A DNA stretch of 64,000 bases from an uncultured Chitinophaga sp. (lineage in GTDB: Bacteria > Bacteroidota > Bacteroidia > Bacteroidales > GCA-2748055), in NCBI GenBank assembly GCA_964404825.1, contig CAYOLQ010000002.1, positions 325-64,324 on the forward strand, given 5' to 3'. A program made the translations under genes and the position numbers. A model generated the notes under the pieces. It was given only the letters and a program-made list of their open reading frames with translations, was not told the DNA's origin and made no database searches. Positions 1 to 64,000 of the stretch are shown piece by piece; within the stretch, counting starts at the first letter, position 1, and the number at the start of each line of letters is the position of its first letter.

Positions 1-81
1 GTTTCCAAGAAAATTATGAACCTGAATGGAAGCACCGATTATTTTTCCCGTGATGTCTTTATACTTATACTCCTCTGACAT
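1..81 (-). CDS. GxxExxY-family protein, N-terminal fragment (gene continues past the left edge)
   Basis: Reverse-strand ATG at 81..79 translates to MSEEYKYKDITGKIIGASIQVHNFLGN. This resembles the conserved N-terminus of GxxExxY proteins. Only 27 codons are visible. Confidence 0.35.
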   Translation of the reverse strand, partial: MSEEYKYKDITGKIIGASIQVHNFLGN

Positions 82-367
82 TTTGTAATAATCTCAAATT
101 GAAAAATGATTTAAATACTTCTTCCAAACTAATTTGGTGTGAGGCTTTAATACTGCCATTTTATATTAATGTGACAATTGTTCTGAATCTCGCAAAAAAG
201 AGCCGCTTTTTTCATTTATCTTCAAAATCATAATAGAATACATTGCGAGAATTGCAATAAAAAATGCCCGCGAACTCAATCACAGGCATAAATTTCATTT
301 ATAGACCTATTTAAAAATCTACAATATCTGCGTAATCTGCTCAATCCACTTTATCCCGGTCCAGACA

Positions 368-2101
368 TTATTTTAACCACTCACCCACATCCTCCACCGT
401 CACGGTAGTAATCTCCAGCTTATTCTTCTTCCTGTACCCCATCATCTCCTGGTGCAGTTTGCCGGGCTTATCTACTGCTTTAATCTTCGCAACCGTTGTA
501 TACCCCAAAGCCTGCAAAGGCTCTATCCATTCCTCCGGCACCCCCATTGCCAGATACTCCTCCCTCTTGCTCTCCTTCTCTTGCTCTTGCTGTCTCTCCG
601 GTTTCATCTGCGGGAAAAACAAAACATCCTGAATACTCGACTGGTTGGTCATCAGCATTGTAAGTCTGTCCATACCGATTCCCATACCTGATGTGGGGGG
701 CATACCGTATTCCAGTGCCCTGACGAAGTCCATGTCGATAAACATTGCCTCCTCATCACCTTTTTTCGAAAGTTCCAGTTGCGCTTTGAAGCGTTCCAGC
801 TGGTCGATGGGGTCGTTAAGCTCGGTATATGCGTTGCACAACTCTTTCCCGTTTACCATAAGCTCAAATCTTTCGGTGAGTTCCGGATTTTCGCGGTGCT
901 TTTTACAAAGCGGAGACATTTCAACGGGATAATCCTTTATGAAAGTTGGCTGAACATAATGGTGTTCACATTTTTCGCCGAAAATGGTATCGATCAGCTT
1001 TCCTTTGCCCATGGTTTCATTTGACTCAATATGCAGCTGTTTGCAGACTTTTCTAAGCTCCGTTTCATTCATCCTGCTGATATCGATCCCGGTAAATTCC
1101 ATGATTGAATCAATCATACTGATTCTCTTAAACGGACGTTTAAAATCGATTTCCTTTTCACCGAGTTTTACTTTGGTAGTACCATGAAGGTCCATGGCTA
1201 CCTTCTCAATCATTTCTTCGGTAAAATCCATCATCCAGTTGTAGTCTTTGTAGGCTACATAGATTTCCATAACGGTAAATTCAGGATTATGTGTACGATC
1301 CATTCCTTCGTTCCGGAAATCTTTTGAAAATTCATACACTCCCTCATATCCCCCTACAATAAGCCTTTTGAGATAGAGCTCATTTGCAATTCTCAGGTAC
1401 AGAGGGATATCAAGTGCATTGTGATGGCTGATAAAGGGTCTTGCTGTTGCTCCACCCGGAATGGGTTGAAGTATCGGTGTTTCAACCTCCAGATAACCCT
1501 TGCTGTTGAACAACTCGCGGAATGAGTTAAAAATCTGTGTTCTTTTTCTGAAAACTTCCCGTACTTCAGGGTTTACAACCAAATCGACATATCTCTGGCG
1601 ATACCTGAACTCAGGGTCTGTAACTGCATCAAAGAACTGTCCGTCTTTTTCTTTTACAACCGGCAGGGGCCGCAACGATTTACTCAGGAGTTTCAATTCC
1701 TTTACATGAACAGTTAATTCACCCATCTGGGTTATGAATGCGTATCCTGTGATCCCTATAAAATCTCCGATATCAAGATATTTTTTGAAGAGTTCATTAT
1801 AAAGGGATTTATCTTCGCCCGGACAAATTTCATCACGGTTTATGTAAATCTGAATACGTCCCGTATCGTCCATTAACTCAGCGAATGAAGCTTTACCCAT
1901 AATACGGCGGCTCATGAGTCGCCCGGCAATAGTCACATTCTGAAAATTATTTTCTTCCGGTTTGTAAGCATTTTTTATTTCTTCAGCCTTATGCGAAACA
2001 GGAAAAGCTTCCTGCGGATAAGGGTTGATGCCCATTTTTCGTATTTCTTCAAGAGAGTTTCTGCGAACCTGTTCCTGTTCGCTTAAATGCGTCTGGCTCA
2101 T
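368..2101 (-). CDS. lysS: lysine--tRNA ligase (class II)
   Basis: 577 aa. N-terminal OB anticodon-binding region followed by class II core motifs (FRNEG, GMGIGMDRL). The C-terminal ~70-aa extension is usual in Bacteroidota LysS. Confidence 0.95.
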   Translation of the reverse strand: MSQTHLSEQEQVRRNSLEEIRKMGINPYPQEAFPVSHKAEEIKNAYKPEENNFQNVTIAGRLMSRRIMGKASFAELMDDTGRIQIYINRDEICPGEDKSLYNELFKKYLDIGDFIGITGYAFITQMGELTVHVKELKLLSKSLRPLPVVKEKDGQFFDAVTDPEFRYRQRYVDLVVNPEVREVFRKRTQIFNSFRELFNSKGYLEVETPILQPIPGGATARPFISHHNALDIPLYLRIANELYLKRLIVGGYEGVYEFSKDFRNEGMDRTHNPEFTVMEIYVAYKDYNWMMDFTEEMIEKVAMDLHGTTKVKLGEKEIDFKRPFKRISMIDSIMEFTGIDISRMNETELRKVCKQLHIESNETMGKGKLIDTIFGEKCEHHYVQPTFIKDYPVEMSPLCKKHRENPELTERFELMVNGKELCNAYTELNDPIDQLERFKAQLELSKKGDEEAMFIDMDFVRALEYGMPPTSGMGIGMDRLTMLMTNQSSIQDVLFFPQMKPERQQEQEKESKREEYLAMGVPEEWIEPLQALGYTTVAKIKAVDKPGKLHQEMMGYRKKNKLEITTVTVEDVGEWLK

Positions 2102-2123
2102 TTTTATGATGTTGAATTTTTAG

Positions 2124-2131
2124 CAAATATA
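2124..2131 (-). promoter_or_regulatory. candidate Bacteroidota -7 box (TATATTTG) for lysS
   Basis: The reverse complement of caaatata matches TAnnTTTG, about 22 nt upstream of the lysS ATG. Confidence 0.3.
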
Positions 2132-2387
2132 ATTGTTTTAGGGGATTGACCCTAACCTTAAATCTGCCTTTACCAAAGAGAGAAATTTTAACCGGATTTC
2201 TGCATTAAAATTAAAGACCCGGACAAAGAGAATGACTTTACTTTTCTTTTGAAGCTGATTTTTAATTTTTCAGCACATTAAGGTGTATACCGGATGGAAA
2301 TATCGTCAGATTTCAAAAAGAAGAGAATCTTTTTCGGATTAAAACCGGGTTTGACCAAATTAAACGCAATTATTAAAGGGATATTTA

Positions 2388-2395
2388 TACTTTTG
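2388..2395 (+). promoter_or_regulatory. candidate -7 box (TACTTTTG) for recJ
   Basis: Exact TAnnTTTG match about 40 nt upstream of the recJ start. Confidence 0.3.
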
Positions 2396-2435
2396 TAAAG
2401 GTCTGTCGGCACATCCCCTGATATTTGAAAGTAAA

Positions 2436-4157
2436 GTGATTATGGTTAAAAATTGGATTATCAAGCAACAAGGCGATGAAAAAATTATGCAGAATCTCCA
2501 GGAGGTATTGGGGGTGGATCGACCTATTGCAAATATTCTCGGACAACGGGGGATAAAAACTTTTGATGAGGCAAAAGCATTTTTCCGACCCGAACTTACA
2601 CAACTGCATGATCCCTTTTTAATGAAGGATATGGACCGGGCCATTGATAGAATTAACCGTGCCATAATATCCGGCGAGAAAGTTATGATTTATGGGGATT
2701 ACGACGTCGATGGTACCACTGCAGTTGCGCTGACCTTCAACTATTTCAAAGATTTTTTTCCGGATATTGTTTATTATATTCCCGACCGGTATAACGAGGG
2801 GTATGGTATTTCGTTAAAGGGGATTGACTATGCCGCTGCAAACAGCGTCAGGCTTGTAATTGCGCTCGATTGTGGAATTAAAGCAAATGAGAAAATAAAA
2901 TATGCCAATTCAAAAGGGGTTGATTTTATAATTTGCGATCATCATACACCCGGAGCTTCAATTCCGGATGCAATTGCAGTTCTCGATCCAAAGCGTGCAG
3001 ATTGCAATTACCCTTTTAAGGAACTATCCGGCTGTGGGGTAGGTTTTAAACTTATTCAGGCATTCCAGACAACACGAAATTTGCCTTTTGAAGATATCAT
3101 CAAATATCTTGATCTTGTAGTTGTTAGCATTGCTTCCGATATTGTGCCCATTGTTGGTGAAAACCGCGTCCTTTCATTTTTTGGATTAAAACAAATTAAT
3201 GAAAGCCCTTCCACCGGAATCGCCACTCTCATAAAGCTTGCCGGAATCCAAAACAAGGTTATTACAATTGAAGATATCGTTTTCAAAATTGGTCCAAGGA
3301 TTAATGCAGCCGGAAGAATGGAATCCGGAAGCAAATCAGTTGATCTTCTTGTTTCCAGCGACTCCGGAAGTGCAATGCTAATGGGTAACAAGATTAATGA
3401 TTTTAATTCCTCCAGAAGAAGTGTTGACTCCACCATAACACAGGAAGCACTTACCATGATTCAGATGGATGAGTCCATGAAAAACCGGAAATCAACAGTA
3501 CTTTTTAATCCCAACTGGCATAAAGGTGTTATCGGGATTGTTGCTTCCAGATTGATGGATCATTATTACCGGCCTACGGTTATTCTCACACGTTCGAACG
3601 GCTTTGCCACAGGTTCCGCCCGATCAGTAAACGGGTTTGACCTCTATCAGGCAATTGAGGAATGCAGTGATTTGCTTGAGAATTTCGGGGGACACAAATA
3701 CGCGGCAGGACTCACAATGAAACTTAACAATGTAAGTGCTTTTCAGGATCGCTTTGAAAAAGTTGTGCAAAGAACCATTCACCCTGACCAGCTCATTCCT
3801 GTTGTGGAAATTGATACAGAGCTTCATTTGTCCGATATCAATGACAAATTTTTCAGAATACTCATGCAGTTTCAGCCTTTTGGACCGGAGAACATGGCTC
3901 CGGTATTTCTGACCGAAAATGTATCCGATAACGGAAGCGGTAAACCGGTAGGTGTTAATGCCGAACATCTCAAACTCTCACTCGTTCACGAAAAAGATCC
4001 ATACCGGGTTTTTCCTGCAATTGCATTTCAGCAGGGAAAACTTTTCCCGAAAATTTCCGGTGGTCAGGGTTTTGATATCTGTTATTCGCTGGATGAGAAT
4101 GTTTTCAGGGGAGAATCAACGATTCAGATCAATATTAAGGATATTAAGGTTGATTAG
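2436..4157 (+). CDS. recJ: single-stranded-DNA-specific exonuclease RecJ
   Basis: 573 aa. DHH motifs (YGDYDVDGTT, DCG, ICDHH) and a DHHA1 GGH motif (FGGHKYAAG). Confidence 0.9.
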   Translation: MIMVKNWIIKQQGDEKIMQNLQEVLGVDRPIANILGQRGIKTFDEAKAFFRPELTQLHDPFLMKDMDRAIDRINRAIISGEKVMIYGDYDVDGTTAVALTFNYFKDFFPDIVYYIPDRYNEGYGISLKGIDYAAANSVRLVIALDCGIKANEKIKYANSKGVDFIICDHHTPGASIPDAIAVLDPKRADCNYPFKELSGCGVGFKLIQAFQTTRNLPFEDIIKYLDLVVVSIASDIVPIVGENRVLSFFGLKQINESPSTGIATLIKLAGIQNKVITIEDIVFKIGPRINAAGRMESGSKSVDLLVSSDSGSAMLMGNKINDFNSSRRSVDSTITQEALTMIQMDESMKNRKSTVLFNPNWHKGVIGIVASRLMDHYYRPTVILTRSNGFATGSARSVNGFDLYQAIEECSDLLENFGGHKYAAGLTMKLNNVSAFQDRFEKVVQRTIHPDQLIPVVEIDTELHLSDINDKFFRILMQFQPFGPENMAPVFLTENVSDNGSGKPVGVNAEHLKLSLVHEKDPYRVFPAIAFQQGKLFPKISGGQGFDICYSLDENVFRGESTIQINIKDIKVD

Positions 4158-6230
4158 TTAAATCCGAATTTTCAATTGGAGTGTTAGGAAGGAGTCTTTG
4201 ATGTCCTTTACCTGATCATTCCCGCTACCCCATTTTTTGATCCCCGGAAATTGTGAAAGTGCATAACGGGCAGTTAAGTTAAAACCAGGGATTATCTCTG
4301 TTTTAGCCATTAGTATAAACCGTGTTCCTCTCCCGTTAAAAGCCGGAATAGAAAAGCTGTATTGAACATTATTTTCGTAAGCATATATCCGGCTTTCCCA
4401 TCCGGGGATATCATAAATTGCATAACGTATCCATATTTTATATCTGAGGGAGGAGGAAATAAATCCAATATCGTGTCCGGAATAATACCCCAGCTGCGTT
4501 TTCTCCGCTGTTGTCTGGTAACGGCTGAACTCAAGTCTTGACCTGAACCGGAAATTCCTGTTCAACTCATAGTTAAAATCCAGCCTGTACCCGCTCTTAA
4601 TTGCGTTTTGCATAAGGTCTATTCCAGGTGTGCTTTCTGTTGCCCGGGTCTGTGTTACCTCATGCCGGAAACGCATGGTAACAGTGAACTCCCGGCTGGG
4701 GAAAAAAGTCAGATTCAACAGGTAATCGCTTCCAGAAAATGGATTTGTGCTGTTGTATCGAAGAAACGGGAAACTGTAATGATCTGAATACAATTCCACC
4801 TGTAAATATTTCCAGGGATAAAACTGCAATCCAAGGTAATACCCTCTTTCGTTTTTTGTTCCCTGACTTTCACCAAAACCTGATGATCTCATTCCAAGAT
4901 ACTCGGGTTGATAATTTCTGTAAACCATTGATAACCTGACAAGAGGATGTAGTTCAGCCAGTATTCCACCGATAACTGCCATCCTTGCTTTACAGTCTGA
5001 AGCGATTTCACCGAATGCGGAAATTTTCCCCAGACTTATTTTAAAATCACCTGCCAGATTCTGAAGACGCTTTTTTGCCGGAAACACTTCAGTGGTATAG
5101 GCTGTAATATTTCGTTCCCATTCATGACTAAGTGCTTCATTCAGGTAAGTAATTCCACAAACGGCTTTGTTGAGTAATATTTCCAGGTGTCCACCCAAAC
5201 TTGTGCAAACCACTGCATCTTTTTTCTCCAGTTCAGTTGGAGTACGATGCAGTCCTGTGGCATCCAGGGAATTGAAATAAGGTTGTAGTGTGCTATCTGA
5301 AGTCATGTCATGTAGTCTGGCATCTGTTTTCACAGAGGAGGTGAATAAAAATAAATTAAGGTTTTTCCAATTAAGAGAGCTAGCAGTTCCCCTGAAAAAA
5401 TCAGCTTCACCGCATGAGTGGTATTTTTTTATTCCGGTAGTTCCGGGGGATATTAGTACCTGAGATCCTTTACGTGTTCCATAACCGCCAAGGACCAGGC
5501 CCTGACCGAAAGAAGCTTTGAAATCCCCCACAAGTACCTTTTTAATAAATTTTTGTCCTGTGTATTCCAGAAAGACGGAATAAAAATCGGGAGAGAACCT
5601 TTTATTATCCGAAGTGAATGATTCACCGGCATCCTGATCCAATGTAAACCCAAAGTTTAATCTGCCTAATTCTGCCTGATAACGTAATTGCATAGAACGG
5701 TTTTTCCCCATAAATGGTGTAATTCCGGTACTATCGGGAATAAATCCTGTTTTATTCTCTCCTTCAAATCCTGCCTGAAATACTAAGGTCTGATTAAAAT
5801 GCTTTTTTATTTTTGAATTGCCCGTTCCGGAAGTTCCCTTTTGGGAAACACATATAAAAGGAAGAAGCCTGTTTATCAATTGTCTGTCGAATCCGTAAAC
5901 CAGCTGCAATTCATAAACCGATAAAAGTTCCCCATTCTCCCTGATGTAATCCCGTAATGCGAAAATCTGAAACTCGGTAAGCATTCGTAACTGTCTGAGT
6001 TCTTCATCTGATGCAGTATTCAGGTTAATTGGATGATCCAGGAAATGATACAGTTCATCGGCAAGTGCAGAAGGATCGGTTTCTTCATCCCGGGACGAAA
6101 TGTCCTCTTCCAGTATTTCTGAGATTGTGGTAGTGCCGTCGGAAGAAGTATTCTGAGCAAGAACCTTAGTCCCCAGAAAAAAAGTCAAAAATAACAAAAG
6201 CAGGTATCCCGGAAAATGATATCGACACAT
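4158..6230 (-). CDS. exported helix-hairpin-helix (ComEA-like) domain protein fused to a large beta-rich, OM-barrel-like region
   Basis: 690 aa. Signal peptide ending VLAQ, an acidic linker, HhH-like segment NLNTASDEELRQLRMLTEFQIFALRDYI, then ~550 aa of alternating beta-strand-like sequence to the C-terminus. Confidence 0.5.
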   Translation of the reverse strand: MCRYHFPGYLLLLFLTFFLGTKVLAQNTSSDGTTTISEILEEDISSRDEETDPSALADELYHFLDHPINLNTASDEELRQLRMLTEFQIFALRDYIRENGELLSVYELQLVYGFDRQLINRLLPFICVSQKGTSGTGNSKIKKHFNQTLVFQAGFEGENKTGFIPDSTGITPFMGKNRSMQLRYQAELGRLNFGFTLDQDAGESFTSDNKRFSPDFYSVFLEYTGQKFIKKVLVGDFKASFGQGLVLGGYGTRKGSQVLISPGTTGIKKYHSCGEADFFRGTASSLNWKNLNLFLFTSSVKTDARLHDMTSDSTLQPYFNSLDATGLHRTPTELEKKDAVVCTSLGGHLEILLNKAVCGITYLNEALSHEWERNITAYTTEVFPAKKRLQNLAGDFKISLGKISAFGEIASDCKARMAVIGGILAELHPLVRLSMVYRNYQPEYLGMRSSGFGESQGTKNERGYYLGLQFYPWKYLQVELYSDHYSFPFLRYNSTNPFSGSDYLLNLTFFPSREFTVTMRFRHEVTQTRATESTPGIDLMQNAIKSGYRLDFNYELNRNFRFRSRLEFSRYQTTAEKTQLGYYSGHDIGFISSSLRYKIWIRYAIYDIPGWESRIYAYENNVQYSFSIPAFNGRGTRFILMAKTEIIPGFNLTARYALSQFPGIKKWGSGNDQVKDIKDSFLTLQLKIRI

Positions 6231-6306
6231 AATGGCAGGCTGGAATTATGCATATGCAATACAACTATATGTGCCGGAAAACAAAAAATCAGCGTCGGAT
6301 TCGGTT

Positions 6307-7161
6307 TTATTTCAAACGAACCTGCATGGAGAAATGAGGAGTAAACCCAAGAGTTTCATGATGGGAAAATGCCACATCTGCATTTATTCTGCTAATATTA
6401 AATCCGAGTCCGAAGGTGTTCTGAACAGGATGAGTAATAATTCCTGTGCGAAGGAAAAGACCCTTTTGTATCTCATACTCAATACCAGATTTAATACGGA
6501 GTTTTTGAGTGAGACTCTTTTCTGTTTCAAGTGCCATCCATAGTTTTTCGAAAGGGGAGTAGCTGATACCTGCCCGAAGAACAGTTGACAAGGTATCGGT
6601 TTGTACCGGAGCCAGGCGGGAGCGTGTAGGATTGAATACATGAATACCGATGCGAATTGTCTCAAGAGGTTTATACTGAATTCCCCCTTCGACTGTTAAG
6701 GCATAGCGGCTTTCATATTCTCCTGCAACAAAAATATAATGGTAATTTGTTTGAATCCCTGCCGAGAATTTACTGCCAAAATTGCGGCCAAAAGCTAAGC
6801 CCACCTTACTCTCGTTGTATTTTGGAAAACCGAAATATGTATAGGAGAAGCCAATGGTTCCGGGTTTAACTGGAAGAGTAAGGGCAAGGGAATGCAAGGC
6901 GTTTTCGGGAATAATAAATTTATTTTCATGGTGAAATCCAATGCTGAAATGGTGATAATCGCCCAGTCCGGCCTGGTTGTGGCTCAGAGACCAGATATCG
7001 GATTCCATAACAACGGCATTAGCAAGAGCTGCTGGTCTGCTGCCAACAGGGAAATTTTCCTGCGCAATTGATGATAGCGGAAACAATAGGATACAAAGCA
7101 TAAAAATTTCGGGAATATGATTTTCCCAGCAATTTCTATGGTATATCCATCTGAAATTCAA
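6307..7161 (-). CDS. PorV/PorQ-like outer-membrane beta-barrel protein
   Basis: 284 aa. Signal peptide ending SIAQ, GSRPAALANA...NQAGLG motif resembling PorV/PorQ/FadL-like barrels, and a beta-strand-like terminus. An alternative start at 7101 (MLCILL) is likely. Confidence 0.4.
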   Translation of the reverse strand: MNFRWIYHRNCWENHIPEIFMLCILLFPLSSIAQENFPVGSRPAALANAVVMESDIWSLSHNQAGLGDYHHFSIGFHHENKFIIPENALHSLALTLPVKPGTIGFSYTYFGFPKYNESKVGLAFGRNFGSKFSAGIQTNYHYIFVAGEYESRYALTVEGGIQYKPLETIRIGIHVFNPTRSRLAPVQTDTLSTVLRAGISYSPFEKLWMALETEKSLTQKLRIKSGIEYEIQKGLFLRTGIITHPVQNTFGLGFNISRINADVAFSHHETLGFTPHFSMQVRLK

Positions 7162-7670
7162 TTCGTTTTAAATTTGAATTTTATAGATTTCAGCTCCTCA
7201 TTGGCCTGGATTATTTTTTCTTTTAACCCTTCTTTAAAAGAAATTACTCTGCCCATTATTTCCTTATCGCCTGTTGCAAGTATCTGTGCAGCAAGAATTC
7301 CTGCATTTCTGGCGCCATCAAGGCCTACAGTTGCCACAGGGATGCCCGGAGGCATCTGAAGTATTGAGAGTATACTGTCCCATCCATCAATAGAAATAGA
7401 AGAGCGCACCGGAACTCCGATAACTGGCAAAGGGGTGAATGCAGCCATAACTCCAGGAAGATGAGCGGCTCCACCTGCTCCGGCAATGATTACACGTACG
7501 CCTCTTTCAGCCGCAGATTTAGCGAAATCAGCCGCCTGCTCTGGTGTACGATGTGCAGACAAAGCATTGATTTCAAACGGGATCTCGAGTTCGTCAAGAA
7601 CCTTTGCAGCTTCTTTCATCACCGGAAGATCGGAAGTGCTTCCCATTATAATGCTTATTTTAGGGTTCAT
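7158..7670 (-). CDS. purE: 5-(carboxyamino)imidazole ribonucleotide mutase
   Basis: 170 aa. The family shows clearly in IIMGSTSDLPVM, SAHRTP and AGGAAHLPG. Confidence 0.93.
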   Translation of the reverse strand: MNPKISIIMGSTSDLPVMKEAAKVLDELEIPFEINALSAHRTPEQAADFAKSAAERGVRVIIAGAGGAAHLPGVMAAFTPLPVIGVPVRSSISIDGWDSILSILQMPPGIPVATVGLDGARNAGILAAQILATGDKEIMGRVISFKEGLKEKIIQANEELKSIKFKFKTN

Positions 7671-7843
7671 GAGTTTTGTTATTTATTAATGTATCGTATT
7701 TTTAAAAATCAGCTTAAAAATACAAAATAATTGAGAGATGAAGGAATAAATTTGCCACAGAATCTCAGATTAATTATTTTTAATCCGATAAACTGTTGCA
7801 AAGTTTTATTTTGTGGTTTTTTTATGAAAAAGGGTGGATATTT

Positions 7844-8251
7844 TTATCTCCAGATGCCCAGAATAAAACCAATCAGACTGAACCAGACTGTAATAAATCC
7901 CCCGTTAATAAGCATATACTTAAAACTCCTTAGTTCGAATAGCCCGATTACGGCAAATGAAAGTGCTGCCCATCCAAAACCGGCCAGAAAGCCTGCTGTA
8001 AGTCCCCATTGCCAGTCGGTTTTAGCATCACCCAGAAAGAAAGCCAGATTATACGACATTATAAGCGAAAGGATTAGTGTGATTCCGTATGTCTTTAGCA
8101 TATTGGTATTTTTTATTTGCTCATCGCTGAGGCCTGATTCTTTCTTCCAGGCATTAAAAAACAATATTGGTGAATACCAGATTCCGCCTATTACCAGACT
8201 GGTGATTGCACTTACCGCAACGGCAAGATGATTGATGTACATGTCTTCCAT
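7844..8251 (-). CDS. DUF1761-like small membrane protein
   Basis: 135 aa with four hydrophobic helices. The N-terminus (LAVAVSAITSLVIGGIWYSPILF) is typical of DUF1761. Confidence 0.5.
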   Translation of the reverse strand: MEDMYINHLAVAVSAITSLVIGGIWYSPILFFNAWKKESGLSDEQIKNTNMLKTYGITLILSLIMSYNLAFFLGDAKTDWQWGLTAGFLAGFGWAALSFAVIGLFELRSFKYMLINGGFITVWFSLIGFILGIWR

Positions 8252-8429
8252 AGTAGTTTGAAATTTAGGTTAATAACAGATGTTTAACATTTTTTTAACC
8301 TGATTTGTTCATCAATAACAAGGGCAGCAATCCTTTAATTTAAAAGCGTTTTATATACAGCCTTTTTCAGCTCTCCTCCTGACAATAGTCAAAAAATGTT
8401 TACCTTAGCGAAAATTTAATGATAAGTGT

Positions 8430-8972
8430 ATGAAGAGAATAAAGGTCCTCGATAAAGAATTCGAGATTTCCATTCCCTCTGAAAAAATACAGAATAGAAT
8501 TCAGGAACTTGCTGATGAAATTTCCCTCGACCTTAAGGATCAAAACCCGGTGTTTATAGCCATTCTCAATGGTTCGTTTATGTTTGCTGCGGATTTATTC
8601 AAAAAAATTGAAATTGATGCCCAGATAACATTTTTGAAACTGGCTTCATATCAGGGTACCAGCACATCCGGGACTGTTAAGCAACTTATCGGACTGAATC
8701 AGGAAATAAAGGACCAGAATATTGTGATTCTCGAAGACATAGTTGATACAGGAATTACACTTGATACCATCATGCGTCAGCTATCAGGATACCAGCCTGC
8801 ATCGGTGAAAGTTGCCACCCTGCTTTATAAGCCTGAGGCCTGTAAAGCCGATATACCCATTGATTATGTGGGATTTACCATTCCCAATGAATTCATAATC
8901 GGGTACGGTCTCGATTATAATGGCTTTGGCAGAAAATACGAGGATATTTATACCCTTGTGAAAAATGACTGA
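8430..8972 (+). CDS. hpt: hypoxanthine phosphoribosyltransferase
   Basis: 180 aa with PRPP-binding loop VILEDIVDTGITL. Confidence 0.9.
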   Translation: MKRIKVLDKEFEISIPSEKIQNRIQELADEISLDLKDQNPVFIAILNGSFMFAADLFKKIEIDAQITFLKLASYQGTSTSGTVKQLIGLNQEIKDQNIVILEDIVDTGITLDTIMRQLSGYQPASVKVATLLYKPEACKADIPIDYVGFTIPNEFIIGYGLDYNGFGRKYEDIYTLVKND

Positions 8973-9031
8973 GTGAGAGTTCGTATATTTGCATCCCTGA
9001 AAAAATGTATAATCCATAATAATTAGTAAAA

Positions 9032-9604
9032 ATGTTGAATATTGTTTTATTCGGACCTCCGGGTTCCGGCAAAGGAACTCAATCTGAAAGGCTTATTGCT
9101 GCTCATAAACTCGTCCATTTATCAACCGGTGACCTTCTTCGTTCAGAGATTGCCAACAAAAGTGAACTTGGAATCAGGGCGAAAATCATAATGGACAAGG
9201 GAGAGCTTGTATCGGATGAAATCGTGATCGGAATGATTCGTAATAAAATTAACACTAATTTGAATTCCAACGGGTTCATATTCGATGGATTTCCGCGTAC
9301 CGTAGCTCAGGCCGGTGCATTGGATAAGGTGCTTGCGGAGTCAGGAAATAGCATTAGTCTGATGGTTACACTTGAAGTGCCTAATGAGGAAGTGATTCAG
9401 AGGCTTCTCAAAAGAGGGGAGCAAACCGGTCGGGCCGACGATAATATTACAACTATCGAGAACCGTCTGAATGTTTATCTTTGTCAGACTGCACCCGTGA
9501 TGGAATTTTACGAAAAGCAGGGAAAGTACAAACCTGTAAACGGACTGGGCAGTATTGAAGAAATCTTTAACCGTATTGAAGAAAAAATCAGTCTGTCAGA
9601 CTAA
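9032..9604 (+). CDS. adk: adenylate kinase (short-lid form)
   Basis: 190 aa. P-loop GPPGSGKGTQ and the FDGFPRT motif. Confidence 0.95.
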   Translation: MLNIVLFGPPGSGKGTQSERLIAAHKLVHLSTGDLLRSEIANKSELGIRAKIIMDKGELVSDEIVIGMIRNKINTNLNSNGFIFDGFPRTVAQAGALDKVLAESGNSISLMVTLEVPNEEVIQRLLKRGEQTGRADDNITTIENRLNVYLCQTAPVMEFYEKQGKYKPVNGLGSIEEIFNRIEEKISLSD

Positions 9605-9613
9605 ACTTATAAA

Positions 9614-10603
9614 ATGTCCGAAACTAACTTTGTTGATTACGTCACCATTTTTTGCCGGTCAGGCAAGGGAGGAGCCGGCTCAGCGCATCTCCGGAGGGAA
9701 AAGTATATCCCAAAGGGAGGACCTGATGGTGGCGACGGTGGGCGCGGAGGTGATGTGATCCTTCGGGGTAATCCGCAATTATGGACGCTGCTTCACCTGA
9801 AGTATAAAAAACATGTTTTCGCCACCAATGGGGAGAGAGGTTCGAGTGCTTTAAAAACAGGTGCCGACGGAAAGGATGCTATTATCGAGGTGCCACTGGG
9901 AACAGTAGCTAAGGATGCAGATACCGGAGAGGTTCTTTTTGAAATTACCCAGCCCAATGAAGAAAGAATTCTAATGCAGGGAGGACGTGGGGGTCAGGGT
10001 AACAATCACTTTAAAACCCCTACACATCAGACTCCCCGTTTTGCTCAGCCCGGAGAGCCGTCAATTGAAGCCTGGCGAATTCTGGAGTTGAAACTTCTTG
10101 CAGATATCGGACTGGTAGGATTCCCCAATGCAGGAAAATCTACCCTTTTATCTGTACTTTCATCTGCACGGCCCAAAATAGCTGATTATGCATTTACTAC
10201 CCTTACCCCTAACCTGGGAATTGTTCAGTATCGCGACAATTTAAGTTTCGTTATGGCTGATATTCCGGGGATTATAGAAGGAGCAAGTGAAGGGAAAGGC
10301 CTGGGATTAAGATTCCTGAGACATATTGAGAGAAATTCCATGTTGCTGTTTCTGATTTCTGCAGATAGCAAAAACATAAAGGAAGAATACAAAATTCTCA
10401 TGAATGAACTTAAGATTTATAATCCTGAATTGCTTGATAAAAAGCGAATTCTGGCAATTTCCAAATCCGATCTTCTCGATAAGGAACTTAAATCTGAGGT
10501 AAAAAAAGAACTTCCAAAAGTAAAGACAGTATTTATTTCTTCCCTTACTATGGATGGTTTAACAGAATTAAAGGATACAATCTGGAATGCCTTAAACTCA
10601 TAA
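9614..10603 (+). CDS. obg: GTPase Obg/CgtA
   Basis: 329 aa. Glycine-rich Obg fold ([10 protein letters not shown]) followed by G1 GFPNAGKST and G3 DIPG. Confidence 0.95.
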
Positions 10604-10606
10604 TCC

Positions 10607-11185
10607 ATGATTGATTTTTTGCATCAACTGGACGTCAGGATGCTTCTTTTCCTGAATGCGCAGAATTCTCCTTTTTTCGATAAATTAATGTTGTTTATAA
10701 GTGGTAAGGTTGAATGGCTGCCATTATATCTTTTTCTGATATTCTGGATTTTCTATCGATTCCGCAAAAGGGGTTGGATTATTTTTACACTTACACTTTT
10801 TGTTTTTGCTCTCACTGATCAAAGTTCTGTGCATCTGTTTAAAGACGTATTTGAGCGTTTACGCCCAAGTCGCAATCCCGAACTGGAAGGAATGGTGCAT
10901 CTTGTAAACGGATATCGGGGAGGGATGTACGGATTTATCTCATCCCATGCTGCGAACACATTTGGACTTGCAGTATTTTTAAGTCTGGTTTTCCGTGAGC
11001 GATGGCTGGTAATCAGCATTCTTATATGGGCTGCAATTGTAAGTTATAGCAGAATTTATCTGGGTGTCCACTACCCTTTTGATGTAATTTGCGGTGCCAT
11101 GTGGGGTAGTGTGATTGCTTACGGAGTTTATATAGGTTACAAAAAAGTCGATCGTTTCGCAACGCAGAAACAATCAAATACTTAA
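10607..11185 (+). CDS. PAP2-family membrane phosphatase
   Basis: 192 aa, multi-TM. PAP2 motifs KxxxxRxRP (KDVFERLRPS), SSH (FISSHA) and SRxxxxxH (SRIYLGVHYPFD). Confidence 0.8.
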   Translation: MIDFLHQLDVRMLLFLNAQNSPFFDKLMLFISGKVEWLPLYLFLIFWIFYRFRKRGWIIFTLTLFVFALTDQSSVHLFKDVFERLRPSRNPELEGMVHLVNGYRGGMYGFISSHAANTFGLAVFLSLVFRERWLVISILIWAAIVSYSRIYLGVHYPFDVICGAMWGSVIAYGVYIGYKKVDRFATQKQSNT

Positions 11186-11239
11186 ATGTAATTCAAATCC
11201 TATTTGGGATCCATCATTCCTCCTGACATTCGGTTTTTC

Positions 11240-12220
11240 TTAGAACATACCATCCACAAATTCCTCTGGCTTGATATTTTTGAAGTAATCATTGAAACTA
11301 AACGTGGAAAGAATATCATTTATAGCGTTATGTTCATGCTTCACACCTACAAGTGATTTTTCAATCACATCGATATCGTATTTGTGAAAAAAGTCACCGT
11401 AAATGCGTATATCCTGAATTATTCCCTTTTCAACATTGAATTGAAATTCCACGCTTCCGCCTTCGGTACGGATCATTTTTTCAAAATCATATTTTGGAGA
11501 ATAGCCAAAATTCCATTCCCATTTGGAGAATTTTTCATCGCGTAACCGAATTATTCCCGACACATCTTCAGCAGAATACTGGTACTCCTTTGAATCGGGA
11601 TACATTTCCATAATTTGCTTCATTATCCTGTCACGGAACTCAATAACATCCATTTTTTCTTTCAGGTGTTCACTGATATTTGTAACCCTCGAACGTACTG
11701 ATTTTACTGCTTTATCGGTAAATTTCAATGGGTTTACCTTAAGGGCTGAGGAAAGATCTGTCATTACAGCAGAAAACAAAAGTGTTCCATGATGAAGCGT
11801 ACGGTTTTTCCAGACATGCTCGGCGTTACCGGAGAATTTTTTTCCTTCAATAGTAAGGTCGTTTCTGCCTTCAAATTTTGCGTTTATACCCATGGTCTGA
11901 AGCACATCAAGAATAGGTCGGGTAAATTTCCGGAAGTCCACCTGGGCGCCCTCTTCACTGTTCCGTATAAAAGTGAAATTCAGATTTCCCAGATCATGAA
12001 AAACTGCTCCGCCACCGGAAATTCTCCTGACTACTTTTATGTTATTTTCCCTTACATAGTCAACATTAATCTCAGCCAGAGTATTCTGGTGTTTTCCGAC
12101 AATTATGGATGGTTCATTTCTCCAAAGCATAAAGCAGTCTTCTTTGAAATTTTTCATTACATACTCGTCGGCTGCAAGATTGAAATAGGGGTCTGTGTGA
12201 AGGTCTTTGATGCAAAGCAT
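11240..12220 (-). CDS. lplA: lipoate--protein ligase A
   Basis: 326 aa. RRISGGGAVFHDLGN and GKKFSGNA motifs of the LplA/LipB fold. Confidence 0.85.
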   Translation of the reverse strand: MLCIKDLHTDPYFNLAADEYVMKNFKEDCFMLWRNEPSIIVGKHQNTLAEINVDYVRENNIKVVRRISGGGAVFHDLGNLNFTFIRNSEEGAQVDFRKFTRPILDVLQTMGINAKFEGRNDLTIEGKKFSGNAEHVWKNRTLHHGTLLFSAVMTDLSSALKVNPLKFTDKAVKSVRSRVTNISEHLKEKMDVIEFRDRIMKQIMEMYPDSKEYQYSAEDVSGIIRLRDEKFSKWEWNFGYSPKYDFEKMIRTEGGSVEFQFNVEKGIIQDIRIYGDFFHKYDIDVIEKSLVGVKHEHNAINDILSTFSFNDYFKNIKPEEFVDGMF

Positions 12221-12327
12221 AATAAGTAATTTTTACAAATATAGCAATTTATATAGGCATACGTTTTAGGTGTTTTTTTAATTCCTTCTTAAACAAATTA
12301 TGGCAATCCGGTTTCGAATAGCTATTT

Positions 12328-13104
12328 TTGCTCAAACAAATTCAAAAAGCTGTGAAGAAACTTGTTCTGATACCTCTGTCGATTTTCTTTTGGATTTATT
12401 TTGTCGTGTCTTCACTGATTTTTACTCCTATTGCAATTGTAATAAGATTGCTGACGTGGATCCCGGATAGAAATCTGAGAATACTTTCAAAGTTCAGTTG
12501 CTTTTGGGGAGCACAGTATATATGGGTCATTCCTTTATGGACTCTTAAAATTTATGGCCGGAATAAAATCGACGACAGAAAGGTGCAGATATTGGTAACT
12601 AATCATCAGAGTCTGGCTGATATTCTCGTTATGAACAGTCTTTTCAAGCACTTCCGGTGGACCTCCAAAGTTGAAAATTTCCGGGTTCCTTTGGTGGGAT
12701 GGACACTACTTCTTAACCGTTCCATCCGGATTTACAGAAATGCAACAGACGCATGGCAAAAGTTTGAAGCCCAGGCGCTGAAGGCACTTGCTTCCGGTGA
12801 TTCGATTTTGATGTTTGCGGAAGGCACACGTTCCATAACAGGCAAAGTGGGAAAATTCAAGGAAGGTGCATTCCGCCTGGCTTTGAAAACTCATACAGAT
12901 ATTCAACCCTGTGTTCTTGACGGAACATCCAAAGCAATACCGAAATCGGGCTGGATACTCACCGGCAGGCAGGAGATGGTGCTGAAAGTTTTGGATCCCC
13001 TGCCATATGAAAGTTTTAAAGATCTTTCCTCTGCAGAACTTGCTGCAAAAGTGCAGAACATCATCGAAAATGCACTTGAAGAACTAAGAAAAAATAGCAA
13101 TTAA
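12328..13104 (+). CDS. plsC: 1-acyl-sn-glycerol-3-phosphate acyltransferase family protein
   Basis: 258 aa. H(X)4D motif NHQSLAD and FAEGTRS. The apparent start is TTG and there is no in-frame ATG near the N-terminus. Confidence 0.8.
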   Translation: MLKQIQKAVKKLVLIPLSIFFWIYFVVSSLIFTPIAIVIRLLTWIPDRNLRILSKFSCFWGAQYIWVIPLWTLKIYGRNKIDDRKVQILVTNHQSLADILVMNSLFKHFRWTSKVENFRVPLVGWTLLLNRSIRIYRNATDAWQKFEAQALKALASGDSILMFAEGTRSITGKVGKFKEGAFRLALKTHTDIQPCVLDGTSKAIPKSGWILTGRQEMVLKVLDPLPYESFKDLSSAELAAKVQNIIENALEELRKNSN

Positions 13105-13884
13105 ATGTTTGCCCCGGCACCGGAATTGAAGGTTTTAAAGAAGATGAATTATATCTCCGATCAGAAAGGTATAATCAGACGCTTTCTTCGTGAACAGAAT
13201 GGATGGCAATCACACCTGTCCAGAACCAGCAGCTTTATCCTCAGTGTTTTAGAAAAGCATGAAACGAATCATATTGTTGTTTTAGGCAGTGGATGGCTAT
13301 TGGATTTTCCCCTGGAAAATATTCTGTCTTTAGTTCAGAAAATAGACCTTGTGGATATATATTTTCCGTCTCAGGTTCTTAAAAAAGCAGCGAAATACAG
13401 TAAAGTTGAATGCATTAAAGCCGATATCACGGGAGGTTATATCCAGTCGGTTTATGATCAGCTTAGAAATACTGATACGGTTTTTAAAATACCGGAAATT
13501 AAGTCTGATAATCCGATATTTCCGGAGCAGGGAAAACTCATTATCTCCCTGAACATTCTTAACCAGCTTGATATTTTGCTGATTGATTATATCTGTAGTA
13601 AGATAGTAATGGAAACTGAGCAGATTCAAAGGCTCAGACAGATACTGCAGGAATCGCATATAAACCTTTTACAGGAACATCCTTTTATTCTGATAAGCGA
13701 TTATAAGGAATTACTTATCAACAGGCGCGGGGATGTGCTGGAAGAAAAGGAACTTATTTTTACCCGATTTCCTCAGGGGAAAATAGTTGAGGAATGGGAT
13801 TGGTTTTTCGATTCGCACCAGCTCTATAATTCCCGTGGAAACACTGTAATGAAGGTCAAAGCTGTTTATTCCGAGGGCTCTTAA
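13105..13884 (+). CDS. hypothetical protein with a Rossmann, class I SAM-methyltransferase-like motif pattern
   Basis: 259 aa. VVLGSGWLLD (motif I-like), LVDI, ADITG and IISLNILNQL. The start codon directly follows the plsC stop (TAAATG). Confidence 0.35.
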   Translation: MFAPAPELKVLKKMNYISDQKGIIRRFLREQNGWQSHLSRTSSFILSVLEKHETNHIVVLGSGWLLDFPLENILSLVQKIDLVDIYFPSQVLKKAAKYSKVECIKADITGGYIQSVYDQLRNTDTVFKIPEIKSDNPIFPEQGKLIISLNILNQLDILLIDYICSKIVMETEQIQRLRQILQESHINLLQEHPFILISDYKELLINRRGDVLEEKELIFTRFPQGKIVEEWDWFFDSHQLYNSRGNTVMKVKAVYSEGS

Positions 13885-13958
13885 AAGCTAAAAATCTGCC
13901 ATTCAGGCTGTTAATTTCTTTGTTGAAAAACAAATGAAGAAAGCCAGCCCCTTTTGAG

Positions 13959-13966
13959 TATATTTG
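13959..13966 (+). promoter_or_regulatory. candidate -7 box (TATATTTG) for parE
   Basis: Exact TAnnTTTG match. It lies inside the ORF-track TTG extension, which favours the ATG at 13984 as the true start. Confidence 0.35.
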
Positions 13967-13983
13967 CGCAAACAACGAGGATT

Positions 13984-15852
13984 ATGACTGGGATTTATTC
14001 CGAAGATAGCATAAGGACACTAGACTGGAAAGAACATATCCGTAAGCGACCCGGTATGTATATCGGGAAACTGGGTGATGGATCTTCCCCGGACGATGGA
14101 GTGTATATCCTTATGAAAGAAGTGCTCGACAATGCCGTTGACGAGTATATGATGGGATTTGGTAAGGGTATCGATATTTCAATCGAAAACAGACAGGTTA
14201 CGGTTCGTGATTATGGCCGTGGCATTCCGCTTGGCAAGCTTGTTGAGGTGGTTTCAAAAATGAATACAGGAGCCAAGTACGATTCAAGAGTTTTTAAAAA
14301 ATCAGTTGGATTAAATGGCGTAGGTGTCAAGGCCGTTAACGCCCTTTCTTCAGCGTTTCATATTGAGGCAATTCGTGAAGGCCGCATAAAATCAGCTGAC
14401 TTTAATCAGGGCGAACTTGTTTCCGATCCCCCTGAATCAGAAACTTCCCTGAAAAACGGAACCATTGTAAGTTTTACTCCCGATGAGGAGATGTTCGGGA
14501 ATTTTCGCTTTATCGATGAATACATCGAGAGCATGATAAAAAACTACTGCTACCTCAATGCAGGTCTTGTAATTTCTTATAACGGGAATAAGTTTGTCTC
14601 TAAAAACGGTTTATTTGATCTGCTCACTGAAAATATAGGTGGCGAAGGTCTGTATCCGATAATACACCTCCAGAACGGAGATATTGAAGTAGCGCTTACC
14701 CACGGAGAACAGTATGGTGAAGTATATTACAGTTTTGTAAACGGGCAGCATACTACTCAGGGAGGTACTCACCTGATTGCATTCCGTGAAGCACTTGTTA
14801 AAACAATACGCGATTTTTATAAGAAGGATTTTGATCCCGCCGATATAAGAGCCTCAATAATTGCTGCAATCAGCGTTAAAGTCGAAGAACCTGTTTTTGA
14901 GTCGCAGACCAAGACAAAACTTGGCTCAAAGGATATGGGTCCCGAAGGCCCTTCGGTCAGGAATTTTATAATGAATTTTATTGCATCCAAACTAGACGAC
15001 TACCTTCACAAGAATCCGGAAACCGCAAATATCCTTCTTCGCAAAATTCAGGATTCGGAGAAAGAAAGGAAAGCGATATCAGGAATTCAGAAACTGGCAA
15101 GAGACCGTGCAAAGAAAGCAAGTCTGCATAATAAAAAATTACGCGACTGCCGAATCCACTATAATTCTAATGATGAACGACAGGAGGAGACCACCCTTTT
15201 TATAACTGAGGGGGATTCAGCAAGCGGATCCATAACAAAGTCAAGAGATGTTAACACCCAGGCTGTATTCAGTCTGAAAGGTAAACCCCTGAACTGCTAT
15301 GGGCTTACCAAGAAAATTGTATATGAAAATGAAGAGTTCAACCTGCTGCAATCTGCGCTTGATATTGAAGAAGGTTTGGACTCCCTTCGTTATAAACAGG
15401 TAGTAATTGCTACGGATGCCGATGTAGATGGTATGCATATCCGGCTTCTGCTGATCACTTTTTTCCTTCAGTTTTTTCCAAATCTGGTAAGGACAGGACA
15501 TTTGTACATTCTAAAAACTCCGCTTTTCAGGGTAAGGAACAAAACAAAAACTTTCTACTGTTATAATGAAGATGAGAAGCAAAAGGCAATAGTTAAACTC
15601 GGAACCACTCCTGAAATCACACGGTTTAAAGGACTAGGAGAGATATCTCCTGACGAGTTTAAAAACTTCATAGGTAAAGATATTAAACTGGAACCCGTAA
15701 GACTTCATAAGGATGATTCCATTAGCGGTATTCTGGAGTATTACATGGGTAAAAATACGCCGGAACGTCAGGACTTTATCATCGGAAACCTGAGGTTTGA
15801 AGATGATGTGGTGGATGAGGAAGTTGCAGAGCAGGTTGCGGAGGCCGTTTAG
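13984..15852 (+). CDS. parE: DNA topoisomerase IV subunit B (type IIA topoisomerase ATPase subunit)
   Basis: GHKL ATPase and Toprim motifs ([26 protein letters not shown]). About 620 aa, directly upstream of the A subunit. Start trimmed from 13954 to the ATG at 13984. Confidence 0.85.
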
Positions 15853-15901
15853 GTTTCGGCATTCAGAAAACAGCTTTAAAGAAATTGAATAGCTTAGCAT
15901 T

Positions 15902-18541
15902 ATGATCGATGATTTTGAATTAATTGAGAACCCTGAGGGAGGAAAGCCTGAACAAAGTGAAGCGCTTACCGATGGTGGAAACAGGGATGGGGCAATTACT
16001 CCTAAGGTGGTGCATTTATCAGGGATGTATCAGGACTGGTTTCTCGATTATGCTTCTTATGTTATTCTGGAGCGGGCAGTTCCTCATATGGACGATGGAC
16101 TGAAACCGGTTCAGAGAAGAATACTTCATGCCATGAAACGTCTGGATGACGGACGTTATAACAAGGTGGCAAATATTATTGGCCACTCCATGCAATACCA
16201 TCCTCACGGGGATGCGTCAATTGGTGATGCTTTGGTGCAAATGGGTCAGAAGGACCTTCTGATCGACATGCAGGGGAACTGGGGAAATATTCATACTGGC
16301 GATAGCGCAGCCGCACCGAGGTATATTGAAGCCCGCCTTTCGAAATTTGCCCTTGAAGTTGTGTTTAATCCTAAAACCACTCAGTGGAAACTCACCTATG
16401 ACGGAAGGAACAAGGAACCTGTAACCTTACCTGTAAAATTTCCGCTCCTGCTTGCCCAGGGTGCAGAAGGAATTGCAGTTGGTCTCGCATCGAAGATTCT
16501 TCCTCATAATTTTAATGAACTGATCGATGCTGCTATTGCATACCTTCAGGGTAAGGATTTCGAGTTGTTTCCTGATTTTCCGACAGGGGGATTAGCTGAT
16601 TTTCAGAAATATAATGACGGGCTCAGGGGCGGAGCCATAAAAGTCAGGGCAAAAATCGAGAAACTGGATAAGAAAACCCTGCTTATTAAAGAAATTCCTT
16701 TTGGAAAAAATACCGGAAGTCTGATAGAATCCATTCTGAAAGCCAACGAAAAAGGAAAGATTAAGATCAGGAAAATTGACGATAATACCGCGGAGAATGT
16801 TGAGATACTGGTTCATCTGGGCCTCAATGTATCCCCCGATAAAACAATCGATGCGCTTTATGCTTTTACCGATTGCGAATTACCGATATCGCCTAACTGT
16901 TGCATCATTGAGGACAATAAGCCCAGATTTGTAGGAGTTACCGAGGTCCTAAAACTGAATACCGACCATTCCCTGGAACTTCTGAGGATGGAGTTGCAGA
17001 TTCGTTTATCGGAACTGGAAGAAGCCTGGCATTTTTCATCCCTCGAAAAAATATTTATTGAGAAAAAGATTTACCGTGACATCGAAGAGGCCGAAACCTG
17101 GCAGGCGGTAATTGATGCAATCGATAAGGGTCTGGCTCTATATAAAAAATTGTTTCTGCGGGAAATAACAGTTGAGGATATTACACGTCTTACTGAAATA
17201 AAAATCAAACGCATTTCGAAATTTGATTCCGGAAAAGCTGACGAGCAGATTCGTTCAATTGAAGGAGAGATTGAGGAAGTAAAGAACCATCTGAACAACA
17301 TTGTTGAATACACAATCAATTATTTCAGGCAGATTAAGAAAAAATACGGGAAGGGGAGAGAAAGAAAAACCGAAATCAGAAGTTTTGAAACCATCGAGGC
17401 TACCAAAGTAGTTGTTGCAAATGAAAAGCTTTATGTAAACCGTGAAGAGGGATTTTATGGTACCGGCCTTAAAAAGGATGAATATGTTTGTGACTGTTCA
17501 GATATTGATGAGGTAATAAGCTTTCGCAAAGACGGTGTTTTCGTTGTGAATAAGGTTGCAGATAAGGTTTTTGCCGGAAAAGATATTATGCACATTGCGG
17601 TATTTAAGCGAAATGATGCACGAACAATTTACAATGTTGTTTATTTCGATGGTCAGACCGGACATACTATGATGAAGCGTTCTCCGGTTACAGGAATAAC
17701 CAGGGATAAGGAATACAGCTTTATAAAAGAGCATAAAAACTCGAAAATTCTATATATGACAGCCAATCCCAACGGTGAAGCTGAAGTTATAAAAGTCTAT
17801 CTGAAACCCAGGCCCCGGCTTAAGAACCTTGTGTTCGAAATGGATTTCAGCGAACTAAGCATTAAGGGTAAGGCATCACAGGGAAATATACTCACCAAAC
17901 ACAGTGTGCATAAAATTGTGATGAAGGAAAAAGGGATCTCCACCCTTGGGGGAAGAAAAGTCTGGTGGGATGAAGTAGTTATGCGACTTAATGCTGACGG
18001 AAGGGGGAAATTTCTGGGCGAATTTGTCGGAAGCGATCAAATATTAATCGTTACCAAATCAGGCATGTTCAGAACCAGTAATTTTGATCTGAGTAATCAT
18101 TATGAAGATAATATCCTGCTGATTGAAAAATTCAGACCAGAAAAGATTTTCTCAGCTTCCTATTTCGATGCTGAGCAAAACTATTACTACGTAAAACGGT
18201 TTACTCTTGAAGACTCCGAAAAACAACAGAGTATTATTGGTGAACATCCCGAATCGAGGCTTATTCAACTTTCCGAGGTTGAGTATCCACGTCTTGAAGT
18301 TCGTTTTGGAGGAAAAAATAAGGGTAGGGAACCGGAGATTATAGAAGTAGCCGATTTCATAGGGGTAAAGAGTTTTAAAGCTAAAGGAAAGCGACTTTCA
18401 ACATATGAAGTAAGTGTGATTAAGGAGCTTGAACCGCTGATGAGGGAAATTCTTTTACCTCCAGTTACCGATTTGCAGGAAGAACTCAAGCCTGATCCGG
18501 ATGCACCTTTCACGGCTAGTCAGATGTCACTCGACCTTTAA
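15902..18541 (+). CDS. parC: DNA topoisomerase IV subunit A
   Basis: 879 aa. DGLKPVQRRIL and the active-site region AAPRYIEARL. No GyrA-box (QRRGGKG) is visible and the gene is paired with the B subunit, which supports ParC over GyrA. Confidence 0.85.
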   Translation: MIDDFELIENPEGGKPEQSEALTDGGNRDGAITPKVVHLSGMYQDWFLDYASYVILERAVPHMDDGLKPVQRRILHAMKRLDDGRYNKVANIIGHSMQYHPHGDASIGDALVQMGQKDLLIDMQGNWGNIHTGDSAAAPRYIEARLSKFALEVVFNPKTTQWKLTYDGRNKEPVTLPVKFPLLLAQGAEGIAVGLASKILPHNFNELIDAAIAYLQGKDFELFPDFPTGGLADFQKYNDGLRGGAIKVRAKIEKLDKKTLLIKEIPFGKNTGSLIESILKANEKGKIKIRKIDDNTAENVEILVHLGLNVSPDKTIDALYAFTDCELPISPNCCIIEDNKPRFVGVTEVLKLNTDHSLELLRMELQIRLSELEEAWHFSSLEKIFIEKKIYRDIEEAETWQAVIDAIDKGLALYKKLFLREITVEDITRLTEIKIKRISKFDSGKADEQIRSIEGEIEEVKNHLNNIVEYTINYFRQIKKKYGKGRERKTEIRSFETIEATKVVVANEKLYVNREEGFYGTGLKKDEYVCDCSDIDEVISFRKDGVFVVNKVADKVFAGKDIMHIAVFKRNDARTIYNVVYFDGQTGHTMMKRSPVTGITRDKEYSFIKEHKNSKILYMTANPNGEAEVIKVYLKPRPRLKNLVFEMDFSELSIKGKASQGNILTKHSVHKIVMKEKGISTLGGRKVWWDEVVMRLNADGRGKFLGEFVGSDQILIVTKSGMFRTSNFDLSNHYEDNILLIEKFRPEKIFSASYFDAEQNYYYVKRFTLEDSEKQQSIIGEHPESRLIQLSEVEYPRLEVRFGGKNKGREPEIIEVADFIGVKSFKAKGKRLSTYEVSVIKELEPLMREILLPPVTDLQEELKPDPDAPFTASQMSLDL

Positions 18542-18556
18542 TTCATACAATTAGAA

Positions 18557-19063
18557 TTGAGAATATACCTGATAGGATTTATGGGGGCCGGAAAATCCTC
18601 TTATGGCAGGAAACTGGCTAAAGCAATCGGTTTCCGGTTTATTGATATGGATTCTCAGATTGAGGAACTTGAAGGAATGAAAGTGAGCGATATTTTTAGT
18701 CAAAGGGGAGAAGAATGGTTCAGAACAAAAGAAACTGAAGTGCTGCACCTGCTGGGAAAAATTGAGGAAGATGTCATAATTGCAACTGGGGGAGGGGTTC
18801 CGTGTTTTAATAATAATATGGATTTTATAAATTCCAACGGATTATCAGTTTATCTTAAATTGTCTGCAGAAGCACTGGTAATGCAGCTTTCACGAAGCAA
18901 TAAACCTCTCAGACCTCTTTTAAAGGGAAAAACAGACCAGGAATTGCTGGATTATGTTAAGCAGAAGCTTAGCGAGAGGGAGATATTTTATCAGCTTTCA
19001 AAAATTATTGTACCTGCTGAAAAACTGAATATTGAGACACTGAAAGCCCGTCTTAAGCTTTGA
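18557..19063 (+). CDS. aroK: shikimate kinase
   Basis: 168 aa. P-loop GFMGAGKSS and the GGG motif (ATGGGV). Confidence 0.9.
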   Translation: MRIYLIGFMGAGKSSYGRKLAKAIGFRFIDMDSQIEELEGMKVSDIFSQRGEEWFRTKETEVLHLLGKIEEDVIIATGGGVPCFNNNMDFINSNGLSVYLKLSAEALVMQLSRSNKPLRPLLKGKTDQELLDYVKQKLSEREIFYQLSKIIVPAEKLNIETLKARLKL

Positions 19064-19170
19064 ATTAATATCAATAACCAAAGGATTCAACTTTTTTAAT
19101 AAATAAGCCTTACAAACCTTCACTGTTAACTTGATTTTTAATATATTGCTTATCTAAAAAATAAATTCCT

Positions 19171-22100
19171 ATGCAAGGGGGAATTGCCCGGGCTCTTAAT
19201 ATTGAAAAAAATGAACAATCAAGTGTTTTCATTCTGATTATTCAATCTGTTTTTATTGGATTTTTTGCTGGTTCCTTTGATGTTGGCGCTCAATCTTTGT
19301 TTCTTAGTGTTTACGAAGCTTCTCTTATTCCAAAAGCATTTGTTTTATCGGGGGTCGTGGGGATAATTATTACTTCGGTTTATACCAGACTTCAGGCCCG
19401 GATGAAGTTTTCCGGTTTTGCACTTATAAACTATATTTTTATTGCATTAATAACCCTTTTGCTGAGACTGGGGTTTGAATTCACAGATGATAAACGTCTT
19501 GTTTTTGCCGTTTTTGTAATGATGGGTCCTCTGACAATCATCAGCTTTCTGGGTTTCTGGGGAACGGTTGGTCGATTATATACTCTCAGGCAGGGTAAAA
19601 GACTTTTTGGGTTGATTGATACCGGACAAATATTAGGCATCATTATTGTTTCCTTTGCCATACCTGTGCTGATTACTTTACATTTTAAAGTGCTGAATAC
19701 CCTCCTCGTAGGCTCGGTAAGTATAATTCTGGCTTTGCTTTTACAGATTATTATCACAAACCGTTTTAGTTTTCAAAAAGTTGAACAGAAATCCGAGATT
19801 AAGGACAATTTCTTAAGCCTTTTTAAAAATCATTACACCCTTCTGATGGCCTTGTTTATTGTGTTTTCAGTCGTTGCAGCCTTTTTTGTTCACTTTTCTT
19901 TTCTTACTGTACTTGAGAGCAACTATCCGGATCCTAATGCTCTTGCTTCATTTCTGGGAGCTTTCATGGGTACTCTGACTATTTTCACCATTCTGATTAA
20001 GACATTTGTGTACGGCAGAATTATGAAAACATATGGGCTGAAACTTGCTCTCATCATATCTCCTGTATTGCTCTGCCTGTTTACATTTATTGCCGCCATT
20101 ATAGGAAGCATTTATGGTTATACAATAGCATCAGCTAGTTTTACTTTCTTTTTCCTGCTTATTGTCCTCAGCAAACTTTTTGCTAAAAGTCTTAAAGACT
20201 CAATTGAAGTCCCCGCATCAAAAATATTATATCAGTCTCTCGATGCAGGTATCAGGTATAATGTGCAGGCAAGGATAGACGGTACTGTAAATGAACTGGC
20301 TGCTTTTTCTTCCGGATTACTGCTTGCCGGTCTTGGTTTGATTGCTTTTGTGAAAATCATACATTTCTCATGGTTTCTGCTTTTTATTCTCATTATATGG
20401 GCATATGTTGGAGCCAGGCTATATGCTGCGTATAAGGTGTCACTTGGGTCATCCCTTGAGAAATTTCAGAAACTTTCCATGGATGGACATTCCGAACTAT
20501 CTGTTACTGAAAAAATATTACCCGGAACAAGTGATCCTGCTAAAGTTTCTGCTGTTCTTGAATTCGCTCCCCAATCCTGGAATGGATATATATCAAAAAA
20601 CTTCAATAGCTTGTTCAAAGAGAATGATAAGATACGTTCAATGACCTTCTCGATCGTCGATGATTTGGATTTGAAAGAAAAAGGAGAACAACTTGAGAAA
20701 TACAGTAAGGATTTAACCGCCGCTCAAAGGTCCCGTTTGAAAGTAATGATGCAAAGGTTCAGAATTGATAGTAAAAAAGCGGGTGAAGAAGAGATAAGAG
20801 AATTATTAAAAAGCGATAATCCGGATGACAGGAAAAAAGGACTGATTATTATTACTGAGAAAAGTGACCCTAAATATTTTCCCAGAATAGTTCCCATGTT
20901 CCGCGATCCATCACCTTCCGTTAGAATTAGTGCAATCAGATCTGCGGGTATGTTGAATCGCAAGGACTTTGTGACCTATCTGATTGATATGCTTGAGGAC
21001 CCGGGATACTACTCCTATGCTTTTAATGCTTTGGCATCTATGAGCGATGCAATTCTGGAAAATCTTGAACATGGGTTTCATAAAACAGGAATTACAGACA
21101 AGGGCATGATAAGGATAACCCGCATTGTTGTATCCATTGGAACTCCCGAAGCGGCTACATACCTGTTCAGAAAGCTGGATCACTTTAACCGGAATGTTTT
21201 TTCATCCGCTGTCAAAGGGATTCAAAAAATCGGTATCACTCCGGATGAAAATGAAAAGTCAAAGATATTCTCTGCCCTTTACAAGATTTGCGGAATAAAT
21301 GCATGGAACCTTACAGCCAGGTATAGTCTCAGAGATTTTGAGGCAGGGGCTGAGCTGGCAATTGCCCTGGACGAAGAAATCTCAGAGAATTATGATCTGA
21401 TTTATTCGCTTCTGTCAATCGCATATGATCCATCTACAGTTTTTCACATTCGAAAAAACCTTGAAAGCGGAACTTCTGAAGGTATTGGTTTTGCTATTGA
21501 GCTTCTGGACCTTTTCGTGGATGAGCCTGTTAAGCCATTTCTCTTCCCCTTACTGGATGATTCGCCGGTTTCTGAAAAGGTTAGACTACTTCAGTCGGAA
21601 TACCCGGTTGAACCGATGAAGCCTGAGCAATTATTAACTTCTATTATTAACAGAGATTACAATCAGATAAATCCTTATACCCGGCTTAGTGCCATCCATG
21701 CACTTAACCGTATTGAAGGATATTTACCCGGTAAAGACCTTGTTGCACAAATGTTCAATTCCGATCCGCTTCTAAGAGAGGAAGCCTCAGCCATGGTATA
21801 CAAATTGGATACTAAATTATACTCGGAAGTTCTGAGACGCTTACCGGTGAGCTATAAACTATCAGTAGAAGAATTTTTACGATCAGCCGGAACCGAAGAA
21901 GAAAGCGGACATTTCAGAAAATTCAGGTACCTCAGGGCAATGGAAATATTCAGTAATTTTAGAAACCATCAATTACTGGATATTGCAAGGAAATTTGAAT
22001 TGCATAAATTTGAACAAAATGAAGATCTGCCTGCAAGGAATTTTTTCAAGCCCAACCAGATACTTCTTTTGGTTGAAGGAAGATTACACATAGAAACAGG

Positions 22101-22305
22101 GAATGGTGATCTGAATTTCGTTAGTGGAGATTTACTTGATTCATCACAGTTTATTAATCCCGACAATCGATTTGCAATTATTAAGGAAGGAACCCGTGTA
22201 CGAATTATGTTACTTGAGAAATCCTGCTTGCAGGAATTAATTTTTGACGATGAAAACTCATTTTTCCCGCTTGCTGAATTGCTGTCAGGCGTGAAAAATA
22301 CTTAA
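19171..22305 (+). CDS. 12-TM transporter-like domain (MFS or nucleotide-transporter-like) fused to HEAT repeats and a C-terminal cNMP-binding-like domain
   Basis: 1044 aa. Residues 1-430 form about 12 hydrophobic helices. Residues 540-900 carry HEAT/PBS-lyase-like repeats (DNPDDRKKGL..., FRDPSPSVRISAIRSAG). The last ~130 aa have a beta-barrel pattern resembling a cyclic-nucleotide-binding fold. Confidence 0.6.
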   Translation: MQGGIARALNIEKNEQSSVFILIIQSVFIGFFAGSFDVGAQSLFLSVYEASLIPKAFVLSGVVGIIITSVYTRLQARMKFSGFALINYIFIALITLLLRLGFEFTDDKRLVFAVFVMMGPLTIISFLGFWGTVGRLYTLRQGKRLFGLIDTGQILGIIIVSFAIPVLITLHFKVLNTLLVGSVSIILALLLQIIITNRFSFQKVEQKSEIKDNFLSLFKNHYTLLMALFIVFSVVAAFFVHFSFLTVLESNYPDPNALASFLGAFMGTLTIFTILIKTFVYGRIMKTYGLKLALIISPVLLCLFTFIAAIIGSIYGYTIASASFTFFFLLIVLSKLFAKSLKDSIEVPASKILYQSLDAGIRYNVQARIDGTVNELAAFSSGLLLAGLGLIAFVKIIHFSWFLLFILIIWAYVGARLYAAYKVSLGSSLEKFQKLSMDGHSELSVTEKILPGTSDPAKVSAVLEFAPQSWNGYISKNFNSLFKENDKIRSMTFSIVDDLDLKEKGEQLEKYSKDLTAAQRSRLKVMMQRFRIDSKKAGEEEIRELLKSDNPDDRKKGLIIITEKSDPKYFPRIVPMFRDPSPSVRISAIRSAGMLNRKDFVTYLIDMLEDPGYYSYAFNALASMSDAILENLEHGFHKTGITDKGMIRITRIVVSIGTPEAATYLFRKLDHFNRNVFSSAVKGIQKIGITPDENEKSKIFSALYKICGINAWNLTARYSLRDFEAGAELAIALDEEISENYDLIYSLLSIAYDPSTVFHIRKNLESGTSEGIGFAIELLDLFVDEPVKPFLFPLLDDSPVSEKVRLLQSEYPVEPMKPEQLLTSIINRDYNQINPYTRLSAIHALNRIEGYLPGKDLVAQMFNSDPLLREEASAMVYKLDTKLYSEVLRRLPVSYKLSVEEFLRSAGTEEESGHFRKFRYLRAMEIFSNFRNHQLLDIARKFELHKFEQNEDLPARNFFKPNQILLLVEGRLHIETGNGDLNFVSGDLLDSSQFINPDNRFAIIKEGTRVRIMLLEKSCLQELIFDDENSFFPLAELLSGVKNT

Positions 22306-22326
22306 TATAACTGTCAATTTGTTTTA

Positions 22327-24372
22327 ATGGATAAGCGCACAACAATTTTCAAACAACTAATCTTCAATGTAGTCCTTCCGGCTATATTGGGGCTTTTGGT
22401 ACTCGGGATTTTAAACTATACGCATACCAAAAGTATCCTTCTGGATTCTAATAAAACCAAAAATCAGATACTTACTGATGAAATAAAACTCATTCTTGAA
22501 ATGAGAGATATGGCTCTGGATATTCTCGAGGAGAGTCTTGATGCAAAAATGAAAGCCTACAGTGAAAATCTGATTAATAATTACTTGGAGAAAACTGACG
22601 GAATTCATAGTGTTGATCTGGACCAGATACGAACTAAACTTGGGATGAACCCTGACTTTGAAGATATTTACATAATCAATAAAATGGGAATTGTCGTTAA
22701 TACAACATTCGAAAACGACAGAAATCTTAACCTTTTTAGTTTTGGTGCAGAACATAAAACTCTTTTGGAGACAGTTTTTTCCGGTGGCGTTTTTGTGAGC
22801 GAGCGCTTTGGCGTGGAGAGTCAGACCAAACGGTTACGAAAATTCACCTATCAACCCAGCCTGGACGGTAAATATATTATCGAACTGGGTATTTATTCCT
22901 CTACTGCCGATACTATAATTCAATCTGTAAATAAGCGTATCAACGATCTTTCCACAAAGGTGCAGAGCATTGTTTCAGTGGATCTATTCATTGGACTGGA
23001 TGCTCCATTTTCTTTAAATAAGTCGGCAAGCATTGAAGATGAGCACCTGGGTCTGTTTAAAAACGTTCTCACCACCGGAAAATCATATGAATTCACTGAA
23101 GAGAAAGACGGAAAGCTCTACCATTATGAGTTCATTTACATGAATCGTAAAAACACCCATCTTTACAAGGAATCAGTTATAAGGATTGTTTCAGATCGTT
23201 CGGACGACAGGGCTTTGCTAAGGAAAGAATTAATGAAGTTCTTTATAATTTTTGGAATCATTATACTGGTTGTTGTTATTCTTATATACAGGAAAACGAA
23301 AGTTATTACAGATCCTGTCAAAAACCTTCTTGAAAAGGTCATCCGGATTAGTGACGGACATATGAATGAGAGGGCTGATGTGGTTGGAAATAACGAAATA
23401 GCCTCATTATCCGAACAGTTCAACAGGATGATTGAACAATTGGAAAGTTATTATAATGAATTGGAGGAAAAGGTAAGAGAGCGTACAGCTGAGATCATGG
23501 CTCAGAAAGAAGAAATCGAAGCTCAGAGAGACTCCATTCAGGAACAGAGAAATATACTTTCCGATATCAACCGATCCCTGCAAAAAGCCTATCTTGAAAT
23601 CGAAGAGCAAAAAAAGCATATCGAAGATAGTATTCATTATGCACGAAGAATTCAGAACGCAATTCTCCCACCCGACGAATTTGTGTCCACCCTGCTTCCT
23701 GATTCATTCATTCTTTATAAACCTAAAGACATTGTGAGCGGAGACTTTTACTGGATGGCTCAGAAGGATGGACAGGCACTGGTAGCTGCGGTAGACTGCA
23801 CAGGCCATGGTGTTCCGGGGGCGTTTATGTCAATCGTTGGGAATAATCAGCTTAACTTTGCTGTAAATGTGAAAGGAAGTCTTCGTCCTGATGAAATTCT
23901 GAATGCTCTTAACGAGGGAGTTACGAAATCTCTCCGTCAGACCAGGCTTAGCTCCTCTGTAAAGGATGGAATGGATATCTCTCTTATAAGTATTGACTTT
24001 AAAGATTTAAAGCTTAACTATGCCGGTGGGTATAATCCTTTGTTCCTTATCCGTGATAATGAATTAATTACTGTAAAAGCTGATAAGTTTCCCATCGGAG
24101 GTTACATGGGAGAAAAACTGAGGGATTTTACCAATAATGAAATGGATATTAAAAAGGGCGATGTTTTATATCTTTTCTCCGATGGATATTCGGATCAATT
24201 CGGGGGATCGGATGATTCAAAGTTCCTTATAAGAAGATTTCGTGAACTCCTCTTAAAAATACATAATGAACCTATGAATGAGCAAAAGGAAATCCTTAAC
24301 CAGATACATGATGACTGGAGAGGAAATTCTGTTCAGATCGATGATATTCTGGTAATTGGAATTCGCATCTGA
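22327..24372 (+). CDS. membrane sensor with extracytoplasmic domain, HAMP, coiled coil and PP2C/SpoIIE-family phosphatase
   Basis: 681 aa. TM1 (residues ~12-32), a ~270-aa periplasmic segment, TM2 (FFIIFGIIILVVVILIY), HAMP-like linker and coiled coil, then PP2C motifs (SGDFYW, DCTGHGVPGA, FSDGYSDQFGG, DDILVIGIRI). Confidence 0.8.
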   Translation: MDKRTTIFKQLIFNVVLPAILGLLVLGILNYTHTKSILLDSNKTKNQILTDEIKLILEMRDMALDILEESLDAKMKAYSENLINNYLEKTDGIHSVDLDQIRTKLGMNPDFEDIYIINKMGIVVNTTFENDRNLNLFSFGAEHKTLLETVFSGGVFVSERFGVESQTKRLRKFTYQPSLDGKYIIELGIYSSTADTIIQSVNKRINDLSTKVQSIVSVDLFIGLDAPFSLNKSASIEDEHLGLFKNVLTTGKSYEFTEEKDGKLYHYEFIYMNRKNTHLYKESVIRIVSDRSDDRALLRKELMKFFIIFGIIILVVVILIYRKTKVITDPVKNLLEKVIRISDGHMNERADVVGNNEIASLSEQFNRMIEQLESYYNELEEKVRERTAEIMAQKEEIEAQRDSIQEQRNILSDINRSLQKAYLEIEEQKKHIEDSIHYARRIQNAILPPDEFVSTLLPDSFILYKPKDIVSGDFYWMAQKDGQALVAAVDCTGHGVPGAFMSIVGNNQLNFAVNVKGSLRPDEILNALNEGVTKSLRQTRLSSSVKDGMDISLISIDFKDLKLNYAGGYNPLFLIRDNELITVKADKFPIGGYMGEKLRDFTNNEMDIKKGDVLYLFSDGYSDQFGGSDDSKFLIRRFRELLLKIHNEPMNEQKEILNQIHDDWRGNSVQIDDILVIGIRI

Positions 24373-24403
24373 AAATCAATTTTAAGTTAAAAATCAAGCT
24401 ATT

Positions 24404-27400
24404 ATGACCGGTTCCAGCCAGACGATAATTCAGAACATTAATCCCTTTCCCGGGTTACGACCCTTTACCAGCGAAGAAGCACATCTTTTCTTTGGCAGAG
24501 AAGGGCAGGTAGATGAGATTATCGGCAATCTGACGAAAAACCGGTTTATTGCAGTAGTAGGTGCATCCGGAAGTGGTAAATCTTCACTGATATATTGCGG
24601 TGTAATTCCTGCTCTCATTAATTCTGTTAAGGGGTCAACTGCTAAGGATTGGCTAATAATTAATACCCGCCCGGGTAATTCTCCTCTGAACAGTTTACTT
24701 AATGACATTTCCGAGAGTTCAAATACGAAGATCGAAAGTATAAATCCAACCGAATTATTTTCTTCCGAAAAGGGAGTTCTTAACCTGATTGTAAAAGCTG
24801 CCGGTAATAAGAAAAATATTCTTCTCATGGTCGACCAGTTTGAAGAAATTTTTCGGTTCAGTAAAATGGGAGATCCGTCCGGCAGTAAGGAAAATTCAGA
24901 TTTATATGTCAGTTTTATCGTTAATGCCGTAAAACAAACTTCGGTTCCGGTTTATGTTGTAATCACCATGCGATCCGATTTTATTGGCGAATGTTCCAGA
25001 TTTCAGGATTTTACCGCTCTTATAAACCAGAGTAATTATCTGCTTCCCAGAATGACAACAAATGATTTCCGGAAAGTAATTCAGGGTCCGGTGAAAGTAG
25101 CCGGAGCTGAAATTGACCCGGTTCTTGAAGATAAACTACTGTCAGATCTCGGAGATAACCCCGACCAGTTACCCGTATTGCAGCATGTACTTATGCGTAC
25201 CTGGGATTACTGGAAATTACACAACGATATTACAAAGCCGCTTTCTGTATCAGATTATGAGGCAGTGGGCCGAATTGAAAAGGCACTTTCGGAGCATGCC
25301 AATGAGGCATATGATGAATTAAATGAAAGAGAGAAAATTATTTGTGAGAGTATCTTTCGGACTCTTACCGAAAAGGGAGGTGATAACAGAGGCGTTCGTC
25401 GTCCTACAAAGATTAGCCAATTGGCAGCAATTGCCTTGGCCGATACTGAAGAAGTAACCCGGATTATTGAAATTTTCAGAGCTCCCGGCCGTTCTTTTCT
25501 TGTGCCGGGATCCAATATTAAACTGAGCAAAGATTCGGTTATTGATATCTCCCATGAATCCTTTATGAGAATATGGGAAAGACTGAGAGCCTGGGTTGAC
25601 GAAGAGGCCAACGCCGTTCAGATGTACAAAAGATTAGCAGAATCTGCAGCACTTTTCCAGGCCGGAAGAACCAGCTTATGGAGGCCTCCGGATCTGCAAC
25701 TCGCGCTTACCTGGAGAGATAAAACCAACCCTAGTTTAACCTGGGCAGAACGTCATAATCCGGCATTCGAAAGAACAATGGTTTTTCTGGAAACCAGCGA
25801 AAATGAATATAGTAAAGAAGAAGAGAATAAACTTCGTTTGCAGAAGAGGCAATTACGCAGAACCCGAATTTTCGCCCTTGTGCTTGGAGGTGCTGCAATT
25901 ATTTCTATCGCATTGGTGGTTTGGACTCAGGAGTTGCGTGTAAGAGCTGAAGAAGAATTCGAGCGTGCAGAAGAACAAAGAAGTATTGCTGAAGACAGGA
26001 CTGCCGAAGCCAATAACCAGAGGCTTTTGGCAGAAAAAGCAGCTACCGAAGCTCAGAATCAAAGAAATATTGCGGAAGAATCTTCCAGAATAGCTGAGGA
26101 ACGCAGAGTTGAAGCTGAAGCAAATGCCAGAGAAGCAAGGAGACAGGAAGCAATAGCACAAAACAACCTTTCAGAAGCAAACAGGCAGAGAAAAATTGCA
26201 CTCGATAATGAACAGGAAGCAAATAATCAGAAAGTGCAGGCGGAAAACGCAAGGGTTGAGGCATTTCAGCGAAGGATGCTATCCACAGCCAAATCTATGG
26301 CTGTAAAATCTATCCAGATTAGTAACGATGCGAACCTGAAATCGCTGATGGCATATCAGGCTTTTCTGTTTAATGAAAAATACAACGGAATAGAACATGA
26401 TGTGGATATTTATTCAAGCCTCTATCAATCATTAATAACGCTTCGGGGCAAGGATTTCAACATATTATTGGGACATGATAATGCCGTCCGTTCTGCGGTT
26501 TTTATTCCCGGAACCTCCACCCTTTTAAGTGCCGGCAGTGACGGAAAAATCCTCAAAAGGGATATATACGATGTTGATAAAAAATGGGAAGTAATCGCTG
26601 AGGGAATTGGTGTCATCGAGAAAATACAGACTTCATTCAATGGTAAGTATCTGGCTGTAGCAACAAACCGGGGTGGTATGAATCTTTTCAATCTGGAAAC
26701 CGGGAATAGTAATTTTAAAGTTCTCACAGGGGAAGATGAGAATATTCGAACCATGGTAATAGGTCCGGATAATAAAACAATGTTTACAGCCGGTCTGAAA
26801 CCTGTTATCGAATATTGGGATCTGGAGTCAGGTTCTCATTCCAGACTCATAGAAACAAACACACGTGTAAACACTCTTGCACTTTCACCAGATGGCGGCA
26901 TCCTTGCAGGCGGAACCAAAGATGGCCGGTTAATTATCTGGAGAGTTAAAGGAACCACAATTTCCCAGGAAATTTATAAGGATGATAACCAAAGGTCTAT
27001 TCACTCAATTGCCTTCAGCCCCGATGGCTCTTACCTTGCTTGCGGAAATATTGATGGCGAAGTTCTTCTTTTTTCTGCTGATTCATTCAGTCTGATTACA
27101 CTTTTAACCGGACATTCAGCCAGAGTTACGGATTTGGGATTCAGTCCCGGAAGTAAAACATTAGCGTCATCCTCATATGATGGAAAAGTATTGTTCTGGG
27201 AACTTTCAAATCTGACTAATCCACCAATTGTTATGGATGATAACTCAGGTTTTGTTTTTTCCCTTGCATTTAGTCCGGATGGTAAAAATCTGCTAAGCTC
27301 AAGTGCAGAAGAACCCCGGCTCATAATCCGGCCGGCAATGGCAAGCATGATGGCAATGCAGGTTTGCGGTCTTGTAAGCAGAAACTTTACAACAGATGAA

Positions 27401-27493
27401 TGGAAAACATACGTAGGAACAGATATTCCGTATGAAAAATCCTGTCCTGTTGAAGCTAAATTAGAAATTGGAATAAGAAAAGATGAAAAGTAA
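24404..27493 (+). CDS. STAND-class P-loop NTPase with a single TM helix, repetitive coiled coil and C-terminal WD40 repeats
   Basis: 1029 aa. N-terminal NPFPGLRPFTSEEAHLFFGRE, Walker A GASGSGKSS and Walker B LLMVDQFEE. TM helix IFALVLGGAAIISIALVVW is preceded by an RR-rich stretch. It is followed by ~110 aa of EA/QR-rich coiled coil and then about 7 WD40-like units (GHDNAVRS, GSDGKI, GTKDGRLIIW, GNIDGEVLLF, SSYDGKVLFW). Confidence 0.8.
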   Translation: MTGSSQTIIQNINPFPGLRPFTSEEAHLFFGREGQVDEIIGNLTKNRFIAVVGASGSGKSSLIYCGVIPALINSVKGSTAKDWLIINTRPGNSPLNSLLNDISESSNTKIESINPTELFSSEKGVLNLIVKAAGNKKNILLMVDQFEEIFRFSKMGDPSGSKENSDLYVSFIVNAVKQTSVPVYVVITMRSDFIGECSRFQDFTALINQSNYLLPRMTTNDFRKVIQGPVKVAGAEIDPVLEDKLLSDLGDNPDQLPVLQHVLMRTWDYWKLHNDITKPLSVSDYEAVGRIEKALSEHANEAYDELNEREKIICESIFRTLTEKGGDNRGVRRPTKISQLAAIALADTEEVTRIIEIFRAPGRSFLVPGSNIKLSKDSVIDISHESFMRIWERLRAWVDEEANAVQMYKRLAESAALFQAGRTSLWRPPDLQLALTWRDKTNPSLTWAERHNPAFERTMVFLETSENEYSKEEENKLRLQKRQLRRTRIFALVLGGAAIISIALVVWTQELRVRAEEEFERAEEQRSIAEDRTAEANNQRLLAEKAATEAQNQRNIAEESSRIAEERRVEAEANAREARRQEAIAQNNLSEANRQRKIALDNEQEANNQKVQAENARVEAFQRRMLSTAKSMAVKSIQISNDANLKSLMAYQAFLFNEKYNGIEHDVDIYSSLYQSLITLRGKDFNILLGHDNAVRSAVFIPGTSTLLSAGSDGKILKRDIYDVDKKWEVIAEGIGVIEKIQTSFNGKYLAVATNRGGMNLFNLETGNSNFKVLTGEDENIRTMVIGPDNKTMFTAGLKPVIEYWDLESGSHSRLIETNTRVNTLALSPDGGILAGGTKDGRLIIWRVKGTTISQEIYKDDNQRSIHSIAFSPDGSYLACGNIDGEVLLFSADSFSLITLLTGHSARVTDLGFSPGSKTLASSSYDGKVLFWELSNLTNPPIVMDDNSGFVFSLAFSPDGKNLLSSSAEEPRLIIRPAMASMMAMQVCGLVSRNFTTDEWKTYVGTDIPYEKSCPVEAKLEIGIRKDEK

Positions 27494-28499
27494 ACTATAC
27501 ATAATAATCGGTTTCCTTTTCTCATTAGTGGGATCAGGCTACCTGAATGCGCAGGAAAATTGCGCTTTGAACCTTAAGCGGGCTCAGGAACTTTTTAATT
27601 CAGGGCAGATTGAAACAATTCCCTCACTTATTGAACCCTGCATTTTATCTGGTTTTACGCGGGAAGAAAAAGTTCTTGCATACAAATTGCTGATAAACGC
27701 ATATGTTTTCGATGACAACCTTGAAAATGCCGAAGTCATAATGAATAATTTCCTTAAAAAATACCCTGAGTATGAAATTATCAGCACCGACCCTTCTGAG
27801 TTTGTTAACCTGATGCAGCAATTTGATAACAAGCCAAGATTTTCAATCGGAATTATTGCAGGGGGTACATATTCCGTAATAAGGGTAATAGAACCTGTAA
27901 ATACAAGCCCTTTGCCTGATAATTATGGTTATTATAATACTTCTGGCGTAGGATATCATGCAGGATTTGCCCTTATTAAAAATCTGAATTCAAATATTGA
28001 ACTCTGTCTGGAAGCTGATTTTAAAAACACAGTATTTGATCACTACCTTGATCCGGACGGAAATACCTCCAATTCGTATTACGAATCACAGCAACTTATT
28101 AATTTACCATTTTCAGCAACCTATACCATAGGTAAAGGGAAGTATAAACCCTATGCCCGTTTAGGTTTTAATACAGGTTTTTTGATTAGTTCAGGAGCAG
28201 ATTTAGTAACAGTGCCCGGTACTGAGAGTCCCAGAATTTCCAATATGGATAACCGCGAAATACTTAATTTCTGGGGAGTTATTGGTGGAGGTGTAAAACT
28301 GAAAGTTCCTAAAGCATACATCTTTCTGGATGTAAGATACAATCTTGGCTTAAATAATCAGGTAAATAATAACGGACGGAGAAATACTCAGTCAGATGAA
28401 CTAATGCTGTATCAGACCAGAGATGATGATTTTTATCACGATGATTTGAATTTCAGCATAGGAATCGTGAGGACGATATACCATCCCAAAAAAAAGTAG
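27483..28499 (+). CDS. secreted TPR-like domain fused to a PorT-like outer-membrane beta-barrel
   Basis: 338 aa. Signal peptide ending LNAQ, a ~90-aa helical TPR-like region, then alternating beta-strand sequence to the C-terminus. The start overlaps the STAND gene by 11 nt. Confidence 0.55.
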   Translation: MKSKLYIIIGFLFSLVGSGYLNAQENCALNLKRAQELFNSGQIETIPSLIEPCILSGFTREEKVLAYKLLINAYVFDDNLENAEVIMNNFLKKYPEYEIISTDPSEFVNLMQQFDNKPRFSIGIIAGGTYSVIRVIEPVNTSPLPDNYGYYNTSGVGYHAGFALIKNLNSNIELCLEADFKNTVFDHYLDPDGNTSNSYYESQQLINLPFSATYTIGKGKYKPYARLGFNTGFLISSGADLVTVPGTESPRISNMDNREILNFWGVIGGGVKLKVPKAYIFLDVRYNLGLNNQVNNNGRRNTQSDELMLYQTRDDDFYHDDLNFSIGIVRTIYHPKKK

Positions 28500-28523
28500 T
28501 TAAATTTTTTTAACCGGTAATTA

Positions 28524-29663
28524 ATGAAAAATCTTATCTGCATACTAACTCTTCTGATTATTCTGATGGCCTGTCAAAAGGAGGTGTCAGATTTGCAGAC
28601 ACATTATTTTGTAAAATTTTATGGTGATGCCCTGGATGACACCGGGGTTGATGTTGAACTTGCCCCTGATGGCGGATATGTTATTGCCGGAACAACAGTT
28701 CGCCCAACTGGAGATACAGACATTATGCTGATAATCGTGAATAATTATGGTATTCAGAAAACCCAGACTGTTTATTACGGGGAAGAAGGAGATGAAATTT
28801 GTACAGGTTTATTGTTGGTTGATGATGGATATGTTATTACCGGATCGGTCACAAACGGGGGTGAAGAGATTGTATTGCTTGTTAAAATCGGAACAGATGG
28901 TGTTTTAGACTGGACTTCTTCCTGGCAGAATCCCGGTAGGGGAACAGACATAGTATTGATAAACAATAATATTGTTGTTTCGGGGTATCTGCTAAATGCA
29001 TTTGGAGTAAAACGCCCGATGATTCTAACATCAGATGCTCTTGGAAATAAGATCGATTTGTATTCTCCTACCGATAATCCGGGTGATTATTTTACTGCTG
29101 TTCAAACCAGAAACAATCAGATCTTCGGATTTGGAACCAGTATAAATACTGCCATAAATAATAATATGTTTATTGCAGGACCTGCCATTGAACCCAGTTT
29201 TTTTAATCTTTCCGGAAATGAAGCATCTGCAAGAATTATTAAGGGAAGTACGGGTGGTTTTTTCATTATCGGCACTACTGATCCTGTTAGCTCTGGAACC
29301 AACCAGATAATAGTTAAGAAAGTAAATGATGACTTCTCGGAAGACTTAACTTTTAATGCAAATCCTATCGGGAATAATGCTGATTTTCGCGGAGTTGATA
29401 TACAGGAAATGGAGGATGGAAGGATAGCAGTTCTCGGAGATAAAACTTTTTCAAAAGACACAGATATTGTATTATATCTTTTAAACCCTGACGGTTCAAT
29501 CCTTTCTTCAAAAATTTATGGAAGAACCGGTAATCAGTCAGCATCCGCAGTTAAATCAACACCAGACGGTGGTCTTATCATTCTGGGTAGCAATCAGCAG
29601 GAAAAAACTAACAGTATGATTACCCTGATAAAGACCGATAAGGATGGTAATATTTGGGAATAG
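28524..29663 (+). CDS. lipoprotein with repeated beta-propeller-like blades
   Basis: 379 aa. Lipobox LMAC. Recurrent DGGY(V/L)I.G...D..L(I/V)K.D..G units (at least 5). Confidence 0.5.
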   Translation: MKNLICILTLLIILMACQKEVSDLQTHYFVKFYGDALDDTGVDVELAPDGGYVIAGTTVRPTGDTDIMLIIVNNYGIQKTQTVYYGEEGDEICTGLLLVDDGYVITGSVTNGGEEIVLLVKIGTDGVLDWTSSWQNPGRGTDIVLINNNIVVSGYLLNAFGVKRPMILTSDALGNKIDLYSPTDNPGDYFTAVQTRNNQIFGFGTSINTAINNNMFIAGPAIEPSFFNLSGNEASARIIKGSTGGFFIIGTTDPVSSGTNQIIVKKVNDDFSEDLTFNANPIGNNADFRGVDIQEMEDGRIAVLGDKTFSKDTDIVLYLLNPDGSILSSKIYGRTGNQSASAVKSTPDGGLIILGSNQQEKTNSMITLIKTDKDGNIWE

Positions 29664-29669
29664 GAAAAA

Positions 29670-32600
29670 ATGAAAGGAAACTTTACCGTAATGAAAGCAC
29701 TTAAGAAACTAGTAATATGCGGCCTGATTTTATCTGTTCCATTGTTTTCATATGGAGCAGGGAGTGTCAGTATTTCCGGAACTATTACTACCAGTAATTC
29801 GGAACAGAATATTATTGATGGCGGACAAACTATAATCCTCAGTCTTACTGATGCTACATGGGCGGCATCCATCGAGGATAGTTTATCAAGCTGGCAATCG
29901 GCATTTTCTTCATCAGGTAGCTGGAGCGAAATAAGCTCTGCACTTTCCACTTCAGATTTTTCAAGGGTAAACGATACAGCTTTTGTAATTATCCTTCCGG
30001 CTTCTTCTTTATATGCGATTTGGGCAAATGAAGTAGTAACCCTTACCATTCCTAACTCACTGCTTGCAACCGGTAGTGCTCTCAATACCCCAACATTTAC
30101 CATTATAAATCAATCTCCAATTATCAGTATTAATGCCGCTTCAGGCATTCTGACTAATAACAATGAATCGTTTATAATTGCAGGTTTACAGACAATCATT
30201 ATAGATGTAGCAAGAGATAATTGGGCTACAAGTTTGGGCGCTAATAATGCAGTGACTACTGCTTTTATAAATGCTATTGATGGCGATCAAAGCTGGTCAG
30301 CTGTTGATGGTCCCTTATCTTATGCTAATATCAGTCGCACTTCTGAAACCCGGGTAACTATTACCCTGCCAGCCGCTGCTACATATGTAATAACTGAAAA
30401 TGAAACAGTTACATTCTCATTTCCGGGTAGCTCATACAGAAACAGTTCAGTTAAGGCTGTCAGCGATCCTACAGTAACAATATATGATTTAAATCCGGTT
30501 GTAACTTTAAGCGGTACTGCTTTGCCAACTCTTACGGAATCAAATATCCGGGCAGGTGGATATACTCTGATTTATGATGTGATCTACGATACATGGGCTA
30601 CAAACCTGGATGAAAATAATGCAGCAACCACGGAATTTCTTGAAGGATTAACAGGAAATCTGGACTGGCTCACGGTTACTGATGTGCTTATTTTTTCAAA
30701 TCTTACAAGGAATTCTGCCAGCAGAGTAACATTGTTGCTTCCGGCAGTACCAAGCTATGCCATAAGCTCAAATGAAACTGTCTCTGCAAGTATACCTGCC
30801 TCTGCTTTTAACGGCATATCCGGTGCATCTGCCGGAACAGCATTTACCGTTTCTAACCAACAGGCAGGCACTAATGTTACATGGTCAACCGGTACTTCAA
30901 CTATTGCTGAGGCTCAGGTTCGTTCCGGAGTTCCTCCACTTACTCTGACTCTTGATTTGACCAGCAGCGACAGCTGGATTACGAGTATACCAACCCTTAA
31001 AACTAATTTTATTGCTGCACTCAGTAATGGAGCAGGAAGCGAGTGGGATACAAAGGTTCTTCCAAATATTTCAGTAAACAGATCGTCAGCTACAAGATTG
31101 GTTATATCGTTTACTGCAGCAGCTAGTTTTGATATAACTAGCCTTCGGACAATAACTTACTCAATTTCCGATAATTCACTTATAGCTTCGAGCGGGGCAT
31201 CAGTGACTCCGGCTACCTCAGGTTTCTCAATTACTCCTTTACCAGCAAGCGTAAGCATTAGTCCCGGCAGCATAAGCGAAGCCGGTCTGAACGGAGGAAC
31301 AATCGATCTGACTATTTCTGAAGATGTATTTACTGATCCGGCATCTGTAGCTGTAAATTATTTTTCCATCAGCGCACCGGCGGGTGCAAGTATAAGCACC
31401 GTTACGAACAGAACTTCAACCGGAGTTCGTCTGACTTTGGCCTACGAGGGGGATATTGATACAAATGGTAGTATTCAGATTACCATAGTAAACGGTCTCG
31501 CCGGAGGGGGCACACTAATTTCCAACTCAACAACCGTCGTGGCAGTCATTGAACCGGTAATAACTGGTGTATCAATTCCTAATCAAACATATAAAATAAG
31601 TGATGCGGTTCCGGTAACCATAACTGTACAGGATGACGGAGGCCAGATTTTTACCCTGACATCAGGTTCTGTTGGAGGTCGCTCCTTATCCGGATTTTCA
31701 CGCATAAACTCTACAACCTACTCTGCCAGTTTTACAGTTCTTTCCGGAACAACAGATTACCCAGCATTATCCGATATTCCGGTTTCAGTTCAGTTGCAGA
31801 TATCCGGTCGTCCGGGAAATCTGTTTAATACACCGATAAGTCAGATTGCTGACCTGATTGATGCCAATCCCCCTGTAATAAATTCGTATCAGGCTCTAGG
31901 AGGCGTTCATAAAGCTGGTGATATAATTCAGCTGATTGTTAGTGCCGATCAGGCGGGTTACACAATAGATAATACACAGACCAGTATTAATAGCATTCCG
32001 ATTACTAACCCTTCTTTCGCATTTATCAGTGAAGCTGGAGGAACGTATTATTTAAGCTACAAGATTTCGGTAAATGATAACGATGTACTTACTCCGGTAG
32101 CACTTAGCGGACAAATTGTACTTAAAGATCCTGCAGGAAACAGCAGTCTGGTCAAAAATGTTACTGCTGTATCAGGCGCTTTTTCAATTGATGCACATTC
32201 TCCGATTATCTCCGGAGTTACAGCTCCGGATAGTATTTATATAAGCGGGGAAACACTTATTCTTACTATTAATAGCGATGGTGCGGGTTACAGTTTATCC
32301 CCCGAAACCTTTATAAATGGTATATCCTTCAGTTCGGGCAGGTTTTCATTAAATGGTACCGGACCGGTATATACCCTGAATTATCCTGTACTGGCAACTG
32401 ATGCCGAAGTTAGTGCCGGAAATCTTCCGGTGAATATCGTTTTAAAGGATGTTGCCGGAAACAAATCAAACCCTTTAACATCCTTTTCGAATACTGTTTC
32501 TGTCTTTACCACAAAACCCACTGCTTTTATCAGTGGAAATGCTTCAATTTGTAAGGGTGATTCAGCAATTCTTTATGTAAGTTTAACGGGAAAAAGCAAA

Positions 32601-35600
32601 TGGAATATTGTTGTGTCAAACGGATCTTCTACCAGTAATTACAATAACATAAGCAGTTCACCTTTCAGTTTTAAGATTGGCCCTGGCGTAAATACAAATT
32701 ATACAGTACAGTCAATTACCGATAAAAACGGTCTTACCAATACAGGAACAGGCACTGCAAGTATTATTGTTAATATTGGAACACCGGTAAATATTACTCC
32801 TGTTGGCAGTGCTTACAATCTGCTTGCATCACCTGTTCAATTATCAGCAGTTCCTTCAGGAGGATTATTCAGTGGACCGGGAGTTGTAAGCTCAGTTAAT
32901 AAATTCTATCCCGATATTGCCGGAGTTCCCAACTCTCCCCACACTATTATTTACACCTATACAAATGGATTTGGATGTAAAAGCTATGACAGCATATCTA
33001 TTGGTGTGGTTGAAGCCAGAGGGGGAATTGAACTGGATGATTTATACTGTTACAACGATGAACCTTTTCTGGCAGCAGCAATTACTGATAGTACAGAAAT
33101 TATTGGACGGTTTGAACTTTTCTTTAAAGAGGCCATTGTACAAGAGGGTAACGGAATTCATGATAACGGAAACAATACAGCATTAATAACGCCATCTTTA
33201 TTAAACCCGGGCGAGTATCTTCTCAGATATAAGTATTTTCTAAAAGATACTCTTACTCTTGAAGAGAACTTCATAATAGAATTTATTGAGCAACCTAAAT
33301 TTCTCGGATTCCCCGATCCTGCCACTATCTGTCAGAACGAAGTCCCGCTAAACCTTCAGGGTGACGCCCGGAGAGGGGAGTTCACAGGTTTAGGAATAAC
33401 AGGAAACAGCGCGAGTGGATTTAAATTTGATCCGTCCGTTACCGGGCATGGAAGATATACAATTACGTATACTGACTCAACAGTCAACAGATGCAAAAAT
33501 CAGATTAGCAAAGATATTACCGTATACTTTGTGCCGGATATGGGATTTACTGCAAGTGATAGTTGTGTTTTTTCATTCAATCCCGGAAGCGAAATATTTT
33601 TTAATAACACTACTGTTGAAAAGGATTCAATCAAATCCTGGTTCTGGAATTTCGATGATGTTAATTCGGGTTCCAGTAACTTTAGCACACTTCAGTCTCC
33701 ATCCCACTTTTTCAATAAGTCGGGGAAATATTCAATATCACTTATTGATACCACAACCAATGGCTGTCCTGATCGTCACGAAATCACATTTGATTTTGGC
33801 GATAAACCAACCGGTGGTTTTGAAGTCGTTAACAAATGCTTCACCGTTGGAACCCTGACAGAGTTTAATAGTTTAACCAGTTCTAATGATGGAATTAAAG
33901 ATTATTACTGGAAAATTCATTTGGAGGACGGTATTCAGGTTGATACGCTAATATCATCTGAGACATATAAATTCCAGTTTTTACAGGAAGGGATATACCT
34001 TATTGAACATATTGTAACCTCGAATACCAATTGTACTCTGGCATTATCCGATTCCATAATTCTGAAACCTACAATTGTGGTAAAAAAAGGGATCCCCCAT
34101 AATGAGCTGGATCTTTTTGAAGGAGGCTGGAGTAGTAGTAACTCAATGGATATGGCATATCCGGGGTTAAGCTGGAGATGGGGAATCCCCGATTTCATAA
34201 GTCTGGCCGGAGGTACGGAAAAAGCATGGTATACTCAAAGAAGCAATTCTATGCTGCCGGAGCTTTCTTCTCTGATAAGTTCATGTTTCAACATTAGTGA
34301 ACTCGACAGACCAATGATTAAAATGGATATCTTCCGGAACTTTGGCAGCACTCAGGATGCTGCTATTCTTGAAACTTCAACCGATAACGGAGAAAACTGG
34401 AATGCGTTGGGTAACCCTGGTGATGGCATTAACTGGTACAGTGATTATCAGACTACAAACTTTGCTTTCAATAAAAACTATGGCTGGGCTAATTCAAGCG
34501 GTTCAGTACCCGATACATCATGGATTGAATCGCGTCATGTTCTTGATCCGGTAATTGGTTCATCAAATCTTCAGTTCCGGCTTGTCTTTGGTGCAGAGGA
34601 AAGCACTGTTCAGGATTATGAGGGATTTGCATTTCGTAATATTACTATTGGTGAAAGGAACAGATTCAGTGTTCTCGAACACTTTGTAAATACTACCTCG
34701 GTTAATCCTGTTAAGGATAAGGTAAAATCTGCTAATATCAAGGTAAATGCACTCTATAAAAAGGATTTTTTGTATAAAGATTTCGTAAAACTTGAGTACC
34801 ATACACGCTTCCCTTCAGTCAATGATCCTATTAACCTTTTTAACCGCGACGTACCCGGAGCAAGAGCGTATTATTATGGTGTCACAACAGTGCCTTATTC
34901 CTTACTGGACGGGGGAGACAGAACCGGCAGGCGCTTTGACTTTTCCGATACAAAATTTGAACCCAGGGAAATCGACATAAACCTTAGATCTCTGGTTGAT
35001 CCCGCCTTAAAAATAAGCGTTATTGCGCAGGAAAACGGAGATGATCTTAATGTTGGCGTTAAGCTTACAGCTCTGGAGAACCTGCCGGCAGAAGAAAGGG
35101 TGTTATATGTTGTACTTTATGAAACTATGGTCTCCGGTATTGTAGCTGAAAATGGCGAATTGCAGTTTCAGAATGTTGTGCGTAATATGATTCCTGATGC
35201 AGGGGGAACAACAATATATCAGGCGTTTTCTGCTACACCTCAAGATACTACGCAACTTGAATATAATTTTTCAGCCAGCTTAAATAATCTGGATAAGGAT
35301 TATATCCGTGTAGCAGTTTATTTCCAGAACGATTTTTCCGGCGAGATTTATCAGGCAGCTTTATCTGACTATAGCCGGTCGATTGGGACAAAAGTTAATC
35401 CTGAAATAAAGTTTGAGAACGGTTTATCCGTTTATCCGAACCCCGCTGCTGATTTTGTTGAAGTAAATATTTCCGGTGCTGTTAGCAGACCTTCACAACT
35501 GGAATTTTTTGACCAGCTTGGACGAAAGGTTCATAGTGAAACTATTCCATCCTATGAAAACAGAATAATAATAAATACCTCAGGTTTTACCAGGGGAATT

Positions 35601-35669
35601 TATCATCTGAGAATTACAAGAGATGGTATTCAGAATTCGGAAATTGTAAAGCTGGTTATTATTAACTGA
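29670..35669 (+). CDS. giant T9SS-sorted cell-surface, adhesin-like protein
   Basis: 1999 aa. Signal peptide, five ~120-aa tandem repeats, three Ig-like ~105-aa modules, Cys-containing beta-sandwich modules and a PKD-like module (WFWNFDD). These are followed by a lectin/MAM-like region and a terminal type A sorting domain (LSVYPNPAADFVEVNI...GIYHLRI...KLVIIN). Confidence 0.8.
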   Translation: MKGNFTVMKALKKLVICGLILSVPLFSYGAGSVSISGTITTSNSEQNIIDGGQTIILSLTDATWAASIEDSLSSWQSAFSSSGSWSEISSALSTSDFSRVNDTAFVIILPASSLYAIWANEVVTLTIPNSLLATGSALNTPTFTIINQSPIISINAASGILTNNNESFIIAGLQTIIIDVARDNWATSLGANNAVTTAFINAIDGDQSWSAVDGPLSYANISRTSETRVTITLPAAATYVITENETVTFSFPGSSYRNSSVKAVSDPTVTIYDLNPVVTLSGTALPTLTESNIRAGGYTLIYDVIYDTWATNLDENNAATTEFLEGLTGNLDWLTVTDVLIFSNLTRNSASRVTLLLPAVPSYAISSNETVSASIPASAFNGISGASAGTAFTVSNQQAGTNVTWSTGTSTIAEAQVRSGVPPLTLTLDLTSSDSWITSIPTLKTNFIAALSNGAGSEWDTKVLPNISVNRSSATRLVISFTAAASFDITSLRTITYSISDNSLIASSGASVTPATSGFSITPLPASVSISPGSISEAGLNGGTIDLTISEDVFTDPASVAVNYFSISAPAGASISTVTNRTSTGVRLTLAYEGDIDTNGSIQITIVNGLAGGGTLISNSTTVVAVIEPVITGVSIPNQTYKISDAVPVTITVQDDGGQIFTLTSGSVGGRSLSGFSRINSTTYSASFTVLSGTTDYPALSDIPVSVQLQISGRPGNLFNTPISQIADLIDANPPVINSYQALGGVHKAGDIIQLIVSADQAGYTIDNTQTSINSIPITNPSFAFISEAGGTYYLSYKISVNDNDVLTPVALSGQIVLKDPAGNSSLVKNVTAVSGAFSIDAHSPIISGVTAPDSIYISGETLILTINSDGAGYSLSPETFINGISFSSGRFSLNGTGPVYTLNYPVLATDAEVSAGNLPVNIVLKDVAGNKSNPLTSFSNTVSVFTTKPTAFISGNASICKGDSAILYVSLTGKSKWNIVVSNGSSTSNYNNISSSPFSFKIGPGVNTNYTVQSITDKNGLTNTGTGTASIIVNIGTPVNITPVGSAYNLLASPVQLSAVPSGGLFSGPGVVSSVNKFYPDIAGVPNSPHTIIYTYTNGFGCKSYDSISIGVVEARGGIELDDLYCYNDEPFLAAAITDSTEIIGRFELFFKEAIVQEGNGIHDNGNNTALITPSLLNPGEYLLRYKYFLKDTLTLEENFIIEFIEQPKFLGFPDPATICQNEVPLNLQGDARRGEFTGLGITGNSASGFKFDPSVTGHGRYTITYTDSTVNRCKNQISKDITVYFVPDMGFTASDSCVFSFNPGSEIFFNNTTVEKDSIKSWFWNFDDVNSGSSNFSTLQSPSHFFNKSGKYSISLIDTTTNGCPDRHEITFDFGDKPTGGFEVVNKCFTVGTLTEFNSLTSSNDGIKDYYWKIHLEDGIQVDTLISSETYKFQFLQEGIYLIEHIVTSNTNCTLALSDSIILKPTIVVKKGIPHNELDLFEGGWSSSNSMDMAYPGLSWRWGIPDFISLAGGTEKAWYTQRSNSMLPELSSLISSCFNISELDRPMIKMDIFRNFGSTQDAAILETSTDNGENWNALGNPGDGINWYSDYQTTNFAFNKNYGWANSSGSVPDTSWIESRHVLDPVIGSSNLQFRLVFGAEESTVQDYEGFAFRNITIGERNRFSVLEHFVNTTSVNPVKDKVKSANIKVNALYKKDFLYKDFVKLEYHTRFPSVNDPINLFNRDVPGARAYYYGVTTVPYSLLDGGDRTGRRFDFSDTKFEPREIDINLRSLVDPALKISVIAQENGDDLNVGVKLTALENLPAEERVLYVVLYETMVSGIVAENGELQFQNVVRNMIPDAGGTTIYQAFSATPQDTTQLEYNFSASLNNLDKDYIRVAVYFQNDFSGEIYQAALSDYSRSIGTKVNPEIKFENGLSVYPNPAADFVEVNISGAVSRPSQLEFFDQLGRKVHSETIPSYENRIIINTSGFTRGIYHLRITRDGIQNSEIVKLVIIN

Positions 35670-35687
35670 CAGCAAGATTTCAAATAC

Positions 35688-36911
35688 TTATTCACTTTCG
35701 GGAACGGCTTGTAAAAGCTTTTCCCCGAAAGTTTTACCAAATTCTGTCAGGCGCTCTGCCTTTCCGTTATTTGGATAAAACTTCTCTGACATTCCCTCTA
35801 TAAGAATGTTAAACTTCAGATTTTTGAGGTGGTCCTCAATTAATTTCACAGCCTCTCCGCTCCATCCAAAAGAGCCAAAAACTGCTGCTGGTTTCCCTTT
35901 ATCACGAATCGGATTAATTAGTGAAAACAGCTTATAAACCGGAAGAAGGGTATTCTGGTTAATAGTTGGGGATCCAATTATTATTGCATTGCACATAACG
36001 ATTCTTTCTTCAAGGTCTCCCAAAAGAATATTTTCAACATCAACCATATCAATCTCAAAATCCCCGGCCTGAACCAGTCCTGATGAAATTTGTCTCGCCA
36101 TTTCGGCCGTATAACCATATGCTGAAACATATGCAAGCAAAATCCTGTTGCTTTTGTTTTTCACAATTTTAATGTACTCAGTTGCCCGTTCTTCTGAAGT
36201 ATCAATAGCTTTTTTCCAGAATGATCGTAAAATCGGACCGTGTCCGGGACAAATTGCATCAATTTTGAGCACACGGATTTTTTCAATGGCCTTAAGCATG
36301 AACTTGCTGAATGGTTTCAGAATTACATCGAAATAGAAATTGAAGGCTTCGTCATAATTGCCCGTTTTATCATCGAACATATCAGGATGACAGAAATGTG
36401 CTCCGAAAGCATCGCAGGTAAACAGTATTTTATCCTCTTCAAGGTATGTAAAAATAGTATCGGGCCAGTGAAGATTGGGTGCAGCAATGATTCTTAACTT
36501 TTTATTCCCGAGATCGATTATATCTCCATCTTTTACTTTTAAAGACTTAAATGGCATTCCAATCATCTCGTGCAGGTAATTCAAAGCCTGCCCGCTACCG
36601 ATAACTGTGAGCCCTGGGGAAAGCTGGAGTATATTTTTTATGCATCCGGAATGGTCAGGTTCGGTGTGATTGCAAACGATATAATCAATTTTTGTCGGAT
36701 CAGTTAATGATTTTAATTTGGCAAGATAAACATCCCAAAACTCAGCTTTCACAGTATCTATAAGCGTTTTTTTCTCCGCATTAATAAAATAGGAATTATA
36801 GCTTGTTCCGAATTTAGTTTCCATAACTATGTCGAATGTAACAATGTCACGGTCAAGAACCCCTGTCCAGAAAACTTCAGGTTTTACTTCAAGAACTTTG
36901 GAATCTTTCAT
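35688..36911 (-). CDS. FprA-family flavodiiron protein (O2/NO reductase type)
   Basis: 407 aa. Metallo-beta-lactamase-like diiron motif HTEPDHSG plus a C-terminal flavodoxin-like domain. Confidence 0.85.
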   Translation of the reverse strand: MKDSKVLEVKPEVFWTGVLDRDIVTFDIVMETKFGTSYNSYFINAEKKTLIDTVKAEFWDVYLAKLKSLTDPTKIDYIVCNHTEPDHSGCIKNILQLSPGLTVIGSGQALNYLHEMIGMPFKSLKVKDGDIIDLGNKKLRIIAAPNLHWPDTIFTYLEEDKILFTCDAFGAHFCHPDMFDDKTGNYDEAFNFYFDVILKPFSKFMLKAIEKIRVLKIDAICPGHGPILRSFWKKAIDTSEERATEYIKIVKNKSNRILLAYVSAYGYTAEMARQISSGLVQAGDFEIDMVDVENILLGDLEERIVMCNAIIIGSPTINQNTLLPVYKLFSLINPIRDKGKPAAVFGSFGWSGEAVKLIEDHLKNLKFNILIEGMSEKFYPNNGKAERLTEFGKTFGEKLLQAVPESE

Positions 36912-36940
36912 TTGATGTTTAGCTCATTATAATTAGAATG

Positions 36941-36948
36941 CAAAAATA
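36941..36948 (-). promoter_or_regulatory. candidate -7 box (TATTTTTG) for the flavodiiron gene
   Basis: The reverse complement of caaaaata matches TAnnTTTG 30 nt upstream of the ATG at 36911, downstream of the terminator at 37000-37035. Confidence 0.35.
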
Positions 36949-36999
36949 GCTATGACTGCCTTCTTATCCAACTGGAAAAGTCATAGAATCATTAAATAT

Positions 37000-37035
37000 A
37001 GAAAATAAAAAAGGCTGTCCGTGAGAACAGCCTTT
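37000..37035 (-). terminator. Rho-independent terminator after the small secreted-protein gene
   Basis: 9-bp stem aaaggctgt/acagccttt with a 9-nt loop, followed on the minus strand by TTATTTTC. It lies 47 nt after the stop at 37082. Confidence 0.5.
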
Positions 37036-37081
37036 CATTTGAAATACACGATTCAGATTATTTCTTTTCTGTAACGGAGTA

Positions 37082-37306
37082 TTATTTTTTACTATCGCAA
37101 CATGCTTTTTTTTCTGTTGCGCATTCTGCTTTCTTTTCAGTTGAGCATTCTGCTTTTTTCTCTGATTCAGCAGCAGTTTTTGCTTTTTTGGGTTTGTCGT
37201 CAATAACCTTAACTGCGATAGGTGATGAATATGAAGCTGCGATAGCGGGGCTTGCAATAGCTCCGAAGAAAGCAACCAGTGCGATTACTGCAAAAAATTT
37301 CTTCAT
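37082..37306 (-). CDS. small secreted Lys/Glu/Cys-rich repeat protein
   Basis: 74 aa. Clear signal peptide MKKFFAVIALVAFFGAIASPAIA, then EKKAEC-S-T / EKKAEC-A-T / EKKACC tandem octads. It has its own terminator. Confidence 0.5.
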   Translation of the reverse strand: MKKFFAVIALVAFFGAIASPAIAASYSSPIAVKVIDDKPKKAKTAAESEKKAECSTEKKAECATEKKACCDSKK

Positions 37307-37399
37307 GATTTTTTATTTTTATAGTTATACAATGAGAAACAAATATAGGAACTTAAGGATATATGTGGTGTTAATGACATGTTAAAAGTAAAAAAACCA

Positions 37400-38062
37400 T
37401 CATAAGCGGGCCAGAACAGTCTGACTGCCAACTACCATTTCCCCTTGTTTTACCATAATTTTTGTCCCGATCGGGAAAAATATGTCAACCCTTGAGCCAA
37501 ATTTAATAAATCCAAGTTCCTCACCTGTACTAAATGAATTTCCCTGTCTGGCATAACAAATAATTCTTCTTGCAACTGCACCTGCAATCTGACGAAGTAA
37601 TACAGCTGTATTTTTTTGATTTTCAATTACAACGCTAGTCCTTTCATTTAAAGTACTTGATTTAGGGTGTATTGCCAATAAGAATTTACCGGGATGGTAT
37701 TTATAATATTTTACTTTCCCTTTAAAAGGAAAGAAATTTATATGCACATCCCAAATTGACATAAATATGGAAACCTGTAATCTCCGGTCTTTAAAGAACT
37801 CTTCTTCAACTGTTTCTTCGATAACAACAACTTTTCCATCAGCCGGTGAATAAAACGAACCTTCATCAAATTTCTGATCACGGACAGGAACCCTGAAAAA
37901 TCTGGCAACAAAAATAATCAGCAAGACAAAAATGGTTATTACCGGATAAAAGATCCATTTAACATCGGGTATTAAAACAAAGAGAATTATACCTGTGAAA
38001 ATCAGAATACTGGAGATTATGGAAAAAATTAACCGGCCTTCTTTATGGATACGTATCATCAT
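37400..38062 (-). CDS. psd: phosphatidylserine decarboxylase proenzyme (short, Bacteroidota type)
   Basis: 220 aa. N-terminal TM helices and the cleavage-site motif GFIKFGSRVD. The start overlaps the cdsA stop by 1 nt. Confidence 0.9.
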   Translation of the reverse strand: MMIRIHKEGRLIFSIISSILIFTGIILFVLIPDVKWIFYPVITIFVLLIIFVARFFRVPVRDQKFDEGSFYSPADGKVVVIEETVEEEFFKDRRLQVSIFMSIWDVHINFFPFKGKVKYYKYHPGKFLLAIHPKSSTLNERTSVVIENQKNTAVLLRQIAGAVARRIICYARQGNSFSTGEELGFIKFGSRVDIFFPIGTKIMVKQGEMVVGSQTVLARL

Positions 38063-38883
38063 TAGATTTTTATCAGGTAAATGTACAAAAATACAAATGG
38101 AGTAATCATTAAAATGGAATCGAAGCGATCCAGAATACCCCCATGGCCCGGCATTAATTTACCGGAATCTTTGACTCCTGCTTCTCTTTTTAAAAGAGAT
38201 TCAAACAGATCCCCCACAGTTCCTGTCAGCACAATTATTATACTCAGGATTATCCAGTCATAAAAGTTTAACAAATCAGTAAATTCTGAGAATATATAAG
38301 CCACGAGAACTGCGAAAATCATTCCGCCAAAAAAACCCTCCCATGACTTTTTTGGAGATATTGATGGAGCCATTTTGTGTTTACCAAGTAAAATGCCGCT
38401 TATGTACGCCCCGGTGTCATAAGTCCAGATTATAAAAAGTGTACCGATAAGAATTTCGGGATTGTACTGCAAACCGGTTAGCTGATTCCTGGTTAAAAAT
38501 AGAATCAGTGATAGGGGCAATATTATATACAAAAGCCCGGTAACAGTAATAATAAGGGATTGAACCATTTCAGTTCTCCTGACAAAAATAAAGGAAAACC
38601 ACAGCCCAACCACCGGAACTATTGTAAGAAGGAGAAATTTTTGGGGTAGTATAGACTGCCTTTCCATAAAAACTACCAGAAGCACCAGAATTCCGGACAA
38701 GATCCCAGCTTTCACAAATGGGGCGAATCCCCTTAAAAAAAATATTGTATAATATTCATGTAGTGCGATAGCTGATATGGCAATCAGCAGGAAGAACAGA
38801 GACCAGGGACTCCAGAGAACAGACCCCATCATCAGGATGAAGAAAACAGCGCCGGTCAGACTTCGTTTAAGAAATTCGTTCAA
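38062..38883 (-). CDS. cdsA: phosphatidate cytidylyltransferase
   Basis: 273 aa, multi-TM, with signature SLLKREAGVKDSGKLMPGHGGILDRFDS. Confidence 0.9.
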   Translation of the reverse strand: MNEFLKRSLTGAVFFILMMGSVLWSPWSLFFLLIAISAIALHEYYTIFFLRGFAPFVKAGILSGILVLLVVFMERQSILPQKFLLLTIVPVVGLWFSFIFVRRTEMVQSLIITVTGLLYIILPLSLILFLTRNQLTGLQYNPEILIGTLFIIWTYDTGAYISGILLGKHKMAPSISPKKSWEGFFGGMIFAVLVAYIFSEFTDLLNFYDWIILSIIIVLTGTVGDLFESLLKREAGVKDSGKLMPGHGGILDRFDSILMITPFVFLYIYLIKI

Positions 38884-38898
38884 TTTATTACACTTTGT

Positions 38899-39108
38899 TT
38901 ATGTGGAAAGTTCAAACTTTTCAATTAAAAGTTTTGCTTTCATAACATCATCAGGTTTGGCGTATACTTCGATATCTCCGAAAAGATATGAAGAATCCTG
39001 TTTGTTAAGTACAAATGAAGCAATTCCGTTATCAGCCAGATATTCTTTAAGAATTTCAGCGGTATATTGCTTGCTGCATGAATAAACCAAAACCCAGTTA
39101 TCATCCAT
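38899..39108 (-). CDS. DUF2007-like small protein
   Basis: 69 aa. The W-x-x-V/L-Y pattern, AEILKEYLADNGI and a second beta-alpha unit are consistent with DUF2007. Confidence 0.5.
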   Translation of the reverse strand: MDDNWVLVYSCSKQYTAEILKEYLADNGIASFVLNKQDSSYLFGDIEVYAKPDDVMKAKLLIEKFELST

Positions 39109-39170
39109 AAGTTGTCAGTCAAAAATGTGAAAGTTAAACTATTCTTGCACATTTATTCCGGAATAACCCG

Positions 39171-41252
39171 CTATTCCTTTTTCTTCTTTGCCCTGGTTTT
39201 CTTTACCGGTGCTTTCTCTGTAACAACTGCAGCCTCGACAGTTTTATGTTTTCTGGTATTCTTTTTTATTTCTTCTGGCTGACGACCTTTTCTGGGGCCG
39301 AATATTTTTTCAACATCCTCGCTGAAAATTACTTCTTTTTCCAGTAGAATTTTTGCCAGCTGATTTAATCCTTCTTTATGATCAGAGAGAATTTTTTTAG
39401 CTCTTTCATATTGTGCCTGCACCATGTTTTTTGCCTCCTGATCAATCATTTCAGCAGTTTTATCGCTGTATGGTTTACTGAAGGTGAAATCGGTTTGCCC
39501 CGAAGAGTCATAAAAACTAAGGTTGCCGATTTTCGGGCTCATACCATAATAAGATATCATGGCATAGGCTGTTTTGGTGACCCTTTCGAGATCGTTAAGC
39601 GCACCGGTGGATATTTTTGTAAAGTTTATTTCTTCGGAGGCTCTTCCACCCAGTGTGGCGCACATTTCATCAAGCATTTGCTCGGTAGTTGTAATCGACC
39701 TCTCTTCAGGAAGATACCATGCTGCACCTAATGAACGACCTCTGGGTATGATTGTAACTTTTACAAGGGGATTTGCATATTCCAGAAGCCAGCTTACAGT
39801 TGCATGACCGGCTTCGTGATAGGCAATAGTTTCTTTTTCTCCGACAGAGATAATTTTGTTTTTCTTTTCAAGACCTCCGATAATGCGGTCGATAGCATCA
39901 AGAAAGTCCTGTTTCTGTACAGATTTTTTTCCTCTGCGTGCAGCAATAAGTGCCGCTTCGTTACAGACATTTGCAATATCTGCACCTGAAAAACCGGGAG
40001 TTTGCCGGGCCAGAAATTCAATGTCAAGAGCTTTTTCAATTTTCAGAGGTTTTATATGCACGCCGAAAATTTCATGCCTTTCGTTCAGGTCTGGCAATTC
40101 AACATGTATCTGACGATCAAATCTTCCTGCTCTCAGCAATGCGCGGTCGAGAATATCAGCTCTGTTTGTTGCTGCAAGAATAATAACCCCGCTATTTGTT
40201 CCGAAACCATCCATTTCGGTGAGGAGTTGATTTAAGGTGTTTTCACGTTCGTCGTTGGCTCCGAAATTCGGATTTCTTCCGCGTGCACGCCCAACGGCAT
40301 CTATCTCATCTATGAAAACTATGCAGGGCGATTTTTCTTTGGCTTGCTTGAAAAGGTCTCTTACACGGGATGCTCCCACGCCAACAAACATTTCAACAAA
40401 ATCAGAACCTGAAATACTAAAAAATGGTACATGAGCTTCACCTGCTACAGCCTTTGCCAGAAGGGTCTTTCCTGTTCCCGGAGGACCAACAAGTAATGCT
40501 CCTTTTGGAATTTTCCCACCCAGATCGGTATACTTCTTCGGGTTCTTCAGAAAGTCTACAATTTCTTTTATTTCCATTTTAGCTTCTTCCAGACCTGCCA
40601 CGTCTTTAAAATCAACTTTTACAGAAGTGTCCTTATCAAAAATCTGAGCCTTCGATTTACCTACATTGAAAATATTTCCTGCGCCGCCACCTCCCCCGGC
40701 TCCCATACGACGGAATATGAACAACCATACTACAACCAGAAGAATAATTGGAACAAGCCAGCTCAGAATTACTCCAAGATAGTCACTGCGGGTTTCGGTT
40801 TTGAATTCAGGTCTTTTTTCCAGTGGAAGACTGGTTATCAGATCATTTATTTCCTTTGGCTGATCGGGATATTGAATGTTAAACACGAATTTCGGGCCGT
40901 CTGCTGTAAACTGACCAAAACCTCTTTTCTTTGTTTTTTCGGTTATACCGGTTGCACTTACAGTAGTATCAGCCTTTACAAAAATTTCTACCTTTTCTTT
41001 ATTTACAACAATAAGCTTTGTAACCTTTTGTTCTGCAACCATTGCAGAAAACTGGTTCCAGTCTAATTCCTTGGGAGGATCATTAAACTTAAAAAAATTA
41101 ATACCAATGAAGAATAGTGCAAGGGCAATATAAATCCAATAACCGTTGAATTTAGGTTTATTTGACCCGGCAGGTTTAACAGGTTTAGGGTTGTTTCCGT
41201 TATTACCGTTATTACCTGAATTAGTGGTGTTATTATTCGAATTTTCGCTCAT
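39171..41252 (-). CDS. ftsH: ATP-dependent zinc metalloprotease FtsH
   Basis: 693 aa. Walker A GPPGTGKT, Walker B FIDEID, the second region of homology, and zinc site HEAGH. Confidence 0.95.
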
Positions 41253-41263
41253 CTAAATTTATT

Positions 41264-41635
41264 TTAATCGTCTTCGTAAATTTTTGTTTTCCCATCTGCC
41301 CATAAATCTTCAAGTCTGTAAAATGACCTTTGTTCTTCAAGAAATATATGTACAACAATTCCCGCAAAATCTATCAGAACCCATTGCGAGTTCTGAACCC
41401 CTTCCACATGAGCCGGTTTAACTCCAAGAAGCTCTTTGGGTCTTATTTCAACATTGTCTGCAAGAGCCGAAACCTGTGTTGTTGAGGTTCCATGACAGAT
41501 TATAAAATAATCAAATATGGAGTTCTCAATTCCCCGCAGGTCAATGCTTACAATTTTCTTGCCTTTTTTTTCCCGGATAGATTCAATTATTACCTCCAAA
41601 AGTTTATCGTCACTAATATTTACCTTTTTTTTCAT
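41264..41635 (-). CDS. rsfS: ribosome silencing factor RsfS
   Basis: 123 aa. DYFIICHG...W.L.DFG..VVHIF...R..Y.LE.LW pattern. Confidence 0.9.
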   Translation of the reverse strand: MKKKVNISDDKLLEVIIESIREKKGKKIVSIDLRGIENSIFDYFIICHGTSTTQVSALADNVEIRPKELLGVKPAHVEGVQNSQWVLIDFAGIVVHIFLEEQRSFYRLEDLWADGKTKIYEDD

Positions 41636-41803
41636 TCAGAAATTTTAATTGCAAAGTTAATTATTTTAAGCCATGGAGAAAATTTCAGCCTGAATTAATG
41701 AATATACATGGCTTTTAAAAGAATTAAAATGATTTATCCTGATGGATTAATTGGATTCTAAACAGTTTTTATTCACTTTTGTTTTTTTTCGGGGGATAGA
41801 AAA

Positions 41804-42547
41804 ATGTTTTCAGAAAATTATAAACTCATACATCTGGACAGTATCGTTTCGACAAATTTGCATGCATCTGACCTTTTGTCAGGAAAAAAGCTAAGCGAAC
41901 CTACTGTTATATTAGCAGATTTTCAGACCGGAGGCAAAGGTCAGGGAGGCAATCATTGGGAAAGCAACTCTTCAGACAACCTTTTATTTTCCCTTATCGT
42001 TTTTCCTGCAAAAATAAAGGCCAAAGAGCAGTTTTATATTTCCAAAATTACCGCTATCGCGATAAGAGACGTGCTTTCAAAGCTGGTATCAGGTGTAAAA
42101 ATTAAATGGCCAAACGATATTCTGGTTAACAAAATCAAAATTTCAGGAATTTTGATTGAAAATACCTTGAAATCTGAATTTATAAGCGCATCCGTAATAG
42201 GAATAGGAATAAATGTAAATCAGACCGATTTTTCCATACCGGCAACCAGCCTTAAAAATGAATCAGGCAAAGACTCCGACAGGATTCTCCTTCTGAACTC
42301 TTTTCTGGAGGAGTTTCATTATTGGTATGAAATTCTTTTAAGCAGGGATTTCGCCCAAATCGACCTTGAATATTATAAGAATCTCTATGGCTTCCAGGAA
42401 TGGCTGAGGTTTTCCTGGGGAGGAGTTGAATTCGAAGGTTTTGTAGAAGGAGTTGAAGCTGATGGTTATCTGGTGCTGAAAGCCAGAGACAATAAGGTTT
42501 TTAAGTTCGGTTTCAGAGAAGTGGACTTTCTTCTTAACCCAGATTAA
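41804..42547 (+). CDS. birA: biotin--[acetyl-CoA-carboxylase] ligase (no N-terminal HTH)
   Basis: 247 aa. GGKGQGGNHWES (GRGRxGRxW-like loop) and KWPNDI. Confidence 0.85.
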   Translation: MFSENYKLIHLDSIVSTNLHASDLLSGKKLSEPTVILADFQTGGKGQGGNHWESNSSDNLLFSLIVFPAKIKAKEQFYISKITAIAIRDVLSKLVSGVKIKWPNDILVNKIKISGILIENTLKSEFISASVIGIGINVNQTDFSIPATSLKNESGKDSDRILLLNSFLEEFHYWYEILLSRDFAQIDLEYYKNLYGFQEWLRFSWGGVEFEGFVEGVEADGYLVLKARDNKVFKFGFREVDFLLNPD

Positions 42548-42941
42548 GTTTTTCCGCCTGATCTATAAGCATATCAATAAAACCCTGCAGGGGCTCCTTT
42601 AGCATCAACATCATCATCATGTTTACATGTGGCTCTATAACCACTCGTATTGCCGTCTGATTTTCATCGATATACTTTAACTGGATCCATAGGTGAAAAC
42701 CAACCGGAGTTTTCCCTTCAGATGCTATTTTTATTAAACTGTTTGGGGTTTTCTCAATTATCTTAAGAGCAGCATCGCCGATTCCGTCAACTGTGAATTG
42801 ACAAGAATCAGAAGTTGCAATCCAGTTTTTAATTTTATCCTCCGGGATAAGGCTTTTAAAATTATTAAAATCCGAAAGGAACTGATACACCTGAACATCA
42901 GATTTCGATATCTTACCTACTTTGCTTTCTATTTTGTCCAT
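42534..42941 (-). CDS. hypothetical SRPBCC-like protein
   Basis: 135 aa. The alpha/beta pattern and length suggest a START/Bet v1-like fold. The 3' end overlaps birA convergently by 14 nt. Confidence 0.35.
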   Translation of the reverse strand: MDKIESKVGKISKSDVQVYQFLSDFNNFKSLIPEDKIKNWIATSDSCQFTVDGIGDAALKIIEKTPNSLIKIASEGKTPVGFHLWIQLKYIDENQTAIRVVIEPHVNMMMMLMLKEPLQGFIDMLIDQAEKLNLG

Positions 42942-42947
42942 TGATTT

Positions 42948-43577
42948 TTATTTTCTCCAGTTTTCCGGATCTGTGCGCCAGTCAGCCAACAAAGCAGCTT
43001 CATTTTTATTGATAAATCCGTTTTCGAGAGCCAGTTCGAGGAGCGCATTATAATTACTTAATGTTATCAGTTTGCAGTCTGCATCATTAAAATTCTTAAC
43101 AGCCTGAGGAAATCCATAACTGAATATTGCTGCCATACCAACTACAACACATCCGGCTTCACGAAGAGCATTCACTGCTTTAAGGCTACTGCCACCCGTT
43201 GAGATAAGATCCTCAATAACAACAATTTTTTGTCCCGGCTCGATTTTACCCTCTATTAAGTTTTCAAGCCCATGAGATTTTGATGCTGAGCGAACATAAA
43301 CAAATGGCAATTCCATTTTATCCGCAACAAGAGCACCCTGGGCTATCGCTCCGGTTGCAACTCCGGCAATAACATCGGGTATACCGAATTGCTTTTTAAT
43401 TTCTTCTACAAACGAATCACGGATAAATGATCTGATTTCAGGAAATGAAAGGGTCTTCCGGTTATCGCAATAAATAGGCGAGAACCAGCCTGAAGCCCAC
43501 GTAAACGGGTTTGCAGGTTCTAATTTTATTGACTTACTTTGCAGCAGATAATGTGCGATTTTTTTACTTGTATCCAT
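42948..43577 (-). CDS. pyrE: orotate phosphoribosyltransferase
   Basis: 209 aa. FTWASGWFSPIYCDNR and PRPP loop VVIEDLISTGGSS. Confidence 0.92.
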   Translation of the reverse strand: MDTSKKIAHYLLQSKSIKLEPANPFTWASGWFSPIYCDNRKTLSFPEIRSFIRDSFVEEIKKQFGIPDVIAGVATGAIAQGALVADKMELPFVYVRSASKSHGLENLIEGKIEPGQKIVVIEDLISTGGSSLKAVNALREAGCVVVGMAAIFSYGFPQAVKNFNDADCKLITLSNYNALLELALENGFINKNEAALLADWRTDPENWRK

Positions 43578-43578
43578 A

Positions 43579-44202
43579 GTGCGGCAAATGTATAAAGTTT
43601 TTTTTAAGGACAGAACAGTTTTTTTCAGAGATGATTTTCCAGAAACCTTCCGGACAAAATACGGCCTCTTCTACAAATATGAATTACCCTCGAATTTGGA
43701 AGAAATCGTGAGTGCTTTTTTTAACCTTGAAAAAATCAGTACGCTTTATTTATTTCATTCTGACCTGCCTTTTTTATACAAAGAGTTCAGTTCCCTTTTT
43801 AAGCCTGTAAAAGCTGCAGGTGGTCTGGTAAGAAACTCCAGAGGAGAGTTTATGGTTATATTCAGAAATGGAATATGGGACCTGCCCAAAGGCAAAGAAG
43901 AGAAAGGCGAGAGCTCACAGGAAGCCGCGGTGCGCGAAGTATGCGAAGAATGCGGAATTGAGGCTCCCCTGGTACAAAGTTTTCTTCTTAAAACTTTTCA
44001 TGCATATAAGCAGGATGGTAAAACTTTTCTTAAAGAAACCGACTGGTACAATATGACTGTTGAAAATGATGTGAAAACCAAACCTCAGAAGAAAGAGAAT
44101 ATCACAGAGATACGATGGCTAAAGCCTGAGAATGCGAACTTAATTCGTTCAAATACTTTTCCTTTAGTACTTGATGTGTTGAAAGAGGCAAAAATTATCT
44201 GA
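43579..44202 (+). CDS. NUDIX hydrolase
   Basis: 207 aa. Nudix box GKEEKGESSQEAAVREVCEECG. The ORF-track start is GTG at 43579 and an ATG at 43588 is the alternative. Confidence 0.8.
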   Translation: MRQMYKVFFKDRTVFFRDDFPETFRTKYGLFYKYELPSNLEEIVSAFFNLEKISTLYLFHSDLPFLYKEFSSLFKPVKAAGGLVRNSRGEFMVIFRNGIWDLPKGKEEKGESSQEAAVREVCEECGIEAPLVQSFLLKTFHAYKQDGKTFLKETDWYNMTVENDVKTKPQKKENITEIRWLKPENANLIRSNTFPLVLDVLKEAKII

Positions 44203-44206
44203 GATA

Positions 44207-45634
44207 TCAGATTTCCCCATTCCCTTTTAAAATACTGAAAAGTTGTTGTTCAAATCCGTCAGAAGGTAGAACAGCCGGAGACATAATTAGTTTCCCTTCC
44301 CTGTCAACAAGGTAAAAAACAGGAAAGGCTTTTATTTTGTAATCCTGCATGAGAGCAGGACTATTTACTCCATAATAGAATTTCCAGGGTATCTGGTTTT
44401 CATCTGAAAAGCTTTGTATTTTCTCCTTTTCATCCGAAGGAATGATTACAAGTATCTCAAGATATTTACTGTATTTATGATAATAGTATTTCAGGTATTC
44501 AAATTCCTGCAGACACTCCAGATTATTGAGTGAACAAAAACCAATATAAACATACTTACTTCCGTTAAATGGTATTTCCAGACTATCTCCGTCTATGCTT
44601 TTTAGTTTTGCCGGGGGAGGAGAGAGGCCTTTAAGCATTGATGACGCTTCCTTTTTCAGCCTTTCTGAAATAATTTTGGTAATGGGATCAGAAGAATTGA
44701 AAATAAGACTATCACAAAGTGCAGTAAGGGTCGGCAATGGTAATCCGCTTTCATAGTATGCACTCTGGAATTCCCTGAGAATAACCCATTCACGAATCTG
44801 ATCATTTTGTAATATCGGATCTTTTTTAAGAATCCTGTTTAATGATGAATAATCCCCATTACCTATAAGTGAATAAATTCCTGCAAAATCAGGGTGGTTT
44901 GTAAGACTGCTGATATACCTGTCGAAATACAAATTGAAGAATTCCCACCAGGAAGGAACATCAGGACGAACAGGTTTGTCCATAAGATATTTCTCATACA
45001 AATCATTTCGGTTGAATTGGTTGACCAGAAATCCAAGCGTTGCCAGTTTGTATAAGCGATAGGATTCGAAATACTCATTCCCGGATGAACCGGCATAATC
45101 ACTTAAAGCAAGATCAAAGGAATCCAGCTTTTCACGGCTGCGTTCCGCATCGTAGTAACGGAGAATCTGTTTATCGAGAAAAGGTTCGAATTGTTCATTG
45201 AATTTGAAAATAGCATCATTAAGTTCCGTTTTACTCACAGTAATTTCGGAAGCTGGAACCATATGCCATAGCGGAGGTACAAAAAAGACATTACGGGTTT
45301 CATTATTTTTACCGGCAGGAAGCGGTGGCAGCTCAATATTGTATGACCTACCGGGTTCTGCAAACAGAAACGCCTTATACAAAGGAGTCTGGCAATAAAC
45401 GCATTGTGTGTTTTCAAGTGGAAAACTTATGGAAAAGTTACCGTCGTTATCAACTATTACTTTTGATACAGATTTCCTGGTATCGTAAATTCTTTCGGTA
45501 TAATAAAAAAACTCCAGTTCCTTACCTGCGTACTCAGTATTTTTGCCATTAAAAAAAACAGGCATACTTTGTGAATATAAACCAACTGTAAGGATGAAAA
45601 CTAACAGGATGGAAAGATACAGCCTTCCTCTCAT
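44207..45634 (-). CDS. exported protein with a C-terminal thioredoxin-fold (TlpA/redoxin-like) domain lacking a canonical CxxC
   Basis: 475 aa with a signal peptide. The last ~130 aa resemble the TlpA fold (AFPVFYLVDREGKL), but the active-site position reads FCSLNNLEC. Confidence 0.45.
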   Translation of the reverse strand: MRGRLYLSILLVFILTVGLYSQSMPVFFNGKNTEYAGKELEFFYYTERIYDTRKSVSKVIVDNDGNFSISFPLENTQCVYCQTPLYKAFLFAEPGRSYNIELPPLPAGKNNETRNVFFVPPLWHMVPASEITVSKTELNDAIFKFNEQFEPFLDKQILRYYDAERSREKLDSFDLALSDYAGSSGNEYFESYRLYKLATLGFLVNQFNRNDLYEKYLMDKPVRPDVPSWWEFFNLYFDRYISSLTNHPDFAGIYSLIGNGDYSSLNRILKKDPILQNDQIREWVILREFQSAYYESGLPLPTLTALCDSLIFNSSDPITKIISERLKKEASSMLKGLSPPPAKLKSIDGDSLEIPFNGSKYVYIGFCSLNNLECLQEFEYLKYYYHKYSKYLEILVIIPSDEKEKIQSFSDENQIPWKFYYGVNSPALMQDYKIKAFPVFYLVDREGKLIMSPAVLPSDGFEQQLFSILKGNGEI

Positions 45635-46104
45635 GGTAAATATTTCTTAATATCCACTCCTTTTGGTAAGAATTTAGAAGCATCTCCCCCGTAAAATAAA
45701 ATATCCCTGACAATAGTTGAATTAACAAAAGTATATTCCGGAGAAGTGAGTAAAAAAACGGTTTCAATTAACGGATTCATTGCCTTATTCATCTGACCAA
45801 TAGCTCTTTCATACTCGAAATCAGCTGCTGTACGTAAACCGCGAAGCAGGTAACGTGCATTTACTTTTGTGCAATAATCTATTGTGAGACCCTGATAGTG
45901 TTGGACTTCAACTTTGGGATTACCTGCGAAAACATCAGATATAAGCCGCAACCGGGTATCAAGGTCAAGAAGTGCTTTTTTCTGGGTGTTGAAACCAACT
46001 GCAATTATTATCTTATCGAAAAGTGGCAATGATCTGTTTACAACGGATTGATGCCCGATTGTAAAAGGGTCGAAAGAGCCTGGGAAAAGTGCAATTTTAT
46101 CCAT
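45631..46104 (-). CDS. coaD: phosphopantetheine adenylyltransferase
   Basis: Start trimmed to MDKIALFPGSFDPFTIGHQ (ATG at 46104). The 70-codon upstream extension in the ORF track overlaps the neighbouring gene. Confidence 0.92.
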   Translation of the reverse strand: MDKIALFPGSFDPFTIGHQSVVNRSLPLFDKIIIAVGFNTQKKALLDLDTRLRLISDVFAGNPKVEVQHYQGLTIDYCTKVNARYLLRGLRTAADFEYERAIGQMNKAMNPLIETVFLLTSPEYTFVNSTIVRDILFYGGDASKFLPKGVDIKKYLP

Positions 46105-46159
46105 AAAACAAGAATGAATTGTGAGAATTGTTTTCCTCTGAACTAATTCACTTAATTTT

Positions 46160-46693
46160 CTAGTATGTTCTGATCTCACAACCCCCGAATACAACCTCCA
46201 GTTTAATTTCCAGATGAGGCTTTTCGGGATCAAAATCAGGGCTGGTGTAGGTTGATGAACCAAATACAGCAGAGTTCCCGTTTGGCAATTCTGTACCGGC
46301 AAATGCTGATTCAACTTTAATTTTGGTTGGTAAATCCTTGTTGATTTTTATTATACTGGCACCAAAAACCGTACTTATTTTTACTCTCTGTTTCTCACCT
46401 TTAAGGTCGATATCCCTGAAATCATAAGTTCCTTTACCAAATACCACGCTGTAATCGCGGTTGGTTTCGGGGTTGGAAAAGCGTTTCTCTCCGAAAACAA
46501 TGTCGCTTTCTTTCGTTTCAAATGAGGGAGTTTTAAAACTTCCGAAAAGCATTTTTATTCCAAAAAAGATTAACAGAAAAGCAATCAGAATCTTAAAGAG
46601 TGGAAAATCAATATTGAAAACAATTCTGAAAATCAGACTAGCTCCCAGGATTACAAGTAGTAATCCCCAAAAAAGTGATGGACCCATTTTCAT
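46160..46693 (-). CDS. LiaF-like (DUF2154-like) membrane protein
   Basis: 177 aa. Two N-terminal TM helices followed by a beta-rich domain with repeated VFG/FGG strands. Confidence 0.4.
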   Translation of the reverse strand: MKMGPSLFWGLLLVILGASLIFRIVFNIDFPLFKILIAFLLIFFGIKMLFGSFKTPSFETKESDIVFGEKRFSNPETNRDYSVVFGKGTYDFRDIDLKGEKQRVKISTVFGASIIKINKDLPTKIKVESAFAGTELPNGNSAVFGSSTYTSPDFDPEKPHLEIKLEVVFGGCEIRTY

Positions 46694-46751
46694 TTTTTTT
46701 TTGATTAAGAATCGGTAATGAAAGTAAAAATACAGTTTTATTTTTTAAATA

Positions 46752-49250
46752 TTATATAACCTTTAACGGACTTTTTACCTTTTCTTTCATAAGTGCCAGT
46801 TCCAGTACCTGTAAGATATTTTCTACATAATGAAATGTGAGATCCTTGCGGTAAATTTCCTTTATTTCCTCAATATCTTTCAGATTATCTTTTGAAATTA
46901 TAATATCCGTTATCCCTGCTCTTTTTGCTGCAAGGATTTTCTCTTTGATTCCTCCCACAGGTAATACTTTTCCCCGGAGAGTTATTTCACCCGTCATAGC
47001 CAGATTTGCTTTTACCTTTCTCTGGGTAAATGTTGATGCAAGCGAGGTAATCATTGTTATACCGGCCGATGGCCCGTCTTTTGGAATCGCACCTTCAGGA
47101 ACATGAACATGAACATTACATTGATCAAAGATTTCCACATCCAGACCCAACATTGGCGAATGTGATTTCAGATATTCAAGTGCAAGCACTGCTGATTCTT
47201 TCATTACATCACCAAGGTTTCCGGTAAGAGTTAACTTACCATTTCCTTTACTTATGCTCGATTCAACAAAAAGTATCTCGCCACCGACAGATGTCCATGC
47301 AAGACCCGTAACAACTCCCGCGAAATCATTATTTTCATAATGATCTCTCATAAACCTTGGAGTTCCAAGGATTTCCTTTATGCTTTTTACCGAAAGAGCC
47401 GGGTTATACTGTTCTTCCATTGCAATCTTTTTTGCCACCACCCGAATAACTTTGGCAATCTGCTTATCCAACTGTCTTACTCCCGATTCACGGGTATAAT
47501 TTTCAATAATATTCTGTAAAGCTTCTTTAGCAAATTTCAGCTTTGCTTTTGGTAATCCATGTTCAGAAAGTTGTTTGGGAACGAGATGCTGTTTGGCAAT
47601 CTCAAGTTTTTCTTCAACAAGATAGCCTGTTACCTCAATAATTTCCATACGATCGAGTAGTGCAGGACTTATAGTACTTGTAGTATTTGCCGTTGCAATG
47701 AATAATATCCTCGATAAATCGTAATCCACCTCCAGGTAATTATCATGAAAAGCAGAGTTTTGTTCCGGATCGAGTACCTCAAGCAGGGCTGATTCAGGAT
47801 CTCCATGGAAATCCCTGCCAACTTTATCAATCTCATCCAGCACAAATACCGGGTTGGAAGATTTGGCTTTTTTCAGACTCTGAATTATCCGACCCGGCAT
47901 AGCTCCGATGTATGTTTTCCGGTGCCCCCTTATTTCCGACTCGTCATGCAGCCCACCTAAAGAAACCCTGACATACTTGCGGTTAAGCGCCCTGGCAATA
48001 GATTTTCCAAGTGATGTTTTACCAACACCCGGAGGGCCAACCAGGCAAACTATAGGTGATTTCATATCACCCTTTAGTTTAAGGACGGCAAGGTGCTCAA
48101 TTATGCGGTCCTTAACATTGTCGAGGCCAAAATGATCCTTGTCGAGGATATTCTGTGCCCTTTTTAGATTGAAATTATCTTTTGTATATTCCTTCCAGGG
48201 CAGATCCAGCATAGTCTGGACGTAATTCATTTGTACGGAATACTCTCCTGCTGCGGGATTCAGACGGCCAAGTTTTTCAAGTTCTTTATTAAAAACTTCT
48301 GCAGTTTCTTTCAGCCATTTTTTCTTTTTGGCTTTTTCTTTAAGGTCCTTAATGTCCTGCTCAACCGGATTTCCGCCCAATTCATCCTGAATGGTCTTCA
48401 TCTGCTGGTGCAGAAGGTATTCTCTTTGCTGCTGATCCAGATCGTGCTTTACTTTGGATTGGATATCGTATTTAAGCTCAAGCATCTGAACTTCTTTGGC
48501 CAGATATTCAAGAAGCCGGATCCCTCTTTGCTTTAAATCGTCAATTTCAAGAAGTTTCTGTTTTTCAGCAATTTCCATATCGTTATTTGATGAGAGGAAA
48601 TTGATAAGGAATGCAGAGCTTTCAATATTTTTAACTGCAAAAGTAGCTTCTGGCGGTATATTTGATGAAAGCTTTATAATTTTCAAAGACAGATCTTTAA
48701 GAGTGGCTACTATAGCTTTCAGCTCGTCTTCGCTACCCGACCTTTTGTCTTCCAGCACGTCAATGCGTGCCACATAATAAGGTTTATCAGAGACAAGATC
48801 CATTATCTCAAAGCGTTTTTTGCCTTGAATGATTACCGAGGTGGAACCATCAGGCATCTCAAGAATTTTCAGGATTTGAGCAACGGTGCCTGTTTTATAG
48901 AGATCTTTAATCTCAGGCTCATCAATATTCACATTATTCTGTGCAACCGCTCCAAGAATTTTGTTTTTCCGGTAAACTTCTTTAATCAGCTTTAAAGATT
49001 TTTCACGTCCGATAGAAATCGGAATTACCACGCCCGGGAATAAAACTGTATTTCTGAGAGGGAGTATTGGCAAAACGTCAGGTACATTCAGCTTAAGCAG
49101 TTCATCGTCCTCTTCGTCAGAAATAATGGGTATAAATTCGGATTCCTCGTCTACACCATCCGAATTTAAAAGGTTTTCTAAACTATACTGGAACATATTC
49201 TTCATATCATCTCCGTTCTTTCTACTGACAAATAGTCTGATTGATATCAA
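46752..49250 (-). CDS. lon: ATP-dependent Lon protease (LonA)
   Basis: 832 aa. LON N-domain, Walker A GPPGVGKTS, Walker B VFVLDEIDK, and protease Ser in PKDGPSAGITM. The true start may be the ATG at 49205 (MKNMFQ). Confidence 0.95.
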   Translation of the reverse strand: MISIRLFVSRKNGDDMKNMFQYSLENLLNSDGVDEESEFIPIISDEEDDELLKLNVPDVLPILPLRNTVLFPGVVIPISIGREKSLKLIKEVYRKNKILGAVAQNNVNIDEPEIKDLYKTGTVAQILKILEMPDGSTSVIIQGKKRFEIMDLVSDKPYYVARIDVLEDKRSGSEDELKAIVATLKDLSLKIIKLSSNIPPEATFAVKNIESSAFLINFLSSNNDMEIAEKQKLLEIDDLKQRGIRLLEYLAKEVQMLELKYDIQSKVKHDLDQQQREYLLHQQMKTIQDELGGNPVEQDIKDLKEKAKKKKWLKETAEVFNKELEKLGRLNPAAGEYSVQMNYVQTMLDLPWKEYTKDNFNLKRAQNILDKDHFGLDNVKDRIIEHLAVLKLKGDMKSPIVCLVGPPGVGKTSLGKSIARALNRKYVRVSLGGLHDESEIRGHRKTYIGAMPGRIIQSLKKAKSSNPVFVLDEIDKVGRDFHGDPESALLEVLDPEQNSAFHDNYLEVDYDLSRILFIATANTTSTISPALLDRMEIIEVTGYLVEEKLEIAKQHLVPKQLSEHGLPKAKLKFAKEALQNIIENYTRESGVRQLDKQIAKVIRVVAKKIAMEEQYNPALSVKSIKEILGTPRFMRDHYENNDFAGVVTGLAWTSVGGEILFVESSISKGNGKLTLTGNLGDVMKESAVLALEYLKSHSPMLGLDVEIFDQCNVHVHVPEGAIPKDGPSAGITMITSLASTFTQRKVKANLAMTGEITLRGKVLPVGGIKEKILAAKRAGITDIIISKDNLKDIEEIKEIYRKDLTFHYVENILQVLELALMKEKVKSPLKVI

Positions 49251-49339
49251 TCAAATGAATAAATTAAAAGTAATGCTTTATGGGTCAAGACTTATGCCAA
49301 AAACTTAGAAGGACATCAAAAACTCAAAATTCAAAGTTT

Positions 49340-49382
49340 AAAATGCAAACTTGAGCGGTAATTAAATAACATTTTGCATTTT
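49340..49382 (-). terminator. weak AT-rich hairpin between the nucleotidyltransferase gene and lon
   Basis: 10-bp inverted repeat aaaatgcaaa/tttgcatttt with a 23-nt loop, starting 12 nt after the stop at 49394. The stem ends in TTTT on the minus strand. Confidence 0.25.
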
Positions 49383-49393
49383 TCACTAAACAC

Positions 49394-50578
49394 TTATTGT
49401 CTGTACTTTTCCGTTCGCTTAAAAACTGCCATCAGAATTTCCTTTTCAGTTTCGTCAAATATCATATTTCTTCTTTCCATGACCTTTTCTGCGACTTCAA
49501 AAGCTTTGGGTATTGTGAAAGTACTAAGACCGTGTGCTCCTCCCCATGAAAATGAAGGAACGAAATTTCTGGGGAAGCCCGATCCGAATATATTTGCATT
49601 TACTCCCACAACAGTACCCGTATTAAACATAGTGTTTATGCCGCATTTGGAGTGATCACCCATAATCAGTCCGCAAAACTGAAGACCTGTGTTTATAAAT
49701 TTATCCTCCTTATAGCTCCACAATTTTACAATAGCGTAGTTATTTTTCAGGTTGGAGTTGTTACTGTCGGCTCCGATGTTGCACCATTCCCCTAGAACCG
49801 AATTGCCAAGGAAACCATCGTGACCCTTATTCGAATTTCCGAAGATTACAGAATTGTTTATTTCCCCGCCTGCTTTTGAATTCGGGCCTATGGTTGTAGG
49901 ACCGTAAATTTTTGCTCCCATTTTAAGAGTGGAATGTTCACAAAGTGCAAATGGTCCGCGAACAATCGATCCTTCCATGATTTCGCTGTCTTTGCCTAGG
50001 TATACAGGACCGGCAGATGCATTAATTGTGGCAAATTCCCCTTTAAAGCCCTCTTCTGCAAATATATTCTCCGGATTAAGAAGATTCATTGTTTTACTAA
50101 GTTTAGCAGATTTTCTGCCCGAAGTAATCAAGGTAAAATCATTTCTTATTTCATCACCATTGAGCTGGAAAATATGCCACGGATGGTCAATGAGTCGCGG
50201 AACGAATGGGCTTTCAATTGTTTTTAGTCCTCTCAGATTTTTATAATCGAATTGTTGAGTATGGGGTTTGTCGAGTCTGGCAACCATCATCCTTTCACCT
50301 GAAACAATTGCTTCACCGGATTTCAGTTCTGTAATACTTTTTATTATTTCGGGGGATGGCAACAGGCTTGCATTAATAAGCAGATTATCATTCTGAATAT
50401 TAACAGGATATTTGGTTGTAAGATAATCCTGAGTTAAGCAGGATATTTCTGTCTCAAGAATTTTCTCCCATTTTTCATGTATTGTCAATATTCCTACCCG
50501 TATTCGGCAAACCGGTCGGGTAAATGTAAGTGGGAGCAATTGTTCCCAGCTCTGGTCGTCGAAGAGGATATAGTTCAT
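49394..50578 (-). CDS. putative sugar nucleotidyltransferase with a left-handed beta-helix (GlmU-like) C-domain
   Basis: Start set at the ATG at 50578 (MNYILFDD); the ORF track extends to a TTG at 50596. Hexapeptide-repeat region GPNSKAGGEINNSVIFGNSNKGHDGFLGNSVLGEWCNIGADSN. Confidence 0.7.
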   Translation of the reverse strand: MNYILFDDQSWEQLLPLTFTRPVCRIRVGILTIHEKWEKILETEISCLTQDYLTTKYPVNIQNDNLLINASLLPSPEIIKSITELKSGEAIVSGERMMVARLDKPHTQQFDYKNLRGLKTIESPFVPRLIDHPWHIFQLNGDEIRNDFTLITSGRKSAKLSKTMNLLNPENIFAEEGFKGEFATINASAGPVYLGKDSEIMEGSIVRGPFALCEHSTLKMGAKIYGPTTIGPNSKAGGEINNSVIFGNSNKGHDGFLGNSVLGEWCNIGADSNNSNLKNNYAIVKLWSYKEDKFINTGLQFCGLIMGDHSKCGINTMFNTGTVVGVNANIFGSGFPRNFVPSFSWGGAHGLSTFTIPKAFEVAEKVMERRNMIFDETEKEILMAVFKRTEKYRQ

Positions 50579-50807
50579 TTTGGTTTTTTCTTTCAAATAT
50601 ATGAAAAGTTAAGGTAAATTAAGCGCAGAACCCCGCATTCGCGGGGTACGCTAAGGCGCGGATTAAGAAACGCGATTTTTTTCAGAAATAGAAAACTGCG
50701 GTTTCAGCTGCGTCTTTCCGCGTGTCACTGAAGCTTCAGCGGAGGCACAGCGTGGCCCGCTTCAGGCGTCCCGATGGCTATCGGGATTGCGCTTAACATT
50801 GATTTCA

Positions 50808-50915
50808 CGCAAAGTCGCAAAGGTTTTTTGGAAAACGACAGGAAGAATGATTCTTAACTTTCTTTGCGACTTTGCGCGAAACCCTTTTGATTTCTCGCAA
50901 AGCCGCAAAGTTTTT
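50808..50915. repeat. three copies of a 15-mer (tandem CGCAAAG heptamers): direct, inverted, direct
   Basis: cgcaaagtcgcaaag at 50808-50822, its exact reverse complement at 50862-50876, and cgcaaagccgcaaag at 50896-50910. Copies 1 and 3 are each followed by a T-run. Confidence 0.6.
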
Positions 50916-50940
50916 GGAATCGAGATGGATTTTTTTGAAT

Positions 50941-50980
50941 AAAATAAAAAACTCCGGCTGCTAAGAATAACAACCGGAGT
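50941..50980 (-). terminator. Rho-independent terminator of rpmE2
   Basis: 7-bp stem actccgg/ccggagt with a 16-nt loop, followed on the minus strand by TTTTTATTTT. It lies 22 nt after the stop. Confidence 0.6.
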
Positions 50981-51001
50981 CTCAGTATTTTAAAGGAAGA
51001 A

Positions 51002-51277
51002 CTATTTCTCTGTAGTTTTCTTTTTGTCAATATGGTCTTTATAGCGATTCATAAATTTATCAACACGACCAGCTGTATCAACAAGTTTCATCTTTCCAGT
51101 GTAGTAAGGATGTGAAGCATTTGAAATTTCAAGTTTTACCAGGGGATACTCAACTCCGTCCTCCATGGTTATTTTTTCTTTAGATGTTGCAGTAGAACGG
51201 GTAAGGAAAGTATAACCGTTTGACATATCCTTAAATGCAACAAGCCTGTAATTTTTTGGGTGGATGTCTTTTTTCAT
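51002..51277 (-). CDS. rpmE2: 50S ribosomal protein L31, type B (no Zn-ribbon cysteines)
   Basis: Start set at [10 protein letters not shown] (ATG at 51277). The HPYYTGK motif is present and there are no CxxC pairs. Confidence 0.9.
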
Positions 51278-51319
51278 TTTTTTATCCTTGCTATAAATAA
51301 CAAAATTCGATTCGGACTG

Positions 51320-51327
51320 CAAAATTA
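51320..51327 (-). promoter_or_regulatory. candidate -7 box (TAATTTTG) for rpmE2
   Basis: TAnnTTTG match 43 nt upstream of the ATG. It is embedded in a 15-mer nearly identical to one upstream of tRNA-His. Confidence 0.4.
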
Positions 51328-51392
51328 GAAATAGTTACAACAATAGCAAAATATATTTTCATTTATTTTCATTTCATACTTAAAACAGATAT

Positions 51393-52601
51393 TCAGGCAA
51401 TCAGGTCTTTGTCTCCAATTTCCAGAAGCTTCTCAGGGTCTACTTTCTCAGGCATAAACCTTTCAAAAGGTATGGTTTTATCAATCATATACCGGAGGGT
51501 AAAATGAGTTTTTGCCTTAACCCCGCCTACTGCTTCGTATAGTGAGATCATCTTTGGATTAAAATCCCCAACCCAGGAAAGCTCGATTTCCTTGTACTGC
51601 GGTTTAAATTTCATTTTTTCATTCATATGCCAGAAAATGCCTGATTCTACGCCGGAATTCTGGAATTTGGGTATTACTCCTGCTGCAATAGCGCGTATCC
51701 GGTTTATCATTCCGGTTTTTTTGTAATAGATAAACCTGAGCATATTCCAGAGATGGAGTTTGCCGTTTAGTTTTTTCAGTATCTGATTTGCATCCGGAAA
51801 CATAATAAAAAATGAAATGGGTTCATCTTTATGATAGGCAAACCATATCATTTCTCCATCCAGGACTGCTTTTGCGCCATTCAGGATTTCACGCAATAAT
51901 TCCTTATCCAGAGGGGTGAAGTCGTCTTTTAACGAAGACCAGGCTTTTTCATAAATATAAGATGCATCATCAATCAGTTTGTCTGCATTCTTCCAGGTGA
52001 AGTGCTGAAAATGGAAGTCGGGTTTTTTTCCAATCCATTCGGCAATTTTCCAGAATCGTTCCGGAAATTTTTTAGTTAGATCGAGGTGAAAACTGTATTG
52101 TTTAAAAAATACCTGAAATCCATATTTCAGGAAAAGATCTTTATAGTAGGGGAGATGGTATGGCATTCCAATTCCCGGATGGGTGAAACCATCCACCAGT
52201 AAGCCCCAGTTCGAATCGTTCTCACCGAAATTAACCGGAGCATCCATAGCTTTCATACCCTTCCTTTCAAGCCATTCGCGGGCAGTGTCGAAAAGGAGGT
52301 TGGCAGAAGCCTGATTGTTGATGCATTCAAAAAAACCTGCTCCACCGGTAAGAACTTTTTCTGCTTTGGCCTTTTTCAGGTTATAAAAAGCTGCGATACG
52401 CCCGACAGGTCTGCCGTCCTTATCTTTCAGAATCCATCGGCAAGCTTCTCCATCAACGAAACTGCGGTTTTTTTGCGGGTTGAATATTCGTTTAATGTCG
52501 TTATCGGGCAAACAGACCCAATAAGGGTCGTTTTTGTACAGAATTCTCGGTACATCGAGAAATTGCTTTTCTGTTTTTTTTGAGGATACTTCCAGGATCA
52601 T
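51393..52601 (-). CDS. hypothetical protein, possibly a large GNAT-like acyltransferase
   Basis: 402 aa, cytoplasmic. The N-terminal PRILYKNDPYWVCLP and GRIAAF pattern resembles a Bacteroidota GNAT-annotated family. This was recognised by eye only. Confidence 0.4.
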   Translation of the reverse strand: MILEVSSKKTEKQFLDVPRILYKNDPYWVCLPDNDIKRIFNPQKNRSFVDGEACRWILKDKDGRPVGRIAAFYNLKKAKAEKVLTGGAGFFECINNQASANLLFDTAREWLERKGMKAMDAPVNFGENDSNWGLLVDGFTHPGIGMPYHLPYYKDLFLKYGFQVFFKQYSFHLDLTKKFPERFWKIAEWIGKKPDFHFQHFTWKNADKLIDDASYIYEKAWSSLKDDFTPLDKELLREILNGAKAVLDGEMIWFAYHKDEPISFFIMFPDANQILKKLNGKLHLWNMLRFIYYKKTGMINRIRAIAAGVIPKFQNSGVESGIFWHMNEKMKFKPQYKEIELSWVGDFNPKMISLYEAVGGVKAKTHFTLRYMIDKTIPFERFMPEKVDPEKLLEIGDKDLIA

Positions 52602-53050
52602 TTTCTTAGAATTATATCAAATTCTTTGAGAGTAATGATTTTAGTATTTCCATATTTTTTTATAGCGAGGACATCTTTATCCCCTGTAACAAGAAAATCA
52701 GCTTTGCTTTGATCCGCAAGTTCAAGTAAAAAATTATCTTTTGGATCACGGCAAATACTTATTGAATTATCTATTTGATAAACCTGACCGATCAAATAAA
52801 TAAATTTAATCAAATCATTGAGGTTAGATTTTGTAAAGTATTTATTAAATTTTGGTCTGTCAGCAACGATCTTTAATTCCTGAATAATCTGATGTGCAAA
52901 AACTAACTCAATACGATTAGAAACTATCAAAAATTTGAGGTTTTTCAATTGTTTGCCAATCAAAAAACTGATAAATAGATTAGTATCTATAATTACCCTA
53001 AATTTTTTGCTTTTTGGCATAAATTTCAGTTCGTGCCTCTTCGACTTCAT
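52598..53050 (-). CDS. PIN-domain toxin (type II toxin-antitoxin)
   Basis: 150 aa. Acidic PIN residues in IIDTNLF, RDPKDNFLLE and TGDKD. The probable start is the ATG at 53020. The stop overlaps the downstream gene start by 4 nt. Confidence 0.75.
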   Translation of the reverse strand: MKSKRHELKFMPKSKKFRVIIDTNLFISFLIGKQLKNLKFLIVSNRIELVFAHQIIQELKIVADRPKFNKYFTKSNLNDLIKFIYLIGQVYQIDNSISICRDPKDNFLLELADQSKADFLVTGDKDVLAIKKYGNTKIITLKEFDIILRK

Positions 53051-53234
53051 GATTTATCTCTTCCTGAGTAATATCTTCAGCAGAAAAAGAGTTTAGAATA
53101 CGGGTTAGTCTTTTATCAACAGCCTCTTTTGCTAATTCATTGCTTAATTTAGCCTTGTCTTTTTTGGGAAGCTGCCTGACTAAATCAAGAACCTGGTTAT
53201 ATGTCAGATTTATTTTATAAGATGAGTTTTCCAT
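52998..53234 (-). CDS. putative cognate antitoxin
   Basis: 78 aa, charged and helical, immediately upstream of the PIN gene and overlapping it. Confidence 0.5.
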   Translation of the reverse strand: MENSSYKINLTYNQVLDLVRQLPKKDKAKLSNELAKEAVDKRLTRILNSFSAEDITQEEINHEVEEARTEIYAKKQKI

Positions 53235-53290
53235 ATCACACTAATTTAATTTACATTACAAAAAAGTGTTGAAGAAAGGCAATCATACTA

Positions 53291-53298
53291 CAAATATA
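53291..53298 (-). promoter_or_regulatory. candidate -7 box (TATATTTG) for the toxin-antitoxin operon
   Basis: TAnnTTTG match 57 nt upstream of the antitoxin ATG. Confidence 0.3.
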
Positions 53299-53351
53299 CC
53301 AGAAATCATCGTGAATTTATCATCTTGAAGGTCTTTCTGGAATTATAAGCC

Positions 53352-54830
53352 CTACCCAAGCCTAAACCAATCATTCACAATCGCATCCTGATCGCATGAC
53401 ATTTCTTCTGATTTATGAATGTATTCATTCCGGTTCAATAAATATAAATATTCTTTTTCATGTGTGTTGATATTTGCAATTATTTCTTCAATAGCATGCA
53501 GAAACAGTCTTACTTCCTCATCGGTCATGGTAGGGTGTAATGACCATCTAACCCAACCCGGTTTTTCAGAAAGATCGCCATGATTGATTTTGTCGGTTAT
53601 TGCTTTGGATTTCTCGTAGCTTACCTCCAGAAGGTAATGCCCGTATGTTCCGGCGCAGGCGCATCCTCCCCTTACCTGAATTCCGTATAAATCGTTCAGA
53701 AGTTTAACAATCAGGTTAAAATGAATTTTTTCGTGGTAAAAGGATATGATCCCCAGCCGGTCTTCATCATGGTCTGCAAGGATTTTTATCCCGGGGATCT
53801 TCCTGAGACCGGGAAATGCCAATGCAAGAAGTTCATTTTCCCGCGCATGCATTTTCTCCACCCCCATTTTTTGTTTAAGTTCAATGGCAAGTGCTGCTTT
53901 TATTGCTTCCAGAAATCCCGGAGTGCCACCGTCTTCGCGGGTTTCAATATCATCCACATACTTGTAAGATCCCCATGGGTTTGTCCAGTCAACGGTTCCA
54001 CCTCCCGGGTTATCGGGAACGCTGGAATGGTACATAGACGAATCGAAAATCAACACACCGCAGGAACCCGGCCCGCCAAGAAATTTGTGCGGTGAGAAAA
54101 ATACTGCATCAAGCTTCTCCATAGGATCTTCAGGATGCATATTAATGGTTTCGTAAGGTGCTGAGGCTGCAAAATCAGCGAAGCATAAACCACCGGCCTC
54201 ATGCATGATTCTGGCCATCTTGTGGATAGGGGTATGAATTCCGGTTACATTGGAACAGGCAGTGAAGCTGCCGATCTTAAAGGTACTGTCCTTGTACTTC
54301 TCCAGCTGAATGCGCAATTCGTCAAGGTCAACACTTAGATCAGGCTTCGGTTTCAGCTGAACAACTTCTGCAATCGTCTCAAACCATGATGTCTGGTTGG
54401 AATGGTGCTCCATATGAGTTACAAAAACCACAGGACGGTTGCCTTTCTTAACACAATCTTTGTGGCTGTTTCCTCCACAACCTTTCAGACTTAGAATCCG
54501 CTGCAACTTGTTCACCAATGTAGTCATGCCAAATCCGGAGGTTATGATCACATCCTGAGGACCGGCATTTACATGTTTTTTTATATATTTATGGGCATAA
54601 TGATAGCTTTTTGTCATCAATGAGCCCGTTGTATTGGTTTCAGTATGGGTGTTGGCAACAAAAGGGCCGAATTCTTCCAGAAGTTTTTTTTCAATCGGGT
54701 GATGTAACCTCCCGCTGGCAATCCAGTCAGCATAAAGAATTTTCTTTCTGCCATACGGAGAATCAAATTCAGCATCTATACCAACGATTTCTTTCCTGAA
54801 TTTGTTGAAATACTTCTCGAGTTCGGTCAT
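53352..54830 (-). CDS. aminotransferase class V-fold PLP-dependent enzyme (cysteine desulfurase-like)
   Basis: 492 aa. PLP-lysine motif FSPHKFLGGPG and an upstream HHSN motif. Confidence 0.75.
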   Translation of the reverse strand: MTELEKYFNKFRKEIVGIDAEFDSPYGRKKILYADWIASGRLHHPIEKKLLEEFGPFVANTHTETNTTGSLMTKSYHYAHKYIKKHVNAGPQDVIITSGFGMTTLVNKLQRILSLKGCGGNSHKDCVKKGNRPVVFVTHMEHHSNQTSWFETIAEVVQLKPKPDLSVDLDELRIQLEKYKDSTFKIGSFTACSNVTGIHTPIHKMARIMHEAGGLCFADFAASAPYETINMHPEDPMEKLDAVFFSPHKFLGGPGSCGVLIFDSSMYHSSVPDNPGGGTVDWTNPWGSYKYVDDIETREDGGTPGFLEAIKAALAIELKQKMGVEKMHARENELLALAFPGLRKIPGIKILADHDEDRLGIISFYHEKIHFNLIVKLLNDLYGIQVRGGCACAGTYGHYLLEVSYEKSKAITDKINHGDLSEKPGWVRWSLHPTMTDEEVRLFLHAIEEIIANINTHEKEYLYLLNRNEYIHKSEEMSCDQDAIVNDWFRLG

Positions 54831-54968
54831 TTAGATCGGTTGATTAATAAATCATGACGATGAAACAGCAGATTATGATCATTTGTATGGAACAGAATAC
54901 CTGAGTTTTACACAACCATAAGGAACTATAAAACTTTAAACCCTCAGGGCTAAAAATAAACCTGATTC

Positions 54969-55718
54969 TTAATTCCTGCTCGATAATTTGGATAAAAGCC
55001 GAAGCATCTCCAGGTAAAGCCAGATCAAAGTAACCATCAATCCAAATGAGGCATACCATTCCATATATTTCGGGGCTCCCTGCTGGGCTCCTTTTTCAAT
55101 AAAATCAAAGTCGAGAACGAGGTTCAGCGAAGCTACAACTACAATAACCACACTGATTATAATTCCAACAGGTCCGTTACTGTGCATAAATCCAATGTTT
55201 ACGCCAAACATCCCGAGAACAAATGAAAGCAGATATGCTATGGCAATCCCTCCTGTAGCAGCAAGAACACCAAGTCGGAAGTTTTCTGTAACTTTTATCA
55301 GTCCTGACTTATAAGCAAAAAGTAAGGCAAATAATGTTCCGAACGTCAGTGCAACAGCTTGTAGCACAATTCCGGGAAAACTGGCATTAAACATTGCCGA
55401 AACACCTCCAAGAAATAATCCCTGAAGAATAGCATACAAGGGAGCTGTGTAAGGGGCCCAGGTTTTTTTGAAAACAGTTATAAGGGCAGTTATCAGGCCT
55501 CCTATTGCGCCTCCAATCATGAAGATCATTAGTGAAGTACTCTGTTCAGCCATCAGTTTCCATGTATAGGATGCTCCGAGAACTACAAGGGCAACCAGCA
55601 AAAATGACTTATTGACAGTTCCCTGTATTGTCATGGATGATTCAGCCTGTCTGGCAAAATCAGCTCCTTTGAAAGTATTGTCTCCCAGAACAGGATTCGA
55701 AGAACGGGTTATGTTCAT
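54969..55718 (-). CDS. Bax inhibitor-1/YccA family membrane protein
   Basis: 249 aa with seven hydrophobic helices. The N-terminal SSNPVL and the C-terminal charged tail are typical of the family. Confidence 0.8.
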   Translation of the reverse strand: MNITRSSNPVLGDNTFKGADFARQAESSMTIQGTVNKSFLLVALVVLGASYTWKLMAEQSTSLMIFMIGGAIGGLITALITVFKKTWAPYTAPLYAILQGLFLGGVSAMFNASFPGIVLQAVALTFGTLFALLFAYKSGLIKVTENFRLGVLAATGGIAIAYLLSFVLGMFGVNIGFMHSNGPVGIIISVVIVVVASLNLVLDFDFIEKGAQQGAPKYMEWYASFGLMVTLIWLYLEMLRLLSKLSSRN

Positions 55719-55921
55719 TTTTTATAAATTTAAAGTTCAAAGATATGTTTTTTTGAATTCCAACGATATTCAAACAGTATGCCAAAGAAAATGTTTGACC
55801 TGATCGGTCCGGATAACTGACAAATTGTATGTAAAGAAGGAGATAATCGTGTTTTAAGTGTTATTTTTGTTTCAGGCTTGTATTAAGTCCAGAAAAAAAT
55901 AGTATTCCGGATTTTCAAATC

Positions 55922-57247
55922 ATGAAAAAAAGAATAAGAGAATTATCAAAGAATGAGTTTGTTGTAAATGTATTTACCCTGATGTCAGCGACCACCATCG
56001 CACAAATCATAGCCATTCTCATTTACCTTATTCTTGCAAGGGTTTACACAGACTACGAGCACGGAATTTTCGCCCTGTACATGAGTATAATTGCTGTTAC
56101 AGGAATTATCTCCACAGGAAAATATGAGTCGGCGGTGATGATGCCAAATGACGACAGAAAAGCTTTTAACATTGTGGCACTGGGATCCTTTTTATCGTTA
56201 GGATTCAGTTTGTTCCTTCTGGCTCTGATAATCCCCTTTCACCATAGTTTTGCGGTTTTACTTGGGGATCCCCTGATAGAAAAATGGTTATGGTTTGTGC
56301 CTCTGTCAACAATTATGATTGGACTTTTTCAAAACTTATCATACTGGGCAAACAGGAACAAGCGATTTGGCAGCATGGCAGTTGCAAACGTTGGCCAGTC
56401 TCTTTCCAATTCGGCGGTTAAGGTTTCCACTCCCGGAATTTTTGCAAACGGCGGAGGTTTAATTGTTGGTGCAATAGTGGGTCAGTTTGCTGGTATAGTT
56501 TTATTTATCAGGGATCTGATTCGAAAAGATGCCGGCTTTCTGAAATATATAAGTATTAAAGAAATGAAGGAAATGGCAAGGGAATATCGTTTCTTTCCAA
56601 GGTTTAATATGATTCATAACCTGATAAATAATTTCTCAGCAAACCTCCCTGTTTTTGTTATTGCATCCAAATTCGGGGCCGCAGAGGCTGGTATTTATTC
56701 ATTTGGATTTCTGATGGTATACAGACCGGTTAATCTGGTAACCAGCTCATTTACACAAGTTTTCTCGCAACGGGTTATAAATAAGTATAATAGTGGAAAG
56801 AGTATTTACTCCGATGTTAAGCGACTTGCAATCAAACTATTTCAGTTTGCACTGATTCCTTTTATTTTAGCGGGATTTGCCGGTCCGTTTATTTTCACTG
56901 TGATTTTTGGGGAATATTGGGCCGAAGCGGGAACGTATATGCAGATTCTCCTTCCATGGATATTTATTGTATTGTTGTCATCTCCTTTTTCATTTTTGCC
57001 AGATATGCTTAAAAGGCAGCAAACCGCTATGTGGCTTGATGTGCTGAAAATTGCCCTTAGGATTCCGGCACTTGCCATTGGAGTTTATTACAATAACATA
57101 TACCTTGCAGTGATTTTGTTTAGTGCCGTAAGTACCCTTTCTGTAGCATACAGTTTCTATTGGTATATTAATCTGGCGAGGAAGGCTGACAAGAAGAGAA
57201 GAGACGAGGTTGTTAAAAATATTGAGTTGCCGATAAGTCTTAATTGA
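55922..57247 (+). CDS. polysaccharide/oligosaccharide flippase (Wzx-like, MOP superfamily)
   Basis: 441 aa with about 12 TM helices and N-terminal FVVNVFTLMSATTIAQ. It sits next to a glycosyltransferase. Confidence 0.7.
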   Translation: MKKRIRELSKNEFVVNVFTLMSATTIAQIIAILIYLILARVYTDYEHGIFALYMSIIAVTGIISTGKYESAVMMPNDDRKAFNIVALGSFLSLGFSLFLLALIIPFHHSFAVLLGDPLIEKWLWFVPLSTIMIGLFQNLSYWANRNKRFGSMAVANVGQSLSNSAVKVSTPGIFANGGGLIVGAIVGQFAGIVLFIRDLIRKDAGFLKYISIKEMKEMAREYRFFPRFNMIHNLINNFSANLPVFVIASKFGAAEAGIYSFGFLMVYRPVNLVTSSFTQVFSQRVINKYNSGKSIYSDVKRLAIKLFQFALIPFILAGFAGPFIFTVIFGEYWAEAGTYMQILLPWIFIVLLSSPFSFLPDMLKRQQTAMWLDVLKIALRIPALAIGVYYNNIYLAVILFSAVSTLSVAYSFYWYINLARKADKKRRDEVVKNIELPISLN

Positions 57248-57307
57248 AAAAATGAGATTCAGGTACAGCGAAAACTCATTAACTTGTTATGATATTATGA
57301 TACTATT

Positions 57308-58513
57308 TTGAAAGAAACTCTTCCATACCGCGTGTTGATAATTCCTTCATGGTATATTCCTGATGGAGGAACATTCTTTCGTGATCATGCTGAAGCATTA
57401 AATAATACCGATTTTGAAGTACATGTTCTGGTTAACCGGACAGTAACATTTACTTCAAATTCCCTTAAAGAGATCGTTTTTTCGGGGCAAAAATCTGAGT
57501 ATATCGAAAACGGAGTATTGGTTTACAAACGATCCACCCTGAAATGGCCTAAACTTGAAGAATGGAATCTGAACCGGTGGATACGAAAATATATTTTGCA
57601 CTTTGAGAAATACAGACTCAGGCATGGTTTACCTGATATTATGATTGTCCAGAGTTCTATCTGGGCGGGAGCTGTGGCTGCCAGACTGAAAAAGATATAC
57701 CGTATTCCATATATCCTTGTTGAACACAGAGGACGATTTACTGAGCACCTGGAACTTTCTGAAGAGTATTTTGAAGACTGGTATCTGAACTATTTGAAAT
57801 CGGCATTTGCCAATGCTGAAAGAATTGTTTGTGTAAGCGAGGCCTTAAAAAATAAGATAAGCAGCATCAGCAATATACCTGCTGCGGATATAAGTATCAT
57901 TCCGAACCTCATAGATACAGATTTTTTTATTCCTTCGGGAAGGGTTCGTGAACTTCAGCCATTCGTTTTTCTGAGTGCGGGATTTCTTGATCGCGTAAAG
58001 GGATTCGATATACTTCTGGGTGCATTTGCAAAATTTCTTGAGCGCAATGAAGGTGAGTTTTTTCTTAGGATTGCCGGGCGCGGTAAAGATCAGAAGTTAC
58101 TCAGGAAATATGCTGCAGATCTGGGAATTTCAGACAGGGTAACTTTTATAGGTAAGGTAAGCCGGGAGAGGATTCGTGACGAAATGCAGCGCTCAAATGT
58201 ATTTGTACTTCCAAGTCGTTTCGAATCATTTGGAGTTGTGCTTATAGAAGCCTTGGCTACTGCATGCCCCATAATTGCAACCCGTTCAGGCGGACCATCC
58301 TCAATTGTAAGCGACAGCAATGGCTTTTTGGTAGATGTTGAAAATGAGGATGAATTATCCAATGCGATGGAAAGAATTTATTTATGCTATCCGAATTTTA
58401 ATCCCGAAGTAATTCGTAACGAAGCTGTTGATAAATATAGTCGTGAAGTTGTTTGTGAGAAGTACCGAAATTTAATCCGCGAAACTTTACATGAATACAC
58501 TATTATTGCTTGA
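57308..58513 (+). CDS. GT4-family (GT-B fold) glycosyltransferase
   Basis: 401 aa. The E-x7-E region is PSRFESFGVVLIEALA. The start appears to be TTG. Confidence 0.85.
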   Translation: MKETLPYRVLIIPSWYIPDGGTFFRDHAEALNNTDFEVHVLVNRTVTFTSNSLKEIVFSGQKSEYIENGVLVYKRSTLKWPKLEEWNLNRWIRKYILHFEKYRLRHGLPDIMIVQSSIWAGAVAARLKKIYRIPYILVEHRGRFTEHLELSEEYFEDWYLNYLKSAFANAERIVCVSEALKNKISSISNIPAADISIIPNLIDTDFFIPSGRVRELQPFVFLSAGFLDRVKGFDILLGAFAKFLERNEGEFFLRIAGRGKDQKLLRKYAADLGISDRVTFIGKVSRERIRDEMQRSNVFVLPSRFESFGVVLIEALATACPIIATRSGGPSSIVSDSNGFLVDVENEDELSNAMERIYLCYPNFNPEVIRNEAVDKYSREVVCEKYRNLIRETLHEYTIIA

Positions 58514-60092
58514 TAATTCCGGGGGCTTTTCCTGGCAGAAATCGGATAAACTCTATGTTAAGGGTTATGTTTTCGACAGAAACGGTCGTTACTATGAAGC
58601 AGCTGCGCTATTAGAGTATTTTTCAGGCGTTAACTCGTTTGCGGATTTTAATGAAAGAGTAAGTTTTGCAAATGGGTGTTTTAGTGTGGTTTTTTTGAGT
58701 GGGGAAGAGCTGTATGCCGCATGCGACTCTATAAGGGCCTTCCCATTGTTTTATAAAAGGTATAAAGGAGAATGGATTGTGTCGGATGATCCCCACAGGC
58801 TTTTAAAGGATTATGGTAAACAGGAAATAAATCAGAAAGCATGGCAGGAATTTCTTGCCACCGGTTACGTTACCGGGGATGAAACCCTGATAAATGGTAT
58901 ATCTCAAATTCAGGCTGGTGAACTGGTGTATTTTAAAAAGGATGATTTAAAAAAGCAATTCTATTATACATACCGGTGCCGTCTTACAAAAAATTTTGAT
59001 TACGACGAACTCCGGAATCTTGGTATTGATAAGATTAATATGGCGTTTAAACGCTTTGTTGACAGCCTGGAAGGGAGAACTGTTATTGTTCCCCTGAGCG
59101 GTGGCTTCGACAGCCGTTTGATTGCCGTTATGCTAAAGAAATCCGGCTATACAAATGTTGTGTGCATAACATACGGCCGGCCCGGAAATCCCGAAATAAA
59201 AATATCAGAAAAAGTATCAGAAATATTAGGATACAAGTGGATTTGTGTGGATTATACTGAAGATCTAATCAGAGATTATATTCACGATGCATATTTCAAA
59301 GATTATTATCCCTATGCATCAAAGCTTTCGTCAATGTTTTTTTTGCAGGAGTATTTTGCTATACGTTACCTTAAGGAAAACAAGTATATTCCGGAGGATA
59401 GCATTTTTGCTCCCGGGCATTCGGGTGACTTTCTGGGTGGAAGTCAGCTGAGCAAACATGGAAATCTGTTGGAGAGGGAATCAGTTAAAGACATTGCTGA
59501 AAGGCTGTTTTATATTAAGTATAATTATGTAAGGCCAACAGGAAATACGAAGGAGGAAATGCTTGATCGGATTGAAAAGAATCTGGAGGAGAAATATACA
59601 GGCGAGCCGGTGTTGGCATACACCATTCAGGAAGACTGGGATTTTAAGGAGAAACTCTCCAAATTTAACGCGAATTCACTCAACCTTTATACATTCTTCG
59701 GATATGGTTTCCGCTTGCCTTTCTGGGATAAAGAACTTGTTGAGTTCTTCAGAATACTTCCCCTGCATATGAAGATTAATAAGTTTTTATATGACGATAT
59801 TCTTACAAATGAATTCTTTGAATCTGAAGGGGTGAATTTTAAAGAGGAGCTTCAGGTAACTGAACAAATAATGAAAAGACAAAGGTTTAAAAACCGGATT
59901 AAATATTTTCTGCCACAGGTTGTACTCAGGATGTTTCTTACAAAGCTTGACAATCTTTTTTATAATGAGATAACAAAGGAACTGATAAACGACATGGAGC
60001 AGAAAGGGAAGAAGCTGAGGATTTACAATAATTCCTTTAATTCAGTGATTATTCAATGGTATCTCGAAGAGCTGAGAAAGGATTTCCGGTAA
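58491..60092 (+). CDS. asparagine synthase-like PP-loop amidotransferase without the catalytic N-terminal Cys
   Basis: 533 aa. PP-loop VPLSGGFDSR. The N-terminal ~190 aa resemble the Ntn domain but begin MNTLLL rather than MCG. Confidence 0.7.
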   Translation: MNTLLLLDNSGGFSWQKSDKLYVKGYVFDRNGRYYEAAALLEYFSGVNSFADFNERVSFANGCFSVVFLSGEELYAACDSIRAFPLFYKRYKGEWIVSDDPHRLLKDYGKQEINQKAWQEFLATGYVTGDETLINGISQIQAGELVYFKKDDLKKQFYYTYRCRLTKNFDYDELRNLGIDKINMAFKRFVDSLEGRTVIVPLSGGFDSRLIAVMLKKSGYTNVVCITYGRPGNPEIKISEKVSEILGYKWICVDYTEDLIRDYIHDAYFKDYYPYASKLSSMFFLQEYFAIRYLKENKYIPEDSIFAPGHSGDFLGGSQLSKHGNLLERESVKDIAERLFYIKYNYVRPTGNTKEEMLDRIEKNLEEKYTGEPVLAYTIQEDWDFKEKLSKFNANSLNLYTFFGYGFRLPFWDKELVEFFRILPLHMKINKFLYDDILTNEFFESEGVNFKEELQVTEQIMKRQRFKNRIKYFLPQVVLRMFLTKLDNLFYNEITKELINDMEQKGKKLRIYNNSFNSVIIQWYLEELRKDFR

Positions 60093-60244
60093 GCTTTTGA
60101 AATAGAATGTTTTAGACTATTTTTTCTGAAATGCATATCCGCTATTTTGTTTATAAAGACTATGAAGCCTGGAATTATTTGGACTAATGTGTTTGTCAGA
60201 CAAGAATATTTTCCATGGATTTAAAAATACTTTAAAAAAATTTC

Positions 60245-60252
60245 TAAATTTG
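60245..60252 (+). promoter_or_regulatory. candidate -7 box (TAAATTTG) for tRNA-His
   Basis: TAnnTTTG match 73 nt upstream of the tRNA 5' end. Confidence 0.35.
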
Positions 60253-60324
60253 CAGTCCCAAAATCATGTATGTTTTGCAGATTTTGGTAAACCTTCCTTC
60301 GCTAAAGCTATGGAAGGTAAAGAT

Positions 60325-60399
60325 GGTGGGAGTAGTTCAGCTGGTTAGAACGTCGGATTGTGGTTCCGAAGGTCGTGGGTTCGAACCCCATCTTCCACC
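60325..60399 (+). tRNA. tRNA-His (anticodon GTG)
   Basis: Hand-folded cloverleaf. Encoded G-1 opposite discriminator C, acceptor GTGGGAG/CTTCCAC, D arm GTTC/GAAC, anticodon stem TCGGA/TCCGA with loop TTGTGGT, and T arm GTGGG-TTCGAAC-CCCAT. CCA is not encoded. Confidence 0.9.
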
Positions 60400-60405
60400 C
60401 CGAAA

Positions 60406-60451
60406 AACTCCAAGTAACTGTTAAACAGGAGCTTGGAGTTTCGTTTTTTTT
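60406..60451 (+). terminator. Rho-independent terminator after tRNA-His
   Basis: 9-bp stem aactccaag/cttggagtt with a 17-nt loop, followed by TCGTTTTTTTT. Confidence 0.55.
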
Positions 60452-60518
60452 ACCTGCGCCAAAAATTGGCGCAGTTTGCGCCAGATTCGAACTCAAACAC
60501 CTTCGACCTCTTGAAGAT

Positions 60519-61661
60519 ATGTATCCTTTCAAAAAAGCCCGGCTGAACGATTGTGAAGGAAACCTATCCTCCAGATGGTACATCGAGTTTTATGCCTGGG
60601 ATGTTCAAAATAAAAAACTCCTTCGAAAACGGTTTTACGAGGTTAACAATTATAACAGTGAAAAAGAGCGAAGGACCTATGCCAATCGCATTATTCAACA
60701 GCTAAACACCCTGCTGAAGGAAGGATTTCATTTTGATGTAAATAAACTTCCTCCCGAAGCTGAATCAGAGCAAACCAACTCCTATTCGCTTCACGATGCT
60801 ATTAATTATGCACTTGAAGTAAAAAAGGCTTCCTTACGAACAGCCTCCTATCCATCTTATAAGAGTACCATTAAGATTTTTCTGGCATGGGCATCAGAAT
60901 ACAGGGTTGCAGATGCTGATGTGGCCTTATTCGATAAACTGCGGGCGATATATTACAACGATCACCTTATGGTGAAATGCGGTTATGCAGCAAAAACGGT
61001 GAACGGGCACATTTCATTTATAAAATCACTGTTCCAGGTTTTAGTTGAAAGGGAAATTATTTTAAACAACCCTTTTAAAAATCTGAAAAAGCATAAAGAG
61101 GCTGAGTCCCGTAAGAACCTGGCTTTTACTCCCAAGCAAATGGCTGCCATAAAAAAAATTGTGGAACAAAAAGATCCAAGCCTGTGGCTATTTATCCGTT
61201 TCATCTATTACTGTTATTTAAGACCAAATGAAGTAAGACAATTAAAACACAGTTATTTTCAGTTGGAAAAGAACCAGATTTTCGTTCCTGGTCATATCAG
61301 TAAAAATGGCAAGGAGGGGTATGTTTCCATTCCCGAAACCTTTAAAAAGGAGTTAATCAAGTCAAAGGAATTCAACAGTGAACAGGAATATGTTTTTCAG
61401 AGCCGGAATTCCAAAAATCCACCCTCAAAAAATGTTATGGGTTACCGCTACCATAAAATGATAAAAGATCTTAAGCTCAACACAGATTACACTCTTTATT
61501 CCTGGAAGCATTCCGGGGTTGTTGCGGCATATAATGCCGGAGTTGATATTAAGACAATACAGAATCAGTGCCGTCACCACAGTCTCGAACAGACGGATAT
61601 TTATCTTAAGTCACTTGGTCTTGGAGTGAGTAAGGCAATTAATAAGATACCTAATTTGTAA
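60519..61661 (+). CDS. tyrosine-type site-specific recombinase/integrase
   Basis: Start set at MYPFKKARLNDCEGNLSSRWYIEFY (ATG at 60519). This is a Bacteroidota Arm-type N-terminus. Catalytic pattern R (YLRPNE), H-x-x-R-like (WKHSG, CRHHS) and Tyr (TDIYL). The ORF-track extension back to 60360 runs through the tRNA. Confidence 0.85.
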   Translation: MYPFKKARLNDCEGNLSSRWYIEFYAWDVQNKKLLRKRFYEVNNYNSEKERRTYANRIIQQLNTLLKEGFHFDVNKLPPEAESEQTNSYSLHDAINYALEVKKASLRTASYPSYKSTIKIFLAWASEYRVADADVALFDKLRAIYYNDHLMVKCGYAAKTVNGHISFIKSLFQVLVEREIILNNPFKNLKKHKEAESRKNLAFTPKQMAAIKKIVEQKDPSLWLFIRFIYYCYLRPNEVRQLKHSYFQLEKNQIFVPGHISKNGKEGYVSIPETFKKELIKSKEFNSEQEYVFQSRNSKNPPSKNVMGYRYHKMIKDLKLNTDYTLYSWKHSGVVAAYNAGVDIKTIQNQCRHHSLEQTDIYLKSLGLGVSKAINKIPNL

Positions 61662-61809
61662 TAATTCACCTTACAACTATTTACAGAAAGTAAATTATTC
61701 ATTGTGAATACTCAATATTCAAAAATATTTGGTTTTGTGTGTAATTATTTCCGTATATTTGAACGTATAGTAACTTTCTTAATATTAGGAAGTTTTGATT
61801 TAAAATATT

Positions 61810-63096
61810 ATGAAGTATTCCAAAATAGAAATACCCACATCGAATTCCCCCTATATTAATCGAATGAACAAAATCAGTATTCTTGGATTGATCAGGGAAT
61901 ATGGAACAATTTCGAGAGCTGACTTGGTTAAAAAATCCGGTTTGAGTGCTCCAACTGTTACACGGATCGTAGACGGACTCATCAACGATTATCGGCTTGT
62001 TGTTACGCTGGGTAAAGGAAGTTCAAGCGGGGGGCGCCCTCCGGTGATGCTGTCATTTGATGGAAAGAGTAACTACGTTATCGGTATTGACCTCGGCGCA
62101 ACAACAACAAGGGGTGTTCTTTCAAATCTTAATGGCAGTTTCATTACTGAAATTGAATTCCCCACGCAACTTGACAAGGGGTTCGAAACGATCATTGAAG
62201 ATTTGGCAAATCTGATTAATAAGCTTGCTGATAGTAAAAAATCAATCAGGAAAGACCGTATCTATGGTGTTGGAATTGCCGTAGCCGGACTCATTAATCT
62301 AAATAGGCAGATCGTTGAATACTCTCCTGTTTTTGACTGGTATAATGCCGATATACTGAAGGCGTTGAAGCCCAAAGTAAGCTATCCCATCATATATGAT
62401 AATGTTACACGATTGATGGCCTTAGGGGGGATGTGCTATGGACAGGGACGAAAGCTACAGAATTTCATTTGCATCAATGTAGGTTATGGTATGGGTTCCG
62501 GCAATATAGTTAATGGAAAATTGGTTACCGGCGCTGATGGCTTTGCTGGTGAATTCGGACATATTACAATGGACAGCAACAGTAATATTCAATGTAGCTG
62601 TAAAAAATACGGATGCCTTGAAGCACTTGCCTCTGGGAAAGCCATTGCATTAACGGCACAAAGTAGGCTGGCTCGGGGACAGGAAAGTATTCTTGCCGAA
62701 ATGTGCAATAACGATTACAAAAAGGTTACTGCAAAAATGGTCGCAGATGCAGCTAGAAATGGAGACGAACTGGCGTTGAATGTTTTCACCCGGGCTATGG
62801 AATATATAGGAATTGGGATTTCGAACCTAATCAATATATTCAATCCTGAATTGGTCGTCATTGGGGGTGGCGTATCCCTGTCCGGGGATATTTTCTTCGA
62901 TAATATCACAAAAGTTGTCGATAAAAATGTCATGAAGCCCACCACCAGGAAAGTTCCCATTCTGCCAATATCTTTTGGAAATAATGCTGCGATCATGGGA
63001 GCATTTTCTCTCATACTGAACAAAGTCCTGAACTTTGAACTGCGCGGTGAATCAGATAAAGATTTAGAAAAGATTGAGATTACTTCTGTTTATTAA
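61810..63096 (+). CDS. ROK-family transcriptional regulator (wHTH plus sugar-kinase-like domain)
   Basis: 428 aa. N-terminal wHTH (ISRADLVKKSGLSAPTVTRIV), the DLGATT ATPase fold, and zinc motif GHITMD...CSCKKYGCLE. Confidence 0.85.
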   Translation: MKYSKIEIPTSNSPYINRMNKISILGLIREYGTISRADLVKKSGLSAPTVTRIVDGLINDYRLVVTLGKGSSSGGRPPVMLSFDGKSNYVIGIDLGATTTRGVLSNLNGSFITEIEFPTQLDKGFETIIEDLANLINKLADSKKSIRKDRIYGVGIAVAGLINLNRQIVEYSPVFDWYNADILKALKPKVSYPIIYDNVTRLMALGGMCYGQGRKLQNFICINVGYGMGSGNIVNGKLVTGADGFAGEFGHITMDSNSNIQCSCKKYGCLEALASGKAIALTAQSRLARGQESILAEMCNNDYKKVTAKMVADAARNGDELALNVFTRAMEYIGIGISNLINIFNPELVVIGGGVSLSGDIFFDNITKVVDKNVMKPTTRKVPILPISFGNNAAIMGAFSLILNKVLNFELRGESDKDLEKIEITSVY

Positions 63097-63163
63097 CCAG
63101 AGGATTTCAAATTGTCCCAAATCATTTTTGTACCCGCGTGTAATACTGTTTCAGAATTAATTT

Positions 63164-64000
63164 TTAGTGTGCATCCAGCCTGACCTGCAAATCAACAGCC
63201 GTATCCTTCCATACCTGGTAAAACTTAGCCAAAGCCTCTCTAAACCTTTCATAGTCAATCCTTGTTTCAAAAATCTGCTTATCATTCCAGAGCATATCCC
63301 TGTCATGCCCTAGTACACGTGCCTCAGGCCAGAAGAAAACTTGGCCCCAGATCAAACGGTTATTCGTATTTATCCCAGGATTCTCTTCAGTTCCCTCACC
63401 ATCAATCGCCTCAAAATGTTCTTTACTAAGCAATTCTTTAGTAGCGCTTTCCAGATTGGATTTTATCCATTCAGACCTTTCAGCCATTGAAACATATCCT
63501 ATCCCGTGGTTTTCCCTTTGATGTGCCCAGGCCAAGCATACCTGGGGAGGTGTTAATCCTGTCTCTTTTGATATTTGCTGTATGACCGGATGCTGCATAT
63601 CGGCCTGATGTTCGGGAAATCGATCACGGCCGGGACGGCGGGGTGATCCTAATGACATATAGCCTGATGGAATTACTTTGTTTTTAATGAAATACCTAAC
63701 AAGCTCCTGTTGCTGAAATAATGGATGAAGCTCCATTTGGTTATAAACAGGACGGTTAAAATCATTGGTATCTCTTAACAGAAGCTCCATGGTTTTCTGC
63801 GTTTGATTGGAAGTGCCGATGTCCTTTACCTTACCGCTCTTCTTCAGCTCCGTCATCTTTTCCCAAACCAACATAAATTCATCATGAATATAAGGGACCG
63901 CCTCATCGTTTACCGAATCGCCGGATGCTCCGGGAACGTGATAATTCGGCCATGGCCAGTGAACCACATAGAGATCCAGATAATCCAGGCCAAGCATGCG
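63164..64000 (-). CDS. aldo/keto reductase, partial (N-terminus beyond the right edge) with a ~100-aa C-terminal extension
   Basis: LGLDYLDLYVVHWP and MELHP...LGSP motifs. The reading frame is still open at the window edge. Confidence 0.7.
   Translation of the reverse strand, partial: RMLGLDYLDLYVVHWPWPNYHVPGASGDSVNDEAVPYIHDEFMLVWEKMTELKKSGKVKDIGTSNQTQKTMELLLRDTNDFNRPVYNQMELHPLFQQQELVRYFIKNKVIPSGYMSLGSPRRPGRDRFPEHQADMQHPVIQQISKETGLTPPQVCLAWAHQRENHGIGYVSMAERSEWIKSNLESATKELLSKEHFEAIDGEGTEENPGINTNNRLIWGQVFFWPEARVLGHDRDMLWNDKQIFETRIDYERFREALAKFYQVWKDTAVDLQVRLDAH

Follow-up and report, generated by a model that had tools for sequence, protein, structure and literature searches.

Six genes in the window, a 64,000-nucleotide stretch of DNA, make up a genuine operon, judging by sequence comparison, which Bacteroidota conserve widely and which looks like a new route for signals through the cell envelope. 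Our preferred reading, held at a probability of about one half, is that the operon encodes a conserved Bacteroidota trans-envelope signaling system centered on a transmembrane STAND (NLR-like) ATPase, the product of the third gene, g3. The genes, their neighbors and the protein segments of interest are as follows.

18557-19063, upstream of g1: shikimate kinase gene (aroK; PF01202)
19064..19170, + strand: aroK/g1 intergenic region, 107 nt, candidate promoter region
19171..22305, + strand: g1, 1044 aa, NTT-HEAT-cNBD fusion
22327..24372, + strand: g2, 681 aa, HAMP-PP2C protein
24404..27493, + strand: g3, 1029 aa, nSTAND1 domain, TM helix, heptad stalk and 7-bladed WD40
24443..25666, + strand: nSTAND1 NTPase (PF20703), g3 residues 14-421, predicted cytoplasmic
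25865..25936, + strand: TM helix, g3 residues 488-511, single, N-in/C-out, hydropathy 2.61
25937..26296, + strand: heptad stalk, g3 residues 512-631, predicted periplasmic, 17 heptads with Ala at every 7th residue
26456..27334, + strand: 7-bladed WD40, g3 residues 685-977, predicted periplasmic and near the outer membrane
27483..28499, + strand: g4, 338 aa, signal peptide, 2-Cys N-terminal domain and outer-membrane (OM) beta-barrel
27555-27857, + strand: g4 N-terminal domain, residues ~25-125, ~100 aa with two conserved Cys
28524..29663, + strand: g5, 379 aa, lipoprotein with beta-propeller-like repeats
29670..35669, + strand: g6, 1999 aa, giant T9SS cargo
29670-32519, + strand: g6 N-terminal half, residues 1-~950, variable by conservation profile
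32520-35666, + strand: g6 C-terminal half, conserved, with PKD/Ig, MAM-like beta-sandwich, HBP35/Omp28-like thioredoxin-fold domain and CTD
35430-35654, + strand: g6 type-A T9SS CTD (PF18962), residues 1921-1995
35688-36911, - strand: flavodiiron-type gene, convergent, downstream of g6

The layout given in the preliminary description was reproduced exactly: six same-strand reading frames, spaced in the window's ORF listing by 21, 31, -11 (the start of g4 overlapping the end of g3), 24 and 6 nt, and bounded by aroK upstream and a convergent gene downstream. The topoisomerase IV genes parE and parC precede aroK, and the operon's flanks in the window consist entirely of housekeeping genes. A scan likewise agreed that no hairpin terminators separate the six genes, placing terminator-like sites in 0 of 5 junctions; one weak hairpin lies at 22362-22392, 35 nt inside g2. 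Across 18400-37400, terminator-like sites (17 versus 14.9 by shuffle) and sigma-70-type promoter-like sites (60 versus 53.7) both occur at chance level. The aroK/g1 interval, the only noncoding stretch of any size at the start of the cluster, is the candidate promoter region; the strict Bacteroidota -33/-7 consensus has no match within it.

The preliminary description had named a lack of co-conservation in related genomes as grounds to reject its own proposal, and the comparison does not bear such a lack out. Matches to g3 came from at least 596 species-level genomes; of the best 80 relatives, 78 have their genes in this order and packed about as closely (intergenic medians of 3-43 nt; 8.5 nt for the g3-g4 gap across 72 loci), making the cluster more than a chance adjacency. 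The conserved order runs NTT-HEAT-cNBD, an optional HAMP-PP2C, an optional TIR/DUF4062-like protein, STAND-TM-WD40, OM barrel, lipoprotein and giant T9SS cargo, and the genomes concerned are those of Bacteroidales, of Cytophagales and, in a few cases, of organisms labeled Flavobacteriales; at least two orders are represented. Where the flanking sequence suffices, g4 is present in 69/73 loci, g5 or a gene in its place in 54/57 and a giant downstream T9SS protein in 37/39, while g1 precedes the STAND gene in 51/54; all 22 complete giant downstream ORFs end in a PNP-type CTD motif. Among the loci recovered, g2 is confined to those of Bacteroidales type, and of the 54 loci that extend far enough upstream, 39 have a TIR_2/DUF4062-like gene shortly before g3, a gene that the window lacks. 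The idea of one module running from cytoplasm to cell surface is therefore borne out, on predicted locations, in its structural core: g1, g4, g5 and g6 are co-inherited with g3, but the conserved unit is g3-g4-g5-giant plus g1 and not the six-gene set. In Persicobacter, too, where the g1-g3 pair lies ~28 kb from a giant/g4-like/384-aa triad, a single replicon carries all of the parts. Inheritance appears vertical and housekeeping-like, with the position between parC-aroK and fdp-psd constant even where ParC identity is ~70% and g3 identity ~41-44%.

Nearly all domain calls of the preliminary description were recovered with Pfam, NCBIfam or the sequence itself, two of them in qualified form, as set out below for g1 and g4. 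At the heart of the operon, g3 carries an nSTAND1 domain (PF20703, 319 bits, E = 6e-95) with two motifs invariant in the homolog alignment, GASGSGKSS for Walker A and LLMVDQFEE for Walker B. The earlier placement of the WD40 domain outside the inner membrane gains support from a single strong TM segment with a net charge of +6 on its N side versus 0 on its C side across 77 homologs; second hydrophobic clusters, seen in six homologs, are weak and fall within globular domains. Between membrane and sensor stands a rigid, predicted alpha-helical stalk. Its heptad position is Ala in 93% of cells, and its lengths of 105, 119, 126, 133 and 147 aa differ by whole-heptad steps, with one outlier at 139; 51 of the 77 homologs have 119 aa. 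No tandem repeat is visible in this region at the DNA level. The 119 residues of the focal protein would span ~18 nm as an alpha-helix, and the AlphaFold2 (AF2) monomer model draws one continuous helix across residues 455-638, although pLDDT falls to 50-60 in the TM helix and where the stalk begins. Because a stalk of this length separates it from the TM helix, the WD40 domain should sit just beneath the outer membrane. That domain is modeled at a pLDDT of about 85-94, the best Foldseek matches of g3 being the prokaryotic WD40 protein 5yzv (TM-score 0.90, target-normalized) and full-length Apaf-1 (3sfz), and a C-terminal Cys pair (988/1014) is 87-88% conserved. For an exported sensor domain in a STAND protein there are earlier predictions (PMC10907252) but no demonstration.

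Beyond the inner membrane, g4 combines a signal peptide with an OMP_b-brl_2 barrel (PF13568, 42.9 bits versus a cut-off of 27) at residues ~115-338. The barrel half of the earlier "TPR/beta-barrel" label thus stands; the TPR half has no match and gives way to the conserved 2-Cys domain, the best-conserved part of the protein, with C27 and C52 each at least 85% conserved in 69 orthologs. Pfam and NCBIfam models of PorP/SprF, PorQ and PorT do not match g4. The same N-terminal domain recurs in Runella rosea ahead of the plug of a TonB-dependent receptor (TBDR; E = 1e-6), in the position of the signaling domains of TBDR transducers, and the receptor gene lies directly after the g3 homolog. That locus also holds STAS and anti-sigma-antagonist genes, an RsbW-like kinase, histidine kinases, a SpoIIE phosphatase and a g1-like NTT-HEAT gene; no giant cargo occurs in the 29-kb stretch examined. 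The lipoprotein g5 has the lipobox LMAC with Cys17 (at least 85% conserved in 50 orthologs) and weak, below-cut-off matches to the delta-60 repeat (TIGR02608, 38 bits) and DUF5122 propeller repeats, and its orthologs of about 400 aa are annotated "hypothetical" throughout. Lastly, g6 has a signal peptide, PKD and the type-A CTD (41 bits versus 27). Its AF2 model (pLDDT 66.6) best matches Porphyromonas gingivalis HBP35 (5y1a, E = 2.5e-10) and then MAM domains, and its homologs bear Omp28 (PF11551).

The remaining two products belong to the inner membrane and cytoplasm. In g1, a TLC/NTT transporter domain (PF03219, 31.5 bits versus a cut-off of 21; 11 hydrophobic segments; E = 2.4e-13 to the NTT structure 9j3n) is joined to HEAT_2 repeats (PF13646, above cut-off). 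The third part of the transporter-HEAT-cNMP fusion described earlier holds at the level of the family, where a profile of 25 orthologous C-termini matches PKG CNB domains (E = 1e-30) and 14 of the 25 match PF00027, but the focal copy has no Pfam match to a cNMP-binding domain. We judge this cNBD-like domain to be divergent or degenerate, so second-messenger control may not apply in the focal operon. The NTT-HEAT-cNBD fusions are reported to form a monophyletic family, widespread in bacteria and of uncharacterized function (Major, Embley and Williams 2017; PMC5381601). The layout of g2 is a TM helix, a periplasmic region of ~265 aa, a second TM helix, HAMP (PF00672), a coiled coil and PP2C/SpoIIE (PF07228). 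Across 30 orthologs, conservation is strong in the Asp motifs of the PP2C domain and, in the periplasmic region, at residues 100-200. Its phosphatase domain matches PDB 6k4e, a "Putative serine phosphatase" that we take to be the SiaA phosphatase domain (E = 1.3e-40); the full SiaA model NF038263 scores 259 bits, below its 700-bit equivalog cut-off. The operon contains no STAS or SiaC-like substrate for g2.

These parts could work together as follows, the g4 N-terminal domain being predicted to be periplasmic and the outer half of g6 being variable. The WD40 head of g3 would dock onto the g4 N-terminal domain, possibly with g5, and would there read the state of an outer-membrane or surface complex by which g6 is held or touched. 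The trigger may be a change at g6, such as load, loss, cleavage or the binding of a ligand, passed down the stalk such that the STAND domain switches between an ADP-bound monomer and an ATP-bound oligomer, by analogy with Apaf-1 and MalT. The oligomer could then act on inner-membrane or cytoplasmic partners. In almost every lineage these would include g1, as a nucleotide transporter regulated through its HEAT and cNBD parts; Bacteroidales would add the PP2C phosphatase g2, and most other lineages the TIR/DUF4062-like protein, lost in the window. Signal direction and output are here pure inference.

Elsewhere, nSTAND1 domains and partners of the TIR/DUF4062 kind typically belong to conflict systems, so the purpose could be defense and not regulation. 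A guard-type, abortive-infection device against phages or competitors, which we consider unlikely, would have as its tripwire the giant surface protein, variable as it is, together with the OM proteins beside it, with the periplasmic WD40 triggering STAND oligomerization and, through the TIR/DUF4062-like NADase of relatives and/or nucleotide efflux via the g1 transporter, nucleotide depletion or death. The nSTAND1 class was itself defined within predicted conflict systems (PMC8195603), DUF4062 domains have been shown experimentally to be NADases in defense (bioRxiv 10.64898/2026.05.01.722283), and the TIR_2/DUF4062-like gene is frequent upstream of g3. Also consistent with defense are a TIR and nSTAND1-WD40 pair beside DUF4231 and an IS3 element on a mobilizable Caballeronia plasmid, the location of the Persicobacter g1-g3 pair within a contractile-injection-system cluster, and the fast evolution of g5 and of the outer g6 half, which are down to ~25-30% identity in comparisons that leave g2 at ~55%. 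However, no PADLOC model matches the six proteins or the TIR-like protein, the operon is fixed amid housekeeping genes over deep divergence and not in a variable island, and the sensor WD40 and the g2 periplasmic domain are conserved instead of diversifying. Both the focal clade and Fulvivirga, moreover, have lost the TIR-like gene with the rest of the operon intact, and the putative catalytic position of the TIR-like protein is mixed E/D, then Gln.

The same envelope-spanning anatomy would serve a signal traveling outward, as in Lap-like control of a giant adhesin: a cytoplasmic state—nucleotide or second messenger at the STAND and cNBD domains, phosphorylation set by g2—would pass along the stalk until the WD40 engages g4/g5 and g6 is retained, exposed or released. 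Cytoplasmic sensory domains are present (the cNBD at family level, HAMP), g6 is adhesin-like in its Ig/PKD, MAM-like and HBP35-like domains and CTD, and a giant T9SS protein goes with the operon in nearly all loci with enough flank. Yet STAND NTPases are ligand-triggered switches with the repeat domain as input, as established for Apaf-1 and MalT, and not as output, even if Foldseek attests only resemblance of fold; the operon encodes no protease or release factor; and the Runella locus, with its receptor and no giant cargo, fits sensing better than adhesin retention. Outward control is on balance quite improbable. More doubtful still is that g4 and g5 are cargo-specific export or anchoring accessories for g6, comparable to the SprF/PorP type for SprB, with g1-g3 a separate regulatory unit upstream by happenstance. 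Giant T9SS cargoes do often adjoin genes for dedicated OM partners, sprB and sprF of Flavobacterium johnsoniae being an example, and in Persicobacter the giant/g4-like/384-aa triad and the g1-g3 pair occupy different loci. Against such a division stand the overlapping or near-abutting g3-g4 junction and the near-constant linkage of the two genes, the lack of PorP/SprF-type matches in g4, a g6 CTD of type A and not type B, and a g4 N-terminal domain that moves with the g3 homolog onto another type of barrel.

Literature searches found no description of an operon with such a composition, in agreement with the preliminary description. The closest kin of g3 are proteins of the Apaf-1/NWD1/TEP1 type (DUF4062-or-CARD + NOD + WD40) and the nSTAND1-type conflict systems of Kaur, Burroughs, Iyer and Aravind (PMC8195603), the points in common being the nSTAND1 NTPase plus C-terminal WD40 of g3 and its Apaf-1-like overall fold. 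Most relatives encode a TIR/DUF4062-like protein directly upstream, in effect a DUF4062-NOD-WD40 architecture in split form, and the Caballeronia plasmid has a plain TIR and nSTAND1-WD40 pair. Unlike these, g3 interposes a TM helix and a heptad-ruler stalk between NTPase and WD40, placing the sensor in the periplasm; it has no fused effector, nor a TIR-like partner in the window; and it is obligatorily linked to an OM barrel, a lipoprotein, a giant T9SS cargo and NTT-HEAT-cNBD partners in a vertically inherited operon. The architecture of g1 is identical to the three-part fusions of PMC5381601, which reports no linkage to a STAND ATPase or envelope genes, whereas g1 is almost always just upstream of g3 in Bacteroidota; the focal cNBD is also degenerate. 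For its part, g2 shares the TM-periplasmic-TM-HAMP-PP2C plan of SiaA from the Pseudomonas aeruginosa SiaABCD system, but falls short of the equivalog score, has an unrelated periplasmic domain and is without siaB, siaC or siaD in operon and window.

As a whole, the operon invites comparison with other envelope-spanning designs. Lap (LapD/LapG/LapA) links a cytoplasmic signaling state to a surface protein, and in PorA-PorXY the T9SS cargo PorA acts as a signaling element. The likeness is in concept only, without homologous components: g1-g6 include no c-di-GMP receptor, LapG protease or T1SS, and no PorX/PorY two-component pair. FecA/FecR/FecI offers another parallel: a barrel with an extra N-terminal domain, predicted periplasmic in g4, has as its neighbor an inner-membrane protein that places a large domain in the periplasm and its output in the cytoplasm, and in Runella the g4-type domain stands on a genuine TonB-dependent receptor. 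The differences are that g4 is a small PF13568 barrel whose N-terminal domain matches no TBDR signaling domain in Pfam, and that the operon has neither an ECF sigma factor nor TonB/ExbBD genes. With a STAND ATPase as inner-membrane partner, the proposed system would resemble in its logic TonB-dependent cell-surface signaling, in which the N-terminal domain of FecA addresses FecR; the STAND switch would take the role of the anti-sigma factor.

The operon consists of six ORFs on the + strand, and the gaps of 21, 31, -11 (an overlap), 24, and 6 nt first reported between them were reproduced exactly in the ORF listing.

Genes of the operon (ORF calls, with predicted products)
19171-22305, + strand: g1, 1044 aa, NTT-HEAT-cNBD fusion
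22327-24372, + strand: g2, 681 aa, HAMP-PP2C phosphatase
24404-27493, + strand: g3, 1029 aa, STAND-TM-stalk-WD40 protein
27483-28499, + strand: g4, 338 aa, outer-membrane barrel
28524-29663, + strand: g5, 379 aa, lipoprotein
29670-35669, + strand: g6, 1999 aa, giant T9SS cargo

The preliminary description had named co-conservation in related genomes in advance as the test of these genes belonging together, and they prove to form one conserved module. For this analysis, g3 was aligned with 11 diverse homologs (alignment A1), and a scan of one genome per species returned at least 596 stretches carrying a g3 relative. The best 80 of these were fetched with 10-kb flanks, and their genes were mapped by tblastn and blastp. 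Among the best 80, Bacteroidales include Tenuifilaceae, Perlabentimonas gracilis, and Rikenellaceae-labeled MAGs, and Cytophagales include Cyclobacteriaceae, Fulvivirga, Reichenbachiella, Chryseosolibacter, Ohtaekwangia, and Sporocytophaga, alongside a few MAGs labeled Flavobacteriales or Vicingaceae; cultured hosts of the family include Fulvivirga kasyanovii, Chryseosolibacter histidini, P. gracilis, Persicobacter, and Runella. The order g1-[g2]-[X]-g3-g4-g5-giant, where X is a TIR/DUF4062-like gene, is kept in 78 of these 80 loci, and chance adjacency is excluded. Where a locus had enough flank, g4 was present in 69/73, g5 or an ORF of 340-470 aa at its position in 54/57, a downstream + strand ORF of 1300 aa or more in 37/39, and g1 in 51/54. 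Median gaps between operon genes across loci are 3-43 nt, and all 22 of the complete giant ORFs end with a PNP-type CTD motif. In a subset of Bacteroidales, even the position between parC-aroK and fdp-psd is kept, at about 70% ParC identity and about 41-44% g3 identity.

The two exceptions to this order, L054 and L055 (Cyclobacteriaceae and Raineyaceae MAGs), are lone g3-like paralogs of 1068-1093 aa, at about 9930-13250, whose neighbors include no g1, X, g4, g5, or giant gene. A third locus, L066, carries g3-g4-g5-giant directly after aroK, without g1, g2, or X.

The six genes are thus co-inherited, as proposed, but the conserved set is not exactly these six: among the loci recovered, g2 was seen solely in those of the Bacteroidales type, and most loci hold the additional gene X (425-505 aa) directly 5' of g3, which is missing from the window. 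In the 54 loci whose 5' flank spans 6.9 kb or more, the genes preceding g3 are g1 and X in 24, g1, g2, and X in 15, g1 and g2—the arrangement of the window—in eight, g1 alone in four, and none in three. Of 20 members of the X family, 16 match DUF4062 and nine match TIR_2; by column count, the candidate catalytic position of the family is mixed E/D, followed by Gln. A PDB sequence search with the X protein profile was uninformative. Recent experiments established that DUF4062 domains are TIR-like NADases, and human NWD1/TEP1, which have the layout DUF4062-NACHT-WD40, carry DUF4062 in the effector position (bioRxiv 10.64898/2026.05.01.722283).

Housekeeping genes flank the operon: parE and parC (topo IV) and aroK lie 5', and a convergent flavodiiron-type gene, then psd, cdsA, ftsH, and Lon, lie 3'; LysRS-type and RecJ genes are found elsewhere in the window. 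Two minus-strand ORFs, 4158-6230 (690 aa) and 51393-52601 (402 aa), match no Pfam family at E <= 1e-5 in otherwise housekeeping surroundings. None of the five junctions holds a terminator-like site, in line with the lack of internal terminators originally described. Because counts of promoter-like and terminator-like sites in sigma-70 and terminator scans of the operon region equal the shuffle expectation, and the Bacteroidota -33/-7 pattern has no match 5' of g1, the transcription units are unreadable from sequence. Rfam elements and tandem repeats are absent across the operon, with no riboswitch or leader. A terminator-like hairpin at 22362-22392 (+), with 13 pairs (only four of them G-C) and a weak T tail, lies just past the end of g1 and 35 nt inside the start of g2; it is within the number that chance predicts, and could be an internal attenuator. 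The strongest terminator-like hairpin of the scanned stretch, at 37009-37036 (-), has 12 pairs and a T-rich tail and sits between psd and the flavodiiron gene, which suggests that the ftsH-cdsA-psd unit ends there. It falls within a 103-aa ORF (36964-37275) without a Pfam match, which may not be a gene.

At the center of the module is g3, which by its sequence qualifies as a bona fide nSTAND1 STAND NTPase. Its nSTAND1 domain (residues 14-421) scores 319.4 bits against PF20703 (cut-off 27.1; E = 6e-95), the Walker A (GASGSGKSS) and Walker B (LLMVDQFEE) motifs are intact, and G53-S61 and D144-E148 are invariant across 12 diverse homologs. The C-terminal repeat sensor is modeled by AF2 as a seven-bladed WD40 domain with pLDDT of about 90, and Foldseek matches the g3 model to prokaryotic WD40 proteins and to full-length Apaf-1. 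Pfam finds no effector domain in g3. Unlike in typical nSTAND1 members, a TM helix and a stalk lie between the NTPase and the WD40 domain of g3. Across 77 homologs, the median net charge is +6 in the 15 residues before the TM and 0 after it, and second hydrophobic clusters are weak and lie within globular domains; on these grounds the NTPase is predicted to be cytoplasmic and everything past residue ~511 periplasmic, placing the WD40 domain outside the inner membrane as the preliminary description had it. Clustering at 50% identity gives more than 150 clusters that align across the whole STAND, TM, and stalk region, mostly at 1000-1060 aa; with at least 596 species-level genome matches besides, the family is a large one.

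The stalk between TM and WD40 repeats Ala with a period of seven residues, 93% of cells at this position being Ala, and a tandem repeat scan finds no DNA-level repeat underneath. Its observed lengths (105, 119, 126, 133, and 147 residues, with a single outlier of 139) imply that it varies by whole heptads, which makes for a ready molecular-ruler experiment. The g3 of the window has 119 residues, as do 51 of the 77 homologs, and AF2 draws a single unbroken helix over residues 455-638, followed by a confident WD40 domain. At 0.15 nm per residue, 119 residues reach about 18 nm, which is the scale of the Gram-negative periplasm; we infer that the WD40 domain should sit just below the outer membrane. 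Past the WD40 domain, a tail at 27365-27445 (residues 988-1014) carries the motif C...RN.T..EW..Y.G.D.PY.K.C, both Cys of which are kept in 87-88% of the 77 homologs and may form a periplasmic disulfide. Similar tails exist on cytoplasmic bacterial WD40-STAND proteins. A TolA-like force transducer was rejected: the composition of the stalk is alike, but there is no TolQR/ExbBD-type motor, and the N-terminus is a STAND NTPase. A paper on periplasmic force transducers makes no mention of the g3 family (PMC12204202).

The three genes downstream of g3 encode the predicted outer-membrane and surface components. The g4 product has a signal peptide, an N-terminal domain of about 100 aa, and a PF13568 barrel of about 220 aa without a plug; its best-conserved part is the N-terminal domain (residues ~25-125, with C27 and C52). 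Identification as PorP/SprF, PorQ, or PorT was rejected, no such Pfam or NCBIfam model having matched. A lipobox is present in g5, whose propeller repeats fall below threshold and whose homologs are "hypothetical" proteins of about 400 aa. With a signal peptide at its hydrophobic N-terminus, a PKD domain, and a type-A CTD at its C-terminal end (PF18962 over residues 1921-1995 of 1999, 41.4 bits with the cut-off at 27), g6 bears the sequence hallmarks of a type-A T9SS cargo, as first supposed. Among the genes scanned in the window, no T9SS core gene (PorK/L/M/N, SprA, and so on) was seen. Conservation of g6 among relatives is confined to residues ~950-1999. For its last 550 residues, the best Foldseek match is the P. 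gingivalis T9SS cargo HBP35, followed by MAM domains; the underlying AF2 model is of moderate quality (pLDDT 66.6), since the word-indexed search with the g6 C-terminus yielded only 12 homologous proteins. Omp28 (PF11551) matches occur among g6 homologs, and a PDB sequence search with g6 was uninformative.

Two inner-membrane partners precede g3. The g1 product matches an NTT/TLC domain (PF03219, 31.5 bits against 21) with 11 hydrophobic segments, followed by HEAT repeats (PF13646, 41 against 27.7), and finds the PDB NTT 9j3n at E = 2.4e-13. Its own C-terminus has no Pfam match, even at E <= 1, but a profile built from the C-termini of 25 orthologs finds CNB domains at E = 1e-30, PF00027 is matched by 14 of the 25 orthologs, and the phosphate-binding cassette of the window's copy looks partly degenerate by eye. 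These matches therefore assign g1, at the level of predicted domains, to the NTT-HEAT-cNBD fusion family, with a putative, divergent cNBD. Major et al. 2017 (PMC5381601) described this family without assigning it a function, and the operon gives these widespread, uncharacterized transporters a first genomic context and hence testable partners. In g2, a TM, a periplasmic domain, and a second TM are followed by HAMP, a coiled coil, and PP2C; the phosphatase domain matches PDB 6k4e ("Putative serine phosphatase") at E = 1.3e-40, and both its catalytic Asp motifs and residues 100-200 of the periplasmic region are strongly conserved. It was rejected as a SiaABCD member, scoring 259 bits against a cut-off of 700 for the SiaA equivalog NF038263 and having no siaB/C/D partners, and the operon holds no kinase, SiaC-like, or GGDEF gene.

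Variant loci shed light on how these parts may relate. On a Runella rosea plasmid (NZ_CP030852.1; locus L081, 10522-29292), a full-length g3 homolog with TM and Ala heptads directly precedes a TonB-dependent receptor. Ahead of its plug, this receptor begins with ~120 residues that share homology with the N-terminal domain of g4, including both Cys. This is where TonB-dependent receptor transducers hold their signaling domains, and the sharing is evidence suggesting that g3 communicates with g4, presumably by docking. The gene order there is STAS, anti-sigma antagonist, RsbW-like kinase genes, g3 homolog, receptor, and GNAT gene; then come a g1-like NTT-HEAT gene, a pair of histidine kinase genes, and a gene for a SpoIIE phosphatase, and the 29-kb stretch has no giant T9SS gene. 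In Persicobacter psychrovividus, a g1-like/g3-like pair on pPP2 (L082, 1-29380) has one arm of a contractile injection system cluster on each side (the cluster has sheath, baseplate, PAAR, and tape measure genes), and a T9SS giant, a g4-like gene, and a 384-aa protein gene (L084, 3789-14195) follow one another about 28 kb away on the same replicon; the operon parts co-occur even though unlinked. Outside Bacteroidota, plasmid pSBC2-4 of Caballeronia sp. SBC2 (L083, 5143-12543) encodes a DUF4231 protein, a TIR-domain protein, and an nSTAND1-WD40 protein (1190 aa) adjoining an IS3 transposase. The plasmid is mobilizable, and the locus looks like a two-gene counterpart of the X-g3 pair in plain, conflict-type form.

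Taken together, we give a probability of about one-half to the operon being a trans-envelope signaling system. The periplasmic WD40 domain of g3 would read the state of an outer-membrane and surface complex of g4, g5, and g6; this reading would switch the cytoplasmic STAND domain, which would act via g1, g2, and, in relatives, X. The general interpretation offered at the outset—a regulated, envelope-spanning module—thereby gains support in its structure, from the anatomy, co-inheritance, and domain sharing shown here and from a predicted topology; docking, the direction of the signal, and its outputs we infer.

A guard-type defense system is unlikely, notwithstanding the conflict-system pedigree of nSTAND1 and TIR/DUF4062 and the fast evolution of the surface parts. 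Searches for known anti-phage defense systems (PADLOC-DB v2; Avs/bNACHT-type STAND defense) returned only P-loop/coiled-coil noise for g2 and g3 (E >= 6e-4), no match for g1, g4, g5, or g6, and nothing meaningful for the TIR-like X of relatives; given these negatives for six proteins and a neighbor, the operon was rejected as a known defense system and is not filed as one. A fused or adjacent effector, and a place in a variable defense island or mobile element, would be expected of such a system, but the window has no TIR-like neighbor and its flanks are stable housekeeping genes, the chromosomal position being kept across deep divergence. Moreover, the sensor domains are conserved, and X is lost while the rest is kept. 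Among phages, the nSTAND1 domain finds just three records, all weak, at <= 28% identity.

Signaling might instead run inside-out, as Lap-like control of adhesin display, which we regard as quite unlikely. Least probable of all is that g4 and g5 export or anchor this particular cargo and have an unrelated regulator as their neighbor, an arrangement at odds with the g3/g4 overlap and with the travelling N-terminal domain of g4.

The STAND/NLR proteins known so far, whatever the domain of life, are taken to be cytosolic sensors. A bolder reading of the trans-envelope system, tentative and on balance doubtful, is that it represents the first transmembrane NLR-like receptor system of bacteria, an outside-in "envelope apoptosome" that is ancient and vertically inherited in Bacteroidales and Cytophagales. 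Here, an Apaf-1-like STAND ATPase would have exported its WD40 sensor, with the heptad-ruler stalk fixing its distance under the outer membrane; the sensor would monitor a dedicated complex of barrel, lipoprotein, and giant T9SS surface protein; and surface events would trigger cytoplasmic STAND oligomerization, leading to nucleotide transport, PP2C, and TIR-like NADase outputs. If true, a periplasmic-sensor STAND family tied to outer-membrane and surface proteins would constitute a new trans-envelope signaling architecture, suggest how Bacteroidota, with their T9SS-dominated surface biology, signal surface events to the cytoplasm, and link the TIR/DUF4062-STAND-WD40 module, here in split form and also found in human NWD1/TEP1-type proteins, to envelope surveillance.

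Among known systems, the operon does not belong to TonB-dependent cell-surface signaling of the FecAIR type: g4 matches PF13568 only and has no plug, in contrast to a 22-strand TonB-dependent receptor, a true example of which occurs in the Runella variant only, and the operon and its flanks hold no sigma or anti-sigma genes. Nor is it an SprB/SprF pair, since the g6 CTD is type A and the cargo of such pairs type B, or a member of the Lap or SiaABCD systems. Full-text literature searches found no description of the operon, which agrees with the initial claim that no described system shares its composition. The closest precedent is a passing mention of STAND proteins with predicted periplasmic lectin domains (PMC10907252). 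We accordingly rate the operon as an envelope-spanning form of the STAND/NLR-like signaling systems, with a real chance of being a new kind of system.

Follow-up and report, generated by a model that had tools for sequence, protein, structure and literature searches.

The gene at positions 24404–27493 (+) of the window, the 64,000-nucleotide stretch of DNA from an uncultured Chitinophaga sp. analysed here, encodes a 1029-aa protein that on balance probably acts as a bitopic inner-membrane switch and, within a conserved module spanning the envelope, as the central transducer. Its predicted architecture joins an nSTAND1 NTPase, a single transmembrane (TM) helix, a long stalk and a WD40 propeller. 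The reading frame is the sole long ORF at the locus in the ORF list and its translation. The comparisons below draw on 120 full-length close homologs (46–77% identity to the window protein), on 148 representatives of 50%-identity clusters, and on the STAND homolog loci in 80 genomes of many phyla, to which all counts given out of 80 refer.

By its profile match the gene product is a member of the nSTAND1 clade of STAND NTPases. The Pfam family PF20703 (nSTAND1) covers the NTPase (NOD) module at aa 14–421 (24443–25666, +; predicted to be cytoplasmic) with a score of 319.4 bits (E 6.3e-95; cut-off 27.1), and the alignment spans model positions 1–374 of 379. An earlier note on this DNA had assigned the N-terminal domain to the STAND class from a conserved lead-in and Walker motifs, and the HMM check bears this out. 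The lead-in motifs NPFPGLRPF and FFGRE begin at aa 13 and aa 29; Walker A (GASGSGKS, G53–S60; 24560–24583, +) is an intact P-loop of the form GxxxxGK[ST] that includes K59, and Walker B (ILLMVDQFEE, I139–E148; 24818–24847, +) follows the pattern hhhhD, with D144, and then acidic residues. G53, S55–S61 and D144–E148 are invariant in the 45 homologs aligned. The AF2 model of the N-terminal part is alpha/beta, followed by helical modules. The N-terminal effector is indeed absent, as the same note had held: Pfam found no effector domain fused to the protein, and there is no space for one at the N-terminus because a gap of only 31 nt separates the STAND ATG from the end of the preceding gene.

Between the NOD and the hydrophobic helix lies a juxtamembrane linker (aa 422–488; 25667–25867, +), defined by the homolog alignment and an HMM and closing with the basic cluster KRQLRRTR. 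This linker is better conserved than any other part of the protein (72% mean identity versus 57% for the NOD), its length of 67 aa is invariant among the homologs, and an HMM of aa 405–488 matches 60 of the 80 genome homologs, including those from Acidobacteriota, Planctomycetota, cyanobacteria and Proteobacteria. The linker is followed by the only hydrophobic segment of the protein, IFALVLGGAAIISIALVVW (aa 489–507; 25868–25924, +), with a mean Kyte-Doolittle value of 2.61, the best other 19-mer reaching 1.56. The single helix proposed earlier is thus retained, its site having been placed slightly off at residues 495–515. The positive charges on its N-terminal side are likewise present, with seven K/R in the 15 residues before the helix and three K/R plus five D/E after it. 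Taken as a single sequence the segment is only modestly significant, as 33 of 5000 shuffles of the window protein reach 2.61, and it is regarded as real because it is conserved across homologs. In each of the 120 close homologs a hydrophobic peak lies at this site, with more K/R on the N-terminal than on the C-terminal flank, and 117 have just one such segment; of the 148 cluster representatives, 146 carry a single TM segment and the same charge bias is seen in 144. The helix occurs in nearly every complete homolog from the 80 genomes, and the TM-bearing homologs belong to Bacteroidota, Acidobacteriota, Planctomycetota, Proteobacteria, cyanobacteria, Chloroflexota and Actinobacteria. Its hydrophobicity, length and position are kept while residue identities vary, G495 being invariant and A498 almost invariant among the 45 aligned homologs, and in the AF2 model it lies inside a continuous helix of aa 455–544. 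A distant relative carries, C-terminal of the TM helix, a 3keto-disac_hyd domain, a type of domain that is typically extracytoplasmic, which speaks for the C-terminal half lying outside.

The topology was derived from Kyte-Doolittle hydropathy and the positive-inside rule, both of them heuristics. On this basis we infer an N-in/C-out orientation, which places the NOD in the cytoplasm and both stalk and propeller in the periplasm, because a single family-wide TM helix with a strong positive-inside bias separates them. To our knowledge all characterised STAND sensors are cytoplasmic, and in that company a transmembrane STAND is unusual, as had been pointed out; within this nSTAND1 clade, however, it is the standard arrangement and not a peculiarity of the window gene.

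The predicted periplasmic part begins with a helical stalk (aa 508–640) and neck helices (aa 641–689; together 25925–26470, +), in the place where the earlier note had expected a coiled coil. Alanine occupies each seventh residue from A515 to A620, over 16 heptads, in a composition rich in A, E, Q and R, and the AF2 model places helices at aa 455–544 and 552–638 with a low-confidence break at aa 545–551. From the end of the TM helix to G690, 108 of the 120 homologs have 182 aa (range 174–185), a near-invariant length that is maintained despite a stalk identity of only 42% across the 120. Should the Ala-heptad stalk fold back on itself as an antiparallel hairpin, the propeller would lie near the inner and not the outer membrane. 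The propeller itself (aa 690–975; 26471–27328, +) is seven-bladed and predicted to be periplasmic, in keeping with the roughly seven WD40 repeats read earlier from the sequence. WD40 families match over aa ~690–970 (PF00400, 104 bits, plus beta-propeller families in Pfam), the AF2 model has about 28 strands in aa 695–977 at a pLDDT of about 90, and Foldseek aligns it with seven-bladed WD40 structures at TM-scores of 0.8–0.9 and an rmsd of 2.2–2.9 Å. Its length is 282–291 aa in 120 of 120 homologs, with 39% identity. The model of the whole protein (pLDDT 79) shows a TM-traversing helix, a long helical stalk and the seven-bladed propeller.

The protein closes with a C-terminal cap (aa 976–1016; 27329–27451, +) recognised in the homolog alignment by the motif C-x(4-6)-RNxTxxEW...Y..C, which was found in Actinobacteria homologs too. 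Both cysteines are present in 87 of 119 homologs, neither in 28 and one alone in 4, these being raw counts, uncorrected for phylogeny; the paired residues probably form a disulfide. Periplasmic disulfides may, however, be scarce in many anaerobic Bacteroidales. The fixed stalk length, the joint retention or loss of the Cys pair and the adjoining gene for an outer-membrane (OM) barrel favour a periplasmic propeller, and together with the conserved helix and its charge bias they support the NTPase-in/WD40-out arrangement of the earlier note, which stays a prediction.

The genes downstream, which the earlier note left out, encode envelope proteins and provide the most informative context. The first (27483–28499, +), whose initial 11 nt overlap the end of the STAND gene with its stop codon, encodes an outer-membrane protein with a signal peptide, a helical N-domain of about 90 aa and an eight-stranded OmpA/OmpW-like barrel (PF13568; AF2 pLDDT 89.5; Foldseek matches to OmpA, OmpW, NspA and OmpX). 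No Pfam family, STN included, covers the N-domain, in which C27 and C53 are invariant and which is predicted to be periplasmic; it is homologous to the N-extension of the STAND-adjacent TonB-dependent receptors at two loci, L037 and L039 (hhalign 97.5%, E 5e-12 and 1e-11). Gene adjacency is what suggests a contact between the WD40 propeller and this N-domain. The barrel gene adjoins the STAND gene in 26/80 loci, and the adjacency also holds in a reverse look-up, in which the most distant intact barrel homolog (P0162) lies directly downstream of an nSTAND1 gene and another (P0163) sits in a decayed copy of the cluster. Next comes a gene (28524–29663, +) for a lipoprotein with the lipobox LMAC that is probably a beta-propeller, as judged from weak delta-60 and DUF5122 repeat matches; it is kept downstream of the barrel gene in 19/80 loci. 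The last gene (29670–35669, +) encodes a secreted protein of 1999 aa that has a signal peptide, a PKD domain (PKD_4) and a T9SS C-terminal sorting domain (Por_Secre_tail), and a comparable giant Por_Secre_tail gene closes the cluster at four further loci (L001, L003, L004 and L086).

Upstream of the STAND gene are two genes whose products are candidates for the cytoplasmic side. The more distant one (19171–22305, +) encodes an NTT/TLC-type inner-membrane transporter (about 10–12 TM helices by hydropathy, aa 1–420) that continues into HEAT repeats and a weak cNMP-binding-like C-terminus. The TLC (E 1e-7) and HEAT_2 (E 2e-10) matches are above the Pfam cut-offs, and the cNMP-binding domain (cNBD) is barely detectable (E 0.55 to PKG cNBDs). 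The HEAT repeats of the HEAT-cNMP protein described in the earlier note are therefore present, but its transporter half had been overlooked and its cNMP domain is only faint. Transporters of this NTT-HEAT(-cNBD) fusion type form a described family (Major et al. 2017, PMC5381601), and members of the NTT family transport ATP or NAD (PMC5381601). An NTT-HEAT gene adjoins the STAND gene in 31/80 loci, Acidobacteriota included, some lineages keep only the HEAT part beside it, and in five Bacteroidales loci (L013, L016, L017, L022 and L054) NTT-HEAT and STAND occur alone, with no OM barrel nearby, so that the outer-membrane partner is either not obligatory or encoded elsewhere. The gene in between (22327–24372, +) encodes a two-TM sensor phosphatase with a periplasmic loop at aa ~34–296, a HAMP domain, a coiled coil and a SiaA-like SpoIIE/PP2C domain (Pfam HAMP and SpoIIE; partial NCBIfam SiaA match, E 9e-77), which confirms the PP2C phosphatase noted previously; it is found at 9/80 loci, all of them Bacteroidales-type. 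The suggestion that the output acts in trans through the neighbours gains support from this synteny, with the HEAT(-cNBD) tail of the transporter as the best candidate for a cytoplasmic partner or output and the HAMP-PP2C phosphatase as a second candidate in this lineage.

The conserved Bacteroidota cluster thus reads NTT-HEAT transporter, HAMP-PP2C, STAND, OM barrel, lipoprotein propeller and T9SS giant, and it is conserved among the homolog loci while the flanking genes change. In the trans-envelope switch that we favour, the stalk would keep the propeller a defined distance away from the inner membrane, where it would engage the Cys-pair periplasmic N-domain of the co-encoded barrel, or of the TonB-dependent receptor in other lineages; the T9SS surface giant may join in, as may the lipoprotein propeller. 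A membrane between NOD and sensor would rule out the usual autoinhibition by folding back; without it the signal would have to cross by ligand-driven clustering or by a re-packing of the stalk/TM helices, which carry a small-residue G/A motif. By way of the juxtamembrane linker the signal would then enter the NOD, whose nucleotide state and oligomerisation would act on the cytoplasmic partners. The ancestral trans effector, a TIR-DUF4062 protein, would have been lost in this lineage. Signalling may run outside-in or inside-out.

The TIR connection leads to a different reading, in which the protein belongs to an envelope-surveillance immune system: the periplasmic propeller would detect a cue that derives from an invader, such as proteins of a phage's tail or ejection machinery, a toxin (bacteriocin or contact-dependent) or damage to the envelope. 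Oligomerisation of the NOD would follow and set off a toxic output, namely nucleotide or NAD loss via the NTT transporter, whose relatives transport ATP or NAD (PMC5381601), and TIR NADase activity in relatives. According to the accessible text of its defining paper, the nSTAND1 family was delineated amid counter-invader systems, as their central NTPase with fused effectors or effector-associated domains (PMC8195603). In the wider family the most widespread trans partner is a TIR-DUF4062 protein, since 42/80 loci, from various phyla, have a TIR_2-DUF4062 gene immediately upstream of the one for nSTAND1-TM; in Schlesneria (L075) TIR is fused N-terminally to the nSTAND1-TM protein, and distant relatives have long N-terminal extensions at the usual effector site. 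The TIR link gives the wider family an immune flavour. The window copy, on the other hand, has no TIR partner within the 64 kb, and PADLOC returned no relevant match for the cluster proteins, the neighbours of the STAND gene among them, beyond a 34-residue P-loop match to mad3 (E 6e-4). The locus does not look like a variable defence island or part of a mobile element, since the window flanks are housekeeping genes (obg, lplA, gyrB/gyrA-like, aroK, a flavodiiron gene, psd, cdsA and ftsH) and the gyrB-gyrA-aroK-NTT-STAND synteny is retained in several Bacteroidales lineages, down to 38% identity. The sensor, fixed in length and with 39% identity, is not hypervariable like those of typical defence STANDs, and the cluster includes the structural envelope genes for barrel, lipoprotein and T9SS cargo. 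An immune function for the window protein is therefore judged unlikely; housekeeping location and conserved sensor argue for a regulatory role, concerned with envelope or surface status, over phage defence.

The protein might instead be a structural or energising tether akin to TonB or TolA, with NTP turnover driving conformational cycles by which stalk and propeller hold or gate the barrel or aid surface assembly of the T9SS giant. As in TolA and TonB, an N-terminal inner-membrane anchor would be followed by a long periplasmic region of biased composition and fixed length and by a C-terminal globular domain of the kind that meets OM partners; the barrel, lipoprotein and T9SS cargo are co-encoded, and TonB-dependent receptors with the special N-extension are the partners in other lineages. 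TolA and TonB, however, have almost no cytoplasmic part and are energised by TolQR or ExbBD, whereas the NTPase of the window protein, predicted to be cytoplasmic, takes up 490 aa, and its cluster encodes nothing that resembles ExbB/ExbD or TolQ/TolR. STAND NTPases act as slow switches and not as motors, the cytoplasmic neighbours are of signalling type (HEAT-cNBD and HAMP-PP2C, with TIR in relatives), and OM genes are missing nearby in the lineages with NTT-HEAT and STAND only, all of which makes such a tether quite improbable. Hardly credible is a hydrophobic segment that does not span the membrane (a buried core helix, or a peripheral or re-entrant anchor) and a WD40 domain in the cytoplasm as in Apaf-1, a reading that could appeal to the cytoplasmic sensors of all characterised STANDs known to us, to the shuffling result and to the fact that membranes lie outside AF2's modelling, but that is opposed by the conserved segment with its N-side K/R cluster across phyla, by a modelled helix that is solvent-exposed, continuous with the stalk and unpacked against any domain, by the envelope proteins encoded by the partner genes, and by the covarying cysteines.

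The predicted transmembrane nSTAND1 protein can be regarded, from sequence and models, as a variation on known STAND NTPases. The nSTAND1 clade (PF20703; Kaur, Iyer, Burroughs and Aravind 2021) shares with it the NOD, with intact Walker A and B, and C-terminal WD40 repeats; relative to the family as presented in the accessible text of that paper, the window protein lacks an effector, is predicted to span the membrane and sits in a vertically conserved envelope cluster. Apaf-1 and NLR-type proteins also have a NOD followed by WD40, and full-length Apaf-1 is the first Foldseek match (global TM-score only 0.26, the propeller dominating the match). Apaf-1, however, is soluble, with two propellers that fold back to autoinhibit the NOD, whereas the window protein has one seven-bladed propeller that would be separated from the NOD by the membrane. 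The likeness to FecA/FecR/FecI is functional only: an OM barrel with a periplasmic N-extension is encoded beside an inner-membrane protein with one TM helix, which could read the extension with its periplasmic domain and would control the output with its cytoplasmic one. There is no homology; the N-extension of FecA is of a different kind from the helical Cys-pair domain of about 90 aa, the barrel here is small, eight-stranded and not a receptor, the inner-membrane partner is a STAND NTPase and not an anti-sigma factor, and the window cluster contains no sigma (including ECF) or anti-sigma genes. Receptor Ser/Thr kinases such as PknD of M. tuberculosis combine an enzyme in the cytoplasm with one TM helix and a beta-propeller sensor outside, the order also predicted for the window protein, but with a kinase in place of a STAND NTPase, an NHL-type propeller and no long stalk. 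The antiviral STANDs Avs and bNACHT (PMC13581612; bioRxiv 2022.07.19.500537) share the tripartite STAND logic, and TIR effectors occur in relatives of the window protein; they differ in being soluble, in having fused effectors, in their location in defence islands and in sensing phage proteins in the cytoplasm, and the window protein has no PADLOC match. The literature search found no paper describing the membrane-spanning nSTAND1 architecture or this cluster, and the searchable text held no published statement of a TM helix between nSTAND1 and the repeats.

Beyond the window gene, it is a tentative proposal that the effector-less nSTAND1 clade as a whole consists of transmembrane NLR-like receptors sensing extracytoplasmic cues, and that the Bacteroidota cluster is a domesticated version from which TIR was lost. 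If so, such receptors would make up between hundreds and thousands of clusters at 50% identity, spread over the seven groups listed above, with the repeats outside, one TM helix, the NOD inside and TIR fused or adjacent, that is, the topology of a Toll-like receptor combined with the switch of an NLR. The Bacteroidota cluster would then couple an OM barrel or TonB-dependent receptor, across the envelope, to a nucleotide transporter and a PP2C phosphatase.

The STAND gene is a single long ORF at window positions 24404-27493 (+) encoding 1029 amino acids, and since the preceding gene stops at 24372, no N-terminal addition to the protein is possible. The motifs quoted in the earlier note are all present, with NPFPGLRPF starting at aa 13, FFGRE at aa 29, Walker A at G53-ASGSGKS-60 and Walker B at I139-LLMVDQFEE-148, and the assignment to the STAND class made there is borne out by profile searching: aa 14-421 match nSTAND1 (PF20703, E 6.3e-95, 319 bits vs a cut-off of 27.1), and WD40 and beta-propeller families are matched at aa ~690-970 (Pfam). 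Judged by profile and motifs, the protein is a member of nSTAND1. When the NTPase module (NOD) was compared with the PDB by sequence search, only P-loop matches, to UvrA, were returned. On the opposite strand of the gene, ORFs of 118-164 aa at 27031-27525 (-), 24430-24828 (-) and 25255-25611 (-) are unsupported and most likely due to chance.

A Kyte-Doolittle scan locates the sole membrane-grade segment of the protein at aa 489-507 (IFALVLGGAAIISIALVVW), with a score of 2.61 compared with 1.56 for the runner-up 19-mer; as 33 of 5000 shuffles of the protein reach 2.61, the hydrophobicity signal is modest on its own. Among the close homologs (the 120 best matches, 46-77% identical, all ~1000-1050 aa and mostly from Bacteroidales MAGs), a hydrophobic peak occurs at aa 455-509 in all 120, and 117 have exactly one such segment. 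The basic N-terminal side that had been described for the helix is seen in the window protein (7 K/R within the 15 residues before it; 3 K/R and 5 D/E after it) and in every close homolog, the N flank being richer in K/R in 120/120 (mean 6.7 vs 2.8 on the C flank). When aa 1-520 were searched exhaustively (HMMER) against a set of 1.84 billion cluster representatives, 45,948 matched at E <= 1e-3, and 11,331 of them at E <= 1e-30; the best 148 full-length cluster representatives have exactly one hydrophobic segment in 146 cases and a greater N- than C-flank charge in 144. Similarly, at 80 loci with STAND homologs from species-representative genomes (L-numbers below), nearly all complete ORFs carry one helix ~60-90 aa past the nSTAND1 domain, and it is also found in proteins of only 23-35% identity from Acidobacteriota, Planctomycetota, Proteobacteria, cyanobacteria, Chloroflexota and Actinobacteria. 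The transmembrane (TM) helix, kept across homologs and phyla, therefore characterises the clade and is not a peculiarity of the window gene; the sequence downstream of it differs among homologs, consisting of WD40 repeats, TPRs, ankyrin repeats with a 3keto-disac_hyd domain, or unannotated sequence.

The topology predicted from these features is N-in/C-out. The reverse arrangement, N-out/C-in with a periplasmic NTPase supplied by an ATP/ADP-type transporter, is rejected for the lack of a signal peptide, the opposite charge bias and the demand that a 488-aa N-terminal domain be translocated, and an internal cleavable signal peptide is rejected for the lack of an AXA-type site past the helix. 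Truncated or split STAND ORFs were encountered at L024:9950-12430, L030:10001-11593, L048:9947-11275, L053:2412-3605 and L087:4299-6139, the last with a likewise truncated outer-membrane (OM) barrel; these loci may be decaying clusters or assembly errors.

The regions flanking the helix are under unequal constraint, as judged by mean identities relative to the window protein in alignments of 45 and of 120 homologs. The best-conserved region is the juxtamembrane linker (aa 422-488; 72%, with an invariant length of 67 aa), and an HMM of it matches 60/80 genome homologs across phyla; the corresponding values are 57% for the NOD (aa 14-421), 58% for the TM helix (G495 invariant and A498 nearly so), 42% for the stalk (aa 508-640), 39% for the WD40 region (aa 690-975, 282-291 aa long) and 45% for the C-terminal cap (aa 976-1016). 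The stalk is rich in E, R, Q and N, and has Ala at the same heptad position through 16 consecutive heptads, from A515 to A620. The distance from the end of the TM helix to G690, the first propeller residue, is 182 aa in 108 of the 120 homologs (range 174-185); length is thus much better kept than sequence, as expected of a spacer with a defined reach. The AF2 model (pLDDT 79) has one helix running through the membrane segment (aa 455-544), a low-confidence break (545-551) and a second helix (552-638), followed by two neck helices and a 7-bladed propeller (pLDDT ~90), and Foldseek places full-length Apaf-1 at the top, followed by 7-bladed WD40 domains (TM-scores 0.8-0.9). As a straight helix of 131 residues, at 0.15 nm per residue, the stalk would reach roughly 19-20 nm, which is near the width of the diderm periplasm; as a hairpin it would have half that reach.

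In raw TM-to-first-WD40 distances, a rough measure used because a whole-propeller HMM aligns the repeats out of register and yields negative distances, the spacer is ~47-57 aa in Actinobacteria homologs and 156-206 aa, rich in A/E/Q/R/K, in those of Bacteroidota and Acidobacteriota (L064, L071, L072, L073, L080 and L085 vs L013-L039). This difference is consistent with a stalk adapted to the diderm periplasm; against such a fit, cyanobacterial and Nitrosomonas homologs have short spacers too. The cap, whose Cys pair is C987 and C1014, has the motif C-x(4-6)-RNxTxxEW...Y..C, which also occurs in Actinobacteria homologs. Both Cys are present in 87 homologs, neither in 28 and one only in 4 (counts that ignore kinship), a pattern of joint presence and absence that would be expected of a disulfide.

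The strongest new evidence on the STAND protein is its neighbourhood, where it forms part of a cluster of six tightly packed genes on the + strand. Overlapping the STAND stop by 11 nt is the start of an outer-membrane protein (27483-28499), modelled (pLDDT 89.5) as a signal peptide, a four-to-five-helix N-domain with two invariant Cys (C27 and C53) and an 8-stranded barrel, with OmpA, OmpW, NspA and OmpX as the closest structures. In Mucilaginibacter, Sediminibacterium and an Acidobacteriota MAG, the STAND-adjacent gene encodes instead a ~878-aa TonB-dependent receptor (Plug and barrel). Compared by hhalign, the N-extensions of the Mucilaginibacter (L037; probability 97.5%, E 5e-12) and Acidobacteriota (L039; probability 97.4%, E 1e-11) receptors are homologous to the OM N-domain, Cys pair included. 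The N-termini of OM barrels and the N-extensions of such receptors face the periplasm, and thus a periplasm-facing domain stays with the STAND gene even where the type of barrel changes. In the reverse look-up, an nSTAND1-WD40 gene of the same cluster immediately precedes the gene for the most divergent barrel homolog that is intact (29% identity), and another barrel homolog lies within a decayed copy of the cluster. The domain, ~90 aa, helical and without a Pfam family, spans window 27552-27827 (OM protein aa 24-115), with further instances at L037:13042-13400, L029:13083-13470 and L039:8000-8334 (minus strand). It occurs on small 8-stranded barrels and full TonB-dependent receptors, in every case beside nSTAND1-TM-WD40 genes, and has the look of a periplasmic adaptor domain not yet described, one that the propeller or cap would be placed to touch.

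Downstream of the barrel gene are a lipoprotein (28524-29663), probably a beta-propeller, and a 1999-aa protein (29670-35669) with a signal peptide, a PKD domain and a T9SS sorting domain. The lipobox of the former, LMAC, is followed by QKEVSD, which resembles the Bacteroidota signal for lipoprotein surface export, so that from its sequence the protein might be surface-exposed instead of periplasmic. The only recognised parts of the latter are one PKD (aa ~1303-1371) and the C-terminal sorting domain, which leaves ~1800 aa unannotated; relatives' clusters end in equivalent but poorly conserved giants of 1450-2590 aa. Upstream of the STAND gene lie a phosphatase of HAMP-PP2C type with two TM segments and a periplasmic loop of ~260 aa (22327-24372) and an NTT/TLC-type transporter (19171-22305; ~10-12 TM segments) that continues into HEAT repeats and a tail faintly resembling a cNMP-binding domain. 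The transporter belongs to the family of NTT-HEAT(-cNBD) fusions described by Major et al. (2017, PMC5381601). Pfam detects no cNMP-binding domain in this protein even at E <= 1, and a PDB search gives a weak likeness to PKG cNBDs (E 0.55); the C-terminal 244 aa (window 21571-22302), where the literature predicts the cNBD, are barely detectable as such, and the domain may be degenerate or serve another ligand. The order of the cluster is repeated around STAND homologs of 71%, 51% and 47% identity with differing outer flanks. Over 18.4-36.9 kb, a sigma-70 scan, which does not cover Bacteroidota promoters, gave 58 promoters vs 50.8 in shuffles, and intrinsic terminators numbered 16 vs 13.9; being no higher than in shuffles, these counts are uninformative on operon structure.

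Counted over the 80 loci, the partners near the STAND gene are NTT-HEAT proteins at 31 (one of them directly downstream, in Acidobacteriota), the OM N-domain protein at 26, the lipoprotein at 19, PP2C at 9 (a Bacteroidales subset) and a recognisable giant at 7. At some Rikenella-type loci the transporter half of the NTT-HEAT partner comprises just 6 TM segments, joined to the HEAT part, and at others the partner is a soluble HEAT part alone. The earlier note had argued that, without a fused effector, the output must act in trans, and for the clade this proves right: directly upstream of STAND at 42/80 loci, in Bacteroidota, Acidobacteriota, Planctomycetota, cyanobacteria, Proteobacteria and Myxococcota, is a ~470-530-aa protein with TIR_2 and DUF4062 where domains are recognisable (L037:8429-9967, L039:8484-9986, L029:8462-9970, L019:8399-9937 and 38 further loci), the adjoining nSTAND1-TM genes being effector-less. 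In Schlesneria (L075), TIR is fused N-terminally to the nSTAND1-TM protein. The TIR-DUF4062 partner was not found in the 64-kb window (best tblastn E 0.7) and is likewise missing from the closest relatives of the window gene; it is probably the ancestral trans effector, lost in this lineage, which leaves NTT-HEAT and PP2C as output candidates. A signal would then pass from the stalk through the TM helix and juxtamembrane linker to the NOD, whose targets would be PP2C and/or the transporter's HEAT(-cNBD) tail. More speculatively, the ancestral system may have linked TIR products or NAD to a nucleotide transporter and its cNBD.

This TIR link among relatives keeps alive the main rival to a regulatory function, namely that the cluster has an immune origin or an immune role. 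In the window, the cluster is flanked on one side by obg, lipoate ligase, acyltransferase, gyrB- and gyrA-like genes and aroK, and on the other by a flavodiiron protein, psd, cdsA and ftsH, and several Bacteroidales lineages keep the order gyrB-gyrA-aroK-NTT-HEAT-STAND, even where the STAND proteins are only 38% identical. PADLOC gave no meaningful match for the cluster proteins (a P-loop match only) or for the TIR-DUF4062 relative, and the STAND protein is outside any PADLOC defence family. Together with the fixed-size, conserved propeller, the housekeeping flanks, kept synteny and negative PADLOC result argue for a vertically inherited regulatory module in the window's lineage. For a 259-aa ORF between the acyltransferase and gyrB-like genes (13105-13881, +), Pfam gives nothing at E <= 1e-5.

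The class to which the protein belongs is known, but the predicted topology, the envelope-spanning context and the activation mechanism that they imply are not. The STAND protein resembles Fec-type cell-surface signalling and the TolA/TonB families in logic only, and is a member of neither. A TM helix between nSTAND1 and the repeats goes unmentioned in the portions of text searched of PMC8195603, PMC7159879 and PMC13581612, the papers that define nSTAND1 and survey STAND diversity, and a passing remark elsewhere notes that some DGR-targeted NACHT proteins may carry periplasmic lectin domains (PMC10907252). In the literature searched, which does not cover all journals, so that absence is no proof, neither the cluster nor an nSTAND1 architecture with a TM helix was found described. 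Cultured carriers (Mucilaginibacter hurinus ZR32, Sediminibacterium goheungense DSM 28323 and Robiginitalea myxolifaciens) make the predictions directly testable.

The cluster suggests a trans-envelope pathway in Bacteroidota that had not been described before, gives the widespread, uncharacterised NTT-HEAT transporters a first functional context, and defines a new periplasmic N-domain common to small OM barrels and TonB-dependent receptors. STAND and NLR proteins are held to sense in the cytoplasm, and the accepted model of activation needs a sensor folded back on the NTPase; with a membrane between sensor and NOD, such fold-back autoinhibition is inapplicable. If the topology is true, NLR-type sensing would be extended to the periplasm and cell surface, and a large conserved clade with sensor and NTPase split by the membrane would need another activation mechanism, for which the simplest alternative would be that of receptor kinases or TLRs, namely clustering or a re-packing of helices.
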